NCBI GenBank assembly: GCA_023397655.1
Contig: JAEWTW010000057.1
Coordinates: forward strand, 50,842 to 114,841
DNA: 64,000 bases
DNA from: Bacillota bacterium
GTDB taxonomy: Bacteria > Bacillota > Clostridia > Christensenellales > SZUA-584
Direction of reading: 5' to 3'
Part shown: in pieces, positions 1-64,000 of the stretch
Numbering within the stretch: position 1 is the first letter of the stretch
Layout of the letters: each line of letters begins with the position of its first letter
The notes under the pieces: model-generated
What the model was told of the DNA's origin: nothing
Database searches by the model: none
Seen by the model: the letters and a program-made list of their open reading frames with translations, nothing else
Made by a program: the position numbers and the translations under genes

Positions 1-1921
1 GCCAGGCTTTGTTCTGGGAGCAAGCTGTGCGCAGCACCCATGCGCCGATGGACAGTATCAGACCGGTCTGCTCAGCAATAGAGATAAACTCGCCGGGCAG
101 AACCATTCCCATCTCGGGGTGATGCCAGCGGATAAGCGCCTCCGCGCCCACGATCATGTTGGTGCTGCAATTGATCTGAGGCTGGTAATAGACCTCAAAC
201 TCCTCGCGTTCCAGTGCACGGAAAAGGTGGTTGGATACTCTCATGGTCTCAAGCACCTTGTTCTTTATGCTCTCGTTGCATATCACGTATTGGTTTTTAC
301 CTTTTTCTTTGGCGCGGTACATGGCGATGTCGGCATTCTTGATCAGTGTCTCGCTGTCTTCGCCGTCAGGCGGACAAACAGCCACGCCAATGGATGTGCT
401 GATAAAACACTCCTGATTGTTCAGAATAAAAGGTGTGCGGAAGCTGTCCAGAATTTTATCAGCGATTGCCCGGATGGCATCAAGATTGCTGACGTTTTCC
501 ACCATGACGATAAACTCGTCCCCGCCCAGTCTGGCAATCGTATCGCTTTGCCGCAGCGTTGCCTTCAGTCGTTTTGATACTTCAACCAGCAGCATGTCGC
601 CGGCCATATGGCCAATTGTATCGTTGATCATCTTAAAGCCGTCGAGATCAAGGAACAGTATGGCCAACAGCTTTCCCATGCGCTTTGTCAGCTGGATGCC
701 GTGGTTCAGATGCTCAGAGAAGTGAATGCGGTTGGGCAATCCGGTCAGATGGTCATGATACGCGAGGTATGTGATCTCTTCCTGTGCCTTTCTGCGCTCT
801 GTGACCTCCTGCCGCAGCTCATCGGCAGCTATAATCAGTTCGCTTTCCCGCGCTAAGGTTTGCTGGCGTGAGTCCAGAAGCTTGCCCAGCATGGCGTTTA
901 TTTCGCCCGTCATACCGGAAAGCTCGTCGCGATAACCGTCCGCCTTCAGCCGCTCCGATGGATCGTCATGATCGCCAATGCTCTTAACCGCTTTGCTCAT
1001 AGACAGCACTCTGGCCAAAATCACTCTGTTCATATAAATGAGAATAAGCAGTGTGAATATTAAGCTGGACACAACCAGTGCGATCATGACAGATCGTATG
1101 CCTGAACCGGCGATCATGCTCATGTCCCGGCTCATGTTGAGGCTGACCGTTACTGCCGGGTTCCCGTTAATATCATATAACGTTGCCAGACCTTGAAGGG
1201 TTTCCCGCGAAAGCGTTCTCACGGAGATACCGGCTGATATATAAGTATCTTTCAGTAAAATCTCCGGTGAGTCCTGTATTATACTTTCTTCCACAACAAT
1301 TCGGTTGCCGATTATCTCTGATAAATAGTCAATTTCCTTATCGTTGAGATAGCGATAAATGACAAGGTTGCCGTGAACCGGCCCATCCCCGTTGCTCGTG
1401 AGTATCGGGTTGGTAGCAAACAGCATGGCGCCGCCCGGAACTTTCAATACGCCCTTGAGTCTCTTGGTGGCGTCAAGATTGTCGCCGATAAGCTGCTTGA
1501 GCTGTTCTCTGATTGCGTCGGGTACCGGCTCAAGCTCGGAAGCTTCCGCGTTTATTTGTTCCGCATATACAATTTCACCTGATTGGTTCATATAAACCAT
1601 GGCGTCCAGCCGAAGGTTTTCAAAAAAGTATGCACCAAGGTTTTCGTCGATAAACTCCTGATTTCCGTCTTCTACAAACTGATAGGGATCATTCCATTCG
1701 GCCCAATCGACAGCGGTTTTTTGTAAGTCATTGAGCTCAAAACCAATGCCGATGCTGATTTGGTTCATCCGCTCCGATATATATTTATGTTCCAGTTGCT
1801 TGATGCTGCTCAGCAATAGCGTGTTCATGATCACAATGACCATGACCAGCATAAAAACAAACATGACAACCATAGTGAGGACTGTTCTTGTACGCAATGA
1901 AGGAAACAGCCGTTTACCCAT
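1..1921 (-). CDS. Membrane sensor c-di-GMP turnover protein (CHASE4-like sensor, GGDEF, EAL); C-terminus runs off the window
   Basis: Minus-strand frame is open from ATG at 1921 to the window edge, so it has no stop and is absent from the ORF track. My translation gives MGKRLFPSLRTRTVLTMVVMFVFMLVMVIVIM (TM), a DWAEWNDPYQF sensor motif, a second TM, RLGGDEFIVMVEN (~505-540) and the EAL-type ALIRWHHPEMGMVLPGEFISIAEQTGLI (~60-190). Confidence 0.85.
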   Translation of the reverse strand, partial: MGKRLFPSLRTRTVLTMVVMFVFMLVMVIVIMNTLLLSSIKQLEHKYISERMNQISIGIGFELNDLQKTAVDWAEWNDPYQFVEDGNQEFIDENLGAYFFENLRLDAMVYMNQSGEIVYAEQINAEASELEPVPDAIREQLKQLIGDNLDATKRLKGVLKVPGGAMLFATNPILTSNGDGPVHGNLVIYRYLNDKEIDYLSEIIGNRIVVEESIIQDSPEILLKDTYISAGISVRTLSRETLQGLATLYDINGNPAVTVSLNMSRDMSMIAGSGIRSVMIALVVSSLIFTLLILIYMNRVILARVLSMSKAVKSIGDHDDPSERLKADGYRDELSGMTGEINAMLGKLLDSRQQTLARESELIIAADELRQEVTERRKAQEEITYLAYHDHLTGLPNRIHFSEHLNHGIQLTKRMGKLLAILFLDLDGFKMINDTIGHMAGDMLLVEVSKRLKATLRQSDTIARLGGDEFIVMVENVSNLDAIRAIADKILDSFRTPFILNNQECFISTSIGVAVCPPDGEDSETLIKNADIAMYRAKEKGKNQYVICNESIKNKVLETMRVSNHLFRALEREEFEVYYQPQINCSTNMIVGAEALIRWHHPEMGMVLPGEFISIAEQTGLILSIGAWVLRTACSQNKAW

Positions 1922-2360
1922 AAAAACCCCCGTAAACAAATGAGTGGGACAGCAGCCTCCTTGGCTGCAATACATATATAACGAAAAATATACAATAATA
2001 AACAGATTAGGAGAAATTCCAATAAATTTAATTTGGGCGAGTCGGACAGTTAGCTCGACGGGGGCAATCAGTGCCCTGCAACACACGCCATATGAATTTT
2101 TGTGATTGTTAAATGCTGAGGAATATCATAAAACGACATTCCTTTATACTTTTCACCGTTTTAACGCTGCCACCGACCTTTTTCTACTTTTATTTCTATT
2201 AATGTTATTGTATAATATATTGAATGACCGCGGTCATTTAATATGTTCGGCACTCAAATACAAGCGGAAGCAGTGCATCATTTCCATTAATACTGAAAGG
2301 CCTGCGCTGATCTTATATTGCTTACAGGATTTATATGAGCGGTCAGGCAGAGGATGTTAT

Positions 2361-5300
2361 ATGCGTTTAATATTTGACACAAGAAGAAACGACAACAGAA
2401 GAAAGCTCCTGCCAGTGCTGTTGTGCGCAGCGCTGCTGCTGATGTTATTGCCGCAGACTGTTCGTGCGGCAGACGACTATACCTATATTGATGGAAACGG
2501 CGATGCGAAAACAACAACGGGGTTAACCGTTACACCCGTTACGGCTGATTCCGCCGCGCTGGCTGAAGGCTGGTATGTTGTGGACAGCGATGTCACCCGA
2601 AACGGCACCATCACCGTGAGCGGCAACGTTCATTTAATTATCATGGACGGATTTACGCTGTCAGTGACAGGCAGCTCCGATAACGCAGGGATCAGGGTAT
2701 CGACAGGTAACAGTCTGAGCGTTTACGGACAAGCGGCAGGAACAGGCACGATAAATGCCCAAGGAGGCCTCAATGGCGCAGGCATCGGCGGCGGAAAAAA
2801 CAGTTCGTCAGGTAGCATAACCATCAACAGCGGTTCTGTGACGGCAATCGGGGGTAACTACGGTGCTGGAATCGGCGGAGGGTATTATGGTAACGGCGGT
2901 ACGATCAATATAGCGGGCGGAACAGTTAACGCCACAGGCGGCAATGCCGGACTTGTCGTCGAAGGAACATCTCTTTACACCGGTGCAGGCATTGGCGGCG
3001 GGTACAATGGTGCAGGTGGAACAATAACAATATCAGGAGGCACAGTGAACGCGGCAAGCGGGCCGGCTGATACTGCCACAGGGGCAGGTATCGGCGGCGG
3101 CAGCGGAAAAGACGGCGGCAGGATTACAATATCGGGCGGAAATGTGACAGCCAACAGTGCTAAAGATGGTGCAGGATTGGGCGGAGGGGCCTATGGAGCC
3201 GGTGGTATAATCCTGATTTCCGGTGGAGATGTGACAGCAAGAAGTACTTATCGCGGCGCGGGCATCGGTGGTGGGTTGATTTATGCCGACGGTGGGAGTA
3301 TTACAATATCCGGAGGTACAGTCAAAGCATACGGCGGGGATCAAGGTGGATCGGGCATCGGCGGCGCGTCGTACAGCGCGGGCGGCACCGTTAAGATTCA
3401 AGGTGGTAGTGTAGAGGCAACGGGCGGGCTATGGGGTGCGGGCATCGGCGGGGGGTATGGCGGCAACGGTGGTGCTATTACCATATCAAGCGGAACCATC
3501 AAGGCTTATGCGGGAAGCTATGGCGCTGGCATTGGCGCCGGAGGAACAAACACAGCCGGTTCACATAATGGCGGAACAATTAAAATACTCGGGGGTAAGG
3601 TGACTGCCAAAGGCGGCGCCTCGGGAATGGACGCCGGGCTTGATATCGGGCGGGGCAGAAATGGCGTTAACGGCACACTGCTGATAGACGATACAGCGCA
3701 AGTCATTCTGACTGCCAATGGCATAGACTCTTCGGCGACAACGCTCGGTGCATGCATTCTTCAAGGACCTGCAGCCGGGTCGCTTTTGGGCGCGTATGAA
3801 GACGGCACCAAGATAACCGGTACATTAATTGATATGGGCAGTCAGACGCTATCCAGCGGCACCGGCTACACGGTCAGCGGTGATACCGTGGCCCTTTCCG
3901 GCAGCGGAAACTCGTATGTCCTTTTTGGCAGCACAAGCAGCCGAAACGTCGTCGTAGCATCGGGCAGCAGTGCGAATGTAGCTCTGTTTGCGACGGATAT
4001 AAGACCTACATCCGGATGTGCGTTCAACATGACGGGCGCAACCGTTAATATGAGGCTTGTGAGATCTAATACGCTTGTCAGCACCAGTGGTTTCGCTGGT
4101 CTTCAGGCTCCGTCAGGTTCAGTTCTGACCATTGACGGCAGTGCCACAGCCACGCTGACCACGCAGGGCGGACAATATGGCGCGGGTATCGGAGGTTCGA
4201 GCGCTGCGGGCGGTAACATCACTATCAACGGGGGTACGGTTAAGTCTTGGGGCGGCAGCAGCAGCGCTGGCATCGGTGGCGGCGAACGGAGTGCGGGAGG
4301 CAGCATCACAATAAATGGTGGTACGGTTGAGGCCCACGGCGGCGATTGGACGGGAGGTCTCCCCGGTGGGGCAGGCATCGGTGGCGGTGGCTACGGGGGT
4401 GGCGGCGTTATCACCATCAGCAACGGCAACGTCAAGAGCTGGGGCGGCGGAGACGGGGCGGGCATCGGCGGCGGCAGCGCCTATTCGGGCGGCAACATCA
4501 CCATCAGCGGCGGCAACGTCACCGCTTACGGCGGACAATATGGTGCGGGCATAGGAGGCGGTTGGTCCGGCAACGCCGGTAACATTATCATCAGCGGCGG
4601 AACAGTTATGGCGCAGGGTGGTAGTAATGGGTCGGGTATCGGCTGCGGTGGACGCGGCGCCTCAGGCGGCTCGGTTGCCATCAGCGGCGGAACGATAACG
4701 GCATATGGCGGCAGTGCGGGCTCTAGCGGCGGCGGCGGTGCGGGTGTCGGCGGCGGAGGAGGCACCGGCAGTATCGGTAATGGCGGTGCGAGCGGTGAGG
4801 TCACCATCAGCGGCAGCGCAACAGTGACTGCGCGTGGCAGTGATGGCGGCGCGGGTATCGGCGGCGGCGGCACGGGTGGCGGTGTTGGCGGCGCAGGCGG
4901 CACCTTGTCGGCAGACGGCGCTAACGTGACCGTATCGGCAACTGGCAGCGGCAGCGGATACGACATCGGTTCCGGCAACAACAATACATCCGGCGGCAGC
5001 CTGTCCATGACCAACAATGCCGCTGTTATGATGTACCTTAACGGCACAAACGCAAACACCAGCTTCATCACAGGCACTGTCGGAGGCGACGGGGCAGGGC
5101 TTAAGGCGGGAACATATCTGAATGCTCAAAAGCTGATGTCGTTCAGCGCTTTCAATGTTTCTCCAAGCTCGGGCGCTGATGCTTTTGATACCGTTACTTT
5201 TCATGCTGTTGTAGATGGTATATCAGATACTCTCCCCGAAGGACTCATCTTGTTTAAGGCTAACGGCGGAGTGATTGGGCAATGCTCTGTGACGCGCACA

Positions 5301-8180
5301 GAAGAAGGAAGCAGTCAGGGCACAGCCGATTTTGAATGGATTACGATTGGCGGAACCTATACCTTTACGGCGCAATATGTGCAGAATGAGACTTCTGACA
5401 GTTATTATACGACAGGCAATAGACAAATAACAGGATACACCATCTCAAAAATCGACCAGGCGACGCTTTCGATCAACAACCCGGGGACAGTAACCTACGG
5501 AGACGCGCCTTTCGATCTGATCGTCAGCGGCGGCAGCGGTACCGGAGCGCTCAGCTACGCGGTAACGGCGGGTAACGCCGTCAGTGTGGATGCAAACGGG
5601 CGGGTGACAGTGGCAAAAGCGGGCACGGCAACCGTTACGGTGACCAAGGCTGCGGACATCAATTATGAAGTGGCGCAGGCGACTGTTGATATCACGGTCG
5701 GCAAGGCAACGCCCGCGGCTGTGATTTTCCCAACATCAAGCGGCGTCACATACGGTGCAAAACTGTCGTCCTCGGTATTATCCGGCGGCAGCGGCGACGG
5801 CAGCTTCGCATGGGAGAACCCGGACACTGTACCGACTGTCAACAACAGCGGCTATCAAGTGATATTCACACCGCGGGATGCCGACAACTACGATTATACA
5901 GGCGTTACGCTGGAGAGCACGGTCGATATATCGGTGAGCAAAGCAGTGCCCACGGTGACATTTCCGGCTGCGGAAACGATCACATACGGCGCAAAACTCT
6001 CCGCCTCAGATTTGACGGGCGGCAGCGGTGACGGCAGCTTTGCATGGGAGAATCCGGATATTGTACCGCCTGTGATAAACAGCGGCTACAGCGTGATATT
6101 TACACCGGACGACACAGACAACTATCTCACGGTTGAGCAAAATGTGAGCATCATCGTGAACAAAGCGGAGCAGGCTGCGCTGTCGGTCGGCGGCATACCG
6201 GAGGTTATCCGATACGGCGACGCGGACTTCACGGTCATTGTGGGCGGCGGCAGCGGAACCGGTGCACTCAGCTACCAAATAACATCGGGTGATGCCGTTG
6301 CTGTAGATGCGGCTGGGAAAGTGAGCGTTCTTAAGCCCGGCACGGCGGTGCTGACGGTGACCAAGGCGGCCGACAGCAATTATTTCAGCCAGCAGCAGAC
6401 TGCCCAAATCATTGTGGACAAAGGCATTCAAACCTCTTTGTCGCTGTCCGGAATACCAAGCACCATCCTTTACGGTGACGCACCTTTTGATCTGATCGTC
6501 AGCGGCGGCAGCGGTACCGGAGTGCTCAGCTTTGTGGTGACTGCAGGTGACGCTGTCAGCGTGAACTCAGGGGGGCAAGTCACGATAGAGAAGGCGGGCA
6601 CGGCGACTGTCACCGTGACCAAAGCAGCGGACAGCAATTATGAAGTGGCGCAGGCGACTGTTGAAATCACGGTGGGTAAGGCAACGCCCGCGGCTGTGAT
6701 TTTCCCGACATCAGGCGGCGTCACATACGGTGCAAAACTGTCAGCCTCAGTATTATCCGGCGGCAGCGGCGACGGCAGCTTTGCCTGGGAGAACCCGGAC
6801 GCTGTACCGACTGTCAATAACAGCGGCTATCAAGTGATATTCACGCCGAGAGATGCCGACAACTATGATTACACAGGCGTTACGCTGGAAAGCACGGTCG
6901 ATATTTCGGTGAACAAGGCAGTGCCCACGGTGACATTTCCGGCTGCGGAAACGATCACATACGGCGCGAAACTCTCCGCCTCAGATTTGACGGGAGGCAG
7001 CGGTGACGGCAGCTTTGCATGGGAGAATCCGGATATCGTACCGCCTGTGATAAACAGCGGCTATAGTGTGATATTTACACCGGACGACACGGATAACTAT
7101 CTCACGGTTGAGCAAAATGTGAGCATCATCGTGAATAAAGCGGAGCAAGCTGCGCTGTCGGTCAGCGGCATACCGGAAATTATCCGATACGGCGATGCGG
7201 ATTTCACTGTCATTGTGAGCGGCGGTAACGGAACCGGTACAATCAGCTACCAAATAACATCAGGTGATGCCGTTGCTGTGGATGCAGCCGGTAAAGTGAG
7301 CGTCCTTAAGCCCGGCACGGCGGTGATGACAGTGACCAAGGAGGCCGACAGCAATTATATTTTACGACAGGACAGTGTTGAAATCGTTGTCAACAAAGCG
7401 GATCAAAAGCCTTTGTCCCTGACCGGAATTCCGGACAGCATACGATATGGCGATGCGGATTTCACAGTTCGGGTCAGCGGCGGCAGCGGAACAGGAACGC
7501 TTAGTTTTGAGGTGACGGGTAGCGCTGTCAATGTCAGCGATGCGGGCAAAGTTCAGATTAAAAGAGCGGGGAAATCAACACTAACCGTTACAAAGTCAGG
7601 GGACGGATTCTATAATGAAGTATCGGTGTCTGTTGAGTTGGCAGTGAAGAAAAAAGAGGTATCGGATGAACCGGCAGTCAACTCAGAAGCGGTGACAACG
7701 CCAACACCGTCACCGTCCGCAAGCGCATCACCCGCCCCATCGCCGACGCCGGACACATCGGCTGTGCCGGCAATGGAGCCGGCTCAAGCATCGGCCGCAT
7801 TGGTGCCCGTACGTGTGGACGAAGATTCAGCGACAGGAATGCTTGTGATAGAAATAAGCATTGCGGATTTACCCGAGAACACGACTACGATTAAGCTCGC
7901 AAACGGTGAGGTAATTGATGTTGACCGCACGCAGGAGACGTTGCGGCTGGAAATCAGCCGTGATGATTTGAATGCCAGCGGAGAGCTCGAAATTACTGTG
8001 ATGAATGAGGGTATCCCGCTTACAACGTTAAAGGTTGCGGTTGCTGGAGAGACACCGCCGCAGAATACTGTAGCTGGCATACTCTCGGTATTGATCTGGA
8101 TTGCCGTCGGTTTAGGGGTGCTCGGCTTAGCGGCGTTTATCGCAGTCATAGCAATAAAGAAGCATGGGCGGCGCTTTTAA
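2361..8180 (+). CDS. Giant cell-surface protein: signal peptide, >20 Gly-rich beta-helix-type repeats, Ig-like repeat modules, PST-rich stalk, C-terminal TM anchor
   Basis: ORF 2106-8180. The likely start is ATG 2361 (MRLIFDTRRNDNRRKLLPVLLCAALLLMLLPQTVRA), preceded by AGAGGA. It has repeated GG.V.A.GG.GAGIGGG units, repeated ITYGAKLSASDLTGGSGDGSFAWENPD modules, and the tail IAVGLGVLGLAAFIAVIAIKKHGRRF. No LPXTG motif was seen. Confidence 0.8.
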   Translation: MRLIFDTRRNDNRRKLLPVLLCAALLLMLLPQTVRAADDYTYIDGNGDAKTTTGLTVTPVTADSAALAEGWYVVDSDVTRNGTITVSGNVHLIIMDGFTLSVTGSSDNAGIRVSTGNSLSVYGQAAGTGTINAQGGLNGAGIGGGKNSSSGSITINSGSVTAIGGNYGAGIGGGYYGNGGTINIAGGTVNATGGNAGLVVEGTSLYTGAGIGGGYNGAGGTITISGGTVNAASGPADTATGAGIGGGSGKDGGRITISGGNVTANSAKDGAGLGGGAYGAGGIILISGGDVTARSTYRGAGIGGGLIYADGGSITISGGTVKAYGGDQGGSGIGGASYSAGGTVKIQGGSVEATGGLWGAGIGGGYGGNGGAITISSGTIKAYAGSYGAGIGAGGTNTAGSHNGGTIKILGGKVTAKGGASGMDAGLDIGRGRNGVNGTLLIDDTAQVILTANGIDSSATTLGACILQGPAAGSLLGAYEDGTKITGTLIDMGSQTLSSGTGYTVSGDTVALSGSGNSYVLFGSTSSRNVVVASGSSANVALFATDIRPTSGCAFNMTGATVNMRLVRSNTLVSTSGFAGLQAPSGSVLTIDGSATATLTTQGGQYGAGIGGSSAAGGNITINGGTVKSWGGSSSAGIGGGERSAGGSITINGGTVEAHGGDWTGGLPGGAGIGGGGYGGGGVITISNGNVKSWGGGDGAGIGGGSAYSGGNITISGGNVTAYGGQYGAGIGGGWSGNAGNIIISGGTVMAQGGSNGSGIGCGGRGASGGSVAISGGTITAYGGSAGSSGGGGAGVGGGGGTGSIGNGGASGEVTISGSATVTARGSDGGAGIGGGGTGGGVGGAGGTLSADGANVTVSATGSGSGYDIGSGNNNTSGGSLSMTNNAAVMMYLNGTNANTSFITGTVGGDGAGLKAGTYLNAQKLMSFSAFNVSPSSGADAFDTVTFHAVVDGISDTLPEGLILFKANGGVIGQCSVTRTEEGSSQGTADFEWITIGGTYTFTAQYVQNETSDSYYTTGNRQITGYTISKIDQATLSINNPGTVTYGDAPFDLIVSGGSGTGALSYAVTAGNAVSVDANGRVTVAKAGTATVTVTKAADINYEVAQATVDITVGKATPAAVIFPTSSGVTYGAKLSSSVLSGGSGDGSFAWENPDTVPTVNNSGYQVIFTPRDADNYDYTGVTLESTVDISVSKAVPTVTFPAAETITYGAKLSASDLTGGSGDGSFAWENPDIVPPVINSGYSVIFTPDDTDNYLTVEQNVSIIVNKAEQAALSVGGIPEVIRYGDADFTVIVGGGSGTGALSYQITSGDAVAVDAAGKVSVLKPGTAVLTVTKAADSNYFSQQQTAQIIVDKGIQTSLSLSGIPSTILYGDAPFDLIVSGGSGTGVLSFVVTAGDAVSVNSGGQVTIEKAGTATVTVTKAADSNYEVAQATVEITVGKATPAAVIFPTSGGVTYGAKLSASVLSGGSGDGSFAWENPDAVPTVNNSGYQVIFTPRDADNYDYTGVTLESTVDISVNKAVPTVTFPAAETITYGAKLSASDLTGGSGDGSFAWENPDIVPPVINSGYSVIFTPDDTDNYLTVEQNVSIIVNKAEQAALSVSGIPEIIRYGDADFTVIVSGGNGTGTISYQITSGDAVAVDAAGKVSVLKPGTAVMTVTKEADSNYILRQDSVEIVVNKADQKPLSLTGIPDSIRYGDADFTVRVSGGSGTGTLSFEVTGSAVNVSDAGKVQIKRAGKSTLTVTKSGDGFYNEVSVSVELAVKKKEVSDEPAVNSEAVTTPTPSPSASASPAPSPTPDTSAVPAMEPAQASAALVPVRVDEDSATGMLVIEISIADLPENTTTIKLANGEVIDVDRTQETLRLEISRDDLNASGELEITVMNEGIPLTTLKVAVAGETPPQNTVAGILSVLIWIAVGLGVLGLAAFIAVIAIKKHGRRF
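5445..7395 (+). repeat. In-frame tandem duplication (2 x 975 bp, 325 aa) inside the surface-protein gene
   Basis: GATCTGATCGTCAGCGGCGGCAGCGGTACCGG occurs at 5514 and 6489, a period of 975. Protein blocks from GDAPFDLIVSGGSGTG to KAADSNY repeat nearly identically. Confidence 0.85.
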
Positions 8181-8276
8181 TACGGCACAGTCTGTGAATA
8201 CAAGCAGCAGGACAGCCGATGAATTGACCGGCTCATCATGCAATCAGATAAGGGTGATAAAAATGATGCGGCAGTG

Positions 8277-9425
8277 TTATTCCTCGTTGATTTTCGGATT
8301 TCGCCGCAGGTTGCGCACCGACATCCTGATCAGCGTGCCCACCACCTGCGACAATATTTTGCGCGTTTCCGGATCAAGGCTGCGGTAAGTGCCGATCATT
8401 TTGATGGCGGACTTGCCCCACGATTCTGTCAGCTCCGCGACGGACTTCGCATTGGTCGTCTCGATGAGCCGGAACAGCACCTCCACCAACAGGCGGCGTT
8501 GGTCGTCCGGCAGCACCTCCAGCCACTCGCTGAGCGTTCTGTGCATGTACAGCGAACTGTCCGCCAGCTTCCCTACATAGACGAAATCCCCGTCCTTCAC
8601 CACCCATGTGAACGCATCGTGCTGCATCACCCCGAAGCCGGTGCTTTCCACCACGCGGTAGTTCTGCGTGTCGGCCAACAGCATGCCCACAAACGCCGAT
8701 TCAGGCAGTATCTTGTGCACCCGGCTCTCGACGGCGCGGTATTCCGGCGTTTCCAGCACGCTTGAGCGGAAGCCGGGGCCGTCGTGGTTGTACACCTCGA
8801 TGATGCGGCGCTGCACGGAGGGGCTGCATTTCATCGCGGCGTACACCGCAAGGTTGCCGCCCTTGGAGTGCCCACCCACACGCAGCCTCATCCGGAAGGA
8901 CAGGCGTTTGCCCACCGCGTCCAGATAACCCGCCGCGGCCTGCTGGGACGGCACGGGGGAGAGGTAGGCCATGTTAAGGTCCTCCTTCCAGCCCACGATG
9001 GACATGTCTGTGCCGCGGAACGCGATGAAGGCGGTGCCGTCCTCCAGCTGGAACGTGACAGCGGAGAACTGCTGCTCCTGTTCGGTGTCGAAGGCGTCCT
9101 CAAAGAAGCGCACGCGGATTTCGCGGAAGCGCGGACTGGCCGCCGCCGCAAAAAGCAACGCATGCCGGTTGCTGGTGCCGTAGATCACGTGGTCCTTGGG
9201 CAGCGCGCCCACGGAAGGGTGCGTCGGGCGGAACATGTCGCTGAACAGCTCCGCGCGGTACAGCTGGCTCAAAGGGATGGATTTGGCGAACAGGCGCATA
9301 CCGGACACCGCGCTCCCGAAGTTAACGTAAGCCAGCTCGGACAGCACAAGGCTGTCCACCGCGCAGAAGGGTCTGTCGGCCATCCGGCGCTGTTCGGTTT
9401 GCACATAGGTGATAATGTTTCCCAT
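8277..9425 (-). CDS. DUF2974/Mbeg1-like alpha/beta hydrolase (lipase-like)
   Basis: This is the lower part of ORF 8277-9746. The start is set at ATG 9425 (MGNIITYVQ) because the upstream extension overlaps the ABC ATPase gene. GHSKGG nucleophile elbow; FRGTD motif. Confidence 0.7.
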   Translation of the reverse strand: MGNIITYVQTEQRRMADRPFCAVDSLVLSELAYVNFGSAVSGMRLFAKSIPLSQLYRAELFSDMFRPTHPSVGALPKDHVIYGTSNRHALLFAAAASPRFREIRVRFFEDAFDTEQEQQFSAVTFQLEDGTAFIAFRGTDMSIVGWKEDLNMAYLSPVPSQQAAAGYLDAVGKRLSFRMRLRVGGHSKGGNLAVYAAMKCSPSVQRRIIEVYNHDGPGFRSSVLETPEYRAVESRVHKILPESAFVGMLLADTQNYRVVESTGFGVMQHDAFTWVVKDGDFVYVGKLADSSLYMHRTLSEWLEVLPDDQRRLLVEVLFRLIETTNAKSVAELTESWGKSAIKMIGTYRSLDPETRKILSQVVGTLIRMSVRNLRRNPKINEE

Positions 9426-9475
9426 GATAAACGCTCCCAATATAAAGAAGCGCCGAAGCGCCTCTTGAGATATCG

Positions 9476-10228
9476 TTATAACACCTTGGCCAGAAAGCTT
9501 TTCAGCCGGTCGGACTGCGGGCTGTCGAACAGCGCCCCCGGCGCATTCTCTTCCACGATGCGGCCCTCGTCCATGAACAGCACGCGCGTGCCCACCTCGC
9601 GGGCGAAGCCCATCTCGTGCGTGACCACCACCATCGTCATGCCGCCCTGAGCGAGCGACTTCATTACGTCCAGCACCTCGCCGACCATTTCGGGGTCGAG
9701 CGCGGAGGTCGGCTCGTCGAACAGCATCACATCCGGGTTCATGCACAGCGCGCGCACGATGGCGATGCGCTGCTTTTGCCCGCCCGACAGCTGGGAGGGG
9801 TAGGCGTTTGCACGGTCCGAGAGGCCCACACGCTGCAGCAGCGCCATGGCGTCCGCTTCCGCTTCCTGCTGCGATTTTCGCAGCAGCTTGATGGGCGCGA
9901 TCGTCATGTTTTTGAGCACGCTCATGTGCGGGAACAGGTTGAACTGCTGAAACACCATGCCCATCTTCTGACGGTGGATGTTGATGTCCACCTTGGGGTC
10001 GGTGATGTCCGTGCCTTCGAAGAATATGTGACCGCCCGTAGGCGTTTCCAGCAGGTTCAGGCAGCGCAGGTAGGTGGATTTGCCGGAGCCGGAAGGCCCG
10101 ATGACCACTGCCACATCGCCCTTCTTGATCTCAGAGTCGATGCCGTCCAGCGCTTTGATGATGCCGTAATGTTTTTCGAGGCCCTGCGTGCGGATGAGCA
10201 CGTCGCCCTTGATAAAGTTATCGCTCAC
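9476..10228 (-). CDS. Polar amino-acid ABC transporter ATP-binding protein
   Basis: Walker [10 protein letters not shown], signature LSGGQKQR, Walker [16 protein letters not shown] start at 10228 follows GAGGAGG and overlaps the permease stop. Confidence 0.9.
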
Positions 10229-10922
10229 TGCGTTGCAGCCTCCTCTCAAGCAATGTGACCCCGCGCGACAGCAGCATGACCAGTGCGAGATAAATGACAG
10301 CAGCGGCCAACAGCGGCAGTGTATAGCTGTAAATGGTACCGCCGATGCTGAACGCTCCACGCGTCAGATCCTCAACTGCAATATACCCGGCGACCGATGT
10401 CTCCTTCAGCAGCACGATGAATTCATTGGCCAGCGGCGGTATGGCGTTTTTAAAGGCCTGCGGCATAATAATATGCACCATCGTCTGTGTATAGTTAAAA
10501 CCAAGGCTGCGGCCCGCTTCAAACTGCCCGCCGTCTATCGCATTGATGCCGCCGCGAAAGATTTCCGCCACATAAGCGCCTGAGTTGATGCCGAATGCGA
10601 GTATCGCGAGCGGTATCTTATAGGTGGTGGGAGCGGAAGCAAAAATCACAAAGTAGATGATCATGATCTGTATCATCACCGGGGTGCCGCGGATGACAGT
10701 GAGGTAGACCTTACATATGGCGTTGGCTATTTTCAGCCGGCCTGTTTTATCGTGAGTGGTGCGGATAATAGAAACGACAAAGCCGATAGCAATGCCGATA
10801 ATAACAGCGCAAAGAGTAATGAGAAGCGTATTGCCCAGTCCATTTGTTATAAATCTCCAACGATTGTGATCGATGAAGGCAAGCGTAAATTTGCTGACAA
10901 ATTCTTGCCACCACTCAGCCAT
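10218..10922 (-). CDS. Polar amino-acid ABC transporter permease
   Basis: ORF 10218-10952 trimmed to ATG 10922 (MAEWWQEF), preceded by AAAGGAGG. Multi-TM with an EAA-like loop ([15 protein letters not shown]). Confidence 0.9.
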
Positions 10923-11045
10923 AAGCCATCCTCCTTTATTCACAAATATCATAAGAAAAAGGCTGCCTGTAAGCAGGCAGCCTTGCAGTTTGTCATTTCA
11001 CTCTGCCCTATAAAGGGTAACAGCGTATACGCGCTTTGTCAAGCG

Positions 11046-11894
11046 TTAATCGGCCTTGATGTACTTGTCGAGAATCGCCTGAACTTCGCCTGATGCAATG
11101 AGTTCCTGCAGCGCAGCATCCACTTTTTCAAGCAGTTCGGTGTTGTCCTTGCCGATGCAGATGGCGTACTCTTCAGTGATATATTCGGTTTCAAGAATCT
11201 TCAGACCGGCGTTCTGCTCAACGAAAACCTTGGCAGGCTCGCTGTCGATAACAACCGCGTTGATCTTGCCCTGCACCAGCGCCTGCACCGCGTCAGCACC
11301 CTTGTTGTAACGCTCGATCTGAGCTTTGCCGGTATCAACAAGATCCCAAGTGATATAGAGGTCGCCTGTGGTGGAGAGCTGGACACCGATGGTCTTGCCT
11401 TCCAGATTATCAGCCGAGGCGATGTCCGAATCCTCGGGAACGATGATGACCTGTTTGCCGGTTGCATAAGATGTGGTGAAGTTCACGGCCTGTTTGCGCT
11501 CGTCTGTCACCGTCATGCCGGCCATACCCATGTCCACCTTGCCGCTCTGAACAGCGGAGATGATCGAATCGAATTCCATGTCTTCGATTTTCAGCGTCAT
11601 GCCCAGCTTCTCAGCGATCAGTCCTGCGACCTCAGCGTCAATACCGATTATGTTCTCACCTTCGTAGAACTCGTACGGCGGGAACTGCGCGTTGGTGGCC
11701 ATAACAAGCTCTTCTGCTGCCGGTTCTTCAACAACGGGCTCTTCAGCAACGGGAGCTTCCGTTGCCGCCGGTTCTTCGGTAGCTGGGGCTTCTGTCACAG
11801 CGGATTCCTCCGGAGCCTTTTGTCCGCAAGCACCAAATGCAAAGACCACGCCCAAAACGAGCACGAGGGCGATGATGATTCTCAGTGTTTTCAT
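11046..11894 (-). CDS. Amino-acid ABC transporter substrate-binding lipoprotein
   Basis: Lipobox VFAFGAC, a Pro/Glu/Ala-rich linker, then an SBP type-3-like body (PPYEFY, GMAGMTVT). Confidence 0.9.
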   Translation of the reverse strand: MKTLRIIIALVLVLGVVFAFGACGQKAPEESAVTEAPATEEPAATEAPVAEEPVVEEPAAEELVMATNAQFPPYEFYEGENIIGIDAEVAGLIAEKLGMTLKIEDMEFDSIISAVQSGKVDMGMAGMTVTDERKQAVNFTTSYATGKQVIIVPEDSDIASADNLEGKTIGVQLSTTGDLYITWDLVDTGKAQIERYNKGADAVQALVQGKINAVVIDSEPAKVFVEQNAGLKILETEYITEEYAICIGKDNTELLEKVDAALQELIASGEVQAILDKYIKAD

Positions 11895-12012
11895 TCTTCA
11901 TATTCCTCCATAAGATTTTCTTGCCCTATTATAATATACGATGAATAAATATGCAATATCTATTCATTAAAAGTTATTAGTATGCATTAATGTTTTTGTA
12001 TTGCCGGTTTTA

Positions 12013-12414
12013 TCACGGATTAAGCTGTTCAAAAAGCGCCCGCGTGGCGTCCTCGGACTCCGCAGACAGGTAGTAGACCTCGCCGCCGCGGCTGAAACGG
12101 ATGAACACCGGCGCTTCCAGATCGACATATAGGCGCGCTTTCGTGCCGCCCGCCAGCGTGTACTGCCCCTTTTGCATGGAGCCGATACCCGCACCGTTAT
12201 CCTTGTTTTCAATCTGCGGCACGTCCGTCGTCAGCTCAAGGTTCTCGATTTCACTGAGCGGTACGGTGACGCCGAACGAACAGGAGATGACGAGCGCATC
12301 GTCCTCCACGGCAAACTGCGCGTCCTTGCTGTCCGTTGTCATCATCAGCGCCACCACCACGGCAACTACCGCCACGATGATGCCTGCTGCAATGTAAGCC
12401 CACTTGTTCTTCAT
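12013..12414 (-). CDS. Small membrane-anchored protein, possibly with a bacterial PH-like domain
   Basis: ATG 12414 (MKNKWAYIAAGIIVAVVAVVVALMM) follows CAGGAGGG. It has a single N-terminal TM. The function is tentative. Confidence 0.5.
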   Translation of the reverse strand: MKNKWAYIAAGIIVAVVAVVVALMMTTDSKDAQFAVEDDALVISCSFGVTVPLSEIENLELTTDVPQIENKDNGAGIGSMQKGQYTLAGGTKARLYVDLEAPVFIRFSRGGEVYYLSAESEDATRALFEQLNP

Positions 12415-12473
12415 ATTGCCCTCCTGAAAGTAAATCGTATTTATAATCTCAATTTGCGGTTGTTTGCTGAAAC

Positions 12474-13064
12474 TTATAGCTTTGTCTGCTGCTTGGTTCT
12501 GAGCAGTTTCTCCTTGTTCGGGCGGGTGTCGTCCAGCAAGAAATCCGCCCACTCAAGCTCCATCCTATCGGTGTTGTCCTGCCAGTACAGCAGGCGCTCA
12601 CGGTATTGGGCGATACGCTCGCTGACCGGGGCAGCGAAGTGATCCTTCCCATGGCTCAGCACCATGGCCGTCAGCTCATAGAACGGCAGCCCCAGCGCGT
12701 GCGTTTCCACATGCACGGTTGCCCCGGCGTGACCGATGGCGTGGCATAAGGCGCCGTAAACGCTGTCCCCGATGCTTTTGGCGGCGGCGTGCGCATCCAG
12801 TATGGCCCGTTTCGCTGCGGGCATTTTGATGTGCCCCCGCGCCCATGCTTCGGACATCTTCAGGCAGGTGGCAGGGCGTCGCTCGTCGGGGTATTTCGTT
12901 TCAAGCTGCCGCAGAGGATTCTTCGCGCAGTCCAGCGCCCACATCACGAGCGTACGGTGGTTTTGCATCTGAATCAAGTCGGCCAGCTGCTGCAGACACC
13001 GGCTGTCGCGGGAAAACAGAATACGGTTCTTCCTGTTCAGTTTCATTTCCACATCCTCAAACAT
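12474..13064 (-). CDS. Imm5-like putative immunity protein (helical repeat), orphan
   Basis: The pattern LVMWALDCAKNPL...RP...AWARGHIKMPAAKRAILDAHAAAKSIGDSVYGALCHAIGHAGATVHVETHA resembles the Imm5-like family from memory. No toxin gene is adjacent. Confidence 0.45.
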   Translation of the reverse strand: MFEDVEMKLNRKNRILFSRDSRCLQQLADLIQMQNHRTLVMWALDCAKNPLRQLETKYPDERRPATCLKMSEAWARGHIKMPAAKRAILDAHAAAKSIGDSVYGALCHAIGHAGATVHVETHALGLPFYELTAMVLSHGKDHFAAPVSERIAQYRERLLYWQDNTDRMELEWADFLLDDTRPNKEKLLRTKQQTKL

Positions 13065-13281
13065 CAGCGCACCTCTGCCGAAATTATACCTTTTCTTGCC
13101 CGCTGCCGCAACAATTCCCAGGCGTTATGACTCATATATATGTTCAGGTATGGAACAAAACACCCGCAAAAGGAGTCAGGAGAAGTGGCAGAGAATGTAT
13201 ACAGAACGGACTGAAATGTGCCGATAAACTCTATTGACGGAAGCGCGGCTTCCGGCGACACACGCATCAGGAGACGGCTTT

Positions 13282-14571
13282 ATGGATGAAAAGGTGAACA
13301 CGTTATATCAGTTGGGCGTAAGCCTGTATGAGGCGCAGGAATATGAGCCCGCGGCTTTGTGTTTTAAAGAAGCGGCGGAGCTGTTCCATCCCGCGGCGCA
13401 ATACTGGTACGCGCGCTGCCTCGAGTGGGGGCTGGGCGTGACGGCAGATGCAGACGACGCGTTTGCATGGTATGAGCGGGCGGCGCAGCTGGGTAACCCG
13501 CAGGCGCAGTGCCGTTTGGGCGACGCCAGCCGGGACGGCGAGCGCGGCGAGCCGGACGTGAAAGCGGCATTCGGCTGGTATCTGCAGGCGGCGGAGCAGG
13601 GGTATGCCCCGGCAATGGAATACGCGGGGACCGGCCTGTTTTTCGGCATCGGCACAGACAAGGATATGGCGCAGGCGGTAAGGTGGTACGAAAAAGCGGC
13701 TGAAGCGGGCGACGCTCGGGCGCAGTACAATCTCGCGCTATGCTTCAAATACGGAGACGGCACGGACAAGGACGACAAAGCTGCGTTCGCGTGGGCCAGG
13801 AAGGCATCAGAGCAGGCGTATCCGGACGCGCTCAACGAGCTGGGGTTGATGTATTATTATGGAGCCGGCACGGACCAGGACATAACCGAAGCGGCGGAGT
13901 TCTTCCGGCTGTCGGCGATGGGCGGCCATGCGGCAGGCCAGAACAACTACGGCCAGCGTCTGTATTTCGGGCAGGGCGTGAAGCAGGATATGGAAGCGGC
14001 GGCGGACTGGCTGGAGAAGTCCGCTCTGCAGGGGTATGCGGATGCGCAGGTAAACCTCGGCATGTGCTATTACCACGGTAATGGGCGTGCGCAGGACGGC
14101 GCGAAGGCGCTTTACTGGATTGAGTTGGCGGTGGATCAGGGCAGTCCGGCAGGCATCAACGCGCTGGCGCTGCTTTACTTTAACGGCGTCGGTGTACAGC
14201 AGGACTACGGACAGGCCGCCTCGCTGTCTCAGCTGGCCGCGCACAAGGGCAACCCAGAAGCGATGCACCGCCTCGGCGTCTGCTACGCCAACGGACTGGG
14301 CGTGGAGGCGGATCAGGTGGCGGCATACAGATGGTTTGAAGCTGCCGCCGCAAAAGGGCACGCACTGTCAATGACGGTAGCGGGCAGCATGCTGCTGGAC
14401 GGCACCGGCACAGACAAGGACGAAGAGGCGGGCGCGGCGTGGCTGAAGCAAGCCGCGGACAGCGGCGAAAAAGGCGGCATGGCGCGGCTGGCGGACTGCT
14501 TGGAGCAGGGCATCGGCGTCGAAAAGGATGCGGAAGCGGCAGCGGTGTGGCGCGCGAAGGCGTCGGAATAA
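13282..14571 (+). CDS. Sel1-repeat (TPR-like) protein, about 11 repeats, no signal peptide
   Basis: ATG 13282 (MDEKVNTLYQLG) follows CAGGAGA. There are many A..WY.KAAEQG...AQ..LG.CY..G.GV..D units. Confidence 0.85.
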   Translation: MDEKVNTLYQLGVSLYEAQEYEPAALCFKEAAELFHPAAQYWYARCLEWGLGVTADADDAFAWYERAAQLGNPQAQCRLGDASRDGERGEPDVKAAFGWYLQAAEQGYAPAMEYAGTGLFFGIGTDKDMAQAVRWYEKAAEAGDARAQYNLALCFKYGDGTDKDDKAAFAWARKASEQAYPDALNELGLMYYYGAGTDQDITEAAEFFRLSAMGGHAAGQNNYGQRLYFGQGVKQDMEAAADWLEKSALQGYADAQVNLGMCYYHGNGRAQDGAKALYWIELAVDQGSPAGINALALLYFNGVGVQQDYGQAASLSQLAAHKGNPEAMHRLGVCYANGLGVEADQVAAYRWFEAAAAKGHALSMTVAGSMLLDGTGTDKDEEAGAAWLKQAADSGEKGGMARLADCLEQGIGVEKDAEAAAVWRAKASE

Positions 14572-14704
14572 GGATATAGGCAGTTTAACCGTTCCGGATG
14601 GGGCGGTTTTTAATGGAAGACAAGGGAATACAGATAATGATGCAGAAATATTAAACATAAACATCAGCGGAGTCCATGCGCAACTTATGCAACATGGAGG
14701 ACTT

Positions 14705-15124
14705 ATGATCAAACATGAGTATGATAAAAAATCCGTCTGGAATATGGGCGAAATCAGACGGCGTGGCCGAAATGGCGCTCTGATTTTCATTAAAAGAATG
14801 ATTCTTGGACTGATACGTAAAAAGAGTTATGTGTTGACTTGTGATAAAGAAGTTATCTATCACCAGCATAGATTGTCTCTTTTAAAGCATAATTCCCCCA
14901 GTTTTGCGGTCTATTATATCCGAATTTTACAGTCGCTGGACCAACGGATGGATAACGGGTATGTCATTCACGGGGAAATTGATACAGAGTTTTTATATGA
15001 CGATCATGAGTCTATTTATGGAAGGAATATTGTCAATCGCATTGTGATCCCGCCTTGCTTTGTCGATATGAATGGAATAGGTCAGGCGCTAAAAAGCTTG
15101 TGCATAAATAGTAGTAAAACTTGA
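14705..15124 (+). CDS. Hypothetical protein in an AT-rich islet
   Basis: ATG 14705 follows GGAGGA, in frame with ORF 14528-15124. No motif recognised. The composition differs sharply from both neighbours. Confidence 0.4.
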   Translation: MIKHEYDKKSVWNMGEIRRRGRNGALIFIKRMILGLIRKKSYVLTCDKEVIYHQHRLSLLKHNSPSFAVYYIRILQSLDQRMDNGYVIHGEIDTEFLYDDHESIYGRNIVNRIVIPPCFVDMNGIGQALKSLCINSSKT

Positions 15125-15147
15125 ACAGGCCATAAAGGAGATCAAAA

Positions 15148-16323
15148 ATGGATCAAAGGGAGTACCGCGAGCGGATGGAGCGCCTGCAAAGCGCGGTGAA
15201 GCAGAGCGGCGCGGACGTGTATGTGGTGACGGGGCAGGAGAGCATCTACTACCTGACGGGCGCGTCGTACAAGCCGATGGAGCGGCCGTTCTTCATACTG
15301 GTGTGGCCGGAGCGTGCGGCGCTGCTTGTGCCCAAGCTGGAGCAGGCGCACATGAGCAAGGCCAAGGGCTTCGAGGAGGTGGAGGCGTACTGGGAATATC
15401 CGTCCCGCAAGGGCGAGGGATACATGGATAAGCTGACTGCGCTGCTGGCGGACGCGAGGACGGTGGGCGTCGAGCCGTCGTGCCGCGCCGAGATCGCGGA
15501 GCACCTTGCGGTCAAAACGGTGCGCGTGCTGCCGCTGGTGGAAACGCTGCGGATGGTCAAGTCTCCCTCAGAGGTAGCAGCGGTAAGAGAGGCAGCAAAG
15601 CTGGCCGATGAGGGCATCGGCATGATGCGTGCCGCAGCCTACACCGGCGTCACGCCGCTGGAGGAGTTTTCCGTCGCGCGCAAGCTGCAGACCAAGGTCA
15701 TCATGACGGGCGAATACGAGCCGCTGGAGAGCGAATTTCTCACGGCGTTCTGGCCTGCGCCTCACAGCGCGCAGCCGCACGGCATACCGCCGCTGGGTGC
15801 GCGCCTTTCCAAGGGTCCCGCGCAGATGATGTGCTTCCTGCGCGTGAACGGCTATGCGGCGGAGTGCGAGCGTACGGTGTTCGCCTGCTCGCCGACCAAG
15901 GACGAGACGGAGCTGTTTGCGCACATGCTGGCGGCACGGGAGGCGGCGTTTGCCGCGGTGCGCCCCGGCGCTCGCGCGGAGGACGCGGACTTGGCGGCGC
16001 GGGAATACTTCGCGAAGCATGGGCTGGAACAGTACATGCTGCACCGTGCGGGGCACGGCATCGGCATGGGCAACCACGAGGGGCCGTGGCTCAGCGAAGG
16101 GTCTGAACACGTCCTGGCTGAAAACATGATCGTGAGCATCGAGCCGGGGCTGTACGTGCCGGATGTCGGCGGCTTCCGTCATTCGGACACCGTGCTGGTG
16201 ACGAAGGACGGTTACGAGCGGTTGACCACACATCCTACAGCGCTGGCGGACGTGATGATACGCGGCACTAAGATCGGCAAGCGGCTCAAGGGTGCGCTGG
16301 TGAAGCGGATGGCGAGGGTATAG
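15148..16323 (+). CDS. M24 family Xaa-Pro aminopeptidase/dipeptidase
   Basis: HRAGHGIGMGNHEGPWL, SIEPGLY, and a creatinase-like N-domain. RBS AAAGGAG. Confidence 0.9.
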   Translation: MDQREYRERMERLQSAVKQSGADVYVVTGQESIYYLTGASYKPMERPFFILVWPERAALLVPKLEQAHMSKAKGFEEVEAYWEYPSRKGEGYMDKLTALLADARTVGVEPSCRAEIAEHLAVKTVRVLPLVETLRMVKSPSEVAAVREAAKLADEGIGMMRAAAYTGVTPLEEFSVARKLQTKVIMTGEYEPLESEFLTAFWPAPHSAQPHGIPPLGARLSKGPAQMMCFLRVNGYAAECERTVFACSPTKDETELFAHMLAAREAAFAAVRPGARAEDADLAAREYFAKHGLEQYMLHRAGHGIGMGNHEGPWLSEGSEHVLAENMIVSIEPGLYVPDVGGFRHSDTVLVTKDGYERLTTHPTALADVMIRGTKIGKRLKGALVKRMARV

Positions 16324-16442
16324 AAGCTGTTACGCAAGACGCAATGGAAGTTACCTGTGCGTCCTGGTATTCTATTCCTCAGATGTTTGTGGTATGTTAT
16401 ATATAAGGCATATACATTTTGTAAGATAAAGGGAGGGTATTC

Positions 16443-17162
16443 ATGCGAGACCGGGCACAGATCAAGGAGCTGGCTAAATTCCAGTTCAGACAGCGGTATG
16501 GAATGTCGGTCGGGGCGGCTTTTCTATTTGGGCTTTTAGCAGAAAGTGTGGGGTATTATAATAACTCTGGGTTTCGATACAACATTGAATTTGAACCATG
16601 GATGATAACCCTGATAGGTATTCTATTGGTTTTTATTTCGATAATGTTTGTTGTGTATATTTTGGTCGGCGCGCCATTACAGGTGGGGTATGCGCACTTC
16701 TGCCGCTGTATTTACAACAACTGGTCAACGAGTGTCGGCGATATGTTCAAACGCACTTTCGCGGATTATGGACGGCATCTGGGCGGTATGCTCTGGAGGG
16801 ATCTGTTCATCTGGCTGTGGTCGCTGCTGTTCATTATTCCCGGCATCGTTAAGTCGTACGCGTATTTTGCCGCCCCTTATATACTGGCGGAGTTCCCCGT
16901 GGTCCGCGCCACAGATGCCATCAAGATATCCATGCGCATGACGAACGGCTACAAGGGGGAACTTTTCGTCCTCGATCTCAGCTTTATCGGATGGAACCTT
17001 TTATCCGCGCTGACATTGGGGCTGCTGGGCCTGCTCTATGTCAATCCATACTATCATACCAGCCGGGCGGGCTTTTACGAGGAACTCAAGATGAACGCGC
17101 TCAATACCGGCGCGGTGAGCTATTATGAGCTGGTGGGATATCCGCAGCAGGCAAGCGGCTGA
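16443..17162 (+). CDS. DUF975 family integral membrane protein
   Basis: N-terminal IKELAKFQFRQRYG followed by multiple TM helices, typical of DUF975. RBS AGGGAGGG. Confidence 0.7.
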   Translation: MRDRAQIKELAKFQFRQRYGMSVGAAFLFGLLAESVGYYNNSGFRYNIEFEPWMITLIGILLVFISIMFVVYILVGAPLQVGYAHFCRCIYNNWSTSVGDMFKRTFADYGRHLGGMLWRDLFIWLWSLLFIIPGIVKSYAYFAAPYILAEFPVVRATDAIKISMRMTNGYKGELFVLDLSFIGWNLLSALTLGLLGLLYVNPYYHTSRAGFYEELKMNALNTGAVSYYELVGYPQQASG

Positions 17163-17354
17163 AGGGTGCGCTGGTGAAGCGGATGGCGCGGGTGTGATGG
17201 GTGAGGAATACCATCACACAGTATACGCCGGATAGATCAATAGCTGCCTTGTTGACATTATCTTCTTGCCCGGCTTTGGCAAGAATAATTTACTGGTGAT
17301 TCTAACCACCCATCCCTGTATAGTTAAGCGAACTATCAGTGAAAGGATTTTATA

Positions 17355-18461
17355 ATGGCGAACAGGAATGGAACAAGAATAAAGAAGATGGTCCATTTGG
17401 GCCTACTGGCTTTGCTATTGATCTCAATATTTATCCCCACGAACGTCTTTGCGGGGGATGAGCTGAAAAATACCGACCCGGAAAAATACTACATCGTGTT
17501 AGATCTCAATAACCAATATATCACTGTATATGAGAAGGATCAGAACGGAGAGTATGAAAAGATTGTCCGGCGGTTTCTTTGCTCCAGCGGACAATCCGGT
17601 ACGGGCAAAGTCGATCCAGTGACAGGTGAAAAGGATATTGGTATGCCGACTCCGACCGGAATTTGGCGGATGGGCGGGCGCGAAAGGTTTGGAAAGTTTG
17701 CTGATTTTGGCGGTGTGTATGGCCGCTACTGGACGCAGATTGTTGGAGATAATTACTTCCATTCCATTATGTTTGGTAAGCGTGACGTCAATACAATGGA
17801 AAGAACCGCGTTTAACAATATGGGATCGAAACAGTCACACGGTTGTGTGCGCCTGTATGTCGAGGATGCGAAATGGCTGTATTATTATGCCTGCCCCGGC
17901 ACGTTAATTGAAGTCACGAACAGGGTTAAAGTGACCAGTGAAACAAAGGCCATCAACAGAACGCTCAAAATATCAGGGTTCAAAGAATATAACGCATTTC
18001 AGAAAAACATATTTGATATGCCTGAATTACCCAATAAGAAGGCATGGGTTGTTGTTGATAAAGCGGCTGTCAAAAGAGGCTCGGCTTCCAAATTCGGTAC
18101 TGTAACAACCTTAAAAAAAGATGATGAAGTCGAAGTGCTGATCGAAAGCGACCCCTGGGTGAAGGTCAAGGCGAAAGGTAAGGAAGGGTATATCAAGCTT
18201 GCGCATATTACATACGAACAGGGCGTCATCCACTCCAAAGAGGATGCCGATATAGTATCGCCAGAAACAAAATGGCTGCTTGATAAAGCGCTTGAAAAAG
18301 GTGATAAAGAAGTTGACCATCGGATTTTAAAAGTGCCTTTTGACTCATCGGTTAAGGTGCTTGAGGTATCCGGTGAGTGGACAAAAATTGATTATTTCGG
18401 CCATGAGGGTTGGCTCAGGAGCAAATCCCTCAAGAAGGGCTGGGGAACGATCAGAGAATAA
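17355..18461 (+). CDS. L,D-transpeptidase (YkuD domain) with two C-terminal SH3b-like domains
   Basis: Catalytic SHGCVRL motif, a signal/TM segment LGLLALLLISIFIPTNVFA, and SH3b-like WVKVKAKGKEGYI and WTKIDYFGHEGWL. Confidence 0.9.
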   Translation: MANRNGTRIKKMVHLGLLALLLISIFIPTNVFAGDELKNTDPEKYYIVLDLNNQYITVYEKDQNGEYEKIVRRFLCSSGQSGTGKVDPVTGEKDIGMPTPTGIWRMGGRERFGKFADFGGVYGRYWTQIVGDNYFHSIMFGKRDVNTMERTAFNNMGSKQSHGCVRLYVEDAKWLYYYACPGTLIEVTNRVKVTSETKAINRTLKISGFKEYNAFQKNIFDMPELPNKKAWVVVDKAAVKRGSASKFGTVTTLKKDDEVEVLIESDPWVKVKAKGKEGYIKLAHITYEQGVIHSKEDADIVSPETKWLLDKALEKGDKEVDHRILKVPFDSSVKVLEVSGEWTKIDYFGHEGWLRSKSLKKGWGTIRE

Positions 18462-18563
18462 ATATGCCAAGCGGTGCCTGGTATATGTGCTGGGCAACAG
18501 ATGAAGCTGAGAATTAAAAGCGCTGGAAAGAATCGAAAAGCTTGCATATGCAGGCTCTTTTGA

Positions 18564-19718
18564 TTATATGGGAATGGAACGGAAAACAGTGGTCCTGACG
18601 GATTCCGAAGTGCTGACGAAACGCTGTTTCCCACTGTTTTTGGCTATATAAAGGAATTCGTCCGTCTGGCGGACCAATTCGTTCAGGGATTCGCCGCAAT
18701 ACTGGCTGACGCCGCCGCTCACTGTCACGCGGGGCTTGGAGATGGCGCCGGATAACGCGGTCTGTATGCTCTCGGCCAGCGTGAGAGCCTCGTCCAGCCC
18801 GGTGCCGGGCAGTATGATGAGGAACTCCTCGCCGCCATAGCGCCCGACAAACCCTTTGTCTTTCACCATGCTTTTGAACACGGCAGCCACGAGCGAGATC
18901 ACATCGTCTCCGAACTGGTGGCCATAGGTGTCGTTGATGGATTTAAAGTCGTCAATGTCCGTCATGATGAGGCTAAGGGAATGACCTTCAGCCTGTGCCC
19001 GGCTGATTTCCTGCTTCAGCAAATGAAGAGACGCGGCATGATGATAAAGCCCGGTCATTGCGTCACGCTGCGTCAAGTCTTCCAGCATACGGTTTTGCTC
19101 ACGAAGCCTTTTGCGGTTGAGAAATACGGAAGCTCTCGACTTGAGTGCAAGCTGGCTGAATATCCAGGCGAAGAGATTGAAGATGGCCGTGTTGACGCGC
19201 ATTGAAGACAGCATTTCCGGTTTTGCCTCCGCAACCGGCAGCAGCAGCGCAAACGCCGCATAGACCGCGCCGTATAACAGCACCAGTGGTACGGGCCTAA
19301 TATAGAGGAACAGCGACACGGCAAAAACGCCGATCAGGTACACAGGCGTCATGTCTATTTCAGAGAGCACACCCAGTGCCTGGGCGGCTCCGAAGCAAAG
19401 CGCTATCGAAACATATGCATAAAACACTATCTTTGTGAACACACGGTTCAGGCTGCAGAAATTATTCTTAATGTGGCGTATCAACGGTATGAACACAAGG
19501 CTGATCAGTAAAAACGCAACCATGAAGTATATGTGCATGAGGTGTTTTTCAAACAGCAGGAGAATAAGCTCAATGAAAAACAGCGCAGGCGAAACGATTG
19601 AAAGGCGCACGAAATTTTCTTCAAGCATATCCCGCTTAAAATCATTCATAAGGTCGTCGGGGACACTGTATAGAAATAATTTCTTAGTCTTTGCCGCAAG
19701 TAAATTTAATCGTGTCAT
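18564..19718 (-). CDS. Membrane-bound diguanylate cyclase (multi-TM N-terminus plus GGDEF)
   Basis: RYGGEEFLIILPG active-site motif and DIDDFKSINDTYGH. ATG 19718 follows AGAGGA. Confidence 0.85.
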   Translation of the reverse strand: MTRLNLLAAKTKKLFLYSVPDDLMNDFKRDMLEENFVRLSIVSPALFFIELILLLFEKHLMHIYFMVAFLLISLVFIPLIRHIKNNFCSLNRVFTKIVFYAYVSIALCFGAAQALGVLSEIDMTPVYLIGVFAVSLFLYIRPVPLVLLYGAVYAAFALLLPVAEAKPEMLSSMRVNTAIFNLFAWIFSQLALKSRASVFLNRKRLREQNRMLEDLTQRDAMTGLYHHAASLHLLKQEISRAQAEGHSLSLIMTDIDDFKSINDTYGHQFGDDVISLVAAVFKSMVKDKGFVGRYGGEEFLIILPGTGLDEALTLAESIQTALSGAISKPRVTVSGGVSQYCGESLNELVRQTDEFLYIAKNSGKQRFVSTSESVRTTVFRSIPI

Positions 19719-19990
19719 TTGGCGATCCTCTAGAAGCAGGACTATAGAAACAAAGCCTCTTATCAATATATCGGCGATTCGTTATCAACACTTTATTTTT
19801 AGCATTAAAATTTAAGGGAAATGGAAGGGAAAATAAGCGCTTGAAGATAAATAAGAAGACAGGTCTGGTATGACTTGAGGACTCATCGGCTTTGGGGCAG
19901 GTGTGAAAACGGGAACGAAAAACAACAGCAGCTATGCACCCGGGAATGGATATTATACCGGCATCGGTTGCAGGAATATATTATGAAACG

Positions 19991-20395
19991 CTATTCAGCA
20001 GAACTGCGCAGGCAGGGGTCGTGCGGCTGACCTTGGCCGTTGCAGGCGTCTTCGTAGCACTTGATCTTCTTGTCCAGCTTGCAGAGATTGTGCTGAAGAT
20101 CCTCCATCTGCTGTGTAATCTGGCGGCGGTGTTCCAGCAGCATGGCCCGGCGCTGTTCGATTGTATCGTCGCCCTCGGCATACCAGTCGATGAACTGCCG
20201 GATCTGCTTAACCGGCATGCCGGTGCTTTTCAGGCAGCAGATCAGCGATATCATCTCAAGGTCGTGCTCGGTGAACATACGGATGCCGGAATCACTGCGG
20301 CCCACAAACGGCAGAAGGCCTTCGCGGTCATAATAGCGCAGCGTATACGGCGTCAGCTTGGTCATCCGGGATACCTGGGATATGGAATATGTCAT
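19991..20395 (-). CDS. MerR-family transcriptional regulator (AdhR/NmlR-like)
   Basis: MTYSISQVSRMTKLTPYTLRYYDREGLL HTH motif, a conserved Cys in LICCLKSTGM, and a coiled-coil C-terminus. It is divergent from the Fe-ADH gene. Confidence 0.85.
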   Translation of the reverse strand: MTYSISQVSRMTKLTPYTLRYYDREGLLPFVGRSDSGIRMFTEHDLEMISLICCLKSTGMPVKQIRQFIDWYAEGDDTIEQRRAMLLEHRRQITQQMEDLQHNLCKLDKKIKCYEDACNGQGQPHDPCLRSSAE

Positions 20396-20429
20396 CAAGA
20401 ACACCTCACAAGGAATAAATATTTTGGGG

Positions 20430-20460
20430 TTGACTTACACTTAACTCGAAGTATTAGTAT
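20430..20460 (+). promoter_or_regulatory. Candidate MerR-type promoter for the ADH gene (19-bp spacer)
   Basis: TTGACT (20430-20435), a 19-nt spacer containing the ACTT-N6-AAGT dyad, then TAGTAT (20455-20460). It lies about 33 nt upstream of the TTG start. The long spacer is typical of MerR-activated promoters. Confidence 0.4.
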
Positions 20461-20492
20461 GATTATACTACGATATTAAGGAGAATGCGACA

Positions 20493-21656
20493 TTGAAATT
20501 TTCACACTTTATACCTACGAAAATACTGTTCGGCAGCGGAATGCTGTCGGCATTGCACCAGCAGGCGCTTCCGGGCAAAAAGGCGCTGATCGTGACGACG
20601 GCGGGACAGTCTGTCAAGAAGTTCGGGTATTTGAACAAGCTGACGGAGCAATTGGACATGAGCGGCGTCTCTTATGAGCTGTTCGACAAAATACTGCCCA
20701 ACCCCGTGATCGCACATGTGCATGAGGGCGCTCAGCTCGCCAAGGGCAGCGGCTGTGATTTCGTGATTGGCCTCGGGGGCGGCAGCGCCATCGATTCGTC
20801 CAAATCCATCGCGGTGATGGCGGCCAACCCGGGCAGCTACTGGGACTATGTGCACGGCGGCAGCGGCAAAGGGCAGCCCGTACCGAACGACCCGCTGCCG
20901 GTGGTGGCGATCACCACGACGGCAGGCACCGGCACCGAGGCAGACCCGTGGACGGTGGTCACCAACGGTGAGGAGAAAATCGGCTTCGGATATGATAAGA
21001 CGTTTCCGGTGCTGTCCATCGTGGACCCCGAGCTGATGCTGACGGTACCGGCGAAGCTGACGGCGTATCAGGGCTTCGACGCGCTGTTCCACAGCGCCGA
21101 AGGCTACGTCAACAAGGCGGCTGGCCCCATCAGCGACCTGTACGCGCTTAAAGCGATCGAACTGATCGGCAAAAGCCTCGCGGCGGCGGTGAAGGACGGC
21201 GGCAACGTGCAGGCGCGCGAGGATGTGGCGCTGGCCAACACGCTGGCGGGCATGGTGGAGTCCACATCGTCCTGCACATCCGAACACTCGCTGGCACACG
21301 CTTTGTCCGCGTTCCATCCGGAGATCGAGCACGGCGCGGCGCTGATCATGGTCAGCCTGGCTTACTTCACGTTCTTTGCGCAGTCCGGCACGTGCGATGC
21401 ACGCATGACCGAGATGGCGCGGGCGCTGGGCAAGACAGACGCCACAGGACCGATGGATTTTGTGACGGCGATGGCAGAGCTGCAGGCGGCGTGCGGCGTG
21501 GACGGGCTGAAGATGTCGGACCACGGCGTGAAGTATGAGGAGCTGGATAAGTATACGCGCAATGCCCGCGAGACGATGGGCGGCTTGTTTTGCGGTGACC
21601 CGGCGGACCTTGGAGACGCGGATGTGACGGCGATTTACCAGAAGTCGTACCGCTGA
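20493..21656 (+). CDS. Iron-containing (group III) alcohol dehydrogenase
   Basis: GLGGGSAIDSSK, TTAGTGTEADPW and conserved His residues (HSAEG, EHSLAHALS). The TTG start is preceded by AAGGAG. Confidence 0.9.
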   Translation: MKFSHFIPTKILFGSGMLSALHQQALPGKKALIVTTAGQSVKKFGYLNKLTEQLDMSGVSYELFDKILPNPVIAHVHEGAQLAKGSGCDFVIGLGGGSAIDSSKSIAVMAANPGSYWDYVHGGSGKGQPVPNDPLPVVAITTTAGTGTEADPWTVVTNGEEKIGFGYDKTFPVLSIVDPELMLTVPAKLTAYQGFDALFHSAEGYVNKAAGPISDLYALKAIELIGKSLAAAVKDGGNVQAREDVALANTLAGMVESTSSCTSEHSLAHALSAFHPEIEHGAALIMVSLAYFTFFAQSGTCDARMTEMARALGKTDATGPMDFVTAMAELQAACGVDGLKMSDHGVKYEELDKYTRNARETMGGLFCGDPADLGDADVTAIYQKSYR

Positions 21657-21686
21657 GCATACAAACGGACAGCATGGAGGAATGAC

Positions 21687-22166
21687 ATGAGCGAACTGGA
21701 TAACATCATTGCGCAAGTGCAGGAGCAGGAGAAGACGCTGCTGTTCGATTCGTTCGGCAGCGAGGCGGCGCTGGAGATCGGCATGCTACTGGTGGAACGC
21801 GCGAAGGCTGAAAAGCTGGCGATCACGGTGGATGTGACGAAGGGCGGGCAGGTGCTGTTCCGCCACGCGCTGGCTGGTACGTCGCCGGACAACGACCACT
21901 GGGTGCGCCGCAAGACCGCCACGGTATACCGATTCTACAGGAGCTCATACGGCTTTGGCCTGCGGCTTAAGAACGAGGGCATGACGCTGCAGCAGTTTGG
22001 TGCGAGCGAGATGGATTACTGCCTTTTCGGCGGCGCGTTTCCGGTGACGGTGCGCGGCGCCGGCATCGTGGGCACGGTGACGGTGTCCGGGCTGTCTGAG
22101 GAAGATGACCATGGCCTGGTCGTCTGGGCAATCCGAGAATATCTGGAAAGGCGAAAAAACGTTTGA
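21687..22166 (+). CDS. UPF0303/heme-degrading-domain (GlcG-like) protein
   Basis: 159 aa. GGAFPV..RGAGIVGTVTVSGL..EDDH is typical of the UPF0303 family. Confidence 0.7.
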   Translation: MSELDNIIAQVQEQEKTLLFDSFGSEAALEIGMLLVERAKAEKLAITVDVTKGGQVLFRHALAGTSPDNDHWVRRKTATVYRFYRSSYGFGLRLKNEGMTLQQFGASEMDYCLFGGAFPVTVRGAGIVGTVTVSGLSEEDDHGLVVWAIREYLERRKNV

Positions 22167-22239
22167 CAGCGTGCGGGCAATCCGGTTACAATTAAATCGG
22201 AGCCAACGCTATCATTTTTCTATTTCCTTCTCTATGCGC

Positions 22240-22270
22240 AGGCCGGATCTCGATGATCCGGCCTGTTTGC
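22240..22270 (+). terminator. Hairpin terminator candidate
   Basis: GGCCGGATC-TCGAT-GATCCGGCC followed by TGTTTG. Confidence 0.5.
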
Positions 22271-22303
22271 TATACCGGAACACCTTAATACTTTGTAAAA
22301 ATC

Positions 22304-22334
22304 GGCCGCCGCCGCAAGGCGGCTTTTTTGTTTT
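22304..22334 (+). terminator. Rho-independent terminator marking the left edge of the toxin island
   Basis: GCCGCC-GCCGCAA-GGCGGC followed by TTTTTTGTTTT. Confidence 0.75.
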
Positions 22335-22395
22335 ATCCGAAAAGTTGAAAGGTTGTGAAATAAAATCCGGTGTAGCATCAAGAAAAAAGGAGGAC

Positions 22396-22794
22396 ATGGA
22401 TATGCAGATTGATGTAACGCAGCTCATTATCGCGGCGGCGGGGCTGGTATTTTCCGCGGTGATCATACCGCTGGTGAAGGCGGCTTTCACCTGGCTGAAG
22501 GGTAAGACGGAGAACGAGGCGCTGCAGGCCGCACTCGGCGAGGCGCAGGCGCTGGCGGACACCGTGGTGGCGAGCCTGCAGCAGACGGTGGCGGAAGGGC
22601 TGAAAGAGAGGTCGACCGACGGCAAGCTGACCGCCGACGACGCGCGGGAGGTGGCTGACCTCGCGGTGGAGATGTTCCTTTCCGACCTGTCCGCAAAGTC
22701 GCTCGCGCTGCTGGAGGACAACGCCGGAGACATCATCGCGTATGTGAGCAACCTGCTGGAAGCGCGCCTGCTGCGCCTGAAGGAGGGGAAGTAA
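22396..22794 (+). CDS. LL-H-family holin-like protein (N-terminal TM plus helical tail)
   Basis: ATG 22396 follows AAAGGAGGA. LIIAAAGLVFSAVIIPLVKAAF is the TM, followed by an Ala/Glu/Leu-rich helical tail (QQTVAEGLKERSTDGKLTADDA...GDIIAYV...LEARL). The layout matches Phage_holin_6_1/LL-H holins from memory. Confidence 0.55.
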   Translation: MDMQIDVTQLIIAAAGLVFSAVIIPLVKAAFTWLKGKTENEALQAALGEAQALADTVVASLQQTVAEGLKERSTDGKLTADDAREVADLAVEMFLSDLSAKSLALLEDNAGDIIAYVSNLLEARLLRLKEGK

Positions 22795-23367
22795 TTGTCG
22801 GACTGGGATGAGCAAATCAAGAAGCAGCATGAAGCGCAGCTGAAGGCCCAGACCAAACAGCTGGAGTCCAGCTACGGACAGAACCGTCAGGACTACGGCA
22901 GGCAGATCGTTGAGGCGGGCGAGCAGTATCAGACGGTGCGCAATCAGGCGCACGCCGACAACGCGATGGCGGAGCAGGCGCGCCGGGAAAACATGGCCAA
23001 CATGGGAATGTCGGGCGCGGGCGGAACCTCGCAGACTCTGCAGCAACGCAATCAGACAGCACTGCTGGACACCATGGGCGACACGAACCGGCAGCAGCAG
23101 GACTATACCGACAACATCAAGCTGGCGCTGGGCAACCTCACGACGAAGTATGAAGCCGATATGTTTTCCGCGCAGCAGCAGACGACAGCGGAAGAGCTGG
23201 CAGCGAAGACGGCAGCCGACCAGTGGCAGCGCCAGTTCGGCCTCAGCCAGCAGCAGTTTGACCTGACCCAAAAGAACAGCGCGTTTGACCAGGCGTGGGC
23301 GTTGTATCAAAAGCGCCGCATCACCAAGAAACAGTTTGAACAGATGACCGGCTATAAGCTGAGGTAG
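22795..23367 (+). CDS. Gln-rich coiled-coil protein, a stand-alone paralog of the toxin N-terminal domain
   Basis: The TTG start abuts the holin stop and follows GGAGGGGAAG. It aligns along its length with residues ~80-180 of the 1504-aa toxin (GDT.RQ...DN...AL..L ... QQQ..L..KNS.FDQ...LY.KR....F..MTG.K). Confidence 0.6.
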   Translation: MSDWDEQIKKQHEAQLKAQTKQLESSYGQNRQDYGRQIVEAGEQYQTVRNQAHADNAMAEQARRENMANMGMSGAGGTSQTLQQRNQTALLDTMGDTNRQQQDYTDNIKLALGNLTTKYEADMFSAQQQTTAEELAAKTAADQWQRQFGLSQQQFDLTQKNSAFDQAWALYQKRRITKKQFEQMTGYKLR

Positions 23368-23376
23368 GAGGACGGG

Positions 23377-26300
23377 ATGGCGAAAAACGAACCATTACAC
23401 GACAATGAGCTGAGAATTCAGCGCGGCACGCTGGACGACAACCACAGCGCGGACACCCGTATGTACCGCGACATGCTGGCGGACAGCGACGCGGCGTATG
23501 AGGCGCTCAAAACGCAGGCGCGCATCGACAGGGCCCTCTCTGAGCTGGCGGGGGGCCCTGCCCGCTCCTCCGCAACGCTGAAAGCCCGCGAGATGAGCGC
23601 GCTGCGCAACGAGCTGGGCGACACCGAACGGCAGCACGAGCGCTTCGCCGACAACGTGGACTACGCGCTGGCGGGCCTTGCCCGCAAAAAGGACGCGGAC
23701 GAGGTGGTCGCCGAGAACATGAGCATTGCCCGTCAAGCCGCCGCGGAGATCAACCAGGGCAAATTCGACGCGGAGCTGAACCTGCAGCAGCAGTACCATG
23801 ACCTCAACAAGAAGAACAGCGTGTTCGACCAGATGTATAAGCTGTATACCAAGCGGCTGGTGGGCAAGGACGCGTTCAAGGCCATGACGGGCATAAAGGT
23901 GAAGGCGATGCCGAAGCCAAAGGTACATCATGCACCTAAGCCGACAATCATTTCAATGGGCAGCAAAGAGCCGGCAGCGCAGGCGGGGTACACCGTAAAG
24001 ACTGCCTATCATCCGATGACGGGGGCAAAAACATACTATTTGGTCAAAAACGAAACCGCAAAAGGCATGGACGAAAACGGCGTCAGCTTGCAGGACAAAA
24101 CTGGAAAGGTGAAGGCAGAACCTGAATTGTATTTGGAGGTGAACATTGACGGATATAAGGACGCGGACAGCGCTGAGCAGCTGGCAATCATTCAAGAGAA
24201 TAAAGATGATATTGTTGTACGCTACGGTGAAGATTTTTATAAGTTGCTGACGTCACATCTGACGACAATGGACATAGTTGAGCAGGTATATGATCCGGCA
24301 GATGTGTGGGCGATCGGCTCAGCGTTCAATCAGTTGCTTCTGGCATCAAACGACGATGAATGGCAAGCTGCTGCCGAGGGGTATAAAGCGGCGGTAGACA
24401 CTGGCGAAGAAAACCTGAGGAATACGTATAAAGGTGAGCCAAGCTGGAGTAAAACTATTCAGCTTATACCTGATATGGAGGAATTCCAATATGATGAGAG
24501 CAATTTAGACGACAAGAGAAGAAAGTATGCGGACAAGCCGCCGGCTGCGGTAACGAGCGAAGCGCTGGCAAGCAAATTCAAAGAACGCTTTGGGGTTCTG
24601 GACGGAGACCCGCTCAAGGATGCGTTTGATGAACCCGAATTGGCGGCGCTAAACATCGACTGGTCCCAACTTTCGGTTGATCAGCTGCTGGCTGTTGGCA
24701 CGTATTTGTCTGCGAACCAAACTAAAGGGGGAAGCACAACAGAAACTGATGAGAAGTTAGACCAGCTGATCCAGGAAGGAAAGAACATATTTGAGGTTGT
24801 TACATATCGGTATATGGACAGCGTCATACAAGTCAGGAATTCGATGGAGGACGACGAAACAAGGAAGAAGCGCCAGGAAGATGAAAACGAAAGGATAATG
24901 TGGGGCGATCTTTCGACTCAGGATAGATTTAACAACGCGGTGGCGGACATTAAACAATACCAGAAAGATTATCAAGAATATACCTTCTATGTGAATTACG
25001 ATGTTGATGCCGCGAAACAGGAATTGGATGATACGAATGAGCAACTGAATGATGCGGCATCGGATCTTTTAAACTTTATGGACAATGAAGGTTATGGTGA
25101 AACCAAGAGGGTGCTTGGTTTATCGGATGAAGCTTTTAATGAAATCAGAGGAAAAATGAATGCTAATAATGATTTTGAAGCGCTAAAGACTTTTAACAAT
25201 CTGATAGATGCGATGGATATGTATCAAGATCAGGCGAATCTAATTGAGACAGATATCATTATGGCGGAAGAATGGAAGAAGAGGGACAAAAAGTATAAGT
25301 ACGAAGATGGCATCCTCGGGATGGAAGATTTAACCGCGACATCCCTGCAAGGCGCACAGATAAAGAATCCAAAAGTCATTGATTTAATGTTTGGAACCGG
25401 CGAAGTAAAAAATGTGTATGTATTCGCAAGTTTTCTGAACAGCGACACGGTAATGGACGAGCTGATGAGCGCTGAGGTCGGCGAACGCGGAGGTGATACC
25501 GAAGACCTGTATGAATGGATAGAAACGCAACGCGTCATTTATGAGAAATATACATACATGACGGATACTGAAAAAACCGTTTACAACTACCTGCTAAAAA
25601 AAGAAGGTGATTCCAGCGCTAATGATTATCTGAAAATGATCGATGAATCGCTGAATATGAGGCAGGGCTTGGCTGAAGCTTCGGCGCTGGAAGGCAAGCC
25701 GGTGGCACAGGTATTGTACAGTTTTGGCGCAGGTCTTGACAGCTTTGGATCAGGCATCCGGCAGCTGTTTTCCAGCGACAGGCTATCCACAACTGCCACG
25801 CAATTTGCCTCAAATGCGATATATCAAGATCTGGCGGGCGACGACCCCGACAGCGTGAGTTTTGGACAGCTGCTTTATAATACAGGCAACATGGCCGGAT
25901 ATATGGCGCCCGTCATATTATTGAATGTCGCGACGGCTGGTACGACAATTCCGGCGACTGTTACTGCGCAGATTGGCTCTACAGTGATGGCATTGAGCGC
26001 CACGGGCAATGCCTATAATCAGGCGCTGGGGCAAGGCTATACGAAGGGAGAAGCACGGCTTGAGGCACTACTCACCGGGCTGTATACTTACGCGACCAGC
26101 CAGGCTATGTTCTCCGGGCTGCAGAAGGTGGTGGGATTAGCGTCGGGAATGACCGGAGCTACTTTTGGGCAGCAAATTGCAAAATTAGCTGTGTTGACTT
26201 TCGGTTCGATGGAAGTAGCATTTACAAGAGGGACGCAAATCACGCTTGTTAAGAACATTGCTGAGGCACTACTGATGGGAGACAAGTCTGGATTTGCGCA

Positions 26301-27891
26301 ATCCATTGCAATGTATCAGAATCGTGGGTTTAGCCAAAAAGAAGCGACAGGGCTGGCTTTCATCGACTGGTTTTTTACCAATCCGCTCGAAACCGGTGGT
26401 AAAATGGGCGCAATGGCGGGGCTCTCCGTTTTCCCGGCTGCCGCAAGAACGGCATACGGTGCGATGAACGCAGCTGGTGAACAGATATACGGGCAGCCTC
26501 TGCTGACAGCGGGTGGGCAGACAGCAGGTGCGGCACAGAACTCGGCTGCATCCACAGCCTCTGCTGCCTCTACAGCATACCCCGCGTCTGCCACTTCCAC
26601 CGCGCTGACGCCGGTCTATGGCGGAACGTCAATGCCCTTACAGCCGTTTACAGGAACGGCGCCTGAACTGACGGCAATCGGCGCAGGGGGATACGCGGGA
26701 CGCACGAGCATGCCTCAAACGAACGGCACATATGACAACACGCCGATGTTGCCCGCAGGTTTCAGGCAGATGGGACTGAGCGATGATGCCGCGGATTTCG
26801 CAGCTAAACTGGATGCTTATCTGATGAAGCTGCCAGCTCCGAAGAGCGACGGCAAAGCACCTGAAGAGCTTACACCCTACACAGGCGGGCTGACCCTGCC
26901 GCCAGCGGCCGCCGCCATAAAAGCGCCGTCCAACGTGGCCAGAGGCGTGGGCGACACAGCCGAAGAACTGCAGGCGCTGTCGGACAAAACATCGCTTGAC
27001 CTGTTTGACGAGAACGTGCGGAACAAATATTTCGGGTTCGCGCTGGACGGCACGCTGGGCAAAGCCAAATCGATGTATGACGCCTCCCTTCAAAGCCTGG
27101 AAAACGGCATAGCGCAAAGCGCGCCGCAGCCCGCGGCGGAGCTGATGCAGCAGGCGGATGTGGTGGAGAGGCGGCTGGGCGAGGTGTATGAGGCAGCGGG
27201 AGTAAGCAAAGGCTATTCTCCTGAAACGAACACATCACAACCACAGATTACATCGGACCCCCCCGCCACAGACGTCGGCACCCTGTTCAGCGACTATTTC
27301 GACGCCATCGGCGCGGACGAGATGCCGCCGTTTGCTGAGTTCGGGAAGATGTACCGCAAAGGTGGGGACGCGTGGAAGGAGCTGACGCTGAAGAAGGGCT
27401 GGAAGGATGCGCTGAAGAGCGGCGAAGTTGAGCCTTTTACGCGGTTTGAAGACTATAAGGCGACGGCGGGCGTGGACGGAAATGGAGGAATGGGATATAA
27501 TGAAGGGCAAGAGTTTTCCGAACGTATAGAGTTTAACCTTGTTGAAATTGTTGATTCTGATACAGGAAAGTTCATAATAAAGGATTGGAGTGAATATCCA
27601 GATGATTACGTTCCATTACCTGACAAATCTAAAGTATGGGTATTCGTAGAGGGAGAGGAATATGAACAATCAAGGAAACAAGCAAATGAGGTTAATAAAA
27701 ATTTGAGATTGGGAGATCGTTATTACAGCGATAATAGATTGGAAATTCACGAGATAGAACCTGTTAAATTTGGCGGTAGTCCAACAGATTTAGCTAATAA
27801 GGCTGCTATTCAAGGACAGGTTCATAGGAAATACGTTACTCCGTGGTGGAATAAAATACGAGATGAAATAAAGAGAGGATTGGATAAATAA
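23377..27891 (+). CDS. Polymorphic toxin, 1504 aa: novel N-terminal coiled-coil domain, AT-rich middle, Gly/Ala-rich hydrophobic region, pre-toxin region, HNH/EndoVII-type nuclease tip
   Basis: RBS GGAGGA. No signal peptide (MAKNEPLHDNELRIQRG). The tip motif is LEIHEIEPVKFGGSPTDLANKAAIQGQVHRKY. An immunity gene follows 4 nt downstream. Several internal segments are copied in the downstream cassettes. Confidence 0.85.
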   Translation: MAKNEPLHDNELRIQRGTLDDNHSADTRMYRDMLADSDAAYEALKTQARIDRALSELAGGPARSSATLKAREMSALRNELGDTERQHERFADNVDYALAGLARKKDADEVVAENMSIARQAAAEINQGKFDAELNLQQQYHDLNKKNSVFDQMYKLYTKRLVGKDAFKAMTGIKVKAMPKPKVHHAPKPTIISMGSKEPAAQAGYTVKTAYHPMTGAKTYYLVKNETAKGMDENGVSLQDKTGKVKAEPELYLEVNIDGYKDADSAEQLAIIQENKDDIVVRYGEDFYKLLTSHLTTMDIVEQVYDPADVWAIGSAFNQLLLASNDDEWQAAAEGYKAAVDTGEENLRNTYKGEPSWSKTIQLIPDMEEFQYDESNLDDKRRKYADKPPAAVTSEALASKFKERFGVLDGDPLKDAFDEPELAALNIDWSQLSVDQLLAVGTYLSANQTKGGSTTETDEKLDQLIQEGKNIFEVVTYRYMDSVIQVRNSMEDDETRKKRQEDENERIMWGDLSTQDRFNNAVADIKQYQKDYQEYTFYVNYDVDAAKQELDDTNEQLNDAASDLLNFMDNEGYGETKRVLGLSDEAFNEIRGKMNANNDFEALKTFNNLIDAMDMYQDQANLIETDIIMAEEWKKRDKKYKYEDGILGMEDLTATSLQGAQIKNPKVIDLMFGTGEVKNVYVFASFLNSDTVMDELMSAEVGERGGDTEDLYEWIETQRVIYEKYTYMTDTEKTVYNYLLKKEGDSSANDYLKMIDESLNMRQGLAEASALEGKPVAQVLYSFGAGLDSFGSGIRQLFSSDRLSTTATQFASNAIYQDLAGDDPDSVSFGQLLYNTGNMAGYMAPVILLNVATAGTTIPATVTAQIGSTVMALSATGNAYNQALGQGYTKGEARLEALLTGLYTYATSQAMFSGLQKVVGLASGMTGATFGQQIAKLAVLTFGSMEVAFTRGTQITLVKNIAEALLMGDKSGFAQSIAMYQNRGFSQKEATGLAFIDWFFTNPLETGGKMGAMAGLSVFPAAARTAYGAMNAAGEQIYGQPLLTAGGQTAGAAQNSAASTASAASTAYPASATSTALTPVYGGTSMPLQPFTGTAPELTAIGAGGYAGRTSMPQTNGTYDNTPMLPAGFRQMGLSDDAADFAAKLDAYLMKLPAPKSDGKAPEELTPYTGGLTLPPAAAAIKAPSNVARGVGDTAEELQALSDKTSLDLFDENVRNKYFGFALDGTLGKAKSMYDASLQSLENGIAQSAPQPAAELMQQADVVERRLGEVYEAAGVSKGYSPETNTSQPQITSDPPATDVGTLFSDYFDAIGADEMPPFAEFGKMYRKGGDAWKELTLKKGWKDALKSGEVEPFTRFEDYKATAGVDGNGGMGYNEGQEFSERIEFNLVEIVDSDTGKFIIKDWSEYPDDYVPLPDKSKVWVFVEGEEYEQSRKQANEVNKNLRLGDRYYSDNRLEIHEIEPVKFGGSPTDLANKAAIQGQVHRKYVTPWWNKIRDEIKRGLDK
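23798..23919 (+). repeat. Recombination anchor A (codes DLNKKNSVFDQMYKLYTKRLVGKDAFKAMTGIKVKAMPKP)
   Basis: Near-identical nucleotide copies lie at 40697-40819 (cassette 10) and 41948-42096 (terminal remnant). Confidence 0.85.
27058..27503 (+). repeat. Recombination anchor B (pre-toxin region ending in GVDGNGGMGYNE)
   Basis: Copies lie at 29527-29966 (cassette 3, full length), 28425-28548 (cassette 2, with an internal ~160-nt deletion) and 30886-30950 (cassette 4, 5' part only). Confidence 0.85.
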
Positions 27892-27895
27892 TACT

Positions 27896-28312
27896 ATGGA
27901 ATTTCTAAATGAAGATCTCTTTAAGAATTTCAATTTTCAAAGAGATGAAAAAAATACCGAAAGTCAAATAGGTAATGCCGAATTAGAGTTAGGAATTAAG
28001 TTTCCTGAAGGGCTTAGAGGTATTTTAAAACAATACAATGGAGGTAGCGGACAAATTGGGAAATCCTATTTAGATTTATGGAGTTTGGAAGATATTGTAG
28101 ACTTCTATCAAGAAAACATGGAAACTGATGCATATATTTTAGTACCGTTTGCCTCGGATGGTTGTGGTATGTCCTTTACTTTAGTTAAAGAAAATACAGA
28201 AATTAGAATTGTACCGATGGATTCTTTGGAATATGAGTATTCAAAAAAATGTAGTAATAATTTTGATGAATTTATTAATGAAGTGTATTCTGGCAACCTA
28301 GTAGAATACTAG
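27896..28312 (+). CDS. SUKH/SMI1-KNR4 family immunity protein (cognate of the HNH tip)
   Basis: 138 aa and AT-rich. LELGIKFPEGLRGILKQYNGG ... LVPFASDGCGMSF is typical of the SMI1_KNR4 fold. Confidence 0.8.
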   Translation: MEFLNEDLFKNFNFQRDEKNTESQIGNAELELGIKFPEGLRGILKQYNGGSGQIGKSYLDLWSLEDIVDFYQENMETDAYILVPFASDGCGMSFTLVKENTEIRIVPMDSLEYEYSKKCSNNFDEFINEVYSGNLVEY

Positions 28313-28362
28313 CGTTGAACAAAATAAAAACGTGTAAGTAAAAAAGATTAGCTAAATATTTA

Positions 28363-28391
28363 GGCCGGAAATTACTATTTCGGCTTTTTTT
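28363..28391 (+). terminator. Cassette-boundary hairpin terminator 1
   Basis: GCCGGAAAT-TACT-ATTTCGGC (one bulge) followed by TTTTTTT. Confidence 0.55.
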
Positions 28392-28511
28392 CTTTAAACG
28401 GAATTTGAAATCAAATGAAGATAAAACAAACACACCGGCTGAACCTTCCACCCCAAGCCCCCTGCCACAGACGTCGGCACCCTGTTCAGCGACTATTTCG
28501 ACGCCATCGGC

Positions 28512-28898
28512 GTGGACGGAAAGGGGGCAATGGGATATAATTCATTTGATAAGTCAAATCAAGGAATAGTAAGACCTCAACAAGTTAAGAAGTTAATAGA
28601 TTGGCTAGATAATGATAAAGAATTGTTAAATGAAGTTTCAGAGTGGTTTAAGGAAAAACCAGAATGGTGGGGAATTGATCCGGAGAATACTGATGTGTTT
28701 TATAGACCACCACAAGAAGTAAAAGAGATTAGATCAAAAGCAGGCGAAAGCGGAGGGCATCATCCACATGGATTGGCACTTGGAGGGCCAGAAGGACAGA
28801 GACTTACCCCGACAGGTGAAACAGCAATGATAAAGAATCCAACACATAGCCAAGTAACCGGTTTGCAAAGACGCGTACTTAATAGAATAAAAAAGTAG
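28512..28898 (+). CDS. Orphan toxin tip, cassette 2: GHH-type HNH/EndoVII nuclease
   Basis: GESGGHHPHGLALGGPEGQRLTP...NPTHS motif. It is preceded by an anchor-B copy from 28425. It has no RBS of its own, and the 'start' is an in-frame GTG inside the anchor. Confidence 0.7.
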   Translation: MDGKGAMGYNSFDKSNQGIVRPQQVKKLIDWLDNDKELLNEVSEWFKEKPEWWGIDPENTDVFYRPPQEVKEIRSKAGESGGHHPHGLALGGPEGQRLTPTGETAMIKNPTHSQVTGLQRRVLNRIKK

Positions 28899-28925
28899 AT
28901 TATAAAATAGGAGGAGACAAACAAG

Positions 28926-29411
28926 ATGTGTAATGATTTTATTTACTGGGCTAAAGATCATGGATGGGATATAGTTATTAAATCTGATGCTCTTCTTGAA
29001 TTAAACAATAACATTACTTCAAGATATGGAAGTATACCTCGTAGCTATATTAAGTTTTTAAAAAAGGTTAAGAGATGCATATCACCTGGTGAGAAAACAT
29101 GGTTTTTATGTGAAGACGAGTACAATAATAACTCGGATATAGCATTTAAATGGAACGAATTTGAGATATTAAGTCTTGAAGTAGCCAAGAATGATAATGA
29201 GTGGAAATATGAAATAGCCTCATGGTGGGATAGGTACTTACCAATAGTTTTGTCAGTTGATGATGGATATTCTTTCTTCGCTATTGATTTAGCGAATGAT
29301 ATAGGGACTATCGTACAAGGATTTGAACCTGAATTCGAAGAGGTGGAGAAAATAGCAAATAGCCTAGAAGATTTTTTCAGATTAATTATGAGTAATGCTA
29401 TTAAAATTTAA
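28926..29411 (+). CDS. SUKH/SMI1-KNR4-like immunity protein (cassette 2)
   Basis: RBS GGAGGAG. 161 aa and AT-rich. YGSIPRSYIKFLKK ... YLPIVLSVDDGYSFFAID pattern. Confidence 0.7.
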   Translation: MCNDFIYWAKDHGWDIVIKSDALLELNNNITSRYGSIPRSYIKFLKKVKRCISPGEKTWFLCEDEYNNNSDIAFKWNEFEILSLEVAKNDNEWKYEIASWWDRYLPIVLSVDDGYSFFAIDLANDIGTIVQGFEPEFEEVEKIANSLEDFFRLIMSNAIKI

Positions 29412-29488
29412 AAACAAAAAATCAATGCTTTAATAATGCGTGTGAAGCGGTAGATAAGGAGAACTATAACTAGTTAATATAATACTTC

Positions 29489-29517
29489 GCCGGGCGTTGC
29501 CCCGGCTTATTTTTTTG
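29489..29517 (+). terminator. Cassette-boundary hairpin terminator 2
   Basis: GCCGGG-CGTTG-CCCCGGC followed by TTATTTTTTT. Confidence 0.7.
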
Positions 29518-29537
29518 CCATCGGAAAGGCCAAATCG

Positions 29538-30331
29538 ATGTATGACGCCTCCCTTCAAAGCCTGGAAAGCGGCATTGTGCAAAGCGCGCCGCAGCCCGCG
29601 GCGGAGCTGATGCAGCAGGCGGACGTGGTGGAGAAACGGCTGGGCGAGGTGTACAAAGCGGCGGGAGTGGGAAAAGGCTATTCGCTGAAAACGAACACAT
29701 CACAACCACAACTTACATCGGAAGCCTCCGCCACAGACGTCGGTACCCTGTTCAGCGACTATTCGACGCCATCGGCGCAGACGAGATGCCGCCGTTTGCG
29801 AAGTTCGAGAAGATGTACCGCGAAGGCGGGGACGCATGGGAAGAGCTGTCGCTGAAAAAGGATTGGAAGGATGCGCTGAAGAGCGGTGAGGTTGAGCCTT
29901 TTACGCGGTTTGAAGACTATCAGGCGACGGCGGGCGTGGACGGAACGGGGGGAATGGGATATAATGAAACCGTCAATGTTGATACATTTGACTTTGGCAA
30001 ATACCTGAGGGGTAAGATTGGGGATCCGCCTGCTGATATGGCTGACCCGCACGCCCATCACATACTTTTCAAAAAAGGGCTTGGACCTGCGCAGCAAGCG
30101 TTGGTTCAAGAAGGACAGGCGATTTTGTGGCGAGTTGGAATTAATCCAACCTTCGGCTTAGAGAACCTAGTGTGGGCGCCGAACAGGGTAGTGGGGCAAC
30201 ACGATATTGAAGCGCTGAGAAATGTTTTGAAGCAGTTGAGAGAAGTGGAGAAATATGGTGGAGATTATGATGATATGAGTGAGGCACTGAAAAAACTGGG
30301 TGATCTTGCGGCCAAAAGGAGGAAAAGCTAA
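29538..30331 (+). pseudogene. Orphan toxin tip, cassette 3: AHH-type HNH/EndoVII nuclease, frameshifted within the anchor
   Basis: ORFs 29538-29855 and 29786-30331 are one reading unit split by a missing T (GACTATTCGAC at ~29757-29767, versus GACTATTTCGAC in the main gene). The tip motif is DPHAHHILFKKG. Confidence 0.7.
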
Positions 30332-30832
30332 ATGGATTTGTTACCAGTTGCAAAGGAAATAAGAACTGCAATAAAGCAAGGAGATGCTGAAAAGGTTAAG
30401 GAGTTAATTGCGGATAATAAAGACCTTTTAAATTTACTGACTCCGTTCGGCACTTGGGTGCATGTTGCTTCGTCCCGAGGAAAACTAGATATTGTGATAC
30501 TCCTTATAGATATGGGTATCGATATAAATATAAGCGCAGGTATGTTTGGAGGGACAGCAATTAATGAGGCGGCAAATGAAGGAAATCTCGAAATTGTAGA
30601 TTATCTGCTTTCTTGTGGTGCTAAATTGGACACATCTGAGCCAGAAAAGAATCCTCTATTTAGTGCAATATTGAGTGGGAATAAAGACATAGTCCAACTA
30701 CTGCTGAACAACGGGATTGACGCTTCCGTCAGGTATACAGGGGAATATATGAAAGATATGGATGCTTATGATTTTGCCATAGAGCGCGGGCAGAAAGAAA
30801 TTGCCGAAATGCTGAAACCATACAGGAAATAA
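30332..30832 (+). CDS. Ankyrin-repeat immunity protein (cassette 3)
   Basis: ATG abuts the toxin TAA, and the RBS AAAGGAGGAAAA lies inside the toxin 3' end. Ankyrin units: GTWVHVASSRGKLDIVILLIDMGIDIN, TAINEAANEGNLEIVDYLLSCGAKLD, NPLFSAILSGNKDIVQLLLNNGID. Confidence 0.8.
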   Translation: MDLLPVAKEIRTAIKQGDAEKVKELIADNKDLLNLLTPFGTWVHVASSRGKLDIVILLIDMGIDINISAGMFGGTAINEAANEGNLEIVDYLLSCGAKLDTSEPEKNPLFSAILSGNKDIVQLLLNNGIDASVRYTGEYMKDMDAYDFAIERGQKEIAEMLKPYRK

Positions 30833-30851
30833 GACCAGAGTATTTGAATTT

Positions 30852-30879
30852 GCCGGGCGTTGCTCCGGCTTATTTTTTT
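30852..30879 (+). terminator. Cassette-boundary hairpin terminator 3
   Basis: GCCGGG-CGTTG-CTCCGGC followed by TTATTTTTTT, nearly identical to terminator 2. Confidence 0.7.
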
Positions 30880-30974
30880 GCCATCGGCAAAGCCAAATCG
30901 ATGTATGACGTCTCCCTTCAAAGCCTGGAAAGCGGCATTGCGAAAAGCAGCTCACCGCCGAAACGATCGATGGA

Positions 30975-32528
30975 GTGATAGAATCGGGTACGCTCTCGCA
31001 GGAGGAAACCGACACTTTAAAGACGATCAAAGCCCAAATCAACGCTACCGGCATCAATCCCGATGTTGTCAATCCTGTCACAGATGTAAAGACCGGCGAC
31101 ATCACCGCCCCGTATATCGTCAACATCGACGCCTATGTGGAAAGCATGGCCGCGCTTAACGCTATCGCCGGCTTTGCGCCTGCCGCGATACGCGGCGGAG
31201 CGGACGCGGCGGCACAGGGTGGAGATGCGTGGGATATCATATCCGGTTCGCTGATAGACGGTACACTTGCTGCAATATCTTTCGGAGGAATCGCGGGCGC
31301 GGCGGAGAATGCCATGGGCTCGCTGCTCGCTAAGGCGCCGGGGCTCATCAGGGCGGCAGCGCCCGCCATTACGGCTGTGACTGGCGCTACCGTGGCGGCG
31401 GTTGCCAACACGGGGTTTAATATCATCACAGACGCGATGCGCGGGCGCGACATCGACTGGGAGCAGCAGGCCGCCAGCCTGGGCATAGACTTCCTGTTCG
31501 GGCTGTTTACACGAGGTAAAAACGGCAACACCTATACAGACCCGCAGACCGGCAAGCCCATCGACATCCCCGACGGCAAAATGCTGGCAGATGTGAACCC
31601 TGAAGCAGCCAGCTTTTACAAGGGGCTGGGTGACACCAAGGTCACCGGCGGACTGGACAACGCGATGGGGGATATCTATATGAATTATATGGATATACCG
31701 GAAAGCGTGGTGTCAAGAAGCGGCTTTGAGGATTTCCGGACGGCATATTATATCTATGACGGGAACCCAACGATAGCGAACGCTGCGGCTTTCCTAAAAG
31801 AAGCGTCAGAGATATATGACATGCCCGGTGTGACGAAATATACCTTTGACCCGCAGAGAAAGATCAACGCCGCCATGGAAGCAGATTTCAATGCCAAAGT
31901 GAGCGGAATGCTGGACGAGGCATATGCTGCAGGCGAGGTCGGAATGCCTGCGGGAGAGTTCGCGCAAGACAAAGGCGTTCCCGGCACATTGACAGATGCG
32001 GACGCGGCTGGCTTGACGATGAAGATGGACGGAGATGGGAACGGGGGGTATAATGGTGGAGATGGAAATGCTGAAGGTGCGAGTAAGATAATTAAAACTC
32101 TTCCCCAATATGCACCTGATCCAAATGCCGTTCCAATGGGGCAAAAAACAAAGATCAGCCCAAACTGTGATTCAGAAACTACCAGATCTTTGACGAGGGA
32201 AAATGAATCAGCGGACATCTTAGCTAAGAAAGGATATGCTATTAAACAAAATCCTAAAGTGGACGGTTCTAAAAAGCCCGATTATAAAATTGGCGAAGAA
32301 GTCTTCGATAACTATTCACCGAGCTCAAATAAAAGTCCAAGGGGAATTGCTAGTGAAGTAAAAAGTAAAATTGAAAAAGGACAGACAGAAAGAGTAGTGT
32401 TAAATTTGTCCGATTGGAAAGGGAACATTAATGATTTAGTCAAACAGATCAAAGACTGGCCAATAAAGGGGTTGAAAGAGTTGATAGCAATAGATAAAAA
32501 CGGAAACGTTTATCATCTGTTCCCATGA
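30975..32528 (+). CDS. Orphan long alternative C-terminal arm, cassette 4: Gly/Ala-rich hydrophobic segment, second pre-toxin region, PD-(D/E)xK-like nuclease tip (tentative)
   Basis: 517-aa ORF. The frame is actually open from ~30909, but it is +2/-1 relative to the anchor-B copy at 30886-30950. Tip: ENESADILAKKGYAIKQNPKVDGSKKPDYKIGEEVFDNYSP...GQTERVVLNLSD, resembling CdiA-CT/Tox-REase-type domains. Confidence 0.6.
   Translation: MIESGTLSQEETDTLKTIKAQINATGINPDVVNPVTDVKTGDITAPYIVNIDAYVESMAALNAIAGFAPAAIRGGADAAAQGGDAWDIISGSLIDGTLAAISFGGIAGAAENAMGSLLAKAPGLIRAAAPAITAVTGATVAAVANTGFNIITDAMRGRDIDWEQQAASLGIDFLFGLFTRGKNGNTYTDPQTGKPIDIPDGKMLADVNPEAASFYKGLGDTKVTGGLDNAMGDIYMNYMDIPESVVSRSGFEDFRTAYYIYDGNPTIANAAAFLKEASEIYDMPGVTKYTFDPQRKINAAMEADFNAKVSGMLDEAYAAGEVGMPAGEFAQDKGVPGTLTDADAAGLTMKMDGDGNGGYNGGDGNAEGASKIIKTLPQYAPDPNAVPMGQKTKISPNCDSETTRSLTRENESADILAKKGYAIKQNPKVDGSKKPDYKIGEEVFDNYSPSSNKSPRGIASEVKSKIEKGQTERVVLNLSDWKGNINDLVKQIKDWPIKGLKELIAIDKNGNVYHLFP
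31498..31700 (+). repeat. Recombination anchor C (codes FGLFTRGKNGNTYTDPQTGKPIDIPDGK.LADVNPEAASFYKGLGDTKV...)
   Basis: Nucleotide-level copies start at 33173 (cassette 5), 35700 (cassette 7), 37213 (cassette 8) and 38632 (cassette 9). Cassettes 5, 7, 8 and 9 stay similar to each other further downstream, up to NAAMEADAA. Confidence 0.8.
31835..32065 (+). repeat. Recombination anchor D (codes TKYTFDPQRKINAAMEADFN...DGDGNGGYNGG)
   Basis: A copy lies at 34592-34822, immediately upstream of the cassette 6 tip. Confidence 0.8.
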
Positions 32529-32543
32529 AAGGAGTAACATATT

Positions 32544-33044
32544 ATGGCTATAAATTATACATTATTGACTCAGAGTAAAGAATTAACTAGTGAAATGCTT
32601 ATGCATCAATTAAGAAATATTGGTATGATGTGTGATGAACCAATTATATTAGAAAAAGGTATAGAAATAAATCAATTTCAGAATACAATTGGGCTTACTA
32701 TTTATTTAATTGACTCGGGAAATCCACCATATGATGCTTATGATTTTGATTTATTAAGCAAGGAATTTAAATATTTGAAATCTTTAAGTTTCAGATTAAA
32801 CAAAGATTTTGAAGATTCAGAAATTCAATGGAAAGCAATGATCACTATTGTTTTTTCTTTGATGAACCAAGTAACAACAAATGCAATTTTTGCATTTGAG
32901 ACAGACATCCTCTACTGCTTGTTTACAGAAAAACATGAATTATTTATTAATTCTCAAACAGGCATCAAGGAAAAACCTTATTTTCAAGAATATTCAAATG
33001 GTTGGAAATGTAATGATATTACAAATAGTATTATTGATTTTTAG
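32544..33044 (+). CDS. Putative immunity protein (cassette 4), family unassigned
   Basis: RBS AAGGAG. 166 aa and strongly AT-rich. The assignment rests on its position directly after the toxin tip. Confidence 0.6.
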   Translation: MAINYTLLTQSKELTSEMLMHQLRNIGMMCDEPIILEKGIEINQFQNTIGLTIYLIDSGNPPYDAYDFDLLSKEFKYLKSLSFRLNKDFEDSEIQWKAMITIVFSLMNQVTTNAIFAFETDILYCLFTEKHELFINSQTGIKEKPYFQEYSNGWKCNDITNSIIDF

Positions 33045-33129
33045 AAATGTGGATATATTTCACTAAATAGGGAATTTGAATTTCATTCTTTAAAAATATT
33101 TAAATGTAAATTTATTTATACACCTGCGC

Positions 33130-33156
33130 GCCGGGCGCTGTCCGGCTTTTTCTTTT
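33130..33156 (+). terminator. Cassette-boundary hairpin terminator 4
   Basis: GCCGGG-CGCTGT-CCGGC followed by TTTTTCTTTTC. Confidence 0.65.
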
Positions 33157-33206
33157 CTTGACCCCAAAATCGCATCGACATCCCCGACGGCAAAACACTG
33201 GCGGAC

Positions 33207-34121
33207 GTGAACCCCGAAGCGGCCAGCTTTTACAAGGGGCTGGGCGACACAAAGGTCACCGGCGAGCTGCACAGCGCCATGGGGGACATCTACATGAATT
33301 ACATGGACATCCCCGAGAGCGTGGTGTCCAACGCGGAATTCGCACCGCTTGAGACAGCCTACCGCAACTACGAAGCGAACCCGACGGTAGCGAACGCGGC
33401 TGCTTTTATTGATGAAGCCGGAAAGGTGCAGCGCATCGCGAGCGGCAATGGGTATAACGTGGACAGCCCGAATGTAAAGGTTAATGCGGCGATGGAGGCG
33501 GATGCGGCAGGATTAGGGGCGCAGTCTGAGATTGGCGTTGAGGCCACTGACATAGGGGCAACAGCAAAAGATATCGGAGCCGGTGCTATGGACATCGGGA
33601 AGAATGCGGCGGATATTGGAGCAACTGCCAAGGCATATGTTGACAGCGAGAATGGCGTGGGGGATAATGGAAGTGGAAAAGTTACAGGAATTATTGATGG
33701 CATTAAGATCATAGACGGAAAAGTTGGCGGAAAGATTCCGTTAGATGAATTTAAGTCGATAAGGAAGCTATCAATTAAAAACCCTGATGCTGATTCTATG
33801 ACTTTAGGTAGATATACTCATGGAAAGGATTCTTACATTCAGAGAGCAGGAACCAACTCGTCCTACTTCGATTTGGGAAATGATTGGAAAGCACTAAAAA
33901 CAAATTACAACCTCACTGATCAAGAGTTGTTTGAGCTTTTTAATGTAGTTGCATTGGAAGAGGCATTAATAAAAGGAAAGACTCTCCGCTTTTCCCATAA
34001 TCCTTTGGATGACAGCAATAGAAAGACGTTCTTATTTCAAGAGTGGAAATATATTAAAAAACGACTATTCTTGAATGATAAAAATCTATTTTATGACGGA
34101 GGATTCTGGTATGTTGGATGA
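33207..34121 (+). CDS. Orphan toxin tip, cassette 5: unassigned toxin domain
   Basis: Anchor C copy, then four DIG repeats, then the AT-rich tip from ~33690 (TLGRYTHGKDSYIQRAGTNSSYFDLGNDW...LRFSHNP). The 'start' is an in-frame GTG within the anchor, with no RBS. Confidence 0.6.
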   Translation: MNPEAASFYKGLGDTKVTGELHSAMGDIYMNYMDIPESVVSNAEFAPLETAYRNYEANPTVANAAAFIDEAGKVQRIASGNGYNVDSPNVKVNAAMEADAAGLGAQSEIGVEATDIGATAKDIGAGAMDIGKNAADIGATAKAYVDSENGVGDNGSGKVTGIIDGIKIIDGKVGGKIPLDEFKSIRKLSIKNPDADSMTLGRYTHGKDSYIQRAGTNSSYFDLGNDWKALKTNYNLTDQELFELFNVVALEEALIKGKTLRFSHNPLDDSNRKTFLFQEWKYIKKRLFLNDKNLFYDGGFWYVG

Positions 34122-34452
34122 TGAAGCAAGGGAAAATATAAGAATAGTAAGAAAAATAGCAGAAAATATATGGGATGGAAAATGTAGCTTTGGTGATATA
34201 AAAGTTACCAATTCACCATACGCTGAATTTATAATGCCATTGATTCTTTATAATAGCGTTAACGTAATACTGACATATGATCGCTCTATATTAGGAATTG
34301 CAATTAAGCAGGAAGGAGGAGAAATATGGCTAGATGATTTAACTACTCAGTTAGTTTATGATGGTTTTGAGAGCTGCAAGCCAGAAAACATAGAACATAA
34401 TTTTAAAATATTGGATACGATAGCTCGGGAAATAATTAATAGAGAAATTTAA
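34111..34452 (+). CDS. Putative immunity protein (cassette 5)
   Basis: ATG 34111 follows GGAGGA and overlaps the toxin stop (34119-34121) by 11 nt. 113 aa and AT-rich. Confidence 0.6.
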   Translation: MLDDEARENIRIVRKIAENIWDGKCSFGDIKVTNSPYAEFIMPLILYNSVNVILTYDRSILGIAIKQEGGEIWLDDLTTQLVYDGFESCKPENIEHNFKILDTIAREIINREI

Positions 34453-34629
34453 ATAAATAAGTAAATAACATTTACAGCCTGAGTTATTTTATATTAACGC
34501 AGGCCTTTTTTATCTAAATTGGGAGCTAATCACCGTGAACGCAGGAACGAAATTTGTTTTAACGATATTAAGGGTCAGTAAGAGTGTGTAACATATACCT
34601 TTGACCCACAGAGGACAATCAGCGCCGCT

Positions 34630-35304
34630 ATGGAAGCGGATTTCAATGTCAGAATACGCGGTATGATGGACGAAGCATATGCGGCGGGCGAGGGCGGATT
34701 ATCTGCGGGAGAGTTTGCACAAGGCAAAGGCGTTCCCGGCACATTCACGGATGCGGACGCGGCTGGCATGACGATGAAGATGGACGGAGAGGGGGATGTT
34801 GGGTATAATGGAGGGCAAGGAAATAAAGATGTATTACCTGATGCTTTAATTCGCGGAGATGATATGCCTTATTCTGAAAAGAGGCCAAATGGTATATCAA
34901 AGTCTCATTTAACATCTGAGGGTGATCTTGCTCCTGCAAACATTAAAGGACAGTATAAAGGAAGAATGGTCACGGTTGCAGAACATATTCTCGGTGGCTA
35001 TAGGAAAGGGGCTAAGGGAAATAGCCCGTATACGAGTTTTACATATGAGGACGGGATTGTAACTAATTATGGGAACAATGTTATCCAAGTCAATTTAAAG
35101 GAGATCATTGATGATATTGTGAATGGGAAACTCAAAGGTGTTGAGGTGTTGACTCCAAGCCATGTACAAGCCGCAATTCTATCTGACGTCCAATTAAACG
35201 ATTACTGGAGAAATCTAGCTATAAAATGGACTAGGAGAGATAATGAGTGGCTAATAAAGGGCATGATACCCAGAAAATACTTAACAATAATGGAGGACGC
35301 ATAA
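34630..35304 (+). CDS. Orphan toxin tip, cassette 6: possible ART-fold (H-Y-E-like) toxin
   Basis: Frame is open from 34582. An anchor D copy is followed by a tip with AEHILGG, SPYTSFTYEDG and RRDNEWLIKGMIP. The ART assignment is tentative. Confidence 0.5.
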   Translation: MEADFNVRIRGMMDEAYAAGEGGLSAGEFAQGKGVPGTFTDADAAGMTMKMDGEGDVGYNGGQGNKDVLPDALIRGDDMPYSEKRPNGISKSHLTSEGDLAPANIKGQYKGRMVTVAEHILGGYRKGAKGNSPYTSFTYEDGIVTNYGNNVIQVNLKEIIDDIVNGKLKGVEVLTPSHVQAAILSDVQLNDYWRNLAIKWTRRDNEWLIKGMIPRKYLTIMEDA

Positions 35305-35579
35305 TGGAAATCTTATTTAAAAAAGAAACGATAGGCAAGATAGAGAATACATATAGAGAAGATTACTGGGTACACGGCAATTTCATCCCATATATTTCAT
35401 ATTTGAAGTATAAAGATTTTCTCGATGCGGTTGTTTGTGAAGATGGGATGGACGAAACTCAATTCGATAAAGCGTTACTGGACGAGAAAAATTGGTTTAT
35501 TGTAGATAGAGATGAACTCAAGGAGATATGGATACCAGCTATTTACGCTGACGGCGATATATCAATTAGGTATAGATAA
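35304..35579 (+). CDS. Putative immunity protein (cassette 6)
   Basis: TAATG overlap with the toxin stop. RBS GGAGGA. 91 aa. Confidence 0.6.
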   Translation: MEILFKKETIGKIENTYREDYWVHGNFIPYISYLKYKDFLDAVVCEDGMDETQFDKALLDEKNWFIVDRDELKEIWIPAIYADGDISIRYR

Positions 35580-35635
35580 AGCCGGTCTCTTCTTCAATAA
35601 TCAGTACAAAACCTAATAATATATAAATTTAATGA

Positions 35636-35666
35636 AGCTGGAAAAATTAAAACTCCAGCTTTTTCT
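35636..35666 (+). terminator. Cassette-boundary hairpin terminator (after cassette 6)
   Basis: AGCTGGA-N11-TCCAGCT followed by TTTT. Confidence 0.55.
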
Positions 35667-35828
35667 TATATCTTCGCTAACATGAACAGAACCTTTTAGT
35701 TCGGGCTGTTTACACGAGGTAAAAGCGGCAACACCTATACAGACCCGCAGACCGGCAAGCCCATCGACATTCCCGACGGCAAAACGCTGGCGGACATCGA
35801 CCCCGAAGCAGCCAGCTTTTACAAAGGC

Positions 35829-36674
35829 TTGGGCGAAACGCGAATGGATGGCGAACTGCACAATGCCATGGGAGACATATATTTGAGTTATATGGATATT
35901 CCCGAAAGTGTGGTGTCACGCTCGGAATTCGCACCGCTTGAAATAGCATACCGCAACTACGAAGCAAACCCGACGGTAGCGAACGCAGCAGCTTTTATCG
36001 ATGAAGCCGGGAAGGTGCAGCGTATAGCGGTTGGTAATGGGTATAGCGTGGACAGCCCGAATGTGAAGGTTAATGCGGCGATGGAGGCGGATGCGGCGAA
36101 GCGGTTGGGGACGGCTGGTGCATATTCTGAGCGCGTTGACAGTTTCGCAAATATAGAAGATAATAACAATAAAAATATTGGTGTGTTAAAGAAGAAAAAT
36201 GTTACCCAAGTTGCATATGGCGAGCAATATATTAAAGGAAAGAATGGACGAAAAGAACTAAAATCCAATGTAGCTTATACGACTGCTGATGGTTACAAAT
36301 ACTCGACGGATGAACTTGGGCGTATTGATGAAGCGGACGGAATGCTTGTCAGAGGCGATGGCAAAAGAAATGAGTATGCGCAAAGTATCATTGGTCGAGA
36401 AGATAGACTGCCAACGGATGATGGAGGGCATCTTATTGCCAGAATATTTAAAGGTTCTGGGGATATTGACAATCTGGTGCCAATGGATGCGACATTAAAC
36501 CGCGGTGATTGGAAGGCAATGGAGAATACATGGAAAAGGGCACTTGATGAAGGTGGCGAAGTGAGAGTAAAAATTAGACCTATTTATGAAGGCTCATCAA
36601 CAAGGCCAGTTTCTTTTGTGGCAAAGTATAGTATTGAAGGACAAAACATGAAGATTGTTGTATTTGATAATTAA
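35829..36674 (+). CDS. Orphan toxin tip, cassette 7: EsaD/YeeF-type DNA/RNA non-specific endonuclease (Endonuclease_NS_2)
   Basis: DDGGHLIARIFKGSGDIDNLVPMDATLNRGDWKAMENTWKRALDEGGEVRVKIRPIYEGSSTRP is a close match to the EsaD/YeeF-CT pattern. The anchor C copy starts at 35700. Confidence 0.8.
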   Translation: MGETRMDGELHNAMGDIYLSYMDIPESVVSRSEFAPLEIAYRNYEANPTVANAAAFIDEAGKVQRIAVGNGYSVDSPNVKVNAAMEADAAKRLGTAGAYSERVDSFANIEDNNNKNIGVLKKKNVTQVAYGEQYIKGKNGRKELKSNVAYTTADGYKYSTDELGRIDEADGMLVRGDGKRNEYAQSIIGREDRLPTDDGGHLIARIFKGSGDIDNLVPMDATLNRGDWKAMENTWKRALDEGGEVRVKIRPIYEGSSTRPVSFVAKYSIEGQNMKIVVFDN

Positions 36675-36684
36675 GGAGACAAAA

Positions 36685-37155
36685 ATGATTGATGAAAGAA
36701 ATCTAACAAAATACTATCAAAGTATTGCTGAGAAATTAGATGATATAGTTCCTTTCGAATGGGACGAGATAGTTATGTATGGTGAAGAATTTGGAGATGT
36801 CAGAACTGCTTGTTTGTACTATAAACAAAAAGGAAAAGAAAATTATAGATCAGGCGGGCTAATTCCAAGTGAAAATTCTGTAGATGCTGATATTTATGCA
36901 GGATTAGTATATGAATTGATTCAAATAAATAAAAGATTGTGGAAAGAATTTTTGGATGCAGAGATACCGTTATGGGTAACAATTACTTTTCATTTATCCT
37001 CCGATTATCATTTTAAAGTTAAATTTGGATATGAAGCAAATAGGGAATTAAGCAGTACAGAACGAGAAATACACTGGGCATATAATGAGCTTGGGATAAT
37101 ACCTGAAGATGGTTTTTCCAAAAAAATACTTGAAGAATACTTATCTGGAAATTAA
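36685..37155 (+). CDS. DUF600/YezG(EsaG)-family immunity protein (cassette 7)
   Basis: RBS AAGGAG. YYQSIAEKLDDIVPFEWDEIVMYGE...ACLYYKQ matches the DUF600 N-terminal pattern. This family is the known partner of EsaD/YeeF-type nucleases. Confidence 0.75.
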   Translation: MIDERNLTKYYQSIAEKLDDIVPFEWDEIVMYGEEFGDVRTACLYYKQKGKENYRSGGLIPSENSVDADIYAGLVYELIQINKRLWKEFLDAEIPLWVTITFHLSSDYHFKVKFGYEANRELSSTEREIHWAYNELGIIPEDGFSKKILEEYLSGN

Positions 37156-37176
37156 ATAAGGATACTAATGCTTGTA

Positions 37177-37210
37177 GGCCGGAGAGAAAAACTTTCCGGC
37201 TTTTTTATTT
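37177..37210 (+). terminator. Cassette-boundary hairpin terminator (after cassette 7)
   Basis: GCCGGA-GAGAAAAACTT-TCCGGC followed by TTTTTTATTT. Confidence 0.7.
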
Positions 37211-37267
37211 GCTGACCCGCAAACCGGCAAAGCCATAGACAGCCCCGACAGTAAAACGCTGGCGGAC

Positions 37268-38230
37268 GTGAACTCCGAAGCGGCCAGCTTTTACAAGGGG
37301 CTGGGCGACACAAAGGTCACCGGCGAACTGCACAGCGCCATGGGGGACATCTACATGAATTACTTGGATATCCCCGAAAGCGTGGTATCCAATACGGAAT
37401 TCGCGCCGATGGAGACAGCCTATCGCAACTACGAAGCGAACCCGACGATAGCCAATGCCGCAGCGTTCATCAATGAGGCGGGGAAGGTGCAGCGTATAGC
37501 GGTAGGCAATGCGGCGATGGAGGTGGATGCGGCAGGGCTGGGGACGCAGACTGAGATTGGCGTTGAGGCCACTGACATAGGAGTTAAGACAACTGATATT
37601 GGAGCCAGTGCAACGGATGTCGGGAAGAATGCAACGGACATCGGAGCGACAGCGAAGGCATATGTTGACAGTGGAAGTGGTGCGGGGGATAATGGGAGTA
37701 TACAGAAAGCTGTTGATCACCTTGAGAAATTTGCAGTTGATAATGGTGTAGGGAAATTTTCGTTAAGTACTGAACAGATACTGAAACTATCCGGTGGCAA
37801 TATAGATTTAGCTGAAAGATTGATGCTAGCGACGAAAGAGGTGTTACCAGGAAGGTCAGTCTCAGAATTAGCCCAGATGTACGATTTACCAAATAATCCT
37901 GATCCCGCTTCACTTACAACATATGAAGTACGTATCTGGTATTTATGGCAAGAGTCACAATTCAACAGCAGATTGGATTATAGCAAGCCACTTGAACAGG
38001 TTGCATATGATGCTTTTAATATGAGAAACGAGACAAGGACAAAAGCAAGGGATGTGATGATGGACAGGGCTTGGGCAGATCACTTAATGGAAGGTGAGAA
38101 AAATAAGACGTTTGAGCAAATTGTTAATTATTATAACAAGAAAAAATATACAGGGAATGAATTATGGAAAAAAATAATTGAAAGTGCAACAAGATCAAGG
38201 GATAGTGTGAATAAATTATTTGGCTTATAG
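37268..38230 (+). CDS. Orphan toxin tip, cassette 8: unassigned helical toxin domain
   Basis: Anchor C copy from 37213, then DIG repeats, then the AT-rich tip from ~37690 (TYEVRIWYLWQESQF...NMRNETRTKARDVMMDRAWADHL...SATRSRDSVNKLFGL). Confidence 0.6.
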   Translation: MNSEAASFYKGLGDTKVTGELHSAMGDIYMNYLDIPESVVSNTEFAPMETAYRNYEANPTIANAAAFINEAGKVQRIAVGNAAMEVDAAGLGTQTEIGVEATDIGVKTTDIGASATDVGKNATDIGATAKAYVDSGSGAGDNGSIQKAVDHLEKFAVDNGVGKFSLSTEQILKLSGGNIDLAERLMLATKEVLPGRSVSELAQMYDLPNNPDPASLTTYEVRIWYLWQESQFNSRLDYSKPLEQVAYDAFNMRNETRTKARDVMMDRAWADHLMEGEKNKTFEQIVNYYNKKKYTGNELWKKIIESATRSRDSVNKLFGL

Positions 38231-38240
38231 GAGGCTGTTT

Positions 38241-38549
38241 ATGGAAAAAAAATTGATTGAAGCTTTTGAACATGACTATGTAGAATACCATTTTGTTGAA
38301 TTTGATGATGGTATGGACTTTATCAGAATCACAGAGATCATAAAAGACAAAATTGGTCCGGATAAAATGGATTACCAAGGAATTGAAGATATGCATGGTT
38401 TTTTTGAGAAAGATAACCTCCATGTTGATTTAGAATACGATGGAATGATCGGTAATTGGATGGAGTTTAAAGGCGAACAATCGGAAAGAAATTTGGAAAA
38501 AGTAAGAGAATGGGCAAAAATAGTATTTGAAAACTTGATGGAAGTATAG
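38241..38549 (+). CDS. Putative immunity protein (cassette 8)
   Basis: ATG 38241 follows AGGAGG. 102 aa, acidic and AT-rich. Confidence 0.6.
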   Translation: MEKKLIEAFEHDYVEYHFVEFDDGMDFIRITEIIKDKIGPDKMDYQGIEDMHGFFEKDNLHVDLEYDGMIGNWMEFKGEQSERNLEKVREWAKIVFENLMEV

Positions 38550-38590
38550 AACTTAATTAGTTCCTTTCTGCCGTAAAATGGCTTTTATAT

Positions 38591-40257
38591 ATGTTGTTTT
38601 CGCCGGGTTTTTCCCCGGCTTTTCTTTTACCAGAAACGCCAACGACAATACCTATATTGATCCCGCAAACCGGCAAGCCCATTGACATCCCCAACGGTAA
38701 AACGCTGGCGGACATCGACCCCGAAGCAGCCAGCTTTTACAAAGGCTTGGGCGAAACGCAAATGGATGGCGAACTGCACAATGCCATGGGGGACATATAT
38801 TTGAGTTATATGAACATTCCCGAAAGAGTGGTGTCCAACACGGAATTCGCACCGATGGAGACAGCCTACCGCAACTACGAAGCGAACCCGACGGTATCGA
38901 ACGCGGCGGCGTTCATCAATGAGGCGGGGAAGGTGCAGCGTATAGCGGTAGGCAATGGGTATAGTGTAGACAGCCCGTATACGAGGGTAAACGCGGCGGT
39001 AGAGGCGGATGCGGCAGGACTGGGAGTGAAGACTGAGATTGGCGTTGGGGCCACTGACATAGGAGCAACAGCAACAGATATTGGAGCCAGTGCAACGGAT
39101 GTCGGGAAGAATGCAACGGACATCGGAGCGACAGCGAAGGCATACGGCGTATGCAATGGTTACAGGCTTCTTTACAAGTCTTATCATGGAGGCTGGACCC
39201 ACTGTCCGAAGCGAGATCAGCAATGCCAAGGCAGGCCGCGGCGTCATCGAGTCCGGAAAATATCAGGAGCTGATGGACAACGCACTGATGCTGGACCCGA
39301 AGACAGAGGCGTATCGGACAGCAAAAGGCATACAGGACGGCAGCATCCACGCAAACGATTACAACGTGGGCGCGCTGCTGCGGGCATACGTGGACGTCAC
39401 AGGAGAGGCGGCGTTCATGCGCGATATGTCACAGATCATGAAGACGCCTGTCAGCACGGCGGAGCGGTTTGTTGATATGTTATCCCGTCTGAACCAGAAC
39501 GCCAAGGCATCCCCCGCGGTAACCGATGCTATCAGCAACTATATCACAACGATGCAGGACCTGGGCGACGCCATACCGGCCAATGTGCAGGACGCCGTTA
39601 TGGAGGCATACCGCACATTCGAGGCCGACGGCACAAACAACAACGCGTTGACAGTGATTCAGACAGCGCTGCAAAGCATCGACAGCGCCATCATGCAGGG
39701 ATTACAATCCGGCACTGATGTGACGGGGCTGCTGACCCTGCGCAGCCAGATGGAAAGCGGTCTGAGCGGGAGCATACAAAAAGGCATCTTTGCTTCCAAG
39801 GCGGTCAACACCAAAGTCATGGCGGACGCGGTGACGACGCTGCTGAAGCTGCCCGCGGATGTGCAAGCAGCGATAGACATTGATGCGCTGTCACAGGCGT
39901 ACTACGACTACCTGACGGCGGGTAAGAAGGGCAAGACGGAGGCGGAGGCCAAAGCGGTGGATGCACTGTTCACCAAGAAAAGGTGAACCAGGCCAATTAT
40001 TGATAGATCCTGATGCTTCCTTTAGCGCTTTACAGCACGAATTAAGCCATTTTATTCAGGCTCAAAGACAGGGCTTTCCTTCGGCAGTTGAGAAATATGA
40101 GGATTGGAATGGTAGAATTGCTGATGAGTATAAGGCTTACAGTATAGAAATCTCAGAGGCTAAAGAATTGGGATTAGAAAATGTAGTAAAGCAATTACAA
40201 AAAAACTTTGAAGCCGAGAAACAATATATTATTGAACGTTATGGACCAATAAACTAA
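38591..40257 (+). pseudogene. Chimeric orphan, cassette 9: anchor C + DIG repeats | GC-rich fragment of another cargo | anchor E | HExxH metallopeptidase-like tip; three reading frames
   Basis: ORFs 38591-39475, 39081-39986 and 39961-40257 carry the meaningful sequence in successive frames. The breaks are at ~39146 (a sequence junction after TAKAY) and at the A4 run 39978-39981. The tip is GEPGQLLIDPDASFSALQHELSHFIQ. Confidence 0.6.
38602..38628 (+). terminator. Cassette-boundary hairpin terminator (after cassette 8)
   Basis: GCCGGG-TTTTT-CCCCGGC followed by TTTTCTTTT. Confidence 0.7.
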
Positions 40258-40278
40258 CAATAGAAAGGAGAGCTACCT

Positions 40279-40632
40279 ATGTCAATGTCTGAAATGTATC
40301 AAAAGCTTAAGAACAATACAATAAATAATGATGAGCTTATTACTTGTCTTAAATCCGAAAACTATAGAATAGTAGCAATATCGATATCAAGATTAATCGA
40401 AAGGAATATAAGTAATCAAGATGCAGTTAGTAGACTCGAGAAATTAAGCAATCTTCTATCAAACAGTAAATTTGTCGGGCCATGGCAAATGGGGCATTTT
40501 GCTATAGCTGCCTTACTGTTACTAAAAAACAATAACGTAGAAAATAGAGCAAAAGAATTATATGATAAACTTAGCGAAAAAGATAAGTTTTTAGTTGATA
40601 ATTTTATTAAGGCAGAAGCCTACAAACTCTAA
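40279..40632 (+). CDS. Putative immunity protein (cassette 9)
   Basis: RBS AAAGGAGAG. 117 aa, AT-rich and helical. Confidence 0.6.
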   Translation: MSMSEMYQKLKNNTINNDELITCLKSENYRIVAISISRLIERNISNQDAVSRLEKLSNLLSNSKFVGPWQMGHFAIAALLLLKNNNVENRAKELYDKLSEKDKFLVDNFIKAEAYKL

Positions 40633-40651
40633 CGTATTAACTATTTCTATG

Positions 40652-40680
40652 CCGGGCTTTGCCCCGGCTCTTTCTTTTCT
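40652..40680 (+). terminator. Cassette-boundary hairpin terminator (after cassette 9)
   Basis: GCCGGGC-TTT-GCCCCGGC followed by TCTTTCTTTTC. Confidence 0.7.
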
Positions 40681-40732
40681 GTCACGGAACTAATACCATG
40701 ATCTCAACAAGAAGAACAGCGTCTTCGACCAG

Positions 40733-41641
40733 ATGTATAAGCTGTATACTAAGCGGCTGGTGGGCAAGGACGCATTCAAGGCGATGACGGGCATTGAGGT
40801 AAAGGCTATGCCGAAGCCGCATAGGAATGTGCGTAAGCCAAATATGATTGCAGTCAGCAAGGATTGGAAAGGGACGCCTCCAAAAGGCTATAAGATGCGC
40901 GGCAGCTACGACAAGAACACCAAAGCGATGGCCGACGCCGTGACGACGCTGCTGAAACTGCCCGCGGATGTACAGGCGGCGATAGACATTGATGCGCTCT
41001 CACAATCGTACTACGACTTCCTGACGGCGGGCAAAAAGGGCAAGACGGCAGCGCAGGCCAAAGCGGTAGAGATGCTGTTCACAAGTGTGGAAGCGGCGAT
41101 AGCGTCGGGCAAGCTGGATGCGGCGTCGGTGCAGCAGTTACAAGGGTTGTTGGCGGAGATTGACAGCAAGAAGAGCGTGGGGGATAATGTAAGTGAATTT
41201 GAAGTGAGTGCTGCTAAGTACGCAGGTGGTCGTATAAGAATAGACACCAGAAAATTTACGACCGAAGAGTATTCAGAGTATGAAGAAATAGGGGATCAAA
41301 TGTATGACAATATCAGAGATACGCGAGATGATGTTGATAAAATAGCGAAAAACACCGGATGGGACAGAGTTAAAATTCAAGCAATCAAAAGTCATTTGTT
41401 TTTTGAAAAGCATTTGTTCGACGATGGAGAAATAAGGCTATTTGATTCGGACTATTGGCAAGCTGAAGCTTGGATAAGGATGACGGTAGGTAATATGACA
41501 GAGTTAGACGAAGTGCTCTTAAAACACGAATTCTTTGAATTGGAATATATTAGAGAGCATAAATGCACCTATGAAGAAGCCCATAAGAGGCAACAAAGCT
41601 ATATGACTGGTATGGACAAATGTTCATTGGGTAGGTCTTAG
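40733..41641 (+). CDS. Orphan short alternative toxin body, cassette 10: anchor A + anchor E + unassigned tip
   Basis: It starts inside an anchor A copy (40697-40819) and shares KAMADAVTTLLKLPADVQAAIDIDALSQ.YYD.LTAGKKGKT with cassette 9 (40919-41085 versus 39811-39975). The AT-rich tip begins at ~41200 (IKSHLFFEKHLFDDGEIRLFDSDYWQAEAWIRM...LLKHEFFELEYIREH). Confidence 0.6.
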   Translation: MYKLYTKRLVGKDAFKAMTGIEVKAMPKPHRNVRKPNMIAVSKDWKGTPPKGYKMRGSYDKNTKAMADAVTTLLKLPADVQAAIDIDALSQSYYDFLTAGKKGKTAAQAKAVEMLFTSVEAAIASGKLDAASVQQLQGLLAEIDSKKSVGDNVSEFEVSAAKYAGGRIRIDTRKFTTEEYSEYEEIGDQMYDNIRDTRDDVDKIAKNTGWDRVKIQAIKSHLFFEKHLFDDGEIRLFDSDYWQAEAWIRMTVGNMTELDEVLLKHEFFELEYIREHKCTYEEAHKRQQSYMTGMDKCSLGRS

Positions 41642-41654
41642 AAAGGAGTAAAAT

Positions 41655-41900
41655 ATGTCACTATATGTAATTATTGAAAAGGTATATGAGAATGAAAAGC
41701 AAGTTGTTTATAATTTTGGGCCTAGCCCGAACTCTTTTGAAAAGTTAGTGATCAACAAAGAGACTGGGGAGATAAATAGACTCGAAACATCAGTAAACAA
41801 TCCGAACTATTATTATCTTAAAGCAGTAGCCAAATTGAATAGGCACATAAAGAGTAATCCTTCAGACCAATATCCAGACAAATTAATATATGCATCATAA
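41655..41900 (+). CDS. Putative immunity protein (cassette 10)
   Basis: RBS AAAGGAG. 81 aa and AT-rich. Confidence 0.55.
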   Translation: MSLYVIIEKVYENEKQVVYNFGPSPNSFEKLVINKETGEINRLETSVNNPNYYYLKAVAKLNRHIKSNPSDQYPDKLIYAS

Positions 41901-41911
41901 TTTTTCGGTTC

Positions 41912-41938
41912 GCCGGGCTTGCCCGGCTTTTTCTTTTC
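41912..41938 (+). terminator. Cassette-boundary hairpin terminator (after cassette 10)
   Basis: GCCGGGC-TT-GCCCGGC followed by TTTTTCTTTTC. Confidence 0.7.
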
Positions 41939-41947
41939 TATCGCGGG

Positions 41948-42096
41948 GAACTGGGCCTCAAAAAGCAGTATCACGAGTTGAACAAAAAGAACAGCGTGTT
42001 CGACCAGATGTATAAGCTTTACACCAAGCGGCTGGTGGGCAAGGACGCGTTCAAGGCAATGACGGGCATCGAGGTGAAGGCGATGCCGAAGCCGCA
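41948..42096 (+). pseudogene. Terminal anchor-A remnant with no toxin tip (right edge of the island)
   Basis: It codes ELGLKKQYHELNKKNSVFDQMYKLYTKRLVGKDAFKAMTGIEVKAMPKPH, then runs into unrelated sequence just upstream of the GH3 gene. Confidence 0.7.
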
Positions 42097-42201
42097 TAAT
42101 AAGTGCGCTTTCCGTCTGGCACAGCTGTCTGTTCTGATGTATAATATGCCCATCCCATATACAACCGAAACCATACACCCATTCCCAAAGGAGCAAACCG
42201 C

Positions 42202-44613
42202 ATGAACAAGGCCAAAGATATCGTGAGCCGCATGACCAACGGGGAAAAAGCACTGCTGCTGTCCGGGCGTGACTTCTGGCATTTGGAGGGCGTGGAGCGC
42301 TTCGGCCTGCCGTCCGTGATGGTGTGCGACGGGCCGCACGGCCTGCGCAAGCAGACGGATAAGGGAAGCCATCTGGGGCAGGGCGGCAGCGTGCCCGCCG
42401 TGTGTTATCCCGCGGCGTGTGCCACGGCCTGCTCATTTGATGAATCGCTGCTGCGCGAGATGGGCGCGGCGCTGGGGGACGAGTGTCAGTCGGAGGACAT
42501 CGCGGTGCTGCTGGGACCGGGCACGAACCACAAGCGCAGCCCCTTGTGCGGGCGCAGCTTCGAATACTTCTCGGAGGACCCTTGTCTCTCTGGCGCAATG
42601 GCGGCGGCGTGGGTGGAGGGTATCCAGAGCCGGGGCGTGGGCGCAAGCCTCAAGCACTTTGCGGCCAACAGCCAGGAAACCGGAAGGCTGATCAACGACA
42701 GCGTCGCGGACGAACGCGCGCTGCGGGAGATATACCTCAAGGCCTTCGAAACAGCCATCAAAAAAAGCCAGCCGTGGACGGTGATGACGGCATACAACAT
42801 GATCAACGGCACATACTGCTCCGAAAACAGCTGGCTGCTGCAGGACATGGCGCGCGGCGAATGGGGCTTTCACGGTGTGTTCATGACAGACTGGGGCGCG
42901 CTGAACAATGTGGCGGAGTCGTACCGCAGCGGGCTGGATCTGGAGATGCCGGGCGTGTCCAAGGGCACCGATGCCATCGTGCTGGATGCGGTGGACAAGG
43001 GGCTCATCCCGCAGCAGACGCTGGACGCCTGCGCCGAGCGTCTGGTGTCGCTGATACTGAAGAGCACCGAGCAGAAGCGTCAGGCTCAGGTGGATACCGT
43101 GGCGCATCTCATTCTCGCGCAGCGCATTGCGGAGCAGTCTGCCGTGCTGCTGAAGAACGACGACTGCCTGTTGCCGTATGCAGGCGGCGGGCGTTTCGCC
43201 GTGGTGGGCAGCATGGCCAAACACCCGCGCTATCAGGGCGCGGGCAGCAGCAAGATCAACCCTGTGGCGCTGGACAACGCGCACGATGCGCTGCGGTCGC
43301 TGGGGCTGCGCTTCGACTTCGCGGATGGCTACGCCCCCGAAGCCGTTGAACCGGACGAGGCCATGATACACAAAGCGGTAACCGCGGCGGCGGGCAAGGA
43401 CGCCGTGTTCGTGTTCACGGGGCTGCCGGACAGCTATGAGTCCGAGGGCTTCGACCGCACCTCGCTGGATCTGCCGCCTGCTCACAACCGGCTGATCGAG
43501 GCGGTGGCGGACGTGAACGACAACGTAGTGGTGGTGCTGCACTGCGGCGGCGCGGTCACGATGCCGTGGCTGCCGCGCGTGAAGGCGGTGCTGCTGATGT
43601 ACCTCAGCGGCTGCCAGGGCGGCAAGGCGGCGGCGAACCTGCTGCTGGGCTGTGCGAACCCGTGCGGCAAGCTGGCCGAAACGTTTCCGCTGCGGTTGGC
43701 CGATACGCCATGTTACAACCACTATGCCAACGACAAATACACGACGCAGTACAGGGAGAGCATCTTCACCGGCTACCGATATTACGACGCCGCGGGCAGG
43801 GACGTGCTGTTCCCGTTCGGCCACGGCTTAAGCTACACCACGTTTGAGTACGCCACCATCGAGCTGAGCAGCGGCAGCATCCGTGAGGGCGAGCCGCTGA
43901 TCGTCACATTCACGGTGCGCAACACCGGTTTCGCGGCGGGCAAAGAGATCGCGCAGCTGTATGTGGCGCACCAGAACCCGTCCGTGTTCAAAGCGCCCAA
44001 GGAGCTGAAAAGCTTTGCCAAGGTAGCGCTGGAGCCGGGGGAGGAGAAAACAGTGACGCTCACGCTGGAACGCGATGCGTTCAGCTGGTACAACACCGCT
44101 GAAAAACGCTGGTGCGTGGATGCGGGGGAATACGAGATACTCGTCGGCGCGTCCAGCCGGGACATCCGTCTGAACGCTCCCCTACATATCGAAGCCGCGC
44201 CGTGCGCCGTGCCGGATTACCGCGAAACTGCGCCGTCCTACTACAGCCTGCCGCACATGGACGGAACGCTGGACATCCCCGAATCGGATTTTCTCGCGCT
44301 GCTGGGCACACCTGTCCGCCAGCCCCGCAAAGGCCGCCCGTTCCATCTCAACACGCCGGTGTTTGAGCTGCGTGAAACGCTGTTGGGGCGTGTGTTCGTA
44401 TTCTTCGCCAAACGCATGGCGATCAAGTCCATGCAGGCCAACGAAGGCGAAGACGTGGAACGCATGGTGAACGCCACGGTGATGGATATGCCGCTGCGTT
44501 CGCTGGGCATGTCGGGCGACTTCGACAAGCCCGCCATCGACGGCATGGCGGAGATATTCAACGGCCATTTGATACGGGGACTGAAGCGGATTTTGAAGAA
44601 GCGGCGGTATTGA
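42202..44613 (+). CDS. Glycoside hydrolase family 3 beta-glucosidase
   Basis: 803 aa. KHFAANSQE, FMTDWGA, and a C-terminal fibronectin-like domain. RBS AAAGGAG. Confidence 0.9.
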   Translation: MNKAKDIVSRMTNGEKALLLSGRDFWHLEGVERFGLPSVMVCDGPHGLRKQTDKGSHLGQGGSVPAVCYPAACATACSFDESLLREMGAALGDECQSEDIAVLLGPGTNHKRSPLCGRSFEYFSEDPCLSGAMAAAWVEGIQSRGVGASLKHFAANSQETGRLINDSVADERALREIYLKAFETAIKKSQPWTVMTAYNMINGTYCSENSWLLQDMARGEWGFHGVFMTDWGALNNVAESYRSGLDLEMPGVSKGTDAIVLDAVDKGLIPQQTLDACAERLVSLILKSTEQKRQAQVDTVAHLILAQRIAEQSAVLLKNDDCLLPYAGGGRFAVVGSMAKHPRYQGAGSSKINPVALDNAHDALRSLGLRFDFADGYAPEAVEPDEAMIHKAVTAAAGKDAVFVFTGLPDSYESEGFDRTSLDLPPAHNRLIEAVADVNDNVVVVLHCGGAVTMPWLPRVKAVLLMYLSGCQGGKAAANLLLGCANPCGKLAETFPLRLADTPCYNHYANDKYTTQYRESIFTGYRYYDAAGRDVLFPFGHGLSYTTFEYATIELSSGSIREGEPLIVTFTVRNTGFAAGKEIAQLYVAHQNPSVFKAPKELKSFAKVALEPGEEKTVTLTLERDAFSWYNTAEKRWCVDAGEYEILVGASSRDIRLNAPLHIEAAPCAVPDYRETAPSYYSLPHMDGTLDIPESDFLALLGTPVRQPRKGRPFHLNTPVFELRETLLGRVFVFFAKRMAIKSMQANEGEDVERMVNATVMDMPLRSLGMSGDFDKPAIDGMAEIFNGHLIRGLKRILKKRRY

Positions 44614-44642
44614 TTTATATCAGATGTTATTGAGGTAGCAAT

Positions 44643-44996
44643 ATGGAATTGGAATTCAATCGTGATAGTATTGAAGTGAATTGGATATATGATTATAAAC
44701 TAATAAAAGTGCAAAAATTCAATATTCTCGACGCTGTAGTTCAACAAGAATCAATCTTGGTGATATATGAAGATCAAGAATTCGGATATCCACACCTTGC
44801 TTGCTATAACCTAAATGGTAGTCTTAGATTTGAAATCCAATCTACAGATAGCTTTGGAATTTTACGCTTTACTTCTCAACATGGCATCGATATCCCTGTA
44901 GTGGGCTGGATAAAGGAAAATGGAGAGTACAATGATTATTACTTCTCTGTCAATATAAAGAGTGGTAGTTTAAAGAAATACGGAAGAGCATATTAA
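44643..44996 (+). CDS. Hypothetical protein, AT-rich islet
   Basis: 117-aa ORF with RBS GAGGT. No motif recognised. Confidence 0.45.
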   Translation: MELEFNRDSIEVNWIYDYKLIKVQKFNILDAVVQQESILVIYEDQEFGYPHLACYNLNGSLRFEIQSTDSFGILRFTSQHGIDIPVVGWIKENGEYNDYYFSVNIKSGSLKKYGRAY

Positions 44997-45037
44997 TTAG
45001 ACGCAAATAGCAAGTGAATTTTTAAAAGGGGTCTTTT

Positions 45038-45184
45038 ATGCGTAAATTTGAGTATAAGATTGTGCGTATCAGCGGTACAGGTGACAAGGCCATAAGTGTG
45101 CTGAATGATCTGGGTCGGCAGGGATGGGAGCTGGTTCAGGTCGTCTGGGGATCGTGGCATTATTTTAAGAGGCAGATGGATTAA
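45038..45184 (+). CDS. DUF4177-like small protein (48 aa)
   Basis: Not in the ORF track because it is under 60 aa. MRKFEYKIVRISGTGDKAISVLNDLGRQGWELVQVVWGSWHYFKRQMD matches the DUF4177 pattern (EYK.V...LN..G..GWELV). Confidence 0.5.
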   Translation: MRKFEYKIVRISGTGDKAISVLNDLGRQGWELVQVVWGSWHYFKRQMD

Positions 45185-45313
45185 GGTGTAAAAGAAAAGG
45201 CCGGCGCAACTGCACCGCACCGGCTGTGAGAATTGGGAGATGGTCCTGAGCATGGGGAAGCCGTTTGCGGCAGCCGCACTTGTTTACAGCCTTCCCAAAA
45301 CACTGGACAATAT

Positions 45314-46078
45314 TTAAAGCTCAAAATCCTTTTCATCGAGGTTGGGATACACGTCTTTAAGCGGCGTGTAGTCGGAGGCCGGATTGCCGGATAACTGCAC
45401 GGTCTTGAGCTGGGAGAGCCCGGACAGCGGTAACAGGTCGGTCACCTGATTATCCTCCATACAGAGATAGACCAGGTTTTTCATACCGGAGAGTGCGCTG
45501 ATGTCGGTGATCTGGTTGCCCTTTATCCATATGCTTTGCATCTGCGTCATGCCCTCGAGTGCGCTGATGTCCGAGATCTTGTTGCCCCATATCCAAAGGT
45601 CCTTCATATTGGTCATGCCGGACAGCGCGCTGATAACAGCGATATCGTCGCAGCAGACATATAGGCATTCCAGCTGTGTCAAAGCGGCCAGCGGGCTTAT
45701 GTCAAAGGCTTCGCCGTCATTGTACAGCGCCCAGTTGAGGTTTAGATTTGTCAGGTTGGGGAATTGCGCAAGGTCGCTGACGTCTGCAACTCTGGGGATC
45801 GGAATGCCGCCTTCCATCTGCAGGTCCAGCGCTGTAACGGCTTCCGCCTCGGCAAGCGTGATGTCGCCCTCCGGCTTGTTCATGGCCTTACGTACCAGCT
45901 CTTCCAGCACAACGTCGGTGAACACGACGGCTGGCTCAGGCGTCGGTTCTGCCTTGGGCTGGGGCGTCGTCGCTTCGGTAGAGGCGGGTAACGGTTCCGG
46001 CGGAGCGGCAGGCGCACCGCACGCGGCCAGACCCAGCATCAGCAGCAATGCAAACATCAGATGTGAAGCTCTTTTCAT
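45314..46078 (-). CDS. Leucine-rich-repeat lipoprotein (internalin-like LRR)
   Basis: Lipobox LGLAACG, a Pro/Ala/Glu-rich linker, the shared VVFTD..LE..VRKAMNKPEGDITLAEAEAVT module, then ~22-aa LRR units (ISALSGMTNMKDLWIWGNKISDISALEGMT...). Confidence 0.8.
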   Translation of the reverse strand: MKRASHLMFALLLMLGLAACGAPAAPPEPLPASTEATTPQPKAEPTPEPAVVFTDVVLEELVRKAMNKPEGDITLAEAEAVTALDLQMEGGIPIPRVADVSDLAQFPNLTNLNLNWALYNDGEAFDISPLAALTQLECLYVCCDDIAVISALSGMTNMKDLWIWGNKISDISALEGMTQMQSIWIKGNQITDISALSGMKNLVYLCMEDNQVTDLLPLSGLSQLKTVQLSGNPASDYTPLKDVYPNLDEKDFEL

Positions 46079-46107
46079 CGTTTATCTCCTTATGAAAATG
46101 ATTGTGG

Positions 46108-46947
46108 TCACATCTCAAAGTCTTTGTTCTCAAGATTTGGGTAGATGTCCGCCAGCGGTGAATAATCGGTGACCGGACAGTCCTCCAAGTACAAACTTTT
46201 CAGATTGACGAGGTCTTTCAGCGGCGATACGTCACTGACATCGGAGCCGCGCAGGCTGACTTCAACAAGGCTCGTCAGTCCGGCGGCGGGGCTTAGGTCG
46301 GTGACGCCGGAAAACTCTATATTCAGCCTTTGTAGGTTTTTAAAGTTGGTGACAATGCTGATATCGGTAAGCTCCTTTCCGCCCTGTATCCAGAGCATCT
46401 CCATCTTTGTCATGCCCACCAGCCGTTGCATATCAGCGTTTGTAAAGCTGTCGCTGGAAATTATTAAATCCATCATCCCAGTCAATTCGGACAGTGCCGA
46501 GAAATCCTTAACGCTCCGCGCGTCGAAATAATATAACGCAAACAGGTTTTTCATTCCGGCCAGCGGGGCTAAATCCTCGATCTGATGATAAGACAGGTCA
46601 AGGCTCTGCAGGTTTTTGAAATATTGAAGTGCGCTTATGTCCTTGATTCTTGGGGTTGAGCTGCTGCTGGGGTCTTGAACTCTGAAATCGAAGCGTTCCA
46701 CCGCTTCCGCTTCCGCGACGGTGATGTCGCCCTCCGGTTTTCCCATCGCTTCGCGCACCATATCCTCCAGCGCGTCGTCGGTGAACTCAACGACAGGCTC
46801 CGCCAAAGGCTCTGGTGTGGGGTCTGCCGTTGGGGCTACCGTGGGGGCTGCTGTGGGAACGGGCGTTTCCACAGCTAAGGGGGTACCACAGGCGGCAAGG
46901 CTCAGCGCCAGCGCCCCAGCCAGAATCATCCGTACAACTCTCTTCAT
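46108..46947 (-). CDS. Leucine-rich-repeat lipoprotein, paralog
   Basis: Lipobox LSLAACG, and the same linker, EFTDDALEDMVREAMGKPEGDITVAEAEAV module and LRR layout. Confidence 0.8.
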   Translation of the reverse strand: MKRVVRMILAGALALSLAACGTPLAVETPVPTAAPTVAPTADPTPEPLAEPVVEFTDDALEDMVREAMGKPEGDITVAEAEAVERFDFRVQDPSSSSTPRIKDISALQYFKNLQSLDLSYHQIEDLAPLAGMKNLFALYYFDARSVKDFSALSELTGMMDLIISSDSFTNADMQRLVGMTKMEMLWIQGGKELTDISIVTNFKNLQRLNIEFSGVTDLSPAAGLTSLVEVSLRGSDVSDVSPLKDLVNLKSLYLEDCPVTDYSPLADIYPNLENKDFEM

Positions 46948-47113
46948 CGGGGTATCCCTCCTGTAATCAGATACACATCCGGGTGTTTGCTAATCTCCAA
47001 AGAAAAACCGGCAACCGCCGGGGGTGCTTCAATCTTTGCTGAAAGCCTGGAACTCACCGAAATTATTATACTGAATATAAAGCCTTTGCGGGTATGCACG
47101 AAGCACACATCGG

Positions 47114-48709
47114 TCACTCATAGACGATATCAAAACGGGCTCCCGCAAGCTGCGCCTCCGCCATCGGCCGCAGTTCCTCGCTCAGCTTTACGGTGCCAAG
47201 GTACGGCAGCTCCAGCAGCGGTGTCAGGTCTTCGATGGGGTTCTGCTTCAGGTCAGCGTAGGTGAGGTGTTTCAGCTGTTTAAGTGGAGAAATATCGCGG
47301 ATACGGCAGTTGAGCAGCACCAGCCGCTCCAGATTGTGGAAACGGACGACGATGCTGATATCGTGCAGCTGTGTGCTCTCCACCCAGAAGGAAACAAGCG
47401 AGGTCATACCGTCGCAGGCTTGTACATTGACGTCGGTGATCGGGCAGCCCACCAGCATGATATCCTTCATGCCCGTCAGACCTTTGAGCGGGGAGAAATC
47501 CTGAATATCTCCGTTGCCGTTCAGGTGCAGCGTTTCCAGCTGCGTGAGGCCGGACAACGATGAGATGTCGTCCACACTGTTCCAGTCCAGTTTCAGGCTG
47601 CGCAGGTTCGGGAACCGGGCGAGCGCACCGATCTGGGTGAGGCGCATGTCTGCCGGTGCGCCGGGGTTGTCATTGGAGAGATCCAGCTCGGTGACCGCTG
47701 CCGCCTGCTCAATGGTGATTGTGCCGGATTGGCGGTCCATCGCGACGCGCACACGCTGCTCCAGCAAAGCGTCGTCGAACACCACCGGCTGGTTGTCGAT
47801 GAACAGACCATCCACCACGGGCACACTGATATCCGTGAAGCGCCCCGCTGCGTAACCCACCACGATCAGCAGCACAGCCGCAAGAACTGCAGCGGCTGCC
47901 CCGATAGCGCGGCCTTTGATGCGGCTGCCATATGCGTTGATCGCTCGGTACAGCTGCAAGGCACTGTGGTAACGCTTCTTCGGATCGAACGCCGTGCACC
48001 GGACGATGATGCGCCTGAGCGCCGCGGAGCGTACCATCGGCAGAGCGGTGGAAAAATCGCTGCGTCCCGTCAGCATCCACGCCAGCACCACGCCCAGCGC
48101 GTAGATATCCGCGCGGCAGTCGGTCTGCGAAAAGCCGTACTGCTCGGGCGGAGAAAAGCCGTGCGTACCCATGAAGACGGTGTCGCTGCCTGCTCCTGCC
48201 GCATATTCACGCGCGATGCCGAAGTCTATCAGCGTCGCACGGCGCGTTTCGGGGTTAATAATGATGTTGGATGGCTTTATGTCGCGGTGAATCACCGGCG
48301 GTTTCTGACAGTGCAGATACGTGAGTATACTGCACAGCTGTTTTGCAATATCCAGCGCGTCATATTCAGGCAGCGGCCTTTGCGCATACTCATCCAGCGG
48401 CACGCCCGGTATGTATTCACGGACCAGAAAGACATGCCCGTCCATTTCGTATTTGCCAGAAAAACCCGCCAGACCGGGATGTGACAGGCGGGGGAGTATG
48501 TCTGCTTCGGGCAGACGGTTATCAGAGGCGCATCGGCGTGCTACCGCCATGCCGCCGTCCGATTTGGATTTGAGCAGGTAGGTTTCGCTCTGTTCGTTTT
48601 CCGACAGCAGCTCCAGCGGGACATACTTGTCCAGCAATGCGGCGGGAAATTGCTCCGTACCGAACTGCCGCGCAAAAGCGGTCGCGTGCGATTCCGGCGT
48701 GCTACTCAT
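47114..48709 (-). CDS. Ser/Thr protein kinase with TM helix and extracellular LRR domain
   Basis: ATG 48709 overlaps the upstream stop (ATGAGTAG). HRDIKPSNII, DFGIA, TM segment AIGAAAAVLAAVLLIVVGYAAG, then FDDALLEQRVRVAMDRQSGTITIEQAAAVT plus LRR units. Confidence 0.85.
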   Translation of the reverse strand: MSSTPESHATAFARQFGTEQFPAALLDKYVPLELLSENEQSETYLLKSKSDGGMAVARRCASDNRLPEADILPRLSHPGLAGFSGKYEMDGHVFLVREYIPGVPLDEYAQRPLPEYDALDIAKQLCSILTYLHCQKPPVIHRDIKPSNIIINPETRRATLIDFGIAREYAAGAGSDTVFMGTHGFSPPEQYGFSQTDCRADIYALGVVLAWMLTGRSDFSTALPMVRSAALRRIIVRCTAFDPKKRYHSALQLYRAINAYGSRIKGRAIGAAAAVLAAVLLIVVGYAAGRFTDISVPVVDGLFIDNQPVVFDDALLEQRVRVAMDRQSGTITIEQAAAVTELDLSNDNPGAPADMRLTQIGALARFPNLRSLKLDWNSVDDISSLSGLTQLETLHLNGNGDIQDFSPLKGLTGMKDIMLVGCPITDVNVQACDGMTSLVSFWVESTQLHDISIVVRFHNLERLVLLNCRIRDISPLKQLKHLTYADLKQNPIEDLTPLLELPYLGTVKLSEELRPMAEAQLAGARFDIVYE

Positions 48710-49163
48710 AGCGCCCCTCCCGTCCGATGAGCGGCAGAGCAAGCTCCTGCAGCGTGGCCTGAGCGTCGAAAAAGCCGATGCCGTTGTTGAGGCAGTACAT
48801 GATAACGGCGTCCCGCTTGATCTTGGGATACAGCGGGCTTTTGCAGGCGATCTTGAGCAGCTCCTGCGCTTCATCCACGTTCATCGAGAAGCCAAACGCG
48901 AGCTGGATCACCTTGTCCCGCGAGGGCTGGCGAAGGCCGCTGAACAGCTGGTGGCCGTACGTGCGGTCGATGCCGCCGTTTTTGATCACGCGCTCACAGA
49001 CGAGGTCCTTCTCAGCACAGATACGCTGTATGTATTCGCGGAACGTCGTCTTGAGGAAGGCGCTGTCGTAGGTGTTCATGAAAGCTTTGAGGCGGGCGGT
49101 TTTAAACAGCCGGTGCATCAGCGTGCTGGTGCTCACGGCGGCGCGAACGGGTTGCTTTTTCAT
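48702..49163 (-). CDS. Small HTH-like protein, translationally coupled to the kinase
   Basis: ATG 49163 (MKKQPVRAAV) follows AAGGA. RTYGHQLFSGLRQPSRDKVIQLAFGFSMNVDEAQELL resembles an XRE-type HTH. Function is tentative. Confidence 0.45.
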   Translation of the reverse strand: MKKQPVRAAVSTSTLMHRLFKTARLKAFMNTYDSAFLKTTFREYIQRICAEKDLVCERVIKNGGIDRTYGHQLFSGLRQPSRDKVIQLAFGFSMNVDEAQELLKIACKSPLYPKIKRDAVIMYCLNNGIGFFDAQATLQELALPLIGREGRYE

Positions 49164-49441
49164 GCTTCTTTGTCCTTTGCAGTACCAGGCTATTGGCAGG
49201 TTTGGCTGAAGTAAGGCCCATGAGGGGTTTGTATGAAGTGTGGCTTCACGAACCAAGTCCATTATACAGCCATAAATATACAAAATAAAGAACAATATGA
49301 CTATGTATGCAAAATGAGATTATGAAGACGACGGGCCTTCTGCAAATAAATCTTTCGTTTTTCGACAAAAAAGAGTATTCTGATGAAGATACATTTCTTA
49401 AGGTATGGATTCATACTATCATCATAAGATCGGGGAACGCT

Positions 49442-50701
49442 ATGGGGACAAAACTCACGCTGCAGCAGAAGCTGGAAAGAAAGCACATGGGCAAGCCGCC
49501 CGCACTTCTCTACTGGATTTTGATACGCATATGGATGTTGGCGCTGTGCAAGAAGCTTGGCATCACGTTCACATACAACGCGCGCCCCGGCAAGGATAAA
49601 AACCCCTACGTGCTGGTGGGCAACCACGCCTCGCGCGTGGACTACCTGTACAGCGCGCCCGCGGTGCTGCCGCACCGGCTGAACTACGTGGTGGGCTACA
49701 ACGAATTCTTCCGTTCCCACCTGTATCCCATATTCTCATTGATGCAGGTGATACCCAAGCGCAACTTCGCACCGGACGTACACGCAGTGTCCGAGATCAT
49801 GCGCGTGATCAAAAACGGCGGGCGCGTGTGCCTGTTCCCCGAGGGCATGAGCTCCATATCGGGCGGCGGGCAGCCATGCGCAGTGGGCACCGGGCGCCTG
49901 CTCAAAAAGCTGGGCGTCACGGTATATTACATCAAGATCGCCGGGGGCTACATGACCAATACCAAGCACTGTCTGGATACGCGTCCGGGCCGCGTGGAGG
50001 TGGTGGTGGACACGCTGTTCACGCCGGAACAGCTGCAAGCCCTGAGTGCCGACGAGATACAGGAAACGCTGAACCGCGAGCTCGCTCACGACGATTACCT
50101 GTGGAATAGGCAGGCGCGGGTAAAGTTCGACGGCAGGGGTGAGATGGCCAAAAGCCTGCACGATCTGTTGTATCTGTGCCCCAAATGCGGCGGCCTGCAT
50201 ACGATGCGCGGCGAGGGAGATGTGATCCGCTGCGCGGCGTGTTCCAACGGCGCGCGCATCAACGAATACTACGACCTCGTACCGCTGGATGAGAATTGCG
50301 TGATACCCGAAACGATATCGCATTGGTATGCGCTGCAGCGCGAAAAAGCGAAAGCAGAGGTTGGTGCGGAGGATTTCGCGCACAGCGGACGCGTGAAGCT
50401 GGGCGTGCTGCCGAAGCACAAGCGGTTGAACAAGAGCGAGACCTCCGTCATTGCGGGGGAAGGGACGCTGACGCTGTCCCGCGCGGGGCTTGCGTATGCG
50501 GGTACGAAGGACGGCGAGCCGTTCACGTTCACGCTGCCCACCGATGCTGTACCCACGTTCGGCATGTGCACCGACATATCCCGCTTCTACACGTTCCATC
50601 AGGGCGACTTCTACGAGTTCTATCCCGAAAACAATGACACGATGCGCTGGTTCCATCTGACGGAGGAACTGCACCGCGTGTGCGGCGGCAAATGGCGCTG
50701 A
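49442..50701 (+). CDS. PlsC-family lysophospholipid acyltransferase with a C-terminal Cys4 ribbon-containing domain
   Basis: HX4D motif (NHASRVD), FPEG, and CPKCGG...CAACSNG. The start is uncertain; ATG 49442 was chosen within ORF 49307-50701. Confidence 0.75.
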   Translation: MGTKLTLQQKLERKHMGKPPALLYWILIRIWMLALCKKLGITFTYNARPGKDKNPYVLVGNHASRVDYLYSAPAVLPHRLNYVVGYNEFFRSHLYPIFSLMQVIPKRNFAPDVHAVSEIMRVIKNGGRVCLFPEGMSSISGGGQPCAVGTGRLLKKLGVTVYYIKIAGGYMTNTKHCLDTRPGRVEVVVDTLFTPEQLQALSADEIQETLNRELAHDDYLWNRQARVKFDGRGEMAKSLHDLLYLCPKCGGLHTMRGEGDVIRCAACSNGARINEYYDLVPLDENCVIPETISHWYALQREKAKAEVGAEDFAHSGRVKLGVLPKHKRLNKSETSVIAGEGTLTLSRAGLAYAGTKDGEPFTFTLPTDAVPTFGMCTDISRFYTFHQGDFYEFYPENNDTMRWFHLTEELHRVCGGKWR

Positions 50702-51373
50702 TCAGATTATGCGCAGGAAGAAGCTTGCGGCGATGAGCGTCTGCGCCGCGATATAAGGCGCCATGATCTTCAAATGGCTGTGTTTGGTTTCGCCGCGGAA
50801 CACCTCGAAGACGAGGAATGTATCGGACAGTCCAAACAGCAGCGTGCCGCCCAGCAGCACAAATGAACCGAGGCTCAGTGTCGCAACGGCGTCCAGTGCG
50901 GCGGATGCGCACAGTGTGCCCAGCAGCAGAAAATAGAGTGGTCCCGTTACCAGTTGAAGCTTCGGCAGATAGTGCCGGAGCTTTCTGAATATCTGCCACA
51001 GAACGGATAAGAACACGACCGCTGCCACAGCGATGCACCATCCGGGCGGCGGCGTCATCACCAGGTACAGTTGTATGAGATACAGCACGTGTCCGATGGA
51101 AAAGAACGCGGGCCCGATGGTCAGCCCCACAGCGTTGTGTTGGTCCAGCAGCGCGATATCGCCCGCGCAGCCTGCAATCAGCCCGAGCATCACGCGCCAG
51201 GGCAGCAGCGCAGTGGTAGACACTGTCCAGAACAATACGAACGTCACCGCGAGCAGCGGCATCAGCAGCGCCTTGGTGATGCACCGAAGCACTTCCCAAC
51301 CGCGGGCAGCGGCAACGAAATGGATTGCGATATCGGCGGCAAAGAGCGCCGCAGCCGCGTAACCGAACACCAT
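50702..51373 (-). CDS. YhhN-family lysoplasmalogenase-like membrane protein
   Basis: ITKALLMPLL motif, multi-TM. ATG 51373 follows AGGAGGGG. Confidence 0.7.
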   Translation of the reverse strand: MVFGYAAAALFAADIAIHFVAAARGWEVLRCITKALLMPLLAVTFVLFWTVSTTALLPWRVMLGLIAGCAGDIALLDQHNAVGLTIGPAFFSIGHVLYLIQLYLVMTPPPGWCIAVAAVVFLSVLWQIFRKLRHYLPKLQLVTGPLYFLLLGTLCASAALDAVATLSLGSFVLLGGTLLFGLSDTFLVFEVFRGETKHSHLKIMAPYIAAQTLIAASFFLRII

Positions 51374-51528
51374 ACAGCCCCTCCTGTTATGCATGCAAAT
51401 TTAAGGTTGATTATACCATATATTGACGATTGATGAAAGAACCTGACTCCTTGCATAGAAAATTATTTGTTTCAAGGCTCCAAATTGCGCCGATATAATC
51501 AGTGAAACAACTCAAAGGAGGAAGAAAT

Positions 51529-51930
51529 ATGCCTTGGAACCCGAGCCTCGCAGTGGGCGTTGACATGATCGATGAGCAGCACAAAAAGTGGTTCGAGATG
51601 GCCGACCAGCTTTTTGAGGCGGGCCGGAACCGCAAAGCAGGAGAGTTTATCGTTCAGATGTTTTTGTTTCTTGAAGACTACACCAAAAAACACTTCAGCG
51701 ATGAAGAGAGGTATATGCAAAGCGTTAAATATCCGGAATACGAGGCGCAAAAAGCGATGCATGCCGATTTTATTAAGCGGCTGACCGCTCTCAAAGCCGA
51801 GTTTGATACGTCCGGCGGCAATATCGCCGTGATCATGGATGCCAACCAGATGGTACTGAACTGGCTCACCAATCATATCTCCAAGCAGGACAGGAAGATA
51901 GGGGACTACGTCAAAGCCGCAAGAGTATAG
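51529..51930 (+). CDS. Bacteriohemerythrin
   Basis: W.PSLAVGVDMIDEQHKKWF, HFSDEE and H.DF motifs. RBS AAAGGAGGAAG. Confidence 0.85.
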   Translation: MPWNPSLAVGVDMIDEQHKKWFEMADQLFEAGRNRKAGEFIVQMFLFLEDYTKKHFSDEERYMQSVKYPEYEAQKAMHADFIKRLTALKAEFDTSGGNIAVIMDANQMVLNWLTNHISKQDRKIGDYVKAARV

Positions 51931-51938
51931 TTAGTGCA

Positions 51939-51980
51939 AAACCCGTCAGATTTTCAGTCGAATAGCTGACGGGTTTTTTG
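51939..51980 (+). terminator. Rho-independent terminator
   Basis: AACCCGTCAG-N16-CTGACGGGTT followed by TTTTG. Confidence 0.8.
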
Positions 51981-52115
51981 CTGCGCTGATAAATATGTAC
52001 AATCGGTAAAATTTGATACGGGTATACATATATTATTTCAGCACTGACTGTTTGTGGTATAATATACATGTAAGGCGTAATAGATTCTTACATCAAAGCA
52101 AACGGGGGTATTGGC

Positions 52116-54125
52116 ATGGATACTTGGATTTTGGCACTGGCTATTGTCGTCGGCGTATTCCTGTTCTTTAAGGTCATTCTCGGCTTTCGCATCATCCCCA
52201 ACAACAAGACCGCCATCGTCGAAAAGTGGTGGTCTCCCAGAGGCTCGCTCAACGAGCAGATCATCGCGCTGAAAGGGGAAGCCGGTTACCAGCCGAAGAT
52301 ACTGCGCGGCGGCATCCATTTTTTAAGCCCGCTGATGTACAAGGTGCGCATCTGCCCGCTGGTCACGGTACCGCAGGGGCAGATCGCCTATGTGTTTGCG
52401 CGGGACGGACAACCGCTTGCACCCACACAGACGCTGGGCCGCGTGATCCCCGAAGGCAGCAACTTTCAGGATACGCGGGGGTTTCTGGAGAACGGCGGGC
52501 AAAAGGGCCCGCAGCGCGGTATCATCCGTGAAGGCACGTACGCGTTTAACCTTGCGCAGTTCATCATCATCACGCAGGACAAGATCTACTATCTGCCGAT
52601 GGGCAACCGATTTGAGGAAGCCACCATCGCCAGCATGTCCGAGCAGCTCAAAGAGCGCAACGGTTTTCGGCCCATCGTAATCAAGGGAACCGACGACAAG
52701 GTGGGCATCGTCACGGTGCACGACGGCCTGTCGCTCGCGAAGGACGACATCATCGCGCCTGCCGTGGGCACGGACCCGTCCTACCCGGAGACGTACCACA
52801 ACAACTTTCAGGACCCTGAGAAGTTCCTCAAGGCCGGCGGTTACCGGGGCCGGCAATATCAGGTGCTGGTGGAAGGCACATATTTCATCAACCGCTTCTT
52901 CGCCACGGTGGAGCTGATCGACAAATCGATCATCGACGTAGGCTTCGTGGGCGTGGTGGTATCGTACATCGGCCCCAAGGGCGTGGACTCCACGGGCGAG
53001 AGCTACAAGCACGGCGAGCTGGTGCAGATAGGCTCCCGCGGTGTGTGGCAGGAGCCGCTGATGCCCGGTAAATACGCGTTCAACCTGTATGCCGGAAAGA
53101 TCATCCGCGTTCCCACCACCAACATCATATTGAAGTGGATACGCAACCAGGCGGGCTCGCACAAGTACGACGAGAACCTGACGGAAGTCAGCCTCATCAC
53201 CAAGGACGCGTTCGAGCCGTCGCTGCCGCTGTCCGTCGTGATGCACATCGACTACAAGAAAGCGCCGCTGGTGATACAGCGCTTCGGCGACATCAAGATG
53301 CTGGTGGACCAGACGCTGGATCCGATGGTGTCCGCGTACTTCAAGAACATCGGCCAGACCAAGACGCTCATCCAGCTGATACAGGAGCGCAGCGAGATAC
53401 AGGACACCGCCTCACGTGAGATGAAGGCCAAGTTCGAGCACTACAATCTGGAGCTGGAGGAAGTGCTGATCGGCACGCCGTCTGCGTCCGAGCACGATGA
53501 TAAGATCGAAGTGATTTTGACGCAGCTGCGCGCGCGGCAGATTGCCATTGAGCAAATTGAGACTTATTCGCAGCAGGAACGTGCGGCGGGCAAGGAGAAG
53601 GAGCTGCGCGAAGCCGAATCACGGGCACAGCAGCAAACGTTCCTCACCGAGTCCGAGATCAACATACAGATCGAGAGCAACCAGGGCAAGGCGGAGTTTC
53701 AGCGTTCACTGCAGCAGGCCGCCAAGATCAAGGCCATCGCGGAAGCCGAGGCGGAGAAGGAAGCCCGCGTGGGTATCGGGCGCGCCATCGCCATCGAGGA
53801 GCAGGTGCGCGCTTACGGCGGCCCGCAGTATCAGGTGGTTCAGGATGTGATGAGCAAGTTCACCGCCGCCATACAGACCGCCGGTGTGGACATCGTGCCC
53901 AAGACGGTTATCAGCATGGGCGGCGAAGGCGGTGGCAGCAATGTCAACGCCTTTGAGATGCTGTTGACGCTGCTGATCAGCGAGCGACTGGGCGTGAAGA
54001 TGGGCGAAGCGAGTGAGGAAGAGGACGTGCGCATCAAGTCCATCAAGGACTCGATCATGAGTGCGCTCGCGAAGGGGACCGAGGCTGCCGCGGACGACAG
54101 CCAGACACCGGCACAGCCGCAGTAA
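52116..54125 (+). CDS. SPFH/band-7 flotillin-like protein
   Basis: 669 aa. N-terminal TM, an SPFH body, and a long Ala/Glu/Gln-rich coiled coil (REAESRAQQQ..., AEAEAEKEARV). Confidence 0.8.
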   Translation: MDTWILALAIVVGVFLFFKVILGFRIIPNNKTAIVEKWWSPRGSLNEQIIALKGEAGYQPKILRGGIHFLSPLMYKVRICPLVTVPQGQIAYVFARDGQPLAPTQTLGRVIPEGSNFQDTRGFLENGGQKGPQRGIIREGTYAFNLAQFIIITQDKIYYLPMGNRFEEATIASMSEQLKERNGFRPIVIKGTDDKVGIVTVHDGLSLAKDDIIAPAVGTDPSYPETYHNNFQDPEKFLKAGGYRGRQYQVLVEGTYFINRFFATVELIDKSIIDVGFVGVVVSYIGPKGVDSTGESYKHGELVQIGSRGVWQEPLMPGKYAFNLYAGKIIRVPTTNIILKWIRNQAGSHKYDENLTEVSLITKDAFEPSLPLSVVMHIDYKKAPLVIQRFGDIKMLVDQTLDPMVSAYFKNIGQTKTLIQLIQERSEIQDTASREMKAKFEHYNLELEEVLIGTPSASEHDDKIEVILTQLRARQIAIEQIETYSQQERAAGKEKELREAESRAQQQTFLTESEINIQIESNQGKAEFQRSLQQAAKIKAIAEAEAEKEARVGIGRAIAIEEQVRAYGGPQYQVVQDVMSKFTAAIQTAGVDIVPKTVISMGGEGGGSNVNAFEMLLTLLISERLGVKMGEASEEEDVRIKSIKDSIMSALAKGTEAAADDSQTPAQPQ

Positions 54126-54148
54126 GAACGACACAAATTAAACGAAAA

Positions 54149-54176
54149 GGCCCGCTGGCATCGGCGGGCCTTTGTG
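54149..54176. terminator. Bidirectional hairpin terminator between convergent genes
   Basis: GGCCCGC-TGGCATCG-GCGGGCC, flanked by AAAA and TTTGTG. Confidence 0.75.
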
Positions 54177-54203
54177 CTGTATAAGGGCAACTCTGATGGG
54201 CGG

Positions 54204-54962
54204 TCAGTCCGTCAGCCACCATGTGACGGATGCAAGATAAGGGCTGACATCCTCATGGAATGCCTTCACATACTGCTGCGCACGCTCCGCTGCCGCTGTT
54301 TCCGTGCCGAAGAAATCGTACGTCTCATGGTACGTCCATTCGTCGCTGCCCGCATAGCTGCCCGCGTCCGGCGCGGAAGCATAATCCGAAACGTGGATGG
54401 TATAATGACGCATCGCCTGCACCGCCTCCGCCAGCCGCTCGAAAATAGGCAGATGGATGCAGTATCGCGGGTCGTTGTCCCTGAGCGCTGCGAGCACTTG
54501 ATGCGCGTCCTGCCAGCACAGAGCGGATATCTCCTCCCGCTGAAACAGGAACGCCTCGGCGGGCCGGTCGTACACCAATGCATAGATTCGGCTAATCTCG
54601 TTGTTGACGAACCTGCTGCCATGAAACTGCGCTTCCCAATACACCCGGTGATCGAACAGAAACATCAGCGCGTCCGTTTCGGTGATGCCCAGCTCTTCAG
54701 CAAGCTCGCGCTCCGCGGCGGAACGAAACGTTTCGCCCACGTCCACATGCCCCGCGCTCGACGTATCCAGACAACCGGGGTACGAGTCCTTGTCGTCGCT
54801 GCGCCGCTGCAGCAGCACTTCAAAACGCCCGTCTTGCCGTACGTTGCGGATCAGCCAAACATGTGCGCTGCCGTGAAGGTCGCCGTCGCGGTGCACATCC
54901 GCACGCTTTTTGAACAGCCCGCTGCCGCTGCCGTCTTCGTTCAATATCTCGATAAGGTCCAT
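54204..54962 (-). CDS. NUDIX hydrolase (canonical Nudix box) with a C-terminal extension
   Basis: GHVDVGETFRSAAERELAEELGI is an intact GX5EX7REUXEEXGU box. ATG 54962 follows GGGAGG. Confidence 0.85.
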   Translation of the reverse strand: MDLIEILNEDGSGSGLFKKRADVHRDGDLHGSAHVWLIRNVRQDGRFEVLLQRRSDDKDSYPGCLDTSSAGHVDVGETFRSAAERELAEELGITETDALMFLFDHRVYWEAQFHGSRFVNNEISRIYALVYDRPAEAFLFQREEISALCWQDAHQVLAALRDNDPRYCIHLPIFERLAEAVQAMRHYTIHVSDYASAPDAGSYAGSDEWTYHETYDFFGTETAAAERAQQYVKAFHEDVSPYLASVTWWLTD

Positions 54963-54981
54963 CGCTAGCCTCCCTGCGGTA

Positions 54982-56346
54982 TCAGCCCAAATCTCTGAAC
55001 GCACCATCCGCCTCAAACGAAAACCATTTCATGTTTTCGCCGAAGCTGAAGAAAAAAATGCGTCCGCCGGGCCCCAGACAAACGGGTTCGGTGGCGCACT
55101 CCCGGCTGAAAAGCTGCTGTTTCGTTGCGAGATCGTACGCGGCCAGCCCGCCGGAGATGATGAAGCCGTCCTCCTCGTAAGTTTTGGTGAAGGCGACCAC
55201 CAGCCTGCCGTCTGCGGCGTTCAGCGTGGTGATGTCGTTTTCGGACGATAAGAAAGCCTCATCGCCTGTACCGTCCGTGCGAACGCGACGCACCGTGCGC
55301 GTGTCGCCGCCGTCCAAATAATATATCCAGCCACCCGTTACGGCATAGCACTGTATGAAACCTTTCGCGAGCTGCTGCGCGCTGCCGCCCTCCGCCGGGA
55401 CACGCCACAATCCGCCGTCCTCCGCTTTGGGGCAGTGATACACCCAGCCCTCCGCTACACAGGGGAGCATTGCCGTCATGTCTGATAGCTTCAGCTCACC
55501 GCCGCAGCCGAAGCTGTTGCGGTACAGGCAGCCATTGTCGCTGCCGTTGTCGTAGTACATGAAACCGCCCTCCACAGAGAGGAACGAACATATATCTTCA
55601 ACAAGACGCTCGGCCTTGCTGCCATCCGTTCGTGCACGCCAGGGCTTACTGTCTTCGGCGCTGATGTAATACAGCCAGTCGTCCATTATGTTGAGGCTGG
55701 AACCGCGGATATCACCCACGCGCACGCGTCCTGTTCCGTCCGCGCGCACCTTATAGACCGCGAAGCCCTCGCCGGGGTAAGACAGGTAAACCCAATTGCC
55801 CTGCCATGTCAGCAGTCCGCCGTGCCAGACGCCGCCGTATTTGCCGGCATTGGACAGGTTGCCCGTTGTGATGCCCGTCGTGTTAATTTCGCTGTCTGAG
55901 GCGTAGTCGGACGCGAAGGGGATATCGATTGCAAAGTCCGGCTGGTGGCGCTGTGCCCATTCGACCAATTGCTCAGAGTTCTGTGCATCCTCAAGACCCA
56001 AGGCCAGCAGGCGGTTGATCTCCATCATATTTTCTTCAGACATCAGATATAGGGCAGTGGAGGCATCCAAATATGCATCGGTAGCTGACGGGTCCAATTC
56101 GATCAGTTTCATGGCCGCCAGATATTTGGCTTTGTTATTGCCTTCATCGGTGAAACGCGAAATCAAACCGCGCAGGTCCTCTGCCGAAGATGCGGACTCC
56201 ACCAGTGCTTCATCGGTATCAGGAGCGGGGGAGAGAGCGGCAGTTGCAGCGGGTTCCGTATCCGGCGTTGGCAGCGCGGCCGGAGCACCGCATCCGGCAA
56301 TCATCAGCATCATTAGTAATATCAGAATGAACATCGTAGCTTTCAT
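54982..56346 (-). CDS. DUF5050-like beta-propeller lipoprotein
   Basis: MKATMFILILLMMLMIAGC lipobox. Repeated W.YY...D......R.DG blades (GNWVYLSY, DDWLYYIS, GGFMYYDN, EGWVYHCP, GGWIYYLD). Confidence 0.6.
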   Translation of the reverse strand: MKATMFILILLMMLMIAGCGAPAALPTPDTEPAATAALSPAPDTDEALVESASSAEDLRGLISRFTDEGNNKAKYLAAMKLIELDPSATDAYLDASTALYLMSEENMMEINRLLALGLEDAQNSEQLVEWAQRHQPDFAIDIPFASDYASDSEINTTGITTGNLSNAGKYGGVWHGGLLTWQGNWVYLSYPGEGFAVYKVRADGTGRVRVGDIRGSSLNIMDDWLYYISAEDSKPWRARTDGSKAERLVEDICSFLSVEGGFMYYDNGSDNGCLYRNSFGCGGELKLSDMTAMLPCVAEGWVYHCPKAEDGGLWRVPAEGGSAQQLAKGFIQCYAVTGGWIYYLDGGDTRTVRRVRTDGTGDEAFLSSENDITTLNAADGRLVVAFTKTYEEDGFIISGGLAAYDLATKQQLFSRECATEPVCLGPGGRIFFFSFGENMKWFSFEADGAFRDLG

Positions 56347-56372
56347 ATAAGCTTCTCCTTGCCGTTTCCATG

Positions 56373-57443
56373 TCATATCGTCAGCGGGCTTTGGCCGTCG
56401 TAATAATCGATAGCCGTCTGGAATATGCGCCGGTAATAGTCGTCCACGCGGGGCACAAAATCATCAGCGGTCACAGTCAGGCCGCTCACGCAGCGCTTGC
56501 CGTCCTCGTAAAGGCATGCGATAGCGGATACCTCGGAGACCCGGCCGCTGAACAGCTTCAGCCCGTCTCCGGCGGACAGCCGTATGATGCCGCTCACCTC
56601 TGCGGGCTGCAGATCATAATCCGTCAGCGCGTACGGCGTCTCAAACAGGTAGACGGAGTTGAACTCGCAATTGTGGAATGCGCCTTTTTTCTCCGCATAC
56701 TGCCGCACACCAAGGTAAATCACGTCTTCGAAACGGACGGTCACGCCCAGCTCCGTGACGATGCGCCCGATGCCTTCCCGGTCGGATTCGCCCGCGTTGA
56801 GGTGCCGCGACGCCGTGATGTCATACAGGCCGGGAAAGTCTGCCTTGGACATGCTGCGCCGCTGAAACCAAACGCTGGGCACACCATCTGCGCGGCTGAC
56901 GAACCAACAGTGGAACGTCTTGTGCCACAGACCCTTCTCGTGCGCTTCGGCACGCACCGCCGTACCCATCAGGCTCATCTCTTCGTCGTAAATATCCACG
57001 AGCATGCCGCCCATCGGGTCCGCCGCCTGCGGTTTGGGCACAGGCGTTTCCTGCACAGGGCGTATGGCCGCGAGCAACGGCGTAATGGCCTTATCCACTG
57101 CACCATCCGGCACATCCAGCCAGTGGCATATGGAGAGGAAGTACGCCATCTCGTCACTGGGGCGCGTACCGTCAATACGCACCGGCAGTATCGGCAGACG
57201 GTTATCGGCAGCCAGAGCCACCTCGCGCAACACCTGCAGGGATTCGTTCGAATTCCTGCTGAACAGCAGCACGACAAGCCGGGCGTTTCGCAGCGCCTGC
57301 GCGATGGATCCGGCCCAGTGGCTGCCCGTGGTCAGGTTGCGCGGGGCCATCCAGCACGGGACGCCACTGTCCTCCAGCAGCGCACACAACCGGACAGCGG
57401 CCTCGCTCTCCCGGGATGAATAGCTGATAAAAGCGTCGATCAT
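56373..57443 (-). CDS. TIR domain fused to a Nudix-fold domain with a degenerate Nudix box
   Basis: ATG 57443 follows GGGAGG. The TIR pattern is DAFISYSSRESEAAVRLCALLEDSGVPCWMAPRNL..G..W...I..AL...RLVVLLFS.NS..S..VLREV. The C-terminal half aligns with the neighbouring Nudix, but its box reads GESDREGIGRIVTELGV. Confidence 0.75.
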   Translation of the reverse strand: MIDAFISYSSRESEAAVRLCALLEDSGVPCWMAPRNLTTGSHWAGSIAQALRNARLVVLLFSRNSNESLQVLREVALAADNRLPILPVRIDGTRPSDEMAYFLSICHWLDVPDGAVDKAITPLLAAIRPVQETPVPKPQAADPMGGMLVDIYDEEMSLMGTAVRAEAHEKGLWHKTFHCWFVSRADGVPSVWFQRRSMSKADFPGLYDITASRHLNAGESDREGIGRIVTELGVTVRFEDVIYLGVRQYAEKKGAFHNCEFNSVYLFETPYALTDYDLQPAEVSGIIRLSAGDGLKLFSGRVSEVSAIACLYEDGKRCVSGLTVTADDFVPRVDDYYRRIFQTAIDYYDGQSPLTI

Positions 57444-57482
57444 GGCAAACCTCCCTGCCGCGTCACTCAAAACGCCGCCGCG

Positions 57483-58217
57483 TCAGAATACGAAGCGGCG
57501 CATTTCGCGCGCTGCCTTTGTGCGCCGGAATACCGCCTTCGCTTCGGCCAGATGCGGCGCGCAGCGGTAATGCGCCAGCCGGTGCGTGATGACCAGCTGT
57601 TTGACGTCATTGTCGCGGGCAAGCGCCGCCGCCTGCGCCGCGGACATGTGCGTGGACTCCGCCGTCCTGTCCGCTTCCAGAAATGAGGCGTCACAGAGCA
57701 GCAGGTCCGCATCGTGCGCCAGCGCACAGGCATTGCCGCACATCACCGTATCGCCGGTGTAAGCGAACACCTTGCCCTCTGCCCGTACGCGTAAGCCAAA
57801 TACCGGGTACGCATGCGACAGTTCGATGAATTCCAGTGCCACATCGCCCAGCTGCACGGCCATTCCGTGCGCCAGCGGCATGATGTCGAAGGGGTGCATC
57901 GCCCGCAGCATCTCGTATTCCGCCTCGGGTTCGGACGGAGCGAACACCGGGATATGGTCACGGTCACCCATGCCGAAGCGCTTGCGGTAGGGCAGCGCGT
58001 AGCGCAGCAGCGTCATATCCGTGATGTGATCCCCGTGCAGGTGGGACAGCACCACCGCATCCACGGCTTCCGGCGTTGTCACTCGCTGGAGCCGCGCCAG
58101 TACGCCGCTGCCGCAGTCGAGCAGCAACCGCCGGCCCGCTGCCTCCAGCAGATATCCCGATGTAGCGCGGCCCGCGGGCGCATAGGGTGCGTACATTCCA
58201 AGAACCGTCAGCTTCAT
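57483..58217 (-). CDS. MBL-fold metallo-hydrolase
   Basis: SHLHGDH motif. ATG 58217 (MKLTVLGMY) follows GGGGAGGA. Confidence 0.8.
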   Translation of the reverse strand: MKLTVLGMYAPYAPAGRATSGYLLEAAGRRLLLDCGSGVLARLQRVTTPEAVDAVVLSHLHGDHITDMTLLRYALPYRKRFGMGDRDHIPVFAPSEPEAEYEMLRAMHPFDIMPLAHGMAVQLGDVALEFIELSHAYPVFGLRVRAEGKVFAYTGDTVMCGNACALAHDADLLLCDASFLEADRTAESTHMSAAQAAALARDNDVKQLVITHRLAHYRCAPHLAEAKAVFRRTKAAREMRRFVF

Positions 58218-58285
58218 GGCATCCTCCCCGAATCTATCCGCATATAAGCATAGTGTCAGACTTTGATGTACCGGATAATCCCGCG

Positions 58286-59008
58286 TCACTCAAAACGCCG
58301 CCGCGTCATCAGAACTGCGTAGACGGTGGTCACCGCTGCCGCATAGCAAAGCATCCACAGAAAATACAGCCATACCACACCAAAATCCAACGTGCTTTCC
58401 GCGCTGTATTCCACCGTCAGATCGTGTACCGGCGGTAGTATCCAGAGTATATACGCAAGGAACGCCGCCTTTTTGACGAGCGCACCCTTCACAACAGCCA
58501 GCACGCAGAAGGCCGCGCTCAGCAGTATCGCCGTGCGCCGTCCGCGTATCAGCCGGGAGGAGGTGAACAGCCCCGATATGCTGCCGCAGTACGACGCCAG
58601 CCAGAACAGCGCAAGCCCGGACAGCGCATCCGCCGCCGTGACTGGCCGTTTGAACAGCGTTGCTCCGGTGGCAAAGTGTATCAGCAGCGGCCCCGCCACC
58701 GAGACCAGTGCGAACGCCGCCGCGAGCGCGGCCATCAGCAGTGCACGGGAAAGGAAGAACGGGCCTTTGCGCTTCAGTTTCACCAGCATGGCCTGTTCGA
58801 TCATCGGGCTGCTTAAGCCCGCGGACATCACGCCTGCGCTGAGCGACAGCACGAACACCACCAGTGCGCCAATGCTGAAGCTGGAGAGTATGTCCAGCGG
58901 GGCGATGGCGTACGCGATGCCGATGTACGCGACGAGCAGCAGCGCCGGCAGCACCAGCCGTCCGCTGTGCAGCAGTATATCCTTCTCATAAGCAAACAGC
59001 GCTTTCAT
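58286..59008 (-). CDS. ABC-2-type multi-TM permease-like protein
   Basis: 240 aa with about 6 hydrophobic helices. Its start overlaps the ATPase stop by 4 nt. Confidence 0.65.
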   Translation of the reverse strand: MKALFAYEKDILLHSGRLVLPALLLVAYIGIAYAIAPLDILSSFSIGALVVFVLSLSAGVMSAGLSSPMIEQAMLVKLKRKGPFFLSRALLMAALAAAFALVSVAGPLLIHFATGATLFKRPVTAADALSGLALFWLASYCGSISGLFTSSRLIRGRRTAILLSAAFCVLAVVKGALVKKAAFLAYILWILPPVHDLTVEYSAESTLDFGVVWLYFLWMLCYAAAVTTVYAVLMTRRRFE

Positions 59009-59868
59009 AATGTCTCCTCATATTTGACGATGCGGATGCCGTGCGCCAGCAGCATCGCCAGCAGTTCATGCCCGCAGGCCCGGTCTGCCTCAATACGCAG
59101 CATCTGTCCGCACGGGCTGATTTGCGCCGTCGCATCTGCGTTCCTCACCAGCGCGCCGATGTCCGTGCCGCCGGGCAGCGCTAGTATCACGCAGCGCGGG
59201 CTCACGCTCTGCATCATGTAACCGGTGCCATCTGCCAGTGCGCCGTTCGCAATCTGCAGCACGCGGTCTGCCAGCGCCTCGATCAGAAACGGCTCATGGC
59301 ACGCCATAACCACCGCCATACCGTCCCGTTTGCGGCGGCGTATATCGTCGGCGAAGCGCAGCTGAGAGATCGCGTCCTGACCGGACAGCGGCTCGTCCAT
59401 GAACAGCACGTCGCGCTCGGCCAGCAGCGCCTGTATCACCGCCACCTTTTGCAGCATGCCCTTGGACAGATATTTGAGCGGCGTATTCAAATATGCCGTC
59501 ATGGCAAACATATCACAGTAATGCGCGGTTGTTTTAGATTCCGCGTTCTCCATACCGCGCATGTGGTCGAGGAAGCGGGCGGCGGTCATGTTTATTTTCT
59601 CGAATCGGTCAGGGATGAGGGCGGCGCGCGTATCCGCTGCCGTTACGACATGTCCGTCGTCCGGCCGTGTCACGCCGCAGAGCAGGCGCAGCAGCGTGCT
59701 CTTGCCGCAGCCGTTTTCACCCACCAGCGCAACGGCCTCGCCGCGGCGCACATCAATACAGACGTCCTTCAGCACAGGCCGCCCGCCATAGGCTTTGCGG
59801 ATATGCAGCGCTGAGATAATCGTCGCGTCTGCCGCAGCGTCTTTGCTGTACACAGTTTCTGTGTTCAT
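59005..59868 (-). CDS. ABC transporter ATP-binding protein with an extra C-terminal domain
   Basis: GENGCGKSTLL, LSKGMLQKV, LFMDEPLSGQD. ATG 59868 follows AGGAGA. Confidence 0.85.
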   Translation of the reverse strand: MNTETVYSKDAAADATIISALHIRKAYGGRPVLKDVCIDVRRGEAVALVGENGCGKSTLLRLLCGVTRPDDGHVVTAADTRAALIPDRFEKINMTAARFLDHMRGMENAESKTTAHYCDMFAMTAYLNTPLKYLSKGMLQKVAVIQALLAERDVLFMDEPLSGQDAISQLRFADDIRRRKRDGMAVVMACHEPFLIEALADRVLQIANGALADGTGYMMQSVSPRCVILALPGGTDIGALVRNADATAQISPCGQMLRIEADRACGHELLAMLLAHGIRIVKYEETL

Positions 59869-59894
59869 CGTATCTCCTAATGTGCCGCCCGCCG

Positions 59895-61625
59895 TCATAA
59901 CCGGTAAGCTGCCATGCCGATGCGCGCCAGCAGGCGGGGGATGTTGCGCACCGGGTCGCGGTCCAGCTCCTTGATCTCCTCCGGCAGCTTGCCGTACGGT
60001 ACGAGATAAGGCGTGGTTTTTCTGTCAGCGTTCACGTCTGCACCCGTTGTCCAGCCAGTGGAGATGCGCTCGGCCATCCAGGCTCCGTGCTCCTCTTCAG
60101 CCAGAGCCTCCACATATTCCTCGGGTATCTCGCTGACGGTTTCCCCGGCGCTGCCGGCGGGGCGCATCTCATAGCCCATCTGCCATAGCTTGTCGGGTAT
60201 GCGCATGGCCTGCCGCAGGTTGGAGTACTTGAGCGTGTCGGGCAGCGCGTCAAAATCGGGGTATTTGAGCGGCCTGTCCGGATAGCGCTCCATCTGCTTC
60301 TCGTTGTAAAGCTCATGGATGGAACGCGCCAGACGCTCCAGGTCTTCCAGCTCAGGACGGGCATGCAAAGCGGGGGAGGATGCAGGAAGCACAGCCTTGT
60401 TCACAGTGCGGCTATGGATGGAGACGGCGTCAAACAGCGCGCCCAGGTCCAGCAGGCTGCCGAGCAGCTTCTTCTTATCACGCGCAAAATCCTTGGGCAG
60501 CGCGCCGCCTTCCGAGACATATGTGAGCGACAGCGTGCAGTCGCTGATGCCGACCGACGCGCGTGCCGCCTGTGTGCACTGCCTGTCCAATATGCCGTAA
60601 GCCTGCCGGTTCCACTCCTGCAGCTCGTCGCACAGTATCAGCAGGTAAGCGACGGGGTGCGCGGCGGGGCTGAGCGGCCCCATACTGAAAGGCTTTTTCT
60701 GCATCACGTTTCTATAGTAGTTGTGCAGCAGTATGGCGCTGGCGCTGTCCAGCACCGGCCAGTAGAAATATTCGGATTTGTACCGAGCGGACTGTATCAA
60801 AAAGCCGTACCACCGGAGCACGATGATGGCGCTGTAATAACCGTGGTCGATAAAGCCGCATCGCGCCATCACGTCCACAAAGCCGTCCAGCGCACTCTTC
60901 ACGGCATTGAGGTCCGCGCCTAGAGACGTATGCAGTTTGTGTGCCAGCAGATCGACCGGCCTTAGCGTGTCGATGTAACAAGCGCTGTCATACCGGCTGA
61001 GATAACTGCGTGTAAATTCGTGTTTGGGGACGATCTCGGAGATGCGGTTAAACTCGTCAAAGTTCTCGAAAGTGAGCTGAACGTTGATACTGTTGTCCGT
61101 TTCTGTAGTGCCCGCAGCGAAATCGACGAACTTGTTGAGCTGCCGCCCCACGATCTCCAACGGGTAGCCCACGTCGTGGAACAGAGAGGCGAGCCCCCAG
61201 CGGTAGAAAAACTCCTCGTGTTTGGTGTCGTAGGAGAACGGGTATTCCTGCTTGTCCATCACCGTCTCATCGAAGGCGCGGCGGTAGCGGGCGTTGGCGG
61301 CGTACACGGACAGCCCGAGCAGAAACACATTGACGGAGTGTATATAGTGGTCGCGCTGCCTGTCGATCAGCACGGCGGCGTTTTCCTCATAGCTTTTCAG
61401 CACGTCCAGCAGGTCGATGAAAGGATTGGTAGCACCCCTAAGCCGAATGCGGTAGCTGTCGAAGAAAGCCCGGTACACGGCGAATGCGTTGTCCTTGGTC
61501 TCGCGGGAGAGGAACTCAAGCGCAGCCTGCCGCATGAATATCTTGTAGCAGTGGCCCCGCTCAAGGTCTTCGAAAACCTCAAGCTTATCAAAAAAAACGG
61601 TGATATACTGCCGCAATTCACTCAT
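59895..61625 (-). CDS. HD-domain protein with a C-terminal RyR (ryanodine-receptor-type) domain
   Basis: DHYIHSVNVF...LASLFHDVGYP is the H...HD pattern. The C-terminus EEEHGAWMAERISTGWTTGADVNADRKTTPYLVPYGKLPEEIKELDRDPVRNIPRLL is the bacterial RyR pattern. Confidence 0.7.
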   Translation of the reverse strand: MSELRQYITVFFDKLEVFEDLERGHCYKIFMRQAALEFLSRETKDNAFAVYRAFFDSYRIRLRGATNPFIDLLDVLKSYEENAAVLIDRQRDHYIHSVNVFLLGLSVYAANARYRRAFDETVMDKQEYPFSYDTKHEEFFYRWGLASLFHDVGYPLEIVGRQLNKFVDFAAGTTETDNSINVQLTFENFDEFNRISEIVPKHEFTRSYLSRYDSACYIDTLRPVDLLAHKLHTSLGADLNAVKSALDGFVDVMARCGFIDHGYYSAIIVLRWYGFLIQSARYKSEYFYWPVLDSASAILLHNYYRNVMQKKPFSMGPLSPAAHPVAYLLILCDELQEWNRQAYGILDRQCTQAARASVGISDCTLSLTYVSEGGALPKDFARDKKKLLGSLLDLGALFDAVSIHSRTVNKAVLPASSPALHARPELEDLERLARSIHELYNEKQMERYPDRPLKYPDFDALPDTLKYSNLRQAMRIPDKLWQMGYEMRPAGSAGETVSEIPEEYVEALAEEEHGAWMAERISTGWTTGADVNADRKTTPYLVPYGKLPEEIKELDRDPVRNIPRLLARIGMAAYRL

Positions 61626-61732
61626 ATTTTCGCTGACCTCGCAATTTCATTTTTCAAGTGACCCGGCAAGGGGAGAGCCGGCGGTGCTGCCGGATTACCG
61701 AAGTTAATTTTATCCGATTATTTCCTTATAAG

Positions 61733-61778
61733 CAAGAGATGCTAGTCAATATAATCAAGAGATGCTATTCAATGTAAT
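61733..61778 (-). repeat. Tandem 23-bp direct repeat in the operon upstream region
   Basis: CAAGAGATGCTAGTCAATATAAT followed by CAAGAGATGCTATTCAATGTAAT (3 mismatches), about 110-150 nt upstream of the HD-RyR start. Confidence 0.8.
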
Positions 61779-61787
61779 TGTTTTCGG

Positions 61788-61817
61788 GCAAAACAAAAGG
61801 CGCTCTGCTGAGCGCCC
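61788..61817 (-). terminator. Rho-independent terminator of the upstream lipoprotein gene
   Basis: GGCGCTC-AGCA-GAGCGCC followed by TTTTGTTTTG on the minus strand. Confidence 0.75.
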
Positions 61818-61852
61818 TTTGCTGTTACGGACAGACCGATACATCTCCCAAT

Positions 61853-63136
61853 TTACCGTTTGCCCTTATCATCCTTGCCCGGCTTGTCGTTGTCCGGCTT
61901 GCCGCCATGACCGCCGCCGTCGCTGTCGTTATCATTGTCATTGTCATTGTCAGTGTCTGAATCATTCTTGCCTTTGTCAGGCTTGCCTTTATCTTCCGGG
62001 CCATCGCCGGCTTCTTCCGGCGCATCGCCCCAGCCGCCGCTCTCCCAATTGAAATCGAATTCCCACACCAGCAGATTTTCGATAAGCGCGGGATCAAGAC
62101 CCAGCGCCGCCACTGCGGCCATAAAGTCGCCCCGGGCTTTCGCTTTGGCGGCTTCAAACATGGCCTTTCCGTCTTCCTTGGCCTGCTGGAACGCCTGCTG
62201 TGCGGCAGTTTTGGCCTGCTTCCAGGCGTTTTTGTCCTTGTTGTCCTTAAAAGCCTGCTGCGCAGCTTCTTTGGCCGCTTTAAACGCGGCTATCGCGGCG
62301 GCTTTTGCTTCGCGGTGAGCCTGCGCAGCGGCATGCATTGCCTCCGCATAGGCTTCCTTTGCCGCTGTCAGTATGGCCTTCTGCTCATCGGTCAGGCCTT
62401 CAAGCAGGGGAGAAAGGTCCCCGTACATGCCGAGTGCGTCTCCGACGAGATGCGTCAGGTCACCCATGCGCATATCCTCGTACTTCGCAATTGCGTCTTC
62501 CATGCTGAGGCCCTCGCTGTCCGCCAGATAGCTGATCAGCAGGTAACGGCCGGGTGTGAGCCCATAGCTTTTGGCAACCTCCGCTATATCGTCCGATACG
62601 TCGGATGCGTATATGGGGCACTCCAGACCCAGAGCGGTCAGGGATTCCTGCGCCTGCGTCTCAATATCGGTGATCAGGTCGTCTTCCACGTCGCCGTACG
62701 CGGTGATCACGATGGACGGGTCCGTTTCCGCCGGAGCCAGATAACCGTCTGCCGCCAGCGTGCCGATCAGCTGATCCACTGCGTTTTCATAGGTCAAGCC
62801 AACGACATCACAGTTCAGAATTATCGACTCGCCGTCGTCGTTGTACGCCGTTATGCCCAGCACGATACCGCCCTTGATCGCCAGCTGAACGCTGGGGTTA
62901 ACATCCAGCGACACATAGCCAACGCCCTCTGTCTCAATGGGCTGAGCCGTGCCTGCTGGTGCTGCGGATGGCGCTGCGGATTCAACGTTCGTCGCTAGCG
63001 CCGCCGTCTGCATGGGTGCTGCTGTGACCGGTGCCGTATCCGGCCCGGCGGAGCAGCCCGTCAGTACTGTAGCTAACATGAAAATGAGTGTGATTGCGCC
63101 CGCCGTGATACGGCCGGCTTTGGTGCTTAGTTTCAT
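61853..63136 (-). CDS. Lipoprotein with an RsgI-type DxNPS domain, an Ala/Lys/Gln-rich helical region and an Asp/Lys/Gly-rich tail
   Basis: Lipobox LTGCS. YVSLDVNPSVQLAIKGGIVLGITAYNDDGESI. The tail is DSDTDNDNDNDNDSDGGGHGGKPDNDKPGKDDKGKR. Confidence 0.65.
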   Translation of the reverse strand: MKLSTKAGRITAGAITLIFMLATVLTGCSAGPDTAPVTAAPMQTAALATNVESAAPSAAPAGTAQPIETEGVGYVSLDVNPSVQLAIKGGIVLGITAYNDDGESIILNCDVVGLTYENAVDQLIGTLAADGYLAPAETDPSIVITAYGDVEDDLITDIETQAQESLTALGLECPIYASDVSDDIAEVAKSYGLTPGRYLLISYLADSEGLSMEDAIAKYEDMRMGDLTHLVGDALGMYGDLSPLLEGLTDEQKAILTAAKEAYAEAMHAAAQAHREAKAAAIAAFKAAKEAAQQAFKDNKDKNAWKQAKTAAQQAFQQAKEDGKAMFEAAKAKARGDFMAAVAALGLDPALIENLLVWEFDFNWESGGWGDAPEEAGDGPEDKGKPDKGKNDSDTDNDNDNDNDSDGGGHGGKPDNDKPGKDDKGKR

Positions 63137-63188
63137 GGTTTCCTCCTTGGTTTTTTATTTGTAAATTTAAATGGCAATTCCGGATGTG

Positions 63189-64000
63189 TCAGCGATTGCT
63201 TTTGCCGCCGTCTTCGCGGTTGTCTCCGCTCTTGCCGCCGCTGCTGTCTTTACCGCCGCTCTTGCCGCCGTTGTCTGAACCACTGTCTTTATCTTTATCC
63301 GGTTTTTCATTGCTGTTGGGCTTGTCCGGCTTTGCATTGTCGTCCTTTGCGTTATCCGGCTGCCCACTGCTTTTTTCCGGCTTCGCACTGGCTGTCGGCT
63401 TGGGCGTGGGGGAGGGCTTTCCGGCGGACACGCTGGTATCCGGTTTTTGGCTGCTCTGGCTGCCGCTGCCCTGCGGATGCTGCTTCTTGTCAACAGCGGT
63501 GATCATGTCGTCCATACCCATGCTGCTGTCAATGCCAAGGTTCGCCGCGTTTTTCCTGAGAAGCTCCAGACCCGCGCTTTTGTGCTGTTTTTCGGCGTTT
63601 TCGAAGCTTTCTTTGGTGCTCTGCAATACCAGCACATTCACGGTATCTCCCGCGGCGCTGCTGACGATCTCCAAAGTTTGCTGTTCGCTGATGCCCGGCG
63701 TATCGCCGAAATGCGCCACCAGCACATGGCCGTTTTCTTTGAGCCATCCGCCGTCTGCGGCAGCGTGGACAAGCGCGTCCAGCGCATTGGCAATGGGTAG
63801 CCCTTTCAGTTGCATGTTCTCAAGCAGCGCAGCGGCGTCCTCGTTGCCCGCTTCTGCCGAAAGCACGATGTCGTTTTCGTCAACGCTGAGCGTGACACTG
63901 GGGTTGATATCGATGGTGTAATAACCGGCAGCCTGTGCAGTTTGAGCGGGTGTGAACGTCAGCGCTGCAATCAGCATCAACGCGGCTGCAACAGCGCACA
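63189..64000 (-). CDS. Paralogous DxNPS-domain secreted protein with a Lys/Asp/Gly/Ser-rich tail; N-terminus off the window
   Basis: YYTIDINPSVTLSVDENDIVLSAEAGNEDAAALL. The frame stays open to position 64000 (CAVAAALMLIAALTF is the signal h-region), so the true start lies outside the window. Confidence 0.65.
   Translation of the reverse strand, partial: CAVAAALMLIAALTFTPAQTAQAAGYYTIDINPSVTLSVDENDIVLSAEAGNEDAAALLENMQLKGLPIANALDALVHAAADGGWLKENGHVLVAHFGDTPGISEQQTLEIVSSAAGDTVNVLVLQSTKESFENAEKQHKSAGLELLRKNAANLGIDSSMGMDDMITAVDKKQHPQGSGSQSSQKPDTSVSAGKPSPTPKPTASAKPEKSSGQPDNAKDDNAKPDKPNSNEKPDKDKDSGSDNGGKSGGKDSSGGKSGDNREDGGKSNR

Follow-up and report, generated by a model that had tools for sequence, protein, structure and literature searches.

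The 64,000-nucleotide stretch analyzed here (hereafter the window; GCA_023397655.1 JAEWTW010000057.1:50842-114841) comes from an uncultured Bacillota bacterium of about 60% GC that is known solely through metagenomes. Between positions 22340 and 42110 it holds one very long gene followed by a series of gene fragments, which raises the questions of whether these form a polymorphic-toxin locus with a store of alternative toxin tips, and how such tips might be exchanged, exported and countered. A first-pass annotation had read the island as an orphan array attached to a backbone that it could not place among the CdiA, Rhs, MafB and LXG families. We arrive at the same reading, and assign a probability of roughly 0.78 to the island being a genuine chromosomal polymorphic-toxin locus with an orphan array. 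It is equally probable that its delivery backbone is rare and belongs to a family that is undescribed, as far as searches of Pfam, NCBIfam, the PDB and sequence databases show. Four independent lines support the toxin-locus reading, namely matches of tips and partner genes to known families, a mobile main tip, the variability of the site in relatives, and an AHH-like tip that is an orphan here and the main tip of a relative. The first-pass annotation missed two genes upstream of the toxin gene, one holin-like and one encoding a 190-aa paralog of the toxin's N-terminus, as well as a promoter-like motif at the tip junctions.

The main toxin gene and its predicted immunity gene

The toxin gene (23377-27891, plus strand) encodes 1504 aa with no signal peptide. 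The ORF call and a fall in GC content from about 0.6 to 0.33-0.35 over the last ~400 nt bear out the earlier claim of a full-length toxin with an AT-rich tip. The backbone matches nothing in Pfam, NCBIfam or the PDB, in keeping with the annotation's failure to place it, and Pfam detects no TPS/FHA repeats, RHS/YD repeats or MuF domain in the toxin. A word search finds four backbone homologs. An exhaustive HMM search of 1.84 billion proteins puts the family at 92 representatives, and among 185,579 species genomes, two MAGs carry it. The protein P0001 is 54% identical to the backbone over 99% of a 1308-aa query. Within the backbone lies a Gly/Ala-rich, weakly hydrophobic module of ~300 aa (aa 724-1032, 25546-26472; alignment A3), whose profile matches all full-length members, namely the toxin of the window and those of the related loci L001, L002, L008, L019 and L020.

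A GC-rich segment precedes the tip (27058-27472). It is 90% identical to 29523-29968 (the self-blastn alignment runs from 27058 to 27504), and partial copies occur at 28458-28518 and 30886-30948. It is also 82% identical to L008 13392-13614, while the remainder of the L008 toxin has diverged. We therefore infer that this segment may be a shared substrate for tip exchange. At 27473-27501 follows a junction motif, TGGACG-N17-TATAAT, which encodes VDGNGGMGYN and is considered below.

The tip itself (27502-27891) is HNH-like, with the pattern HE..PVKFGGSPTD..NK...H..VTPWWN (alignment A4). Its AF2 model has a pLDDT of 89, and its best PDB fold matches are HNH nucleases, none of them significant (best E 0.2). 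The tip matches phrog_24166 (6.2e-21) and has 71 homologs, the majority of them short orphan-like ORFs; the set includes sequences that follow PT-HINT or are annotated as filamentous hemagglutinin, and sequences of proteobacterial origin. By sequence comparison, the main tip is horizontally mobile. The predicted cognate immunity gene (27896-28312) starts 4 nt after the toxin stop codon and is followed by a terminator-like hairpin (28362-28386). Its SUKH-like character, proposed earlier, is confirmed by a match to SMI1_KNR4 (E 1.9e-15).

Nine cassettes and a terminal remnant

ORF calls and self-blastn divide the island into the toxin gene, nine 5'-truncated cassettes that each combine a tip with a partner ORF, and a 130-nt terminal remnant, all on the plus strand, which is the count reported previously. 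A composition scan detects the switch from GC-rich to AT-rich sequence ten times, as far as 42.1 kb. The self-comparison that the first-pass annotation had proposed as a check yields the off-diagonal homology expected of copied heads. In addition to the pre-tip alignment above, 27259-27319 aligns with 28458-28518 (97%), 29486-29585 with 30849-30948 (93%), 31838-32069 with 34593-34824 (84%) and 39807-39973 with 40916-41082 (87%). The segment 31496-31805 recurs at 33173, 35699, 37214 and 38641 (72-84%), and 23789-23918 recurs at 40694-40818 and 41964-42093 (92-93%).

Other elements of the proposed layout also hold. A GGAG-type Shine-Dalgarno sequence precedes the chosen ATG in nine of the ten partner ORFs, the exception being the ORF at 27896, whose Shine-Dalgarno sequence is weak and distant; the orphan tip fragments have none. 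A plus-strand hairpin with a T-run closes eight of the ten units, in six cases as a variant of GCCGGGC...GCCCGGC, and the same search found no terminator for units 4 and 5. Given the absent ribosome-binding sites and N-terminal domains, the orphan tips are presumably silent.

Unit 1 (28455-29411) has a 64-nt head, a junction at 28513, a tip extending to 28898, a SUKH partner (28926-29411; SMI1_KNR4 6.1e-8) and a hairpin at 29489. Unit 2 (29523-30832) has a 447-nt head, in which we correct the earlier description by a frameshift near 29760. Its junction lies at 29937, and an AHH-like tip extending to 30331 is followed by an ankyrin partner (30332-30832; Ank_2 3.8e-35) and a hairpin at 30852. 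Unit 3 (30849-33044) opens with a unit-2-type head scar, followed by a stretch (about 350 aa) from a backbone of a second type, which matches P0004 of L003. Its junction is at 32026, and its tip, extending to 32528, is of the CdiA-CT type (CdiA_C 8.6e-19; PDB 4g6v_A 2.8e-30). The partner (32544-33044) is SitI3-like according to the precomputed Pfam assignment for an identical gene, and a hairpin lies at 33130.

Units 4 and 5 carry unassigned tips and show the overlap of partner and tip stop noted before. In unit 4 (33138-34452; junction 33640), the tip ends at 34121 and the partner (34111-34452) begins within it, and in unit 5 (34593-35579; junction 34781), the tip extends to 35304 and meets its partner (35304-35579) in a TAATG stop/start overlap. 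Unit 6 (35699-37155; junction 36136) has an EssD/YeeF-type nuclease tip extending to 36674 (Endonuclea_NS_2 1.8e-34; EssD, PDB 8guo, 3.7e-34), a partner at 36685-37155 whose predicted DUF600/YezG-like identity is upheld by a YezG-like match (8.8e-29), and a hairpin at 37176. Unit 7 (37192-38549) comprises a junction at 37665, an unassigned tip to 38230, a partner (38241-38549) and a hairpin at 38602.

Unit 8 (38641-40632) is degenerate, and we revise the earlier description of its region 38641-40257, which is a mosaic: two frameshifts interrupt it, and its tip is truncated at the 5' end. Across the frameshifts, a head of the unit-4/7 type continues into part of a third backbone (39081-39986), the motif scan finds no junction motif, and the tip with its HELSH sequence (39961-40257) precedes a partner (40279-40632) and a hairpin at 40651. 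Unit 9 (40694-41900) opens with a copy of the 3' end of the toxin's N-domain (40694-40818) and is internally deleted; its junction is at 41160, its unassigned tip ends at 41641, and a partner (41655-41900) and a hairpin at 41912 follow. The terminal remnant (41964-42093) is a direct repeat of 23789-23918 (91.5%).

Curated models or PDB structures thus support two tips, the Burkholderia-type CdiA-CT and EssD/Endonuclease_NS_2, and five partners (two SUKH, Ank, SitI3 and YezG). Of the tip families named initially, the EsaD/YeeF type is verified for unit 6. The AHH and HNH assignments are weakly supported (the unit 2 tip matches AHH with E 0.018, below the Pfam cut-off), and the GHH and HExxH assignments reduce to motifs: GGHH in unit 1, with no Tox-GHH match in Pfam, and the HExxH motif visible in unit 8, with no profile support. 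The four tips called unassignable still have no match in Pfam or NCBIfam profile searches, and neither do five partners. Most of the recognizable tips are predicted nucleases (HNH-like, AHH-like, CdiA-CT with a tRNase/DNase fold, and EssD).

Variation at the site and proposed exchange

Comparison with L002 delimits the variable part of the locus. The window is 96.8% identical to L002 up to 23924 and again from 41909, and the content between is unrelated. At either end of the variable block (23925-41908) stands a direct repeat of 130 nt that corresponds to the N-domain 3' end, the terminal remnant being the right-hand boundary; L002 has this remnant too, immediately ahead of its GH3 gene. We suggest that the N-domain repeat is a recombination anchor. 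In three genomes, the neighbors of the island are alcohol dehydrogenase/HbpS-like genes on one side and a GH3 glycosidase gene on the other. Relatives at this site share the three-gene head described below and differ in bodies, tips and array lengths.

One relative at this site uses the orphan AHH-like tip of unit 2 as its main tip: the C-terminus of its full-length toxin, P0001, shares 78% identity with that tip, and here too an Ank ORF comes next. The arrays of L003, L019 and L020 include ADP-ribosyltransferase, Ntox15, Ntox28, MafB19 deaminase, TNT, EndoU and Tox-REase-3 tips, accompanied by CdiI/Imm partners.

We think it likely that recombination through pre-tip segments and the N-domain repeat swaps tips or bodies, and that stored immunity protects against kin. 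Homologous recombination at shared pre-tip segments would move an orphan tip into the expressed gene, and at the N-domain repeat it would replace the whole toxin body. A tip swap would alter which neighbors are killed, and the stored immunity genes would guard against kin that express those tips.

The arrays of CdiA/CdiI and Rhs (E. coli EC93 and EC869, Salmonella rhs) resemble this arrangement in their displaced 3' ends homologous to the main gene, a short conserved motif at the start of the tip, an abrupt shift in composition and an immunity gene after the tip, and the unit 3 tip is homologous to a Burkholderia CdiA-CT (4g6v). However, the island lacks TPS/FHA and RHS/YD repeats and its host is Gram-positive.

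The conserved head and possible routes of export

The head consists, in order, of genes for a holin-like membrane protein of 130 aa (22402-22794), a helical-hairpin protein of 190 aa that we call p190 (22795-23367), and the long toxin. The holin-like protein has one N-terminal transmembrane helix followed by a long charged helical tail. It matches phrog_36209 (3.5e-9) and phrog_13712 (1.8e-7), two PHROG families that bear a putative 'holin' label, and it matches no Pfam holin model. Its homologs in L001, L002, L004, L006, L007, L012, L019 and L020 are 64-99% identical, always with a p190 gene directly downstream. In the window, the p190 start abuts the holin-like stop codon. The protein p190 is conserved across related loci, has no Pfam, NCBIfam or PHROG match, and is a full-length paralog of the toxin N-domain (BLASTP against toxin aa 8-176: 32% identity, E 1e-31), the paralogous region being the first ~176 residues of the toxin. 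The N-domain (aa 1-181, 23377-23918), whose final 130 nt are the repeat, defines the family and is modeled by AF2 as a long helical hairpin (pLDDT 93.7; helices 7-58 and 66-158).

The triad is kept in L001, L002, L004, L006, L007, L019 and L020, loci that represent three chromosomal contexts. The most conserved of its genes is the holin-like one, whose product is still 69-73% identical in L019 and L020, where identity of the N-domains has fallen to ~30%. L012 has the holin-like/p190 pair with no toxin, and L008 has a toxin with no such pair.

Small helical partner genes also stand upstream of LXG toxins in LXG-Lap operons, and the toxin could be a T7SSb substrate of this kind, with N-domain and p190 forming a bundle like those of WXG100 or LXG-Lap proteins, the secretion system encoded elsewhere, and the holin-like gene incidental or accessory. 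LXG toxins such as B. subtilis YeeF/YezG and S. aureus EssD share with the island a Gram-positive host, a helical N-terminal domain of ~180-200 aa (here a two-helix hairpin of similar length), the upstream partner, and a variable C-terminal nuclease tip followed by an immunity gene and orphan arrays. The paralogy of partner and N-domain recalls EsxA/EsxB pairs, and the EssD/YezG pair of unit 6 is typical of T7SS toxins. However, Pfam LXG and WXG100 match neither N-domain nor p190 even at E <= 1, and no LxG or WxG is conserved at the hairpin turn across the family. Foldseek matches of the hairpin are generic coiled coils, the 64-kb window has no EssC, EsaA or EssB-like gene, and the best-conserved head gene is the holin-like one. 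Unlike LXG toxins, moreover, this protein is far longer, contains the Gly/Ala-rich module, and has a partner that parallels the N-domain over its full length. We consider T7SSb export unlikely.

Alternatively, the head could be phage-derived, in which case a phage or phage-like particle would carry the toxin along or release it, and the locus would be a domesticated fragment. Parallels are MuF toxins packed in capsids and ejection or internal virion proteins. Besides the holin PHROG matches and that of the main tip to phrog_24166, a distant p190 homolog (P0083) is encoded among phage structural genes, with tail-fibre genes on one side and the gene for an 1812-aa giant protein on the other; a major head gene and a gene for a recombinase lie on the same contig. 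In BFVD, gut Myoviridae proteins and a T7-type 'internal virion protein B' are among the best matches of the hairpin, and PDB 8e4g (T7 ejection complex) is a further match; none of these is significant. On the other side, the giant protein (L005) shares neither N-domain nor hydrophobic module, and searches with p190 of 50,697 phage records and of IMG/VR give no match. Furthermore, the island flanks hold no other phage gene, consist of the chromosomal genes named above in three genomes, and do not belong to a prophage. The MuF toxins of temperate phages (PMC5576092) resemble the island in their phage-related head, variable tip and immunity gene and likewise occur in Bacillota, but the island lacks a MuF domain and lies outside any prophage. 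We regard a particle-borne toxin as quite improbable.

Our own proposal for export is tentative. The holin-like protein might be required for export, and p190 might pair with the hairpin of the N-domain, acting as its chaperone or adaptor. A signal peptide is absent from the toxin, and neither T7SS nor T6SS genes occur in the 64-kb window. Holin-dependent release is known for large clostridial toxins with TcdE and in type 10 secretion, where, as here, a large toxin lacking a signal peptide is encoded beside a small phage-holin-like membrane protein. The island differs in having no endolysin-like partner near the holin-like gene, and in that its holin assignment is by PHROG similarity only. Since the toxin is polymorphic and accompanied by immunity genes, its targets are likely bacteria.

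A promoter-like motif at the tip junctions

At nearly every tip junction, the peptide [VMI]D[GSNRE]x5[GE][YD]N is encoded as T[TG]GAC[AG]-N17-[TG]ATAAT, a near-consensus -35/-10 pair. The window contains nine exact matches (0.07 expected), all on the plus strand and all at the switch from GC-rich to AT-rich sequence, and 20 more sites lie at tip junctions of L001, L002, L003, L019 and L020. In the 19 sites of the window and L001-L003, the hexamers reach 2.0 bits within each of two classes, compared with 0.83-1.39 for the spacer and 0.6-0.85 for the flanks.

Demarcating motifs at the tip boundary are familiar from other toxins, for example VENN in CdiA and DPxGL in Rhs. The junction is neither of these, but it could likewise be a peptide-level boundary where the protein is processed or cleaved, or a flexible linker, with codons conserved only by descent; polymorphic toxins carry peptide motifs that demarcate tips (PMC3482391). 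The hexamers also encode the invariant Asp and Asn, with frequent Gly between them, so a role for the peptide is possible. Moreover, the two classes (TTGACA/GATAAT and TGGACG/TATAAT) are perfectly linked, so that the 29 sites represent few independent origins, a pattern that points to two ancestral alleles more than to numerous separate events. TGGACG is a weak -35, and the L008 main toxin retains it (VDGQGG) with no -10.

Against a purely peptide-level explanation, the synonymous positions are invariant even though both local codon regimes would favor other bases. The junction Asp is always GAC (usage 20% in tip-type genes), the Asn is always AAT (16% in GC-type genes), and a Val or Ile preceding TTGACA is always GTT or ATT (7% and 19%). 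Asp is followed by S, N or R, yet the codon for this residue always begins with A (AGY or AGR codons). The spacing is strictly 17 nt although the spacer varies freely, and a promoter suits the cassette layout, with ribosome-binding sites on partners only and terminators after most units. We judge the peptide-level boundary to have somewhat less than an even chance. That the junction is a sigma-A-type promoter within coding sequence, preserved at synonymous sites, appears somewhat better than an even bet; it would probably drive the immunity genes. Internal promoters occur inside main and orphan rhs genes of Salmonella (PMC7043789).

Such promoters also bear on whether the cassettes might be intracellular toxin-antitoxin or defense modules, like the Rhs tips whose internal expression is reported in Salmonella, with no exported weapon involved. 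A promoter-like site at each tip could yield intracellular tip fragments, and no export machinery was identified within the 64-kb window. However, the tip fragments have no ribosome-binding sites, a non-toxic backbone of 1370 residues and a conserved head would be superfluous, and the tips are common to exported CdiA, T7SS and PT-HINT toxins. We find this very improbable.

If the junction is a promoter, each cassette would be its own transcription unit, consisting of a promoter, a tip remnant, a ribosome-binding site with an immunity gene, and a terminator. Immunity would then be made even by cassettes whose tips are 'silent'.

Organization of the toxin island

The main toxin gene (23377-27891) encodes a protein of 1504 amino acids. 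The flanking genes and the greater part of the toxin gene have a GC content of roughly 0.6, which drops to 0.33-0.35 in the final ~400 nucleotides and in the ORF that follows. The same switch from GC-rich to AT-rich sequence occurs ten times more, as far as 42.1 kb. The first-pass annotation had predicted off-diagonal homology in a self dot-plot of this region, and self-comparison of the island reveals it. The GC-rich segment that precedes the main C-terminal toxin domain, or tip (27058-27504), is copied at 29523-29968 with 90% identity, and pieces of it recur as shorter copies at 28458-28518 and 30886-30948. Pieces of the ORF at 30975-32528 are repeated at 33173, 34593, 35699, 37214 and 38641 (72-88% identity). 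The last 130 nucleotides encoding the N-terminal domain of the toxin (23789-23918) are repeated at 40694-40818 and 41964-42093 (92-93%).

All ten tips are accompanied by a small partner ORF that lies on the same strand and is adjacent to the tip or overlaps it. With an ATG chosen for each partner, a GGAG-type ribosome-binding site precedes nine of the ten. The exception is the partner at 27896, whose site is weak and distant. No GGAG-type site was found for any of the orphan tip fragments. A hairpin with a T-run on the + strand closes eight of the ten units, in line with the earlier description of most units. Six of these cassette terminators, all on the + strand, are variants of GCCGGGC-loop-GCCCGGC followed by a T-run (29489-29506, 30852-30869, 33130-33146, 38602-38619, 40651-40668 and 41912-41927). 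The terminator apparently travels with the head of the next cassette (for example, 29486-29585 resembles 30849-30948), marking the joints of successive insertions.

Because composition steps, self-matches, and translation and termination signals agree, we consider the described layout and its count of one main gene, nine orphan cassettes (units 1-9) and a terminal remnant to be correct. Two refinements apply: the head of unit 2 carries a frameshift near 29760, and in unit 8 (38641-40257), a frameshifted mosaic, the tip has lost its 5' end.

Internal repeats also occur elsewhere in the window. A 2024-amino acid protein with a Beta_helix_3 repeat (2106-8180, + strand) contains a tandem duplication of ~1 kb, in which 5496-6558 resembles 6471-7530 (86%), as well as several sub-repeats of 130-170 nucleotides. 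At 45314-48874 (- strand), an LRR-containing Ser/Thr protein kinase and two LRR proteins are encoded side by side, with 45837-45937 resembling 46700-46800; this arrangement is kept in the related locus L002.

Toxin tips and partner proteins

Two cassettes have well-matched tips and partners. The unit 3 tip matches CdiA_C (E-value 8.6e-19) and PDB entry 4g6v (2.8e-30), which we take to be the Burkholderia pseudomallei CdiA-CT/CdiI complex, and its partner is assigned to SitI3 by precomputed Pfam annotation of an identical gene. The unit 6 tip matches Endonuclea_NS_2 (1.8e-34) and EssD (PDB 8guo, 3.7e-34), and its partner is YezG-like (8.8e-29); curated models thus bear out both halves of the proposed pair of an EsaD/YeeF-type nuclease and a DUF600/YezG-like protein. 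The unit 2 tip, previously called AHH, reaches only E = 0.018 with the AHH model, below the Pfam cut-off, and this sequence-based assignment is weak. Its partner (30332) matches an ankyrin model (Ank_2, 3.8e-35). For the tips described as GHH and HExxH, the motifs GGHH and HELSH are visible, but no model matches. The four tips regarded as unassignable, those of units 4, 5, 7 and 9, indeed match no family in Pfam or NCBIfam. PDB sequence searches returned only spurious matches for these four, for the GHH-motif tip and for the AHH-like tip.

The ORF after the main tip (27896) was expected to be SUKH-like, and the SUKH model recognizes it (1.9e-15), as it does the partner at 28926 (6.1e-8). Matches to immunity families are therefore found for five of the ten partners (two SUKH, Ank, SitI3 and YezG), and the remaining five have no match in Pfam or NCBIfam. 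New toxin and immunity folds may be found among the four tips and five partners without a family.

The main tip had been proposed to be HNH/EndoVII-like. It has no Pfam match, and it matches phrog_24166 in PHROGs. Its 71 homologs are mostly short, orphan-like ORFs; others follow PT-HINT domains or are labeled filamentous hemagglutinin, and some are in Proteobacteria, so this tip is common to unrelated short ORFs and PT-HINT/FHA proteins. The homologs share the pattern HE..PVKFGGSPTD..NK...H..VTPWWN, and H87, E88, N103, K104 and H112 are conserved in their alignment. HNH nucleases are four of the five best Foldseek matches in PDB to the predicted structure (pLDDT 89), all with non-significant E-values of at least 0.2. 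Since no HNH structural match is significant, an HNH-like fold, with its beta-beta-alpha-metal core and catalytic His and Asn/His, is only plausible.

Immunity-like genes may also occur singly. A stand-alone Imm5_like gene (12474-13064, - strand; Pfam 3.1e-41) is found, without an adjoining toxin gene, ~10 kb upstream of the island, and the syntenic loci L013-L015 have kept it. After a GH3 gene, an AT-rich ORF (44643-44996, + strand; GC ~0.34) encodes 117 amino acids with no Pfam match. It lies within a stretch of 442 nucleotides (44586-45027) that is replaced by 33 nucleotides in the otherwise 95% identical L002, and it may be a stray immunity-like cassette.

A conserved motif at the tip junctions

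In nine of the ten tips, T[TG]GAC[AG]-N17-[TG]ATAAT stands at the very start, on the coding strand and precisely where the composition switches. This motif was not noted in the first-pass annotation. The window contains nine exact matches, compared with 0.07 expected, and none lies elsewhere in the window; 20 further sites are found at tip junctions of L001, L002, L003, L019 and L020. Unit 8 lacks the motif, and the main gene of L008 retains only the -35-like half.

The motif encodes [VMI]D[GSNRE]x5[GE][YD]N. Several observations on codons and conservation point to constraint on the junction DNA itself. Among 19 sites from the window and L001-L003, the hexamers are fully conserved within each motif class (2.0 bits), versus 0.83-1.39 bits in the 17-nucleotide spacer and 0.6-0.85 in the flanks. 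The Asp codon is always GAC (20% usage in AT-rich tip genes) and the Asn codon always AAT (16% usage in GC-rich genes). Val or Ile preceding TTGACA is always GTT or ATT (7% and 19% usage). When the residue after the Asp is Ser, Asn or Arg, its first base is always A, through both AGY and AGR codons. The invariant Asp and Asn could have a role at the peptide level as well, and the perfect linkage of the two hexamer classes indicates few independent origins of the sites.

We predict that the motif is probably a sigma-A-type promoter with -35 and -10 elements. Internal promoters in main and orphan rhs genes provide a published precedent (PMC7043789). The promoter-like pair, the restriction of ribosome-binding sites to partners and the terminators together suggest that the cassettes are autonomous transcription units, in each of which expression of the immunity gene is maintained.

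Variation among related loci

L002 is 96.8% identical to the window over 13375-23924, and 95% identical again from 41909 on. Between the equivalents of positions 23924 and 41909, it has a different toxin body, another tip and an array of 6.6 kb, versus 18 kb in the window. Both breakpoints coincide with the 130-nucleotide direct repeat, and L002 has the same terminal remnant. Because homology ends at 23924, the toxin body, beyond the tip alone, looks exchangeable. A related protein, P0004, is an "orphan" that lacks only the first ~130 residues of a toxin. Given such near-whole orphans, exchange seems to have two levels, with tips exchanged via the segment that precedes them, and bodies via the end of the N-terminal domain.

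In L001, the toxin (P0001) has an orthologous backbone with 54% identity and a different tip. That expressed tip corresponds to the AHH-like tip of orphan unit 2 (78% identity, 180 amino acids), and in both loci an ankyrin ORF follows. The arrays of L003, L019 and L020 include ADP-ribosyltransferase, Ntox15, Ntox28, MafB19 deaminase, TNT, EndoU and Tox-REase-3 tips, with CdiI and Imm proteins among the partners. Strains with identical p190 (the small protein encoded before the toxin) all have an identical array within reach of 10-kb flanks, and no switching event within a strain was found among them.

Polymorphic toxins are defined by a conserved N-terminal and central part, a variable C-terminal toxin, a downstream immunity gene and 5'-truncated cassettes (Zhang et al. 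2012, PMC3482391). The island has a backbone shared with a relative of different tip, immunity-family genes next to its tips, and orphan cassettes with 3' homology in self-blastn, one of which holds the tip expressed by that relative. Its identification as a polymorphic-toxin locus is thereby supported, and the tips are predicted to be toxic and the partners protective. What is directly observed is the architecture, the family, its polymorphism and what several of the tips and immunity genes are. With good support from these, recombination of stored cassettes with the expressed gene would change the toxin displayed, and stored immunity genes would protect against kin.

Backbone and N-terminal domain of the toxin

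The first ~1370 residues of the toxin match nothing in Pfam, NCBIfam or PDB. More broadly, neither Pfam, under strict or lax thresholds, nor NCBIfam nor sequence searches of PDB returned anything for the backbone, the holin-like protein encoded at 22402-22794 or p190. In PHROGs, only the holin-like gene and the main tip are matched, not the backbone proper or p190. Relatives are few: a word-index search of 5.8 billion proteins gave four for the backbone, a second such search, based on a profile of the weakly hydrophobic Gly/Ala-rich module described below, added just one protein, and a scan of 185,579 species genomes gave two MAGs, both labeled only "Bacillota bacterium". An exhaustive search of 1.84 billion proteins with an N-terminal domain profile gave 92 representatives.

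The N-terminal domain (~180 amino acids) is modeled as two very long helices (7-58 and 66-158) that form a hairpin (pLDDT 93.7). In Foldseek comparisons with PDB and BFVD, it had only coiled-coil matches, none of them significant; an internal virion protein of the T7 gp14 type recurs among these, and we do not rely on it. The N-terminus of the toxin (MAKNEPLHDNELR) has no hydrophobic signal. A Gly/Ala-rich module of ~300 amino acids (724-1032) is found in every full-length family member. The center of the gene (24000-25700; GC 0.36-0.50) is more AT-rich than its ends.

The holin-like gene, p190 and a possible export route

Two small genes lie directly upstream of the toxin gene. The first (22402-22794) encodes a protein with one N-terminal transmembrane helix that matches two phage "holin" families in PHROGs (3.5e-9 and 1.8e-7) and no Pfam holin model. 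The second (22795-23367) encodes p190, a full-length paralog of the toxin's N-terminal domain (32% identity, E = 1e-31). Three different chromosomal contexts are represented among the loci in which the triad of these genes and a toxin with this domain occurs again (L001, L002, L004, L006, L007, L019 and L020). The last two are distant loci; there, the holin-like protein retains 69-73% identity, versus 44% for p190 and ~30% for the N-terminal domains, and it is thus the most constrained component. In L012 (9653-10762), a holin-like gene and a p190 homolog (P0010) adjoin ChW-repeat surface proteins with no toxin gene after them, so the pair can exist without a toxin.

A C-terminal motif of p190 and the N-terminal domain, ITKxQFExMTG, may resemble the XkdX phage motif. 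Pfam does not report XkdX at E <= 1, so this idea stays a lead only. Upstream of the operon, no riboswitch or leader was found in Rfam. An element at 22164-22330 includes a near-consensus TTGACA-18-TACAAT that overlaps the stop codon of an HbpS-like gene, and two hairpins before the holin-like gene (22240-22264 and 22304-22324, the latter with a T-run; no Rfam match). It could be a leader or attenuator, or simply the terminator of the upstream gene.

As the toxin has no signal peptide and only the holin-like protein and p190 are conserved companions, we favor export through these two proteins. Tentatively, p190 would pair with the N-terminal hairpin, and the holin-like protein would provide membrane passage or release. 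A serious rival, itself rather unlikely, is that a T7SS encoded elsewhere in the genome exports the toxin; the 64-kb window contains no T7SS genes, and T6SS and phage structural genes are equally absent from it.

A distant p190 homolog (P0083, 514 amino acids) occurs in L005 (8001-16270), a phage contig with major head and tail-fiber genes and a serine recombinase. It is followed by an unannotated 1812-amino acid protein, a 121-amino acid protein with an N-terminal transmembrane helix and a coiled coil, a 60-amino acid protein with two transmembrane segments, and an SH3-containing protein. Searches of phage GenBank records and IMG/VR with p190 and P0083 gave nothing useful. The location of P0083 inside a phage structural module raises the alternative of delivery by phage particles. 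We consider this improbable, because the toxin has no relationship to the 1812-amino acid giant beside P0083, and the genes around the island are not those of a phage.

A bolder reading, to which we assign a probability of about 0.3, combines export through the holin-like protein and p190 with the junction motif. The holin-like protein, p190 and the N-terminal domain would form a self-contained, phage-derived export or delivery system, independent of Sec and T7SS, by which Gram-positive bacteria send out large interbacterial toxins, and the peptide at the tip boundary would have been co-opted as a portable sigma-A promoter.

Relation to known systems and biologic implications

CdiA, Rhs, MafB and LXG are the well-known cases of toxin loci with orphan arrays. 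The island has the same locus grammar but lacks the defining domains of each, which upholds the initial view that its backbone belongs to none of them. The 1504-amino acid protein has no match to Haemagg_act, Fil_haemagg or PT-VENN, and CdiA_C is found in tip 3 only. RHS repeats are not detected by Pfam or NCBIfam, nor DUF1020 of MafB by Pfam. Neither the N-terminal domain nor p190 matches LXG (PF04740) or WXG100 even at E <= 1, or in NCBIfam. Phage_Mu_F is likewise unmatched, and the flanking genes are housekeeping rather than portal or head genes. With regard to holin-dependent (type 10-like) export, the candidate holin gene is tightly conserved with the toxin head, and the island encodes no endolysin-like or peptidoglycan hydrolase partner; a conserved YkuD transpeptidase, ~4 kb upstream and not part of the operon, is the closest wall enzyme. 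LXG operons appear closest in working, sharing a helical head, a small helical partner and a Gram-positive host, but the island differs in its paralogous partner, holin-like gene, long body and junction motif. In the open literature, searched also for polymorphic toxins associated with holins, this backbone family was not found to be described.

Two testable items are new, as judged from sequence: the candidate trafficking head and the putative promoter within the tip boundary. Far less is understood of the way in which Gram-positive anaerobes that lack an obvious T7SS deliver large toxins than of orphan-array loci, and the triad, which recurs across genomes with very different tips, may be a new trafficking route, a proposal that can be put to the test. 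The 29-nucleotide junction motif can serve as a search key for tip boundaries in this backbone family, directly from DNA. It also suggests a simple solution, one that can be checked, to a long-standing problem of orphan arrays, namely how silent cassettes keep their immunity genes expressed. If the bolder reading above is true, every cassette moved by recombination would carry its own signal for expression of its immunity gene.

Follow-up and report, generated by a model that had tools for sequence, protein, structure and literature searches.

The analysed DNA, a stretch of 64 kb (the window), suggests a polymorphic toxin system of uncultured Christensenellales-like Bacillota with a delivery module made of phage parts. 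The conserved unit is a pair of genes for a holin-like protein and a helical-hairpin protein, inseparable and selected in this lineage and detached from any endolysin. Our tentative reading, held at slightly below an even chance, is that this phage-derived pair releases a large toxin whose N-terminal domain, a paralogue of the hairpin protein, is a constant address module; we infer the pairing and the export. The locus thus suggests a possibly new, phage-derived release of polymorphic toxins from Gram-positive bacteria.

Locus organisation

Upstream of a SUKH immunity gene, three translationally coupled genes encode a holin-like protein, a Gln-rich protein of 190 aa and a toxin of 1504 aa, in this order. 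Their open reading frames start at 22396, 22795 and 23377, as the original prediction had them. The features are as follows.

22304..22333, + strand: terminator-like hairpin with T-run (GC-rich stem, T tail), closing the upstream HbpS-like gene and marking the 5′ boundary of the operon
22396..22794, + strand: holin-like protein, 132 aa (PHROG holin matches, hydropathy, family alignment, phage homologues adjoining endolysins)
22795..23367, + strand: free Gln-rich helical-hairpin protein, 190 aa, TTG start (BLASTP paralogy with the toxin N-domain, AF2 model)
23377-27891, + strand: toxin, 1504 aa (ORF)
23377..23931, + strand: N-terminal hairpin domain of the toxin, residues 1-185, constant module (sequence comparison)
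23789..23918, + strand: anchor A, recombination joint at the end of the N-domain (blastn repeats at 40694-40818 and 41964-42093)
23932..24276, + strand: post-anchor region, residues 186-300, kept in most family toxins and orphan cassettes
25549..26616, + strand: central Gly/Ala-rich, weakly hydrophobic conserved region, residues 725-1080, common to giant phage proteins
27550..27891, + strand: variable C-terminal toxin domain, residues 1392-1504 (phrog_24166 match)
27896..28312, + strand: SUKH/SMI1_KNR4 immunity protein (PF09346, E=1.9e-15)
28400..42100, + strand: array of orphan toxin C-termini with immunity genes and two more copies of anchor A (ORFs, Pfam, blastn)

A ribosome-binding site, AAGGAGGA, lies 5′ of the ATG at 22396. 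The first two genes are as tightly coupled as had been proposed: the stop codon TAA of the holin-like gene (22792-22794) directly abuts the TTG at 22795. The 190-aa gene ends with TAG at 23365-23367, and GGAGGA follows before the toxin ATG at 23377. A programmed read-through of this TAG was considered because the paralogue and toxin genes share a frame in the window, L001, L002, L010 and L013. It was rejected, as the frames differ in L007, L012 and L019. Genes near the operon code for HbpS-like, Fe-ADH, MerR and GGDEF proteins. Neither an endolysin nor a TcdR/UviA-like sigma factor was found in the locus.

The holin-like protein

Hydropathy indicated a single N-terminal transmembrane segment (approximately residues 7-29, KD up to 2.4), and together with the family alignment it defined the C-terminal part as an acidic helical tail of about 100 aa. 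By the positive-inside rule, this C-domain is predicted to be cytoplasmic. Relatives begin at the second methionine, which corresponds to a protein of 130 aa. The protein matched the PHROG holin families 36209 (E=3e-9) and 13712 (E=1.6e-7), and homologues of the gene are present in 78 viral loci. An endolysin gene was located directly upstream of phage homologues, encoding PG_binding_1 and NlpC/P60 domains in L041 and L117, Amidase_2 in L066 and a glucosaminidase in L081. This neighbourhood assigns the holin-like gene to a real holin family; in phages, it is a genuine lysis-cassette holin family.

The gene had been described as an LL-H-type holin. The phage lysis cassettes bear out the holin, while the LL-H type is only weakly backed: PF09682 (Phage_holin_6_1) had no match for the window protein, and among its relatives 7 of 22 matched at E 0.006-1, below threshold and at noise level. 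The Pfam models of TcdE- and BhlA-family holins did not match the protein either, and the family carries no Pfam or NCBIfam annotation.

The hairpin protein and its paralogue in the toxin

The original prediction recognised the 190-aa protein as a paralogue of the toxin N-domain. BLASTP against toxin residues 1-300 agrees with this (32% identity, residues 12-190 versus 8-176, E=3e-30), but the similarity is not confined to residues 80-180, as had been thought; with toxin residues 8-176 it is full-length. By sequence comparison, the whole free protein equals the whole toxin N-domain, with a similarity far beyond chance. The structure check that had been proposed was performed with AF2. The 190-aa protein models with a pLDDT of 88 as a long helical hairpin of unknown family, with helices at residues 2-69 and 79-172 and a Gly-rich loop.

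The family comprises 57 close relatives and 334 cluster representatives, without Pfam or NCBIfam annotation and without a functionally annotated PHROG. The hairpin loop falls into two conserved classes: free proteins have ANMG[LM]SGAGGTSQT, toxins LAGGPA. Neither the toxin nor the paralogue has an N-terminal hydrophobic segment in the hydropathy analysis. An N-terminal LysM domain is present in some hairpin proteins; these fusions have no signal peptide, which argues for passage of the free hairpin protein itself across the membrane. A Foldseek search of the model against the PDB returned only generic coiled coils, none significant, and PDB sequence searches with the hairpin profile, toxin residues 1-689 and the C-terminal domain found nothing relevant. 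A PspA/Vipp1-like hairpin with a small membrane anchor was rejected, with no Pfam match and a Foldseek E-value of 1.8.

Linkage and selection across genomes

Apart from distant phage relatives, the hairpin family occurs only in Christensenellales-like MAGs, a narrow range of hosts, and beyond gene linkage we infer the functional steps. Wherever upstream DNA was present, the holin-like gene was located directly upstream of the hairpin gene, in 25/25 species-level genome loci and all ENA/Logan loci. The trio of holin, hairpin and toxin recurs in 14 loci (the window, L001, L002, L007, L010-L013, L015, L019, L020, L027, L119 and L126); as anticipated, the holin-like and paralogue genes are not accidental neighbours. 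Starting from the toxin, the trio was re-found in L119 and L126. A metagenome scan with toxin-specific patterns yielded one locus only, and this reverse co-occurrence test is a small sample.

The toxin is present in about one third of loci. The pair has no adjacent toxin in 14 of 22 species-level genomes with downstream DNA, which indicates some other or wider role of the pair. It is under purifying selection, with dN/dS values of 0.04-0.24 in toxin-less loci, and sits in a stable chromosomal neighbourhood across species. The free paralogue evolves faster in toxin-linked loci (dN/dS 0.2-0.38 versus 0.04-0.08).

Toxin architecture

The toxin had been reported to have no recognisable trafficking or export domain and no signal peptide. 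Pfam, NCBIfam and hydropathy analyses concur: the Pfam and NCBIfam scan of all 1504 aa gave no match at E<=0.1, and Pfam detected no MuF, LPD or portal-binding domain. The generic features of polymorphic toxins are present, with a constant N-terminal part, a variable C-terminus, an adjacent SUKH immunity gene, an orphan array and repeated anchors. Two described systems do not apply: S8-PTS (PMC9424270) uses signal peptides, and PT-TG (PMC13483458) had no match.

The DNA of anchor A (23789-23918) is repeated at 40694-40818 (92.8%) and 41964-42093 (91.5%) in blastn, in both cases heading orphan cassettes, and the segment also heads orphan cassettes in L002 and L003. Recombination at anchor A enables orphan cassettes to substitute all sequence past the hairpin domain. 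The anchor repeats and orphan cassettes fit the predicted constant N-domain with recombination anchors at its end. Beyond the anchor, residues 186-300 are conserved in P0004, P0005, P0214, L007 and P0232 and in the orphan at 40733-41641. The C-terminal domain (residues 1392-1504) matched phrog_24166 (E=6e-21) and had no Pfam or PDB match; by eye alone, it resembles HNH. Toxin homologues end instead in AHH-like, Ntox15 or TNT domains and have Ank, Tdi1 or Imm63 immunity genes. For the central region, an AF2 model of residues 690-1090 based on eight sequences had a pLDDT of 40.6 and was unusable for a fold search.

Phage relatives

Distant phage relatives of the hairpin protein were found in six loci (L009, L035-L038 and L123). 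The hairpin gene follows capsid and tail-fibre genes and is directly succeeded by a gene for a protein of 1250-2456 aa and then by lysis genes; in L035, exceptionally, it is located two genes before the giant protein. Three of the giants carry the polyvalent-protein domains LPD38, ART-PolyVal, LPD23 and PBECR3. The giants of L009 and L038 are partly homologous to the toxin central region (32% identity over 728-901 for L009; HMM E=4e-9 for L038). Packaging and injection are attributed to polyvalent proteins (PMC5512222). A BFVD search gave homologue-like matches to uncharacterised gut-phage proteins (E=2e-3, TM 0.66) and weak matches to ‘internal virion protein’. Since an hhalign comparison of the hairpin profile with T7 gp14 was negative (probability 0.1%), the latter likeness is only a weak fold-level lead. 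A tblastn search of cultured-phage genomes with the hairpin protein, two phage hairpin relatives, P0244 and the holin as queries had no match.

Alternative explanations

The ties of the hairpin and the central region to giant polyvalent phage proteins open an explanation in which the toxin is particle-borne. Both would be internal-virion or ejection modules, the toxin would be packaged in trans into a podovirus-like phage or particle encoded elsewhere and injected, and the holin would merely lyse the producer and free the particles. The phage gene order, reminiscent of T7 genes 14-15-16, the injected polyvalent proteins, the giants sharing the toxin central region and the BFVD matches speak for it. 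The phage relatives adjoin giant polyvalent proteins, not holins, which points to a virion role and counts against a release function. We nevertheless regard a particle as unlikely. Portal, terminase, capsid or other phage structural genes were detected neither in the 64-kb window nor around syntenic loci, and the toxin has no MuF or portal-binding domain. The pair is under purifying selection, and its chromosomal surroundings are stable from species to species. Chromosomal competition loci typically have immunity genes and orphan arrays, and the T7 gp14 comparison was negative. The hairpin could also act on the target side, in that the holin only frees cell contents while the N-domain and the released paralogue form a receptor-binding or translocation rod, like the hairpin of the colicin R-domain, and not an export address. 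The modelled long helical hairpin, R-domains of colicins E3, E9 and E2 and IpaB coiled coils among the top Foldseek matches, LysM fusions fitting wall binding, the need of nuclease toxins for an entry device and the faster evolution of the paralogue beside toxins are in line with this. However, the Foldseek E-values of 1-3 are not significant and generic for coiled coils, and the strict holin-hairpin linkage in toxin-less genomes is left unexplained. We rate this role as quite unlikely in place of holin release, with which it is compatible and not mutually exclusive.

A very divergent LXG-type N-domain with the paralogue as Lap/WXG-like helper, a T7SSb elsewhere and an unrelated holin-like gene is improbable. 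The layout would suit it, with a helical domain of about 190 aa at the N-terminus of a polymorphic toxin and a small helical partner gene upstream, and L-x-G tripeptides (LAG, LSG) can be seen by eye in both hairpin loops, a weak sign. Yet PF04740/LXG, WXG100, DUF3130 and DUF3958 gave no Pfam match at E<=0.1, and the PDB had no sequence or fold match to LXG-Lap complexes. The T7SS genes essC, esaA and essB and Lap/WXG100 genes are absent from the 64-kb window, and syntenic loci showed no linkage to T7SSb, Lap or WXG100. The holin linkage is 100%, and LysM fusions and phage relatives are not traits of T7SS. Another possibility is a coincidental neighbourhood, in which holin and hairpin would be a domesticated lysis or regulatory pair (e.g., holin-antiholin or a programmed-lysis module) at a prophage end, where toxin cassettes insert and captured the hairpin by fusion without a use in trafficking. 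Most genomes have the pair without toxin, in L004 the pair closes a prophage-like region containing an NlpC/P60 endolysin, and in L041 the holin is the last gene before a repressor. Against this, the three genes are translationally coupled, and in every full-length toxin the N-domain is intact and has a conserved loop of its own. The orphan cassettes join by recombination downstream of this domain, which is therefore retained under selection. We consider such a coincidence very unlikely.

Proposed release and entry

In the tentatively preferred release by the holin and hairpin pair, the toxin would exit the producer by way of the holin or as a result of its action: the membrane would receive a non-lytic lesion, or part of the population would lyse. 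TcdE, TpeE and TcsE, which accompany large clostridial toxins, and UviB, which accompanies bacteriocin Bcn5, would be comparable cases. The N-terminal hairpin would be the address and may associate with the free paralogue and/or the cytoplasmic tail of the holin, and only proteins with an N-terminal hairpin domain would be released. Once released, the toxin may, speculatively, use the hairpin and the Gly/Ala-rich central region to bring its nuclease domain across the wall and membrane of the target. This entry role is suggested by relatives of both regions among phage genes beside or within giant virion-delivered proteins. Some observations count against a release function: a hairpin gene was never seen near the phage homologues of the holin, no holin lies within 6 kb of P0228, another full-length toxin, and the locus lacks the endolysin and sigma factor.

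More far-reaching, and rather doubtful, is an uncatalogued trafficking class of Gram-positive polymorphic toxins. A domesticated holin and hairpin would form a release device addressed by the N-terminal paralogue, and the hairpin, akin to genes before giant injected phage proteins, would form with the phage-derived central region a self-contained, ejectosome-like entry module in the target. How large signal-less toxins leave Gram-positive cells is not settled, even in the case of TcdA and TcdB, and to our knowledge holins have no known substrate ‘address’. The three parts, N-domain, free paralogue and holin, are small, can be separated genetically and yield a clear prediction, so substrate selection by a holin becomes directly testable. 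No holin-linked mode is listed among the catalogued trafficking modes of polymorphic toxins (PMC3482391). If this reading is true, the locus would add a ninth route and connect interbacterial toxins with giant gut-phage proteins of the polyvalent or ejected kind, about which little is understood.

Comparison with known systems

A precedent exists in signal-less clostridial toxins and bacteriocin Bcn5, whose release depends on holins, and TpeE is a single-transmembrane holin, as here (PMC9527704, PMC8878733, PMC12150058). TcdE-TcdA/B, TpeE-TpeL, TcsE-TcsL and UviB-Bcn5 likewise combine a large signal-less toxin or bacteriocin with a phage-derived holin whose ties to its lysis cassette are wholly or partly lost. 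In contrast to these loci, the holin is of another family, without TcdE or BhlA Pfam match, there is neither an endolysin remnant nor a TcdR/UviA sigma factor, and a polymorphic interbacterial toxin, accompanied by immunity genes and orphan cassettes, is the cargo. The hairpin paralogue of the toxin N-terminus is an obligate extra partner; we know of no such address domain in large clostridial toxins.

LXG toxins with Lap helpers (T7SSb) also have an N-terminal helical domain of about 200 aa, a small helical partner upstream, a variable C-terminus and an immunity gene. The parallel drawn in the original prediction goes no further than analogy: LXG, WXG and Lap have neither a sequence nor a fold match here, the helper is a true paralogue of the N-domain, the linkage is to a holin as membrane protein and not to a T7SS component, and the family has phage relatives and LysM fusions. 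Colicin operons share a signal-less nuclease-type toxin with a long helical hairpin, an immunity gene and a dedicated release gene. Here, the host is Gram-positive, the release gene is a holin and first in the operon, and the hairpin is at the N-terminus and has a second copy as a free protein; the similarity of the folds falls short of significance. MuF-toxins and large polyvalent phage proteins (Zhang 2012, PMC3482391; Iyer 2017, PMC5512222) consist of phage-origin modules, as here; the toxin central region is homologous to the giants, and hairpin relatives adjoin LPD38, ART-PolyVal and PBECR3 proteins. Unlike these, the locus is chromosomal, without a MuF domain or portal, terminase or capsid genes, and its architecture follows the rules of polymorphic toxins: one variable C-terminus, an immunity gene and orphan cassettes.

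Toxin operon

The locus is a polymorphic toxin operon headed by a phage-type holin gene that is detached from any endolysin gene. It is compact and lies on the + strand.

Features of the toxin operon
22304-22333, ahead of the + strand operon: terminator-like hairpin that closes the preceding HbpS-like gene
22396-22794, +: holin-like gene; AAGGAGGA site ahead of the ATG at 22396; stop TAA at 22792-22794 abuts the next start
22795-23367, +: free hairpin gene (190 aa) with a TTG start at 22795 and stop TAG at 23365-23367
23377-27891, +: toxin gene (1504 aa) with GGAGGA ahead of the ATG at 23377
27896-28312, downstream of the toxin: SUKH/SMI1_KNR4 immunity gene (E=2e-15)
Between the immunity gene and a GH3 glycosidase gene (42202): orphan toxin C-termini with immunity genes, in an array of 14 kb

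The toxin was originally predicted to lack a recognisable export domain and a signal peptide. It has no Pfam or NCBIfam match at E<=0.1, and its single clear PHROG match is confined to the C-terminal 110 residues. An N-terminal hydrophobic segment is absent from the toxin and likewise from its free paralog. Anchor A, the repeated DNA that closes the N-domain (residues 1-185), is located at 23789-23918. Copies with 92-93% identity are present at 40694-40818 and 41964-42093, and the segment also heads orphan cassettes in the related loci L002 and L003. All sequence beyond about residue 185 is thus exchangeable, as had been expected, and the N-domain is what stays constant.

A word-indexed search with toxin residues 1-1100 through 5.8 billion proteins retrieved only five relatives. 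Four blocks are conserved in the toxins: the N-domain (1-185), residues 185-300, a Gly/Ala-rich, weakly hydrophobic central region (725-1080) and a variable C-terminal tail. Two of the five relatives, in the loci L001 and L002, share synteny with the window: both have GGDEF, MerR and Fe-ADH genes upstream and a trio of 130 aa, 190 aa and ~1500 aa. Their C-termini and immunity genes differ, the combinations being AHH-like with Ank, and SUKH. Other toxins of the family carry Ntox15 or TNT domains, each with its own immunity genes and orphan arrays. In the window, L001, L002, L010 and L013, 9 nt separate the hairpin-gene TAG from the toxin ATG, and the two share a reading frame. Stop read-through from the hairpin gene into the toxin was rejected: it is not conserved, and the frames differ in L007, L012 and L019.

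Hairpin protein family

The constant N-domain of the toxin is a differentiated paralog of the free hairpin protein. The paralogy had been proposed for toxin residues 80-180; it stands, but this limit does not. Residues 12-190 of the 190-aa protein align with toxin residues 8-176 (32% identity, E=3e-30), so the free protein is a full-length N-domain paralog. It has 57 close relatives, and an exhaustive profile search yielded 334 cluster representatives. The family has no entry in Pfam or NCBIfam and no functionally annotated PHROG.

A confident AF2 model of the free protein, made with a 31-sequence alignment (pLDDT 88), consists of two very long helices (2-69 and 79-172) with a Gly-rich loop between them and a short C-terminal helix. 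Comparison with the PDB gave no significant match by sequence or fold; the best Foldseek matches were generic coiled coils, including colicin R-domains, IpaB and Vipp1 (E about 0.4-3). In BFVD, Foldseek found homolog-like, uncharacterised proteins of gut phages (E=2e-3, TM 0.66), including one with the name LysM, and weak matches to 'internal virion protein'. Comparison of the hairpin with T7 gp14 by hhalign was negative. The loop defines two conserved classes: RRENMANMG[LM]SGAGGTSQT in free proteins and L[ST][DE]LAGGPA, shorter by seven residues, in toxin N-domains. Several free hairpin proteins have one or two N-terminal LysM domains and no signal peptide.

Holin family and its linkage to the hairpin gene

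The holin-like protein has a single transmembrane segment (~residues 7-29), followed by Lys/Arg and an acidic helical tail of ~100 aa. Its assignment as holin-like is supported by two PHROG holin families (E=3e-9 and 1.6e-7). The narrower 'LL-H type' of the original prediction is unproven: PF09682 is unmatched by the window protein and touched by only 7 of 22 relatives, with E values (0.006-1) at the level of obvious chance matches. The family has no Pfam or NCBIfam annotation. Viral contigs commonly carry it, with homologs encoded in 78 viral loci. In L041 the homolog is 65% identical, and the gene order is tail fibres, an endolysin with PG_binding_1 and NlpC/P60, a 100-aa protein with a C-terminal transmembrane segment, the holin and an opposite-strand repressor. 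Directly upstream of the homolog lie NlpC/P60 in L117, Amidase_2 in L066 and glucosaminidase in L081. With endolysin genes close to the homologs in these four loci, the family is a genuine holin family of lysis cassettes. Within 6 kb of the holin homolog, neither a hairpin gene nor the toxin central domain is encoded in any of the 78 viral loci.

A survey covering one genome per species found 25 loci, 24 of them in MAGs labelled Christensenellales, Christensenellaceae, Clostridia or Bacillota and one in a MAG labelled Burkholderiales. The holin-like gene is immediately 5' of the hairpin gene in all loci with upstream DNA. Where downstream DNA was available (22 genomes), an N-domain toxin completes the trio in 8, and the pair occurs without a toxin in 14. 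A search starting from the toxin again found holin, hairpin and toxin in L119 and L126. In all, 14 loci, the window included, carry the trio. A second full-length toxin, P0228, is encoded 3' of the array that belongs to another toxin, and no holin gene lies within 6 kb of it.

Holin and hairpin genes form an obligate, selected pair. In one species group, the toxin-less pair occupies a conserved chromosomal neighbourhood with no phage genes. In these loci dN/dS of both genes is 0.04-0.24, which indicates purifying selection, with dS near saturation. Evolution of the hairpin gene is faster where a toxin is linked to it (dN/dS 0.20-0.38).

The toxin-less pair has conserved surroundings in L005, L016, L018, L021, L023-L026 and L031. 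In these loci, a 541-aa PRK-like, a 92-aa and a ~415-aa TPR-like gene are located upstream, and DUF975 and HTH genes downstream. L004 (CAXXTQ010000001, 3.09 Mb) has a prophage-like region at 3102-10618. The gene order there is NlpC/P60+PG_binding_1, a DUF6973 protein of 616 aa accompanied by two ~150-aa genes, a 475-aa gene, 79- and 101-aa genes, the holin-like gene and the hairpin gene; the next gene is host feoA. Prophage ends may be where the pair originates.

Relatives in phages

The toxin scaffold is in part related to phage proteins. The phage loci L009, L035-L038 and L123 encode distant relatives of the hairpin, after capsid and tail-fibre genes and with lysis genes further downstream. 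A giant protein of 1250-2456 aa is encoded directly after the hairpin gene, or two genes on in L035. The L009 giant shares 32% identity with toxin residues 728-901, and the L038 giant matches the central-region HMM (E=4e-9). LPD38, ART-PolyVal, LPD23 and PBECR3 domains on three of the giants and RadC-JAB on a fourth classify them as 'polyvalent proteins', which are thought to be packaged and injected along with DNA (PMC5512222).

L123 (8001-16270) is a compact (pro)phage with capsid and tail genes, a 514-aa hairpin protein and a giant of 1812 aa that includes a hydrophobic stretch rich in Gly/Ala. Transmembrane proteins of 121 and 60 aa, an NlpC/P60-like endolysin and a serine recombinase follow; the order is that of T7 genes 14-16, then lysis. 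Small dockerin-domain proteins are encoded in hairpin-bearing phage or prophage-like regions (L009 7538-7876, L004 2697-3062).

Proposed toxin release

The toxin might leave the cell by way of the holin or as a consequence of its action, and the address that couples the toxin to the holin-hairpin pair would be the N-domain. Taken jointly, these two steps fall slightly short of being probable. They are suggested by the translational coupling and strict gene linkage, by the fact that the N-domain is kept on the 5' side of the recombination anchor, and by the LysM-hairpin proteins, which have no signal peptide and must nevertheless cross the membrane.

The main competing explanation is packaging of the toxin into a phage-like particle, to which the order of genes in the phages and the resemblance by homology to their giant polyvalent proteins point. 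It is weakened by the chromosomal, phage-free context: precomputed Pfam annotation shows ordinary chromosomal genes as neighbours of the toxin operon in the window, and no phage structural, type VII secretion or contractile-injection genes within 64 kb. As judged from these 64 kb, export of the toxin by a type VII route is unlikely. The hairpin could act on the target side, which is compatible with holin-dependent release and an N-domain address.

A precedent for such release comes from holins that work with toxins or bacteriocins: TcdE, TpeE and TcsE act with large clostridial toxins and UviB with Bcn5 (PMC9527704, PMC8878733, PMC12150058). The trafficking modes of polymorphic toxins catalogued in 2012 include no holin-linked mode (PMC3482391), and none of the literature searched links Christensenellaceae to polymorphic toxins. 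Toxins linked to holins and polymorphic toxins are both established kinds; the way they are combined here, with a hairpin helper that is a paralog and with ancestry in phages, is a new variation.

Other genes in the window

A 2024-aa ORF (2106-8180, +) may encode a giant surface protein; its 1939-aa counterpart in L039 has only faint Beta_helix_3/Invasin_D4 matches. An Imm5_like immunity-type gene, mapped from L039 to about 12474-13064 (-), is ~10 kb from the toxin locus and has no adjoining toxin. Genes for two LRR proteins and for a Ser/Thr kinase with LRRs stand in a row at 45314-48874 (-). At about 54.9-58.3 kb (-), genes for an LRP1-like beta-propeller, a TIR_2 protein (56373-57443) and an Anti-Pycsar Apyc1-like metallo-beta-lactamase (57483-58217) adjoin, and this group looks like a defence or counter-defence cluster.

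Follow-up and report, generated by a model that had tools for sequence, protein, structure and literature searches.

In the Neisseria pilE/pilS system, as at the locus analysed here, one expression site is accompanied by numerous partial copies that lack a promoter and have conserved segments in common with it. In Neisseria the donor is copied without being destroyed, and at high frequency. In CdiA systems, orphan cdiA-CT/cdiI modules likewise follow a full-length toxin gene as 5'-truncated tip/immunity pairs, their homology to the upstream gene varies in length and is lacking altogether to the local gene in some of them, and tips that are orphans in one strain sit on full-length genes in others (PMC3150448). 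Deletion 'reloading' of CDI orphans has been proposed and its cost discussed (Poole et al. 2011, PMC3150448). The C-terminal displacement model of Rhs/YD proteins, in which new tips are stacked before displaced ones (PMC3150448, PMC3482391), also fits the arrangement here, and Rhs/YD orphans similarly keep core fragments of differing length, share a conserved demarcation motif and lie in islands that are allelic between strains with homologous flanks. Finally, the type VII LXG toxins of Bacillota (PMC9484751, PMC10350083) resemble the present locus in their host phylum, a long helical N-terminal targeting domain and a small helical partner encoded just upstream, as well as in polymorphic tips, SUKH and YezG-type immunity, downstream strings of orphan toxin fragments and immunity genes, and recombination between tandem paralogues.

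The locus lies in a 64-kb window (the whole stretch of DNA analysed) and is predicted to be the variable part of an interbacterial polymorphic toxin locus of an uncultured gut-type Bacillota bacterium. The variable island is chromosomal and is flanked by a Fe-alcohol dehydrogenase/HbpS-like gene pair on one side and a GH3 glycosidase gene on the other. It contains a 1504-aa toxin gene (23377-27891) with its immunity gene, nine 5'-truncated orphan toxin/immunity cassettes (cassettes 2 to 10) and a terminal stub, with all cassettes and the stub in direct orientation. The features, including the repeated segments called anchors A to E, are as follows:

22402-22794, + strand: holin-like membrane protein, 130 aa (PHROG holin families phrog_36209, 3e-9; phrog_13712, 2e-7)
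22795-23367, + strand: 190-aa stand-alone paralogue of the toxin N-terminal domain (32% identity to main protein aa 8-176, E 1e-31)
23377-27891, + strand: expressed polymorphic toxin gene, 1504 aa (ORF; homologues P0001-P0004)
23789-23918, + strand: anchor A, 3' end of the N-domain coding sequence (natural breakpoint against the sister-strain allele)
26845-27504, + strand: conserved pre-toxin zone, anchor B proper being 27058-27504 (nucleotide identity to the main gene of the related species L002; repeats)
27473-27501, + strand: junction motif TGGACG-N17-TATAAT, coding VDGNGGMGYN (3' edge of all homology)
27896-28312, + strand: immunity gene of the expressed tip, SUKH/SMI1_KNR4 (Pfam PF09346, 1.9e-15)
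28455-29411, + strand: cassette 2, with 61-nt and 33-nt anchor B remnants, tip ORF 28512-28898 and SUKH immunity gene 28926-29411
29489-30832, + strand: cassette 3, with hairpin 29489-29506, anchor B 29523-29968, AHH-like nuclease tip to 30331 and ankyrin immunity gene 30332-30832
30852-33044, + strand: cassette 4, with hairpin, 63-nt anchor B' (30886-30948), 517-aa ORF (30975-32528) carrying anchors C (31496-31805) and D (31838-32069) and a CdiA_C tip, and immunity gene 32544-33044
33130-34452, + strand: cassette 5, with hairpin, anchor C, tip ORF 33207-34121 and immunity candidate 34075-34452
34593-35579, + strand: cassette 6, with anchor D, tip ORF 34630-35304 and immunity candidate 35247-35579
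35699-37155, + strand: cassette 7, with anchor C, Endonuclea_NS_2 tip (35829-36674; Pfam 1.8e-34) and YezG-like immunity gene (36655-37155; Pfam 1.1e-28)
37176-38549, + strand: cassette 8, with hairpin, anchor C, tip ORF 37268-38230 and immunity candidate 38220-38549
38602-40632, + strand: cassette 9, with hairpin, anchor C, fragment of another body with anchor E (39807-39973), HExxH tip (39961-40257) and immunity candidate 40279-40632
40651-41900, + strand: cassette 10, with hairpin, anchor A (40694-40818), short linker with anchor E (40916-41082), tip to 41641 and immunity candidate 41655-41900
41912-42107, + strand: terminal stub, with hairpin and anchor A (41964-42093), running into the GH3 gene promoter region

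The 1504-aa protein consists of an N-terminal helical-hairpin domain, a body of ~1000 aa with a hydrophobic Gly-rich stretch, a pre-toxin linker and a toxin tip that matches phrog_24166, and a terminator scan placed a terminator (28362-28386) after the immunity gene of this tip. The general layout of a cassette is a terminator hairpin, a piece of the conserved gene, the junction motif, a toxin tip and an immunity gene. Intact ORFs were found for all 10 immunity genes and for 7 of the 9 orphan tips, and directly 3' of each tip lies a cognate candidate immunity gene (SUKH twice, ankyrin, SitI3 and YezG, with small ORFs after all others). Domain matches were obtained for the SUKH, ankyrin and YezG immunity proteins and for the CdiA_C and Endonuclea_NS_2 tips; the AHH match is weak, and SitI3 in cassette 4 is a precomputed Pfam match. 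P0001, P0003 and the window protein have a common N-domain but different tips, with identity falling away after 27504. Cassettes 2, 3, 4 and 10 match the main gene, and cassettes 5-9 match cassette 4 or 10. The terminal stub, which is also present before GH3 in the sister strain L003 (17141-17338) and in L013, forms the right-hand boundary of the island. This cassette logic, with orphan tip/immunity pairs recombining via conserved upstream sequence, is textbook polymorphic-toxin biology, and the locus appears to be CdiA/Rhs-type orphan-cassette biology in an undescribed toxin family.

Several properties separate the locus from its closest counterparts. Unlike CdiA, it has no FHA repeats or VENN motif, and it belongs to a Bacillota of Gram-positive type. 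Neither the N-terminal domain nor the body has a Pfam match, and homology, which in CdiA ends at the short motif VENN, here ends at [VIM]D[GS]x5G[YD]N, a junction motif that is also promoter-like. The orphans moreover extend back to the N-terminal domain, and whole gene bodies are storable as orphans. CdiA/CdiB two-partner secretion was rejected, since the CdiA_C tip of cassette 4 is the only such match in Pfam and the window contains neither haemagglutinin repeats nor CdiB. In contrast to Rhs/YD proteins, the architecture is different and lacks YD/RHS repeats and the PxxxxDPxGL motif; membership in that family was discarded, with no RHS Pfam match in the 1504-aa protein. Unlike in LXG systems, the upstream partner is paralogous to the N-domain of the toxin itself, and the operon begins with a holin-like gene. 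An LXG/T7SS assignment was likewise rejected, as no LXG (PF04740) Pfam match was obtained and the comparison with the TelA-LXG fold gave E 2.7, and neither EssC nor other T7SS genes were found within the 64-kb window. A prophage origin was also dismissed because the flanks are housekeeping genes (Fe-ADH, HbpS-like, GH3) and PHROG matches are limited to the holin-like gene and the tip.

Outside the tip (aa 1-1370), neither Pfam nor NCBIfam returned a match in the 1504-aa protein, and a sequence search of this protein against PDB gave nothing below E 0.09. The AlphaFold2 model of the N-domain is a confident long helical hairpin (pLDDT 82), for which Foldseek against PDB returned generic coiled coils alone (best E 0.76, none below 0.001), making this fold comparison uninformative. 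An HMM of the N-domain retrieved no more than 89 of 1.84 billion cluster representatives, and those that are long end in Ntox15 or TNT tips. Word-indexed protein searches yielded 4 proteins for the body and 6 each for the C/D and B regions, and only 4 loci were found in GTDB representative genomes (in two Bacillota MAGs) and one distant locus in JGI metagenomes. The toxin family, which sits in uncultured Bacillota, is essentially undescribed, with no Pfam or NCBIfam model for its N-domain or body.

The initial annotation of this DNA had proposed at least five distinct, nested anchors, and all five were reproduced by blastn self-comparison of window positions 22000-45000 together with a repeat search (63-544 nt, 73-97% identity). 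The blastn E values range from 1e-21 to 1e-172, and the anchors are true homology blocks. Anchor A (23789-23918) is 92.8% identical to 40694-40818 (E 9e-48) and 91.5% identical to 41964-42093. A swap at this anchor, earlier estimated to replace ~1300 aa, would replace aa 182-1504 (about 1320 aa). Anchor B, earlier placed also at 28425, 29527 and 30886, does recur, and 27058-27504 is 89.9% identical to 29523-29968 in cassette 3 over 447 nt (E 1e-172), but its copies in cassettes 2 and 4 are short (27259-27319 versus 28458-28518, 96.7% over 61 nt, plus a 33-nt piece; 27058-27120 versus 30886-30948, 93.7% over just 63 nt). As proposed, anchors C and D lie inside cassette 4 and recur downstream (C, 31496-31805, at 33173, 35699, 37214 and 38641 with 73-84% identity over 220-286 nt; D, 31838-32069, at 34593-34824 with 84.5%), and anchor E links cassettes 9 and 10 (39807-39973 versus 40916-41082, 86.8%). 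Blastn self-comparison found no copy of C, D or E in the expressed gene (23377-27891), in agreement with the view that cassettes 5-9 have no acceptor there. Cassettes 5, 7, 8 and 9 are indeed closer to one another (78-88% over 300-544 nt) than to cassette 4 (73-84% over 220-286 nt), and the off-window acceptor that had been predicted for C/D does exist. Residues 55-372 of cassette 4 are 51% identical to aa 774-1088 of P0004 (324 aa, E 2e-88), and P0043 is full length and contains a pre-toxin region of the C/D type. P0004, encoded on L001, is a 1201-aa orphan that starts at the hairpin and anchor A and stores body and tip together; P0033, P0054 and P0075 are further anchor-A-led orphans. All anchor copies are direct, with no inverted repeat of at least 40 nt in 20000-45000.

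The anchors are conserved gene parts, namely the end of the N-terminal helical-hairpin domain (A) and pre-toxin linkers (B-E), the latter apparently from at least three different gene-body lineages. Compared with the main gene of the related species L002, the pre-toxin zone shows nucleotide identity of 0.84-0.95 and synonymous third-position identity of 0.81-0.92, versus 0.45-0.78 (about 72% overall) and 0.5-0.7, respectively, for the gene body. Copies of anchor B are 88-95% identical regardless of genome. Selection acting directly on the DNA or RNA, as opposed to recent exchange, could explain the synonymous conservation of this anchor.

Further examination of relatives revealed where natural alleles differ. 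Positions 1-10548 of L003 are 96.8% identical to window positions 13375-23924, where homology ends together with anchor A; L003 matches the window again from 41909 (94.8%), and nothing is common between 23924 and 41909. Two alleles of the locus were recovered for this species, and they show the island to be allelic between sister strains over its full length, from anchor A to the terminal anchor-A stub. A fusion of a downstream tip to the main gene, which the initial annotation had suggested looking for in related strains, was found in L002, whose main gene P0001 (1501 aa) ends in the cassette-3 tip followed by an ankyrin immunity gene. A tip predicted to be silent in the window is thereby shown to be the tip of an expressed gene elsewhere; the other orphan tips were not found on full-length genes in databases that hold few relatives. 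Five orphans from two species, namely cassettes 3 and 4 here and three in L002, have one and the same terminator-anchor B junction. The entire cassette 7 (tip and YezG immunity gene) is 77% identical to L001 9888-11343, and two strains (L025 and L026) are 99.86% identical over 14.7 kb with unrelated neighbouring toxin ends. The divergent lineage L024 has the same locus architecture. Taken together, these sequences show the anchors as sites where homologous recombination has exchanged modules between strains and species. Among 14 contigs encoding the identical 190-aa neighbour protein, six from six assemblies match the window at 99.99-100% identity wherever they overlap it (12795-33367 at most) and none is rearranged, consensus assemblies hiding minority variants.

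The overall best explanation, to which we assign a probability of about 0.75, is that stacked orphan modules are exchanged between strains at the anchors and form a silent reservoir in a polymorphic toxin locus. As judged from junction identity only, the array would grow by insertion, with the left crossover in the conserved gene and the right crossover between the donor's terminator-anchor junction and the recipient's own anchor, and each insertion would push the resident gene end downstream. The main benefit would probably be the immunity genes that are kept, protecting against the toxins of neighbours. Silent tips would serve as a reservoir, to be reloaded only by rare one-way deletions, by duplication-recombination or once they have moved into a different strain. 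Rather than a designed hierarchy, the nesting is more plausibly a record of stacked modules derived from three or more gene-body lineages. The initial annotation had put forward multi-tier cassette switching; in a programmed form of it, a first tier would install cassette 4 or 10 and a second tier would open cassettes 5-9, changing the toxin at a useful frequency. It is true that RecA-dependent recombination could use anchors of this length and similarity, that their sequence conservation exceeds what the protein needs and that natural breakpoints fall at them. Fusions of the main gene to cassette 2 (1440 aa) and, at anchor A, to cassette 10 (454 aa) also read through, and cassettes 5-8 are frame-compatible with cassette 4. 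However, the gateway cassette 4 is itself out of frame: its anchor B' is joined out of frame to the 517-aa ORF, and fusion via the 63-nt anchor stops at 30978, so that this strain could reach the second tier only with an additional indel. Cassette 9 gives no read-through, with two frame breaks (an out-of-frame anchor C join near 39150 and a second near 39980, before the tip), and cassette 3, with a 1-nt deletion near 29763 in its anchor B, is in frame only when the crossover lies 3' of that deletion. In this strain, cassettes 2, 3 and 10 could accordingly be predicted to be loadable in frame, but not cassette 4, hence not 5-8 via 4, nor cassette 9. Because all repeats are direct, intrachromosomal use would be an irreversible deletion, each step removing the intervening cassettes and the current immunity gene. 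An invertase shufflon or other site-specific recombination was rejected, there being no inverted repeat of at least 40 nt and no recombinase among the neighbouring genes. Most relatives, including L024 and L002, have a single anchor tier, and the arrangement is the same in all six consensus contigs. Unlike pilE/pilS, then, the locus is arranged in a way that favours deletion, several of its donors carry frameshifts, and these contigs display no within-strain variation. An operable multi-tier switch is not supported by the sequences, and we consider this explanation unlikely.

Exchange of stored modules between strains also has to be set against decay and error. The orphans might be inert debris, i.e., decaying leftovers of past replacements that have no present function and whose anchors are alike through shared descent, and the frameshifts in cassettes 3, 4 and 9, the reduction of the cassette 2 anchor to 61 and 33 nt and the illegitimate out-of-frame joins in cassettes 4 and 9 would suit such a history. 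It is nevertheless improbable given that every immunity gene and seven of nine orphan tips keep intact ORFs, that the terminator and junction motif are kept at almost every cassette, that the synonymous sites of anchor B are conserved between species and that cassette 7 has been kept in another genome. Mis-assembly of metagenomic reads, by which the repeats or the cassette order would be artefacts, is most improbable of all: the related contigs L006, L009 and L010 do end inside the locus, at or shortly before anchor A, as is typical of repeat-induced breaks, but independent assemblies from different samples and assemblers agree with the window across 12795-33367, and repeats that are 73-97% identical rather than exact would not be collapsed by an assembler.

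A conserved terminator hairpin, which the initial annotation had missed, precedes almost every cassette. The junction motif (DNA consensus T[TG]GAC[AG]-N17-[TG]ATAAT, peptide consensus [VIM]D[GS]x5G[YD]N) recurs at 28513, 29937, 32026, 33640, 34781, 36136, 37665 and 41160. With the copy at the expressed tip this makes 9 matches in the window versus 0.07 expected. All are on the + strand, and every orphan cassette but cassette 9 has a single copy; the motif is present in relatives too. It marks the start of the tip and reads equally well as a peptide or as a promoter. Its Asn is always encoded by AAT and housekeeping genes use AAC, but this codon-usage argument for the promoter reading is weakened by the location of the motif where AT-rich tip DNA begins. 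Promoter activity of the motif, if real, would account for the expression of orphan immunity genes that lie behind terminators, a question that is open for CDI and Rhs orphans as well.

The holin-like protein, with an N-terminal TM helix and a helical tail, is encoded by the first gene of a conserved trio. Both its gene, at the equivalent position, and the 190-aa N-domain paralogue upstream of the main gene are present in L002, L003 and L024. No secretion signal was recognisable in the toxin, and the conserved upstream pair points to an export route worth testing. Holins are never mentioned in the survey of polymorphic toxin systems by Zhang et al. 2012, and a literature search for a holin-linked polymorphic toxin class found nothing. 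Tentatively, the locus may represent an undescribed Bacillota toxin class that combines holin-like/N-domain-paralogue export, three nested exchange levels and a junction dual-coded as a promoter. If this doubtful combination were true, export would proceed via the holin-like protein and the N-domain paralogue, and not via T7SS, Sec or phage particles; the exchange levels would be the N-domain, the body, and the pre-toxin linker plus tip; and the junction would double as a sigma-A promoter, with each stored cassette transcribing its own tip and immunity gene despite the terminator before it. Modules are stored at several depths, up to the 1201-aa body-plus-tip orphan, and natural alleles break exactly there, making the locus a clear example of how toxin arsenals get assembled. 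In addition, a LysM-fused paralogue (P0020) was observed on a short contig.

Judged from its gene and cassette layout, domain matches, rarity and a conserved trio, this is a polymorphic toxin locus whose family is rare and apparently undescribed. Its expressed gene (23377-27891) encodes a 1504-aa protein with no Pfam or NCBIfam match except within the last ~130 residues, and a SUKH immunity gene (27896-28312) adjoins its 3' end. The predicted fold of the N-domain, of good confidence (pLDDT 82), is a single long helical hairpin, for which a PDB search gave no significant match. An HMM of the N-domain had just 89 matches in a set of 1.84 billion cluster representatives; the long ones among the 89 terminate in known toxin domains (Ntox15, TNT). 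Among GTDB representative genomes, the family was found only in two 'Bacillota bacterium' MAGs. Two genes lie upstream of the toxin gene:

22402-22794, holin-like gene (PHROG holin match, 3e-9)
22795-23367, 190-aa protein paralogous to toxin residues 1-176 (32% identity, E 1e-31)

The same series of holin-like gene, paralogue, toxin and orphan array is present in the related loci L002, L003 and the divergent L024, with the first two always 5' of the toxin gene (22402-23367 in the window, 9029-9997 in L002, 9026-9991 in L003 and 8890-9989 in L024). Some stand-alone paralogues elsewhere carry a LysM-like N-terminal extension (P0020). No T7SS or other secretion genes were found within the window. 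A prophage was ruled out; the locus is bordered by ordinary genes of the chromosome (M24 peptidase, YkuD, GGDEF, MerR, Fe-ADH and HbpS-like upstream; GH3 downstream). The tips have a GC content of about 40%, compared with 55-60% for the flanks.

Nine modules (cassettes 2-10) follow the SUKH immunity gene on the same strand, each consisting of a partial toxin ORF and a small ORF, with these assignments:

28926-29411, SUKH immunity gene
30332-30832, ankyrin immunity gene
32544-33044, SitI3 immunity gene (precomputed hit)
36655-37155, YezG immunity gene
cassette 3, AHH nuclease tip (weak match)
cassette 4, CdiA_C tip
cassette 7, Endonuclea_NS_2 tip

In front of each cassette lies a terminator-like hairpin (GCCGGGC-N-GCCCGGC followed by a T-run; copies at 29489-29506, 30852-30869, 33130-33146, 38602-38619, 40651-40668 and 41912-41927, variants at 28362-28386 and 37176-37202). 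Within the window it occurs only in the array, immediately 5' of anchors of three types (A, B and C), and it is probably a terminator that moves together with the cassette junction.

Self-comparison of 22000-45000 by blastn and a repeat finder recovered every one of the repeated homology blocks (anchors A-E) claimed in the initial annotation. The N-domain coding sequence ends in anchor A (~130 nt), and anchors B to E are pre-toxin linkers.

Anchors and their copies (blastn)
A, 23789-23918: 40694-40818 (92.8%) and 41964-42093 (91.5%)
B, 27058-27504: 29523-29968 (447 nt, 89.9%, E 1e-172)
B, part 27259-27319: 28458-28518 (61 nt, 96.7%), plus a 33-nt piece
B, part 27058-27120: 30886-30948 (63 nt, 93.7%)
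C, 31496-31805: from 33173, 35699, 37214 and 38641 (220-286 nt, 73-84%)
D, 31838-32069: 34593-34824 (84.5%)
E, 39807-39973: 40916-41082 (86.8%)

Anchors C, D and E had zero matches in the expressed gene, in agreement with the proposal that cassettes 5-9 have no acceptor there. Cassettes 5, 7, 8 and 9 are indeed closer to one another (78-88% over 300-544 nt) than to cassette 4, their matches being both higher and longer. All anchor copies are in direct orientation, and no inverted repeats of ≥40 nt were detected in 20000-45000. Since all repeats are direct, any intrachromosomal use would be a deletion in which the current immunity gene and the intervening cassettes are lost too, a cost also spelled out for CDI (Poole et al., PMC3150448).

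We then spliced the sequences in silico where they are homologous and checked whether the frame stayed open.

Predicted fusion products
main gene x cassette 10 (anchor A): open frame, 454 aa
main gene x cassette 2: open frame, 1440 aa
main gene x cassette 3: open frame only if the crossover falls 3' of the single-nucleotide deletion near 29763
main gene x cassette 4: fails, stop at 30978
main gene x terminal stub (the anchor-A copy before GH3): 217-aa stub
cassette 4 x cassettes 5, 6, 7 and 8: each reads through
cassette 4 x cassette 9: fails, the frame being broken twice (near 39150 and near 39980)

The main gene cannot be joined to cassette 4 because the 63-nt anchor is fused one base out of frame to a 517-aa ORF at an A4 run (30942-30950), so the second-tier gateway is broken. 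Judged from these joins, an operable multi-tier switch would be largely absent from this strain. The idea that cassettes 5-9 could be installed via cassette 4 stands for cassettes 5-8, which join in frame, but not for cassette 9, and cassette 4 itself cannot be loaded in frame.

On an evolutionary scale, the anchors are in use. L003, from the same species and chromosomal site, matches the window at 96.8% over 13375-23924, ending exactly with anchor A, and the match resumes at 41909, in the terminal stub (94.8%). Between these flanks L003 has 6.6 kb versus 18 kb in the window, one anchor-E copy is the sole shared sequence, and the L003 main protein (P0003) has an entirely different body and tip. 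In the more distant L002 (body 72% identical), the tip and ankyrin immunity gene of window cassette 3 sit on the expressed gene, which is the fusion of a downstream tip to a main gene that had been suggested as a check. Codon alignment of the two main genes gave nucleotide identity of 0.45-0.78 and synonymous third-position identity of 0.5-0.7 in the body, versus 0.84-0.95 and 0.81-0.92 in the anchor B zone (26845-27504). Anchor-B copies are 88-95% identical regardless of source genome, and that of the window main gene is 93% identical to L002 copies versus 90% to its own cassette 3. Moreover, cassettes 3 and 4 and three orphans of L002, from two species, have an identical 5' border of anchor B together with the T-run of the terminator before it, which indicates that a single junction was propagated. 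The array may have grown by insertions, the right crossover falling between the terminator-anchor junction of the donor and the anchor already present in the recipient. A second pair of strains, represented by L025 and L026, shares 14.7 kb (P0034 and downstream) at 99.86% identity but has unrelated neighbouring upstream toxin ends and orphans (L025 1-7290 versus L026 1-6672); the two part at a repeat of ~200 nt, which forms the end of the array as well (L025 6023-6233, 7290-7492 and 16169-16378). Both loci carry two full-length toxin genes in tandem.

All homology stretches stop at T[TG]GAC[AG]-N17-[TG]ATAAT, which encodes [VIM]D[GSRN]x5[GE][YD]N and has the same role as VENN in CdiA and DPxGL in Rhs. 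The window contains nine copies versus 0.07 expected, all on the + strand, one at the boundary of the expressed tip and one at that of every orphan tip apart from cassette 9, which is degraded:

27473-27501, 28513-28541, 29937-29965, 32026-32054, 33640-33668, 34781-34809, 36136-36164, 37665-37693 and 41160-41188 (+), junction motif

Together with six related loci (L001, L002, L003, L024, L025 and L026), 36 copies (32 distinct) were collected, none on the minus strand, falling into the classes TTGACA/GATAAT (17), TGGACG/TATAAT (13) and TTGACG/GATAAT (2). The spacer is constant at 17 nt and variable in sequence. In the TTGACA class, Asp is followed by Ser, Arg or Asn, always with an A-initial codon, so the hexamer is preserved despite the amino-acid change. 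This codon pattern and the fixed spacer fit a near-consensus sigma-A promoter embedded in coding sequence, which we put forward as a hypothesis rather than a result because the matches were chosen with the same pattern and the motif sits at a GC-to-AT composition switch. If it is a promoter, the tip and immunity gene of terminator-shielded orphan cassettes may be transcribed from it. Just 5' of the motif, cassettes 5, 8 and 9 have short (x)ATDIG peptide repeats (33540-33640, 37550-37604 and 39040-39140), the second with period 21 and 2.6 copies by Tandem Repeats Finder.

The 'lost or off-window acceptor' for anchors C and D was located elsewhere. P0004 (L001), a 1201-aa orphan starting at the hairpin and anchor A, aligns through its C-terminal third with cassette 4 across both anchors (51% identity, E 2e-88), and P0043 is a full-length gene with a linker of the C/D type. 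Further orphans are led by anchor A (P0033, P0054 and P0075) or anchor B (P0100, P0101, P0103 and P0104).

We consider it probable, at roughly three in four, that exchanges of the RecA type with modules acquired horizontally have left the array as a stacked record. The modules would derive from at least three gene-body lineages (window/P0001, the latter being the L002 main protein; P0003; and P0004), with one illegitimate join each in cassettes 4 and 9, two in all. The immunity genes would be the likely selected cargo, and the silent tips a reservoir reloaded rarely, or following transfer into another strain. The initial observation is confirmed and its interpretation partly supported: the anchors are real recombination substrates and an acceptor variant exists, but the hierarchy is historical, not operable. 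We regard a programmed hierarchy of cassette switching as unlikely. That the array is inert debris seems quite unlikely, and an assembly artefact is very improbable. An identical 190-aa protein is present on 14 contigs; six of these, from as many assemblies, were compared and agree with the window at 99.99-100% identity wherever they cover it (at most 12795-33367), although rare variants may go unseen in consensus assemblies.

The concept is the same as for CdiA and Rhs orphan modules (PMC3150448) and general polymorphic toxin systems (PMC3482391), which share with this locus variable extents of upstream homology, an end of homology at a demarcation motif, tips on full-length genes elsewhere and allelic islands. 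Membership in CdiA, Rhs or LXG was ruled out, as a search for their defining domains found none. The locus differs from the known systems in the family itself, in stored modules reaching back to the N-domain, in the two upstream genes (holin-like and N-domain paralogue) and in the promoter-like motif at the junctions.

One genome, that of MAG OH_SDB_84, has a second locus of this toxin family (L012 9968-16072), which lacks a holin-like gene or paralogue of its own; the orphan anchor there falls within the hydrophobic body region (12550-12918, matching 14532-14900). Several other genes in the window were also recorded:

2106-8180 (+), 2024-aa protein with Beta_helix_3 repeats
8277-9746 (-), Mbeg1-like protein
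12474-13064 (-), Imm5_like immunity-type gene ~10 kb upstream of the locus, with no adjoining toxin gene
45314-48874 (-), run of LRR and LRR-kinase proteins past GH3

The Beta_helix_3, Mbeg1-like and LRR/LRR-kinase proteins look like surface or interaction proteins.
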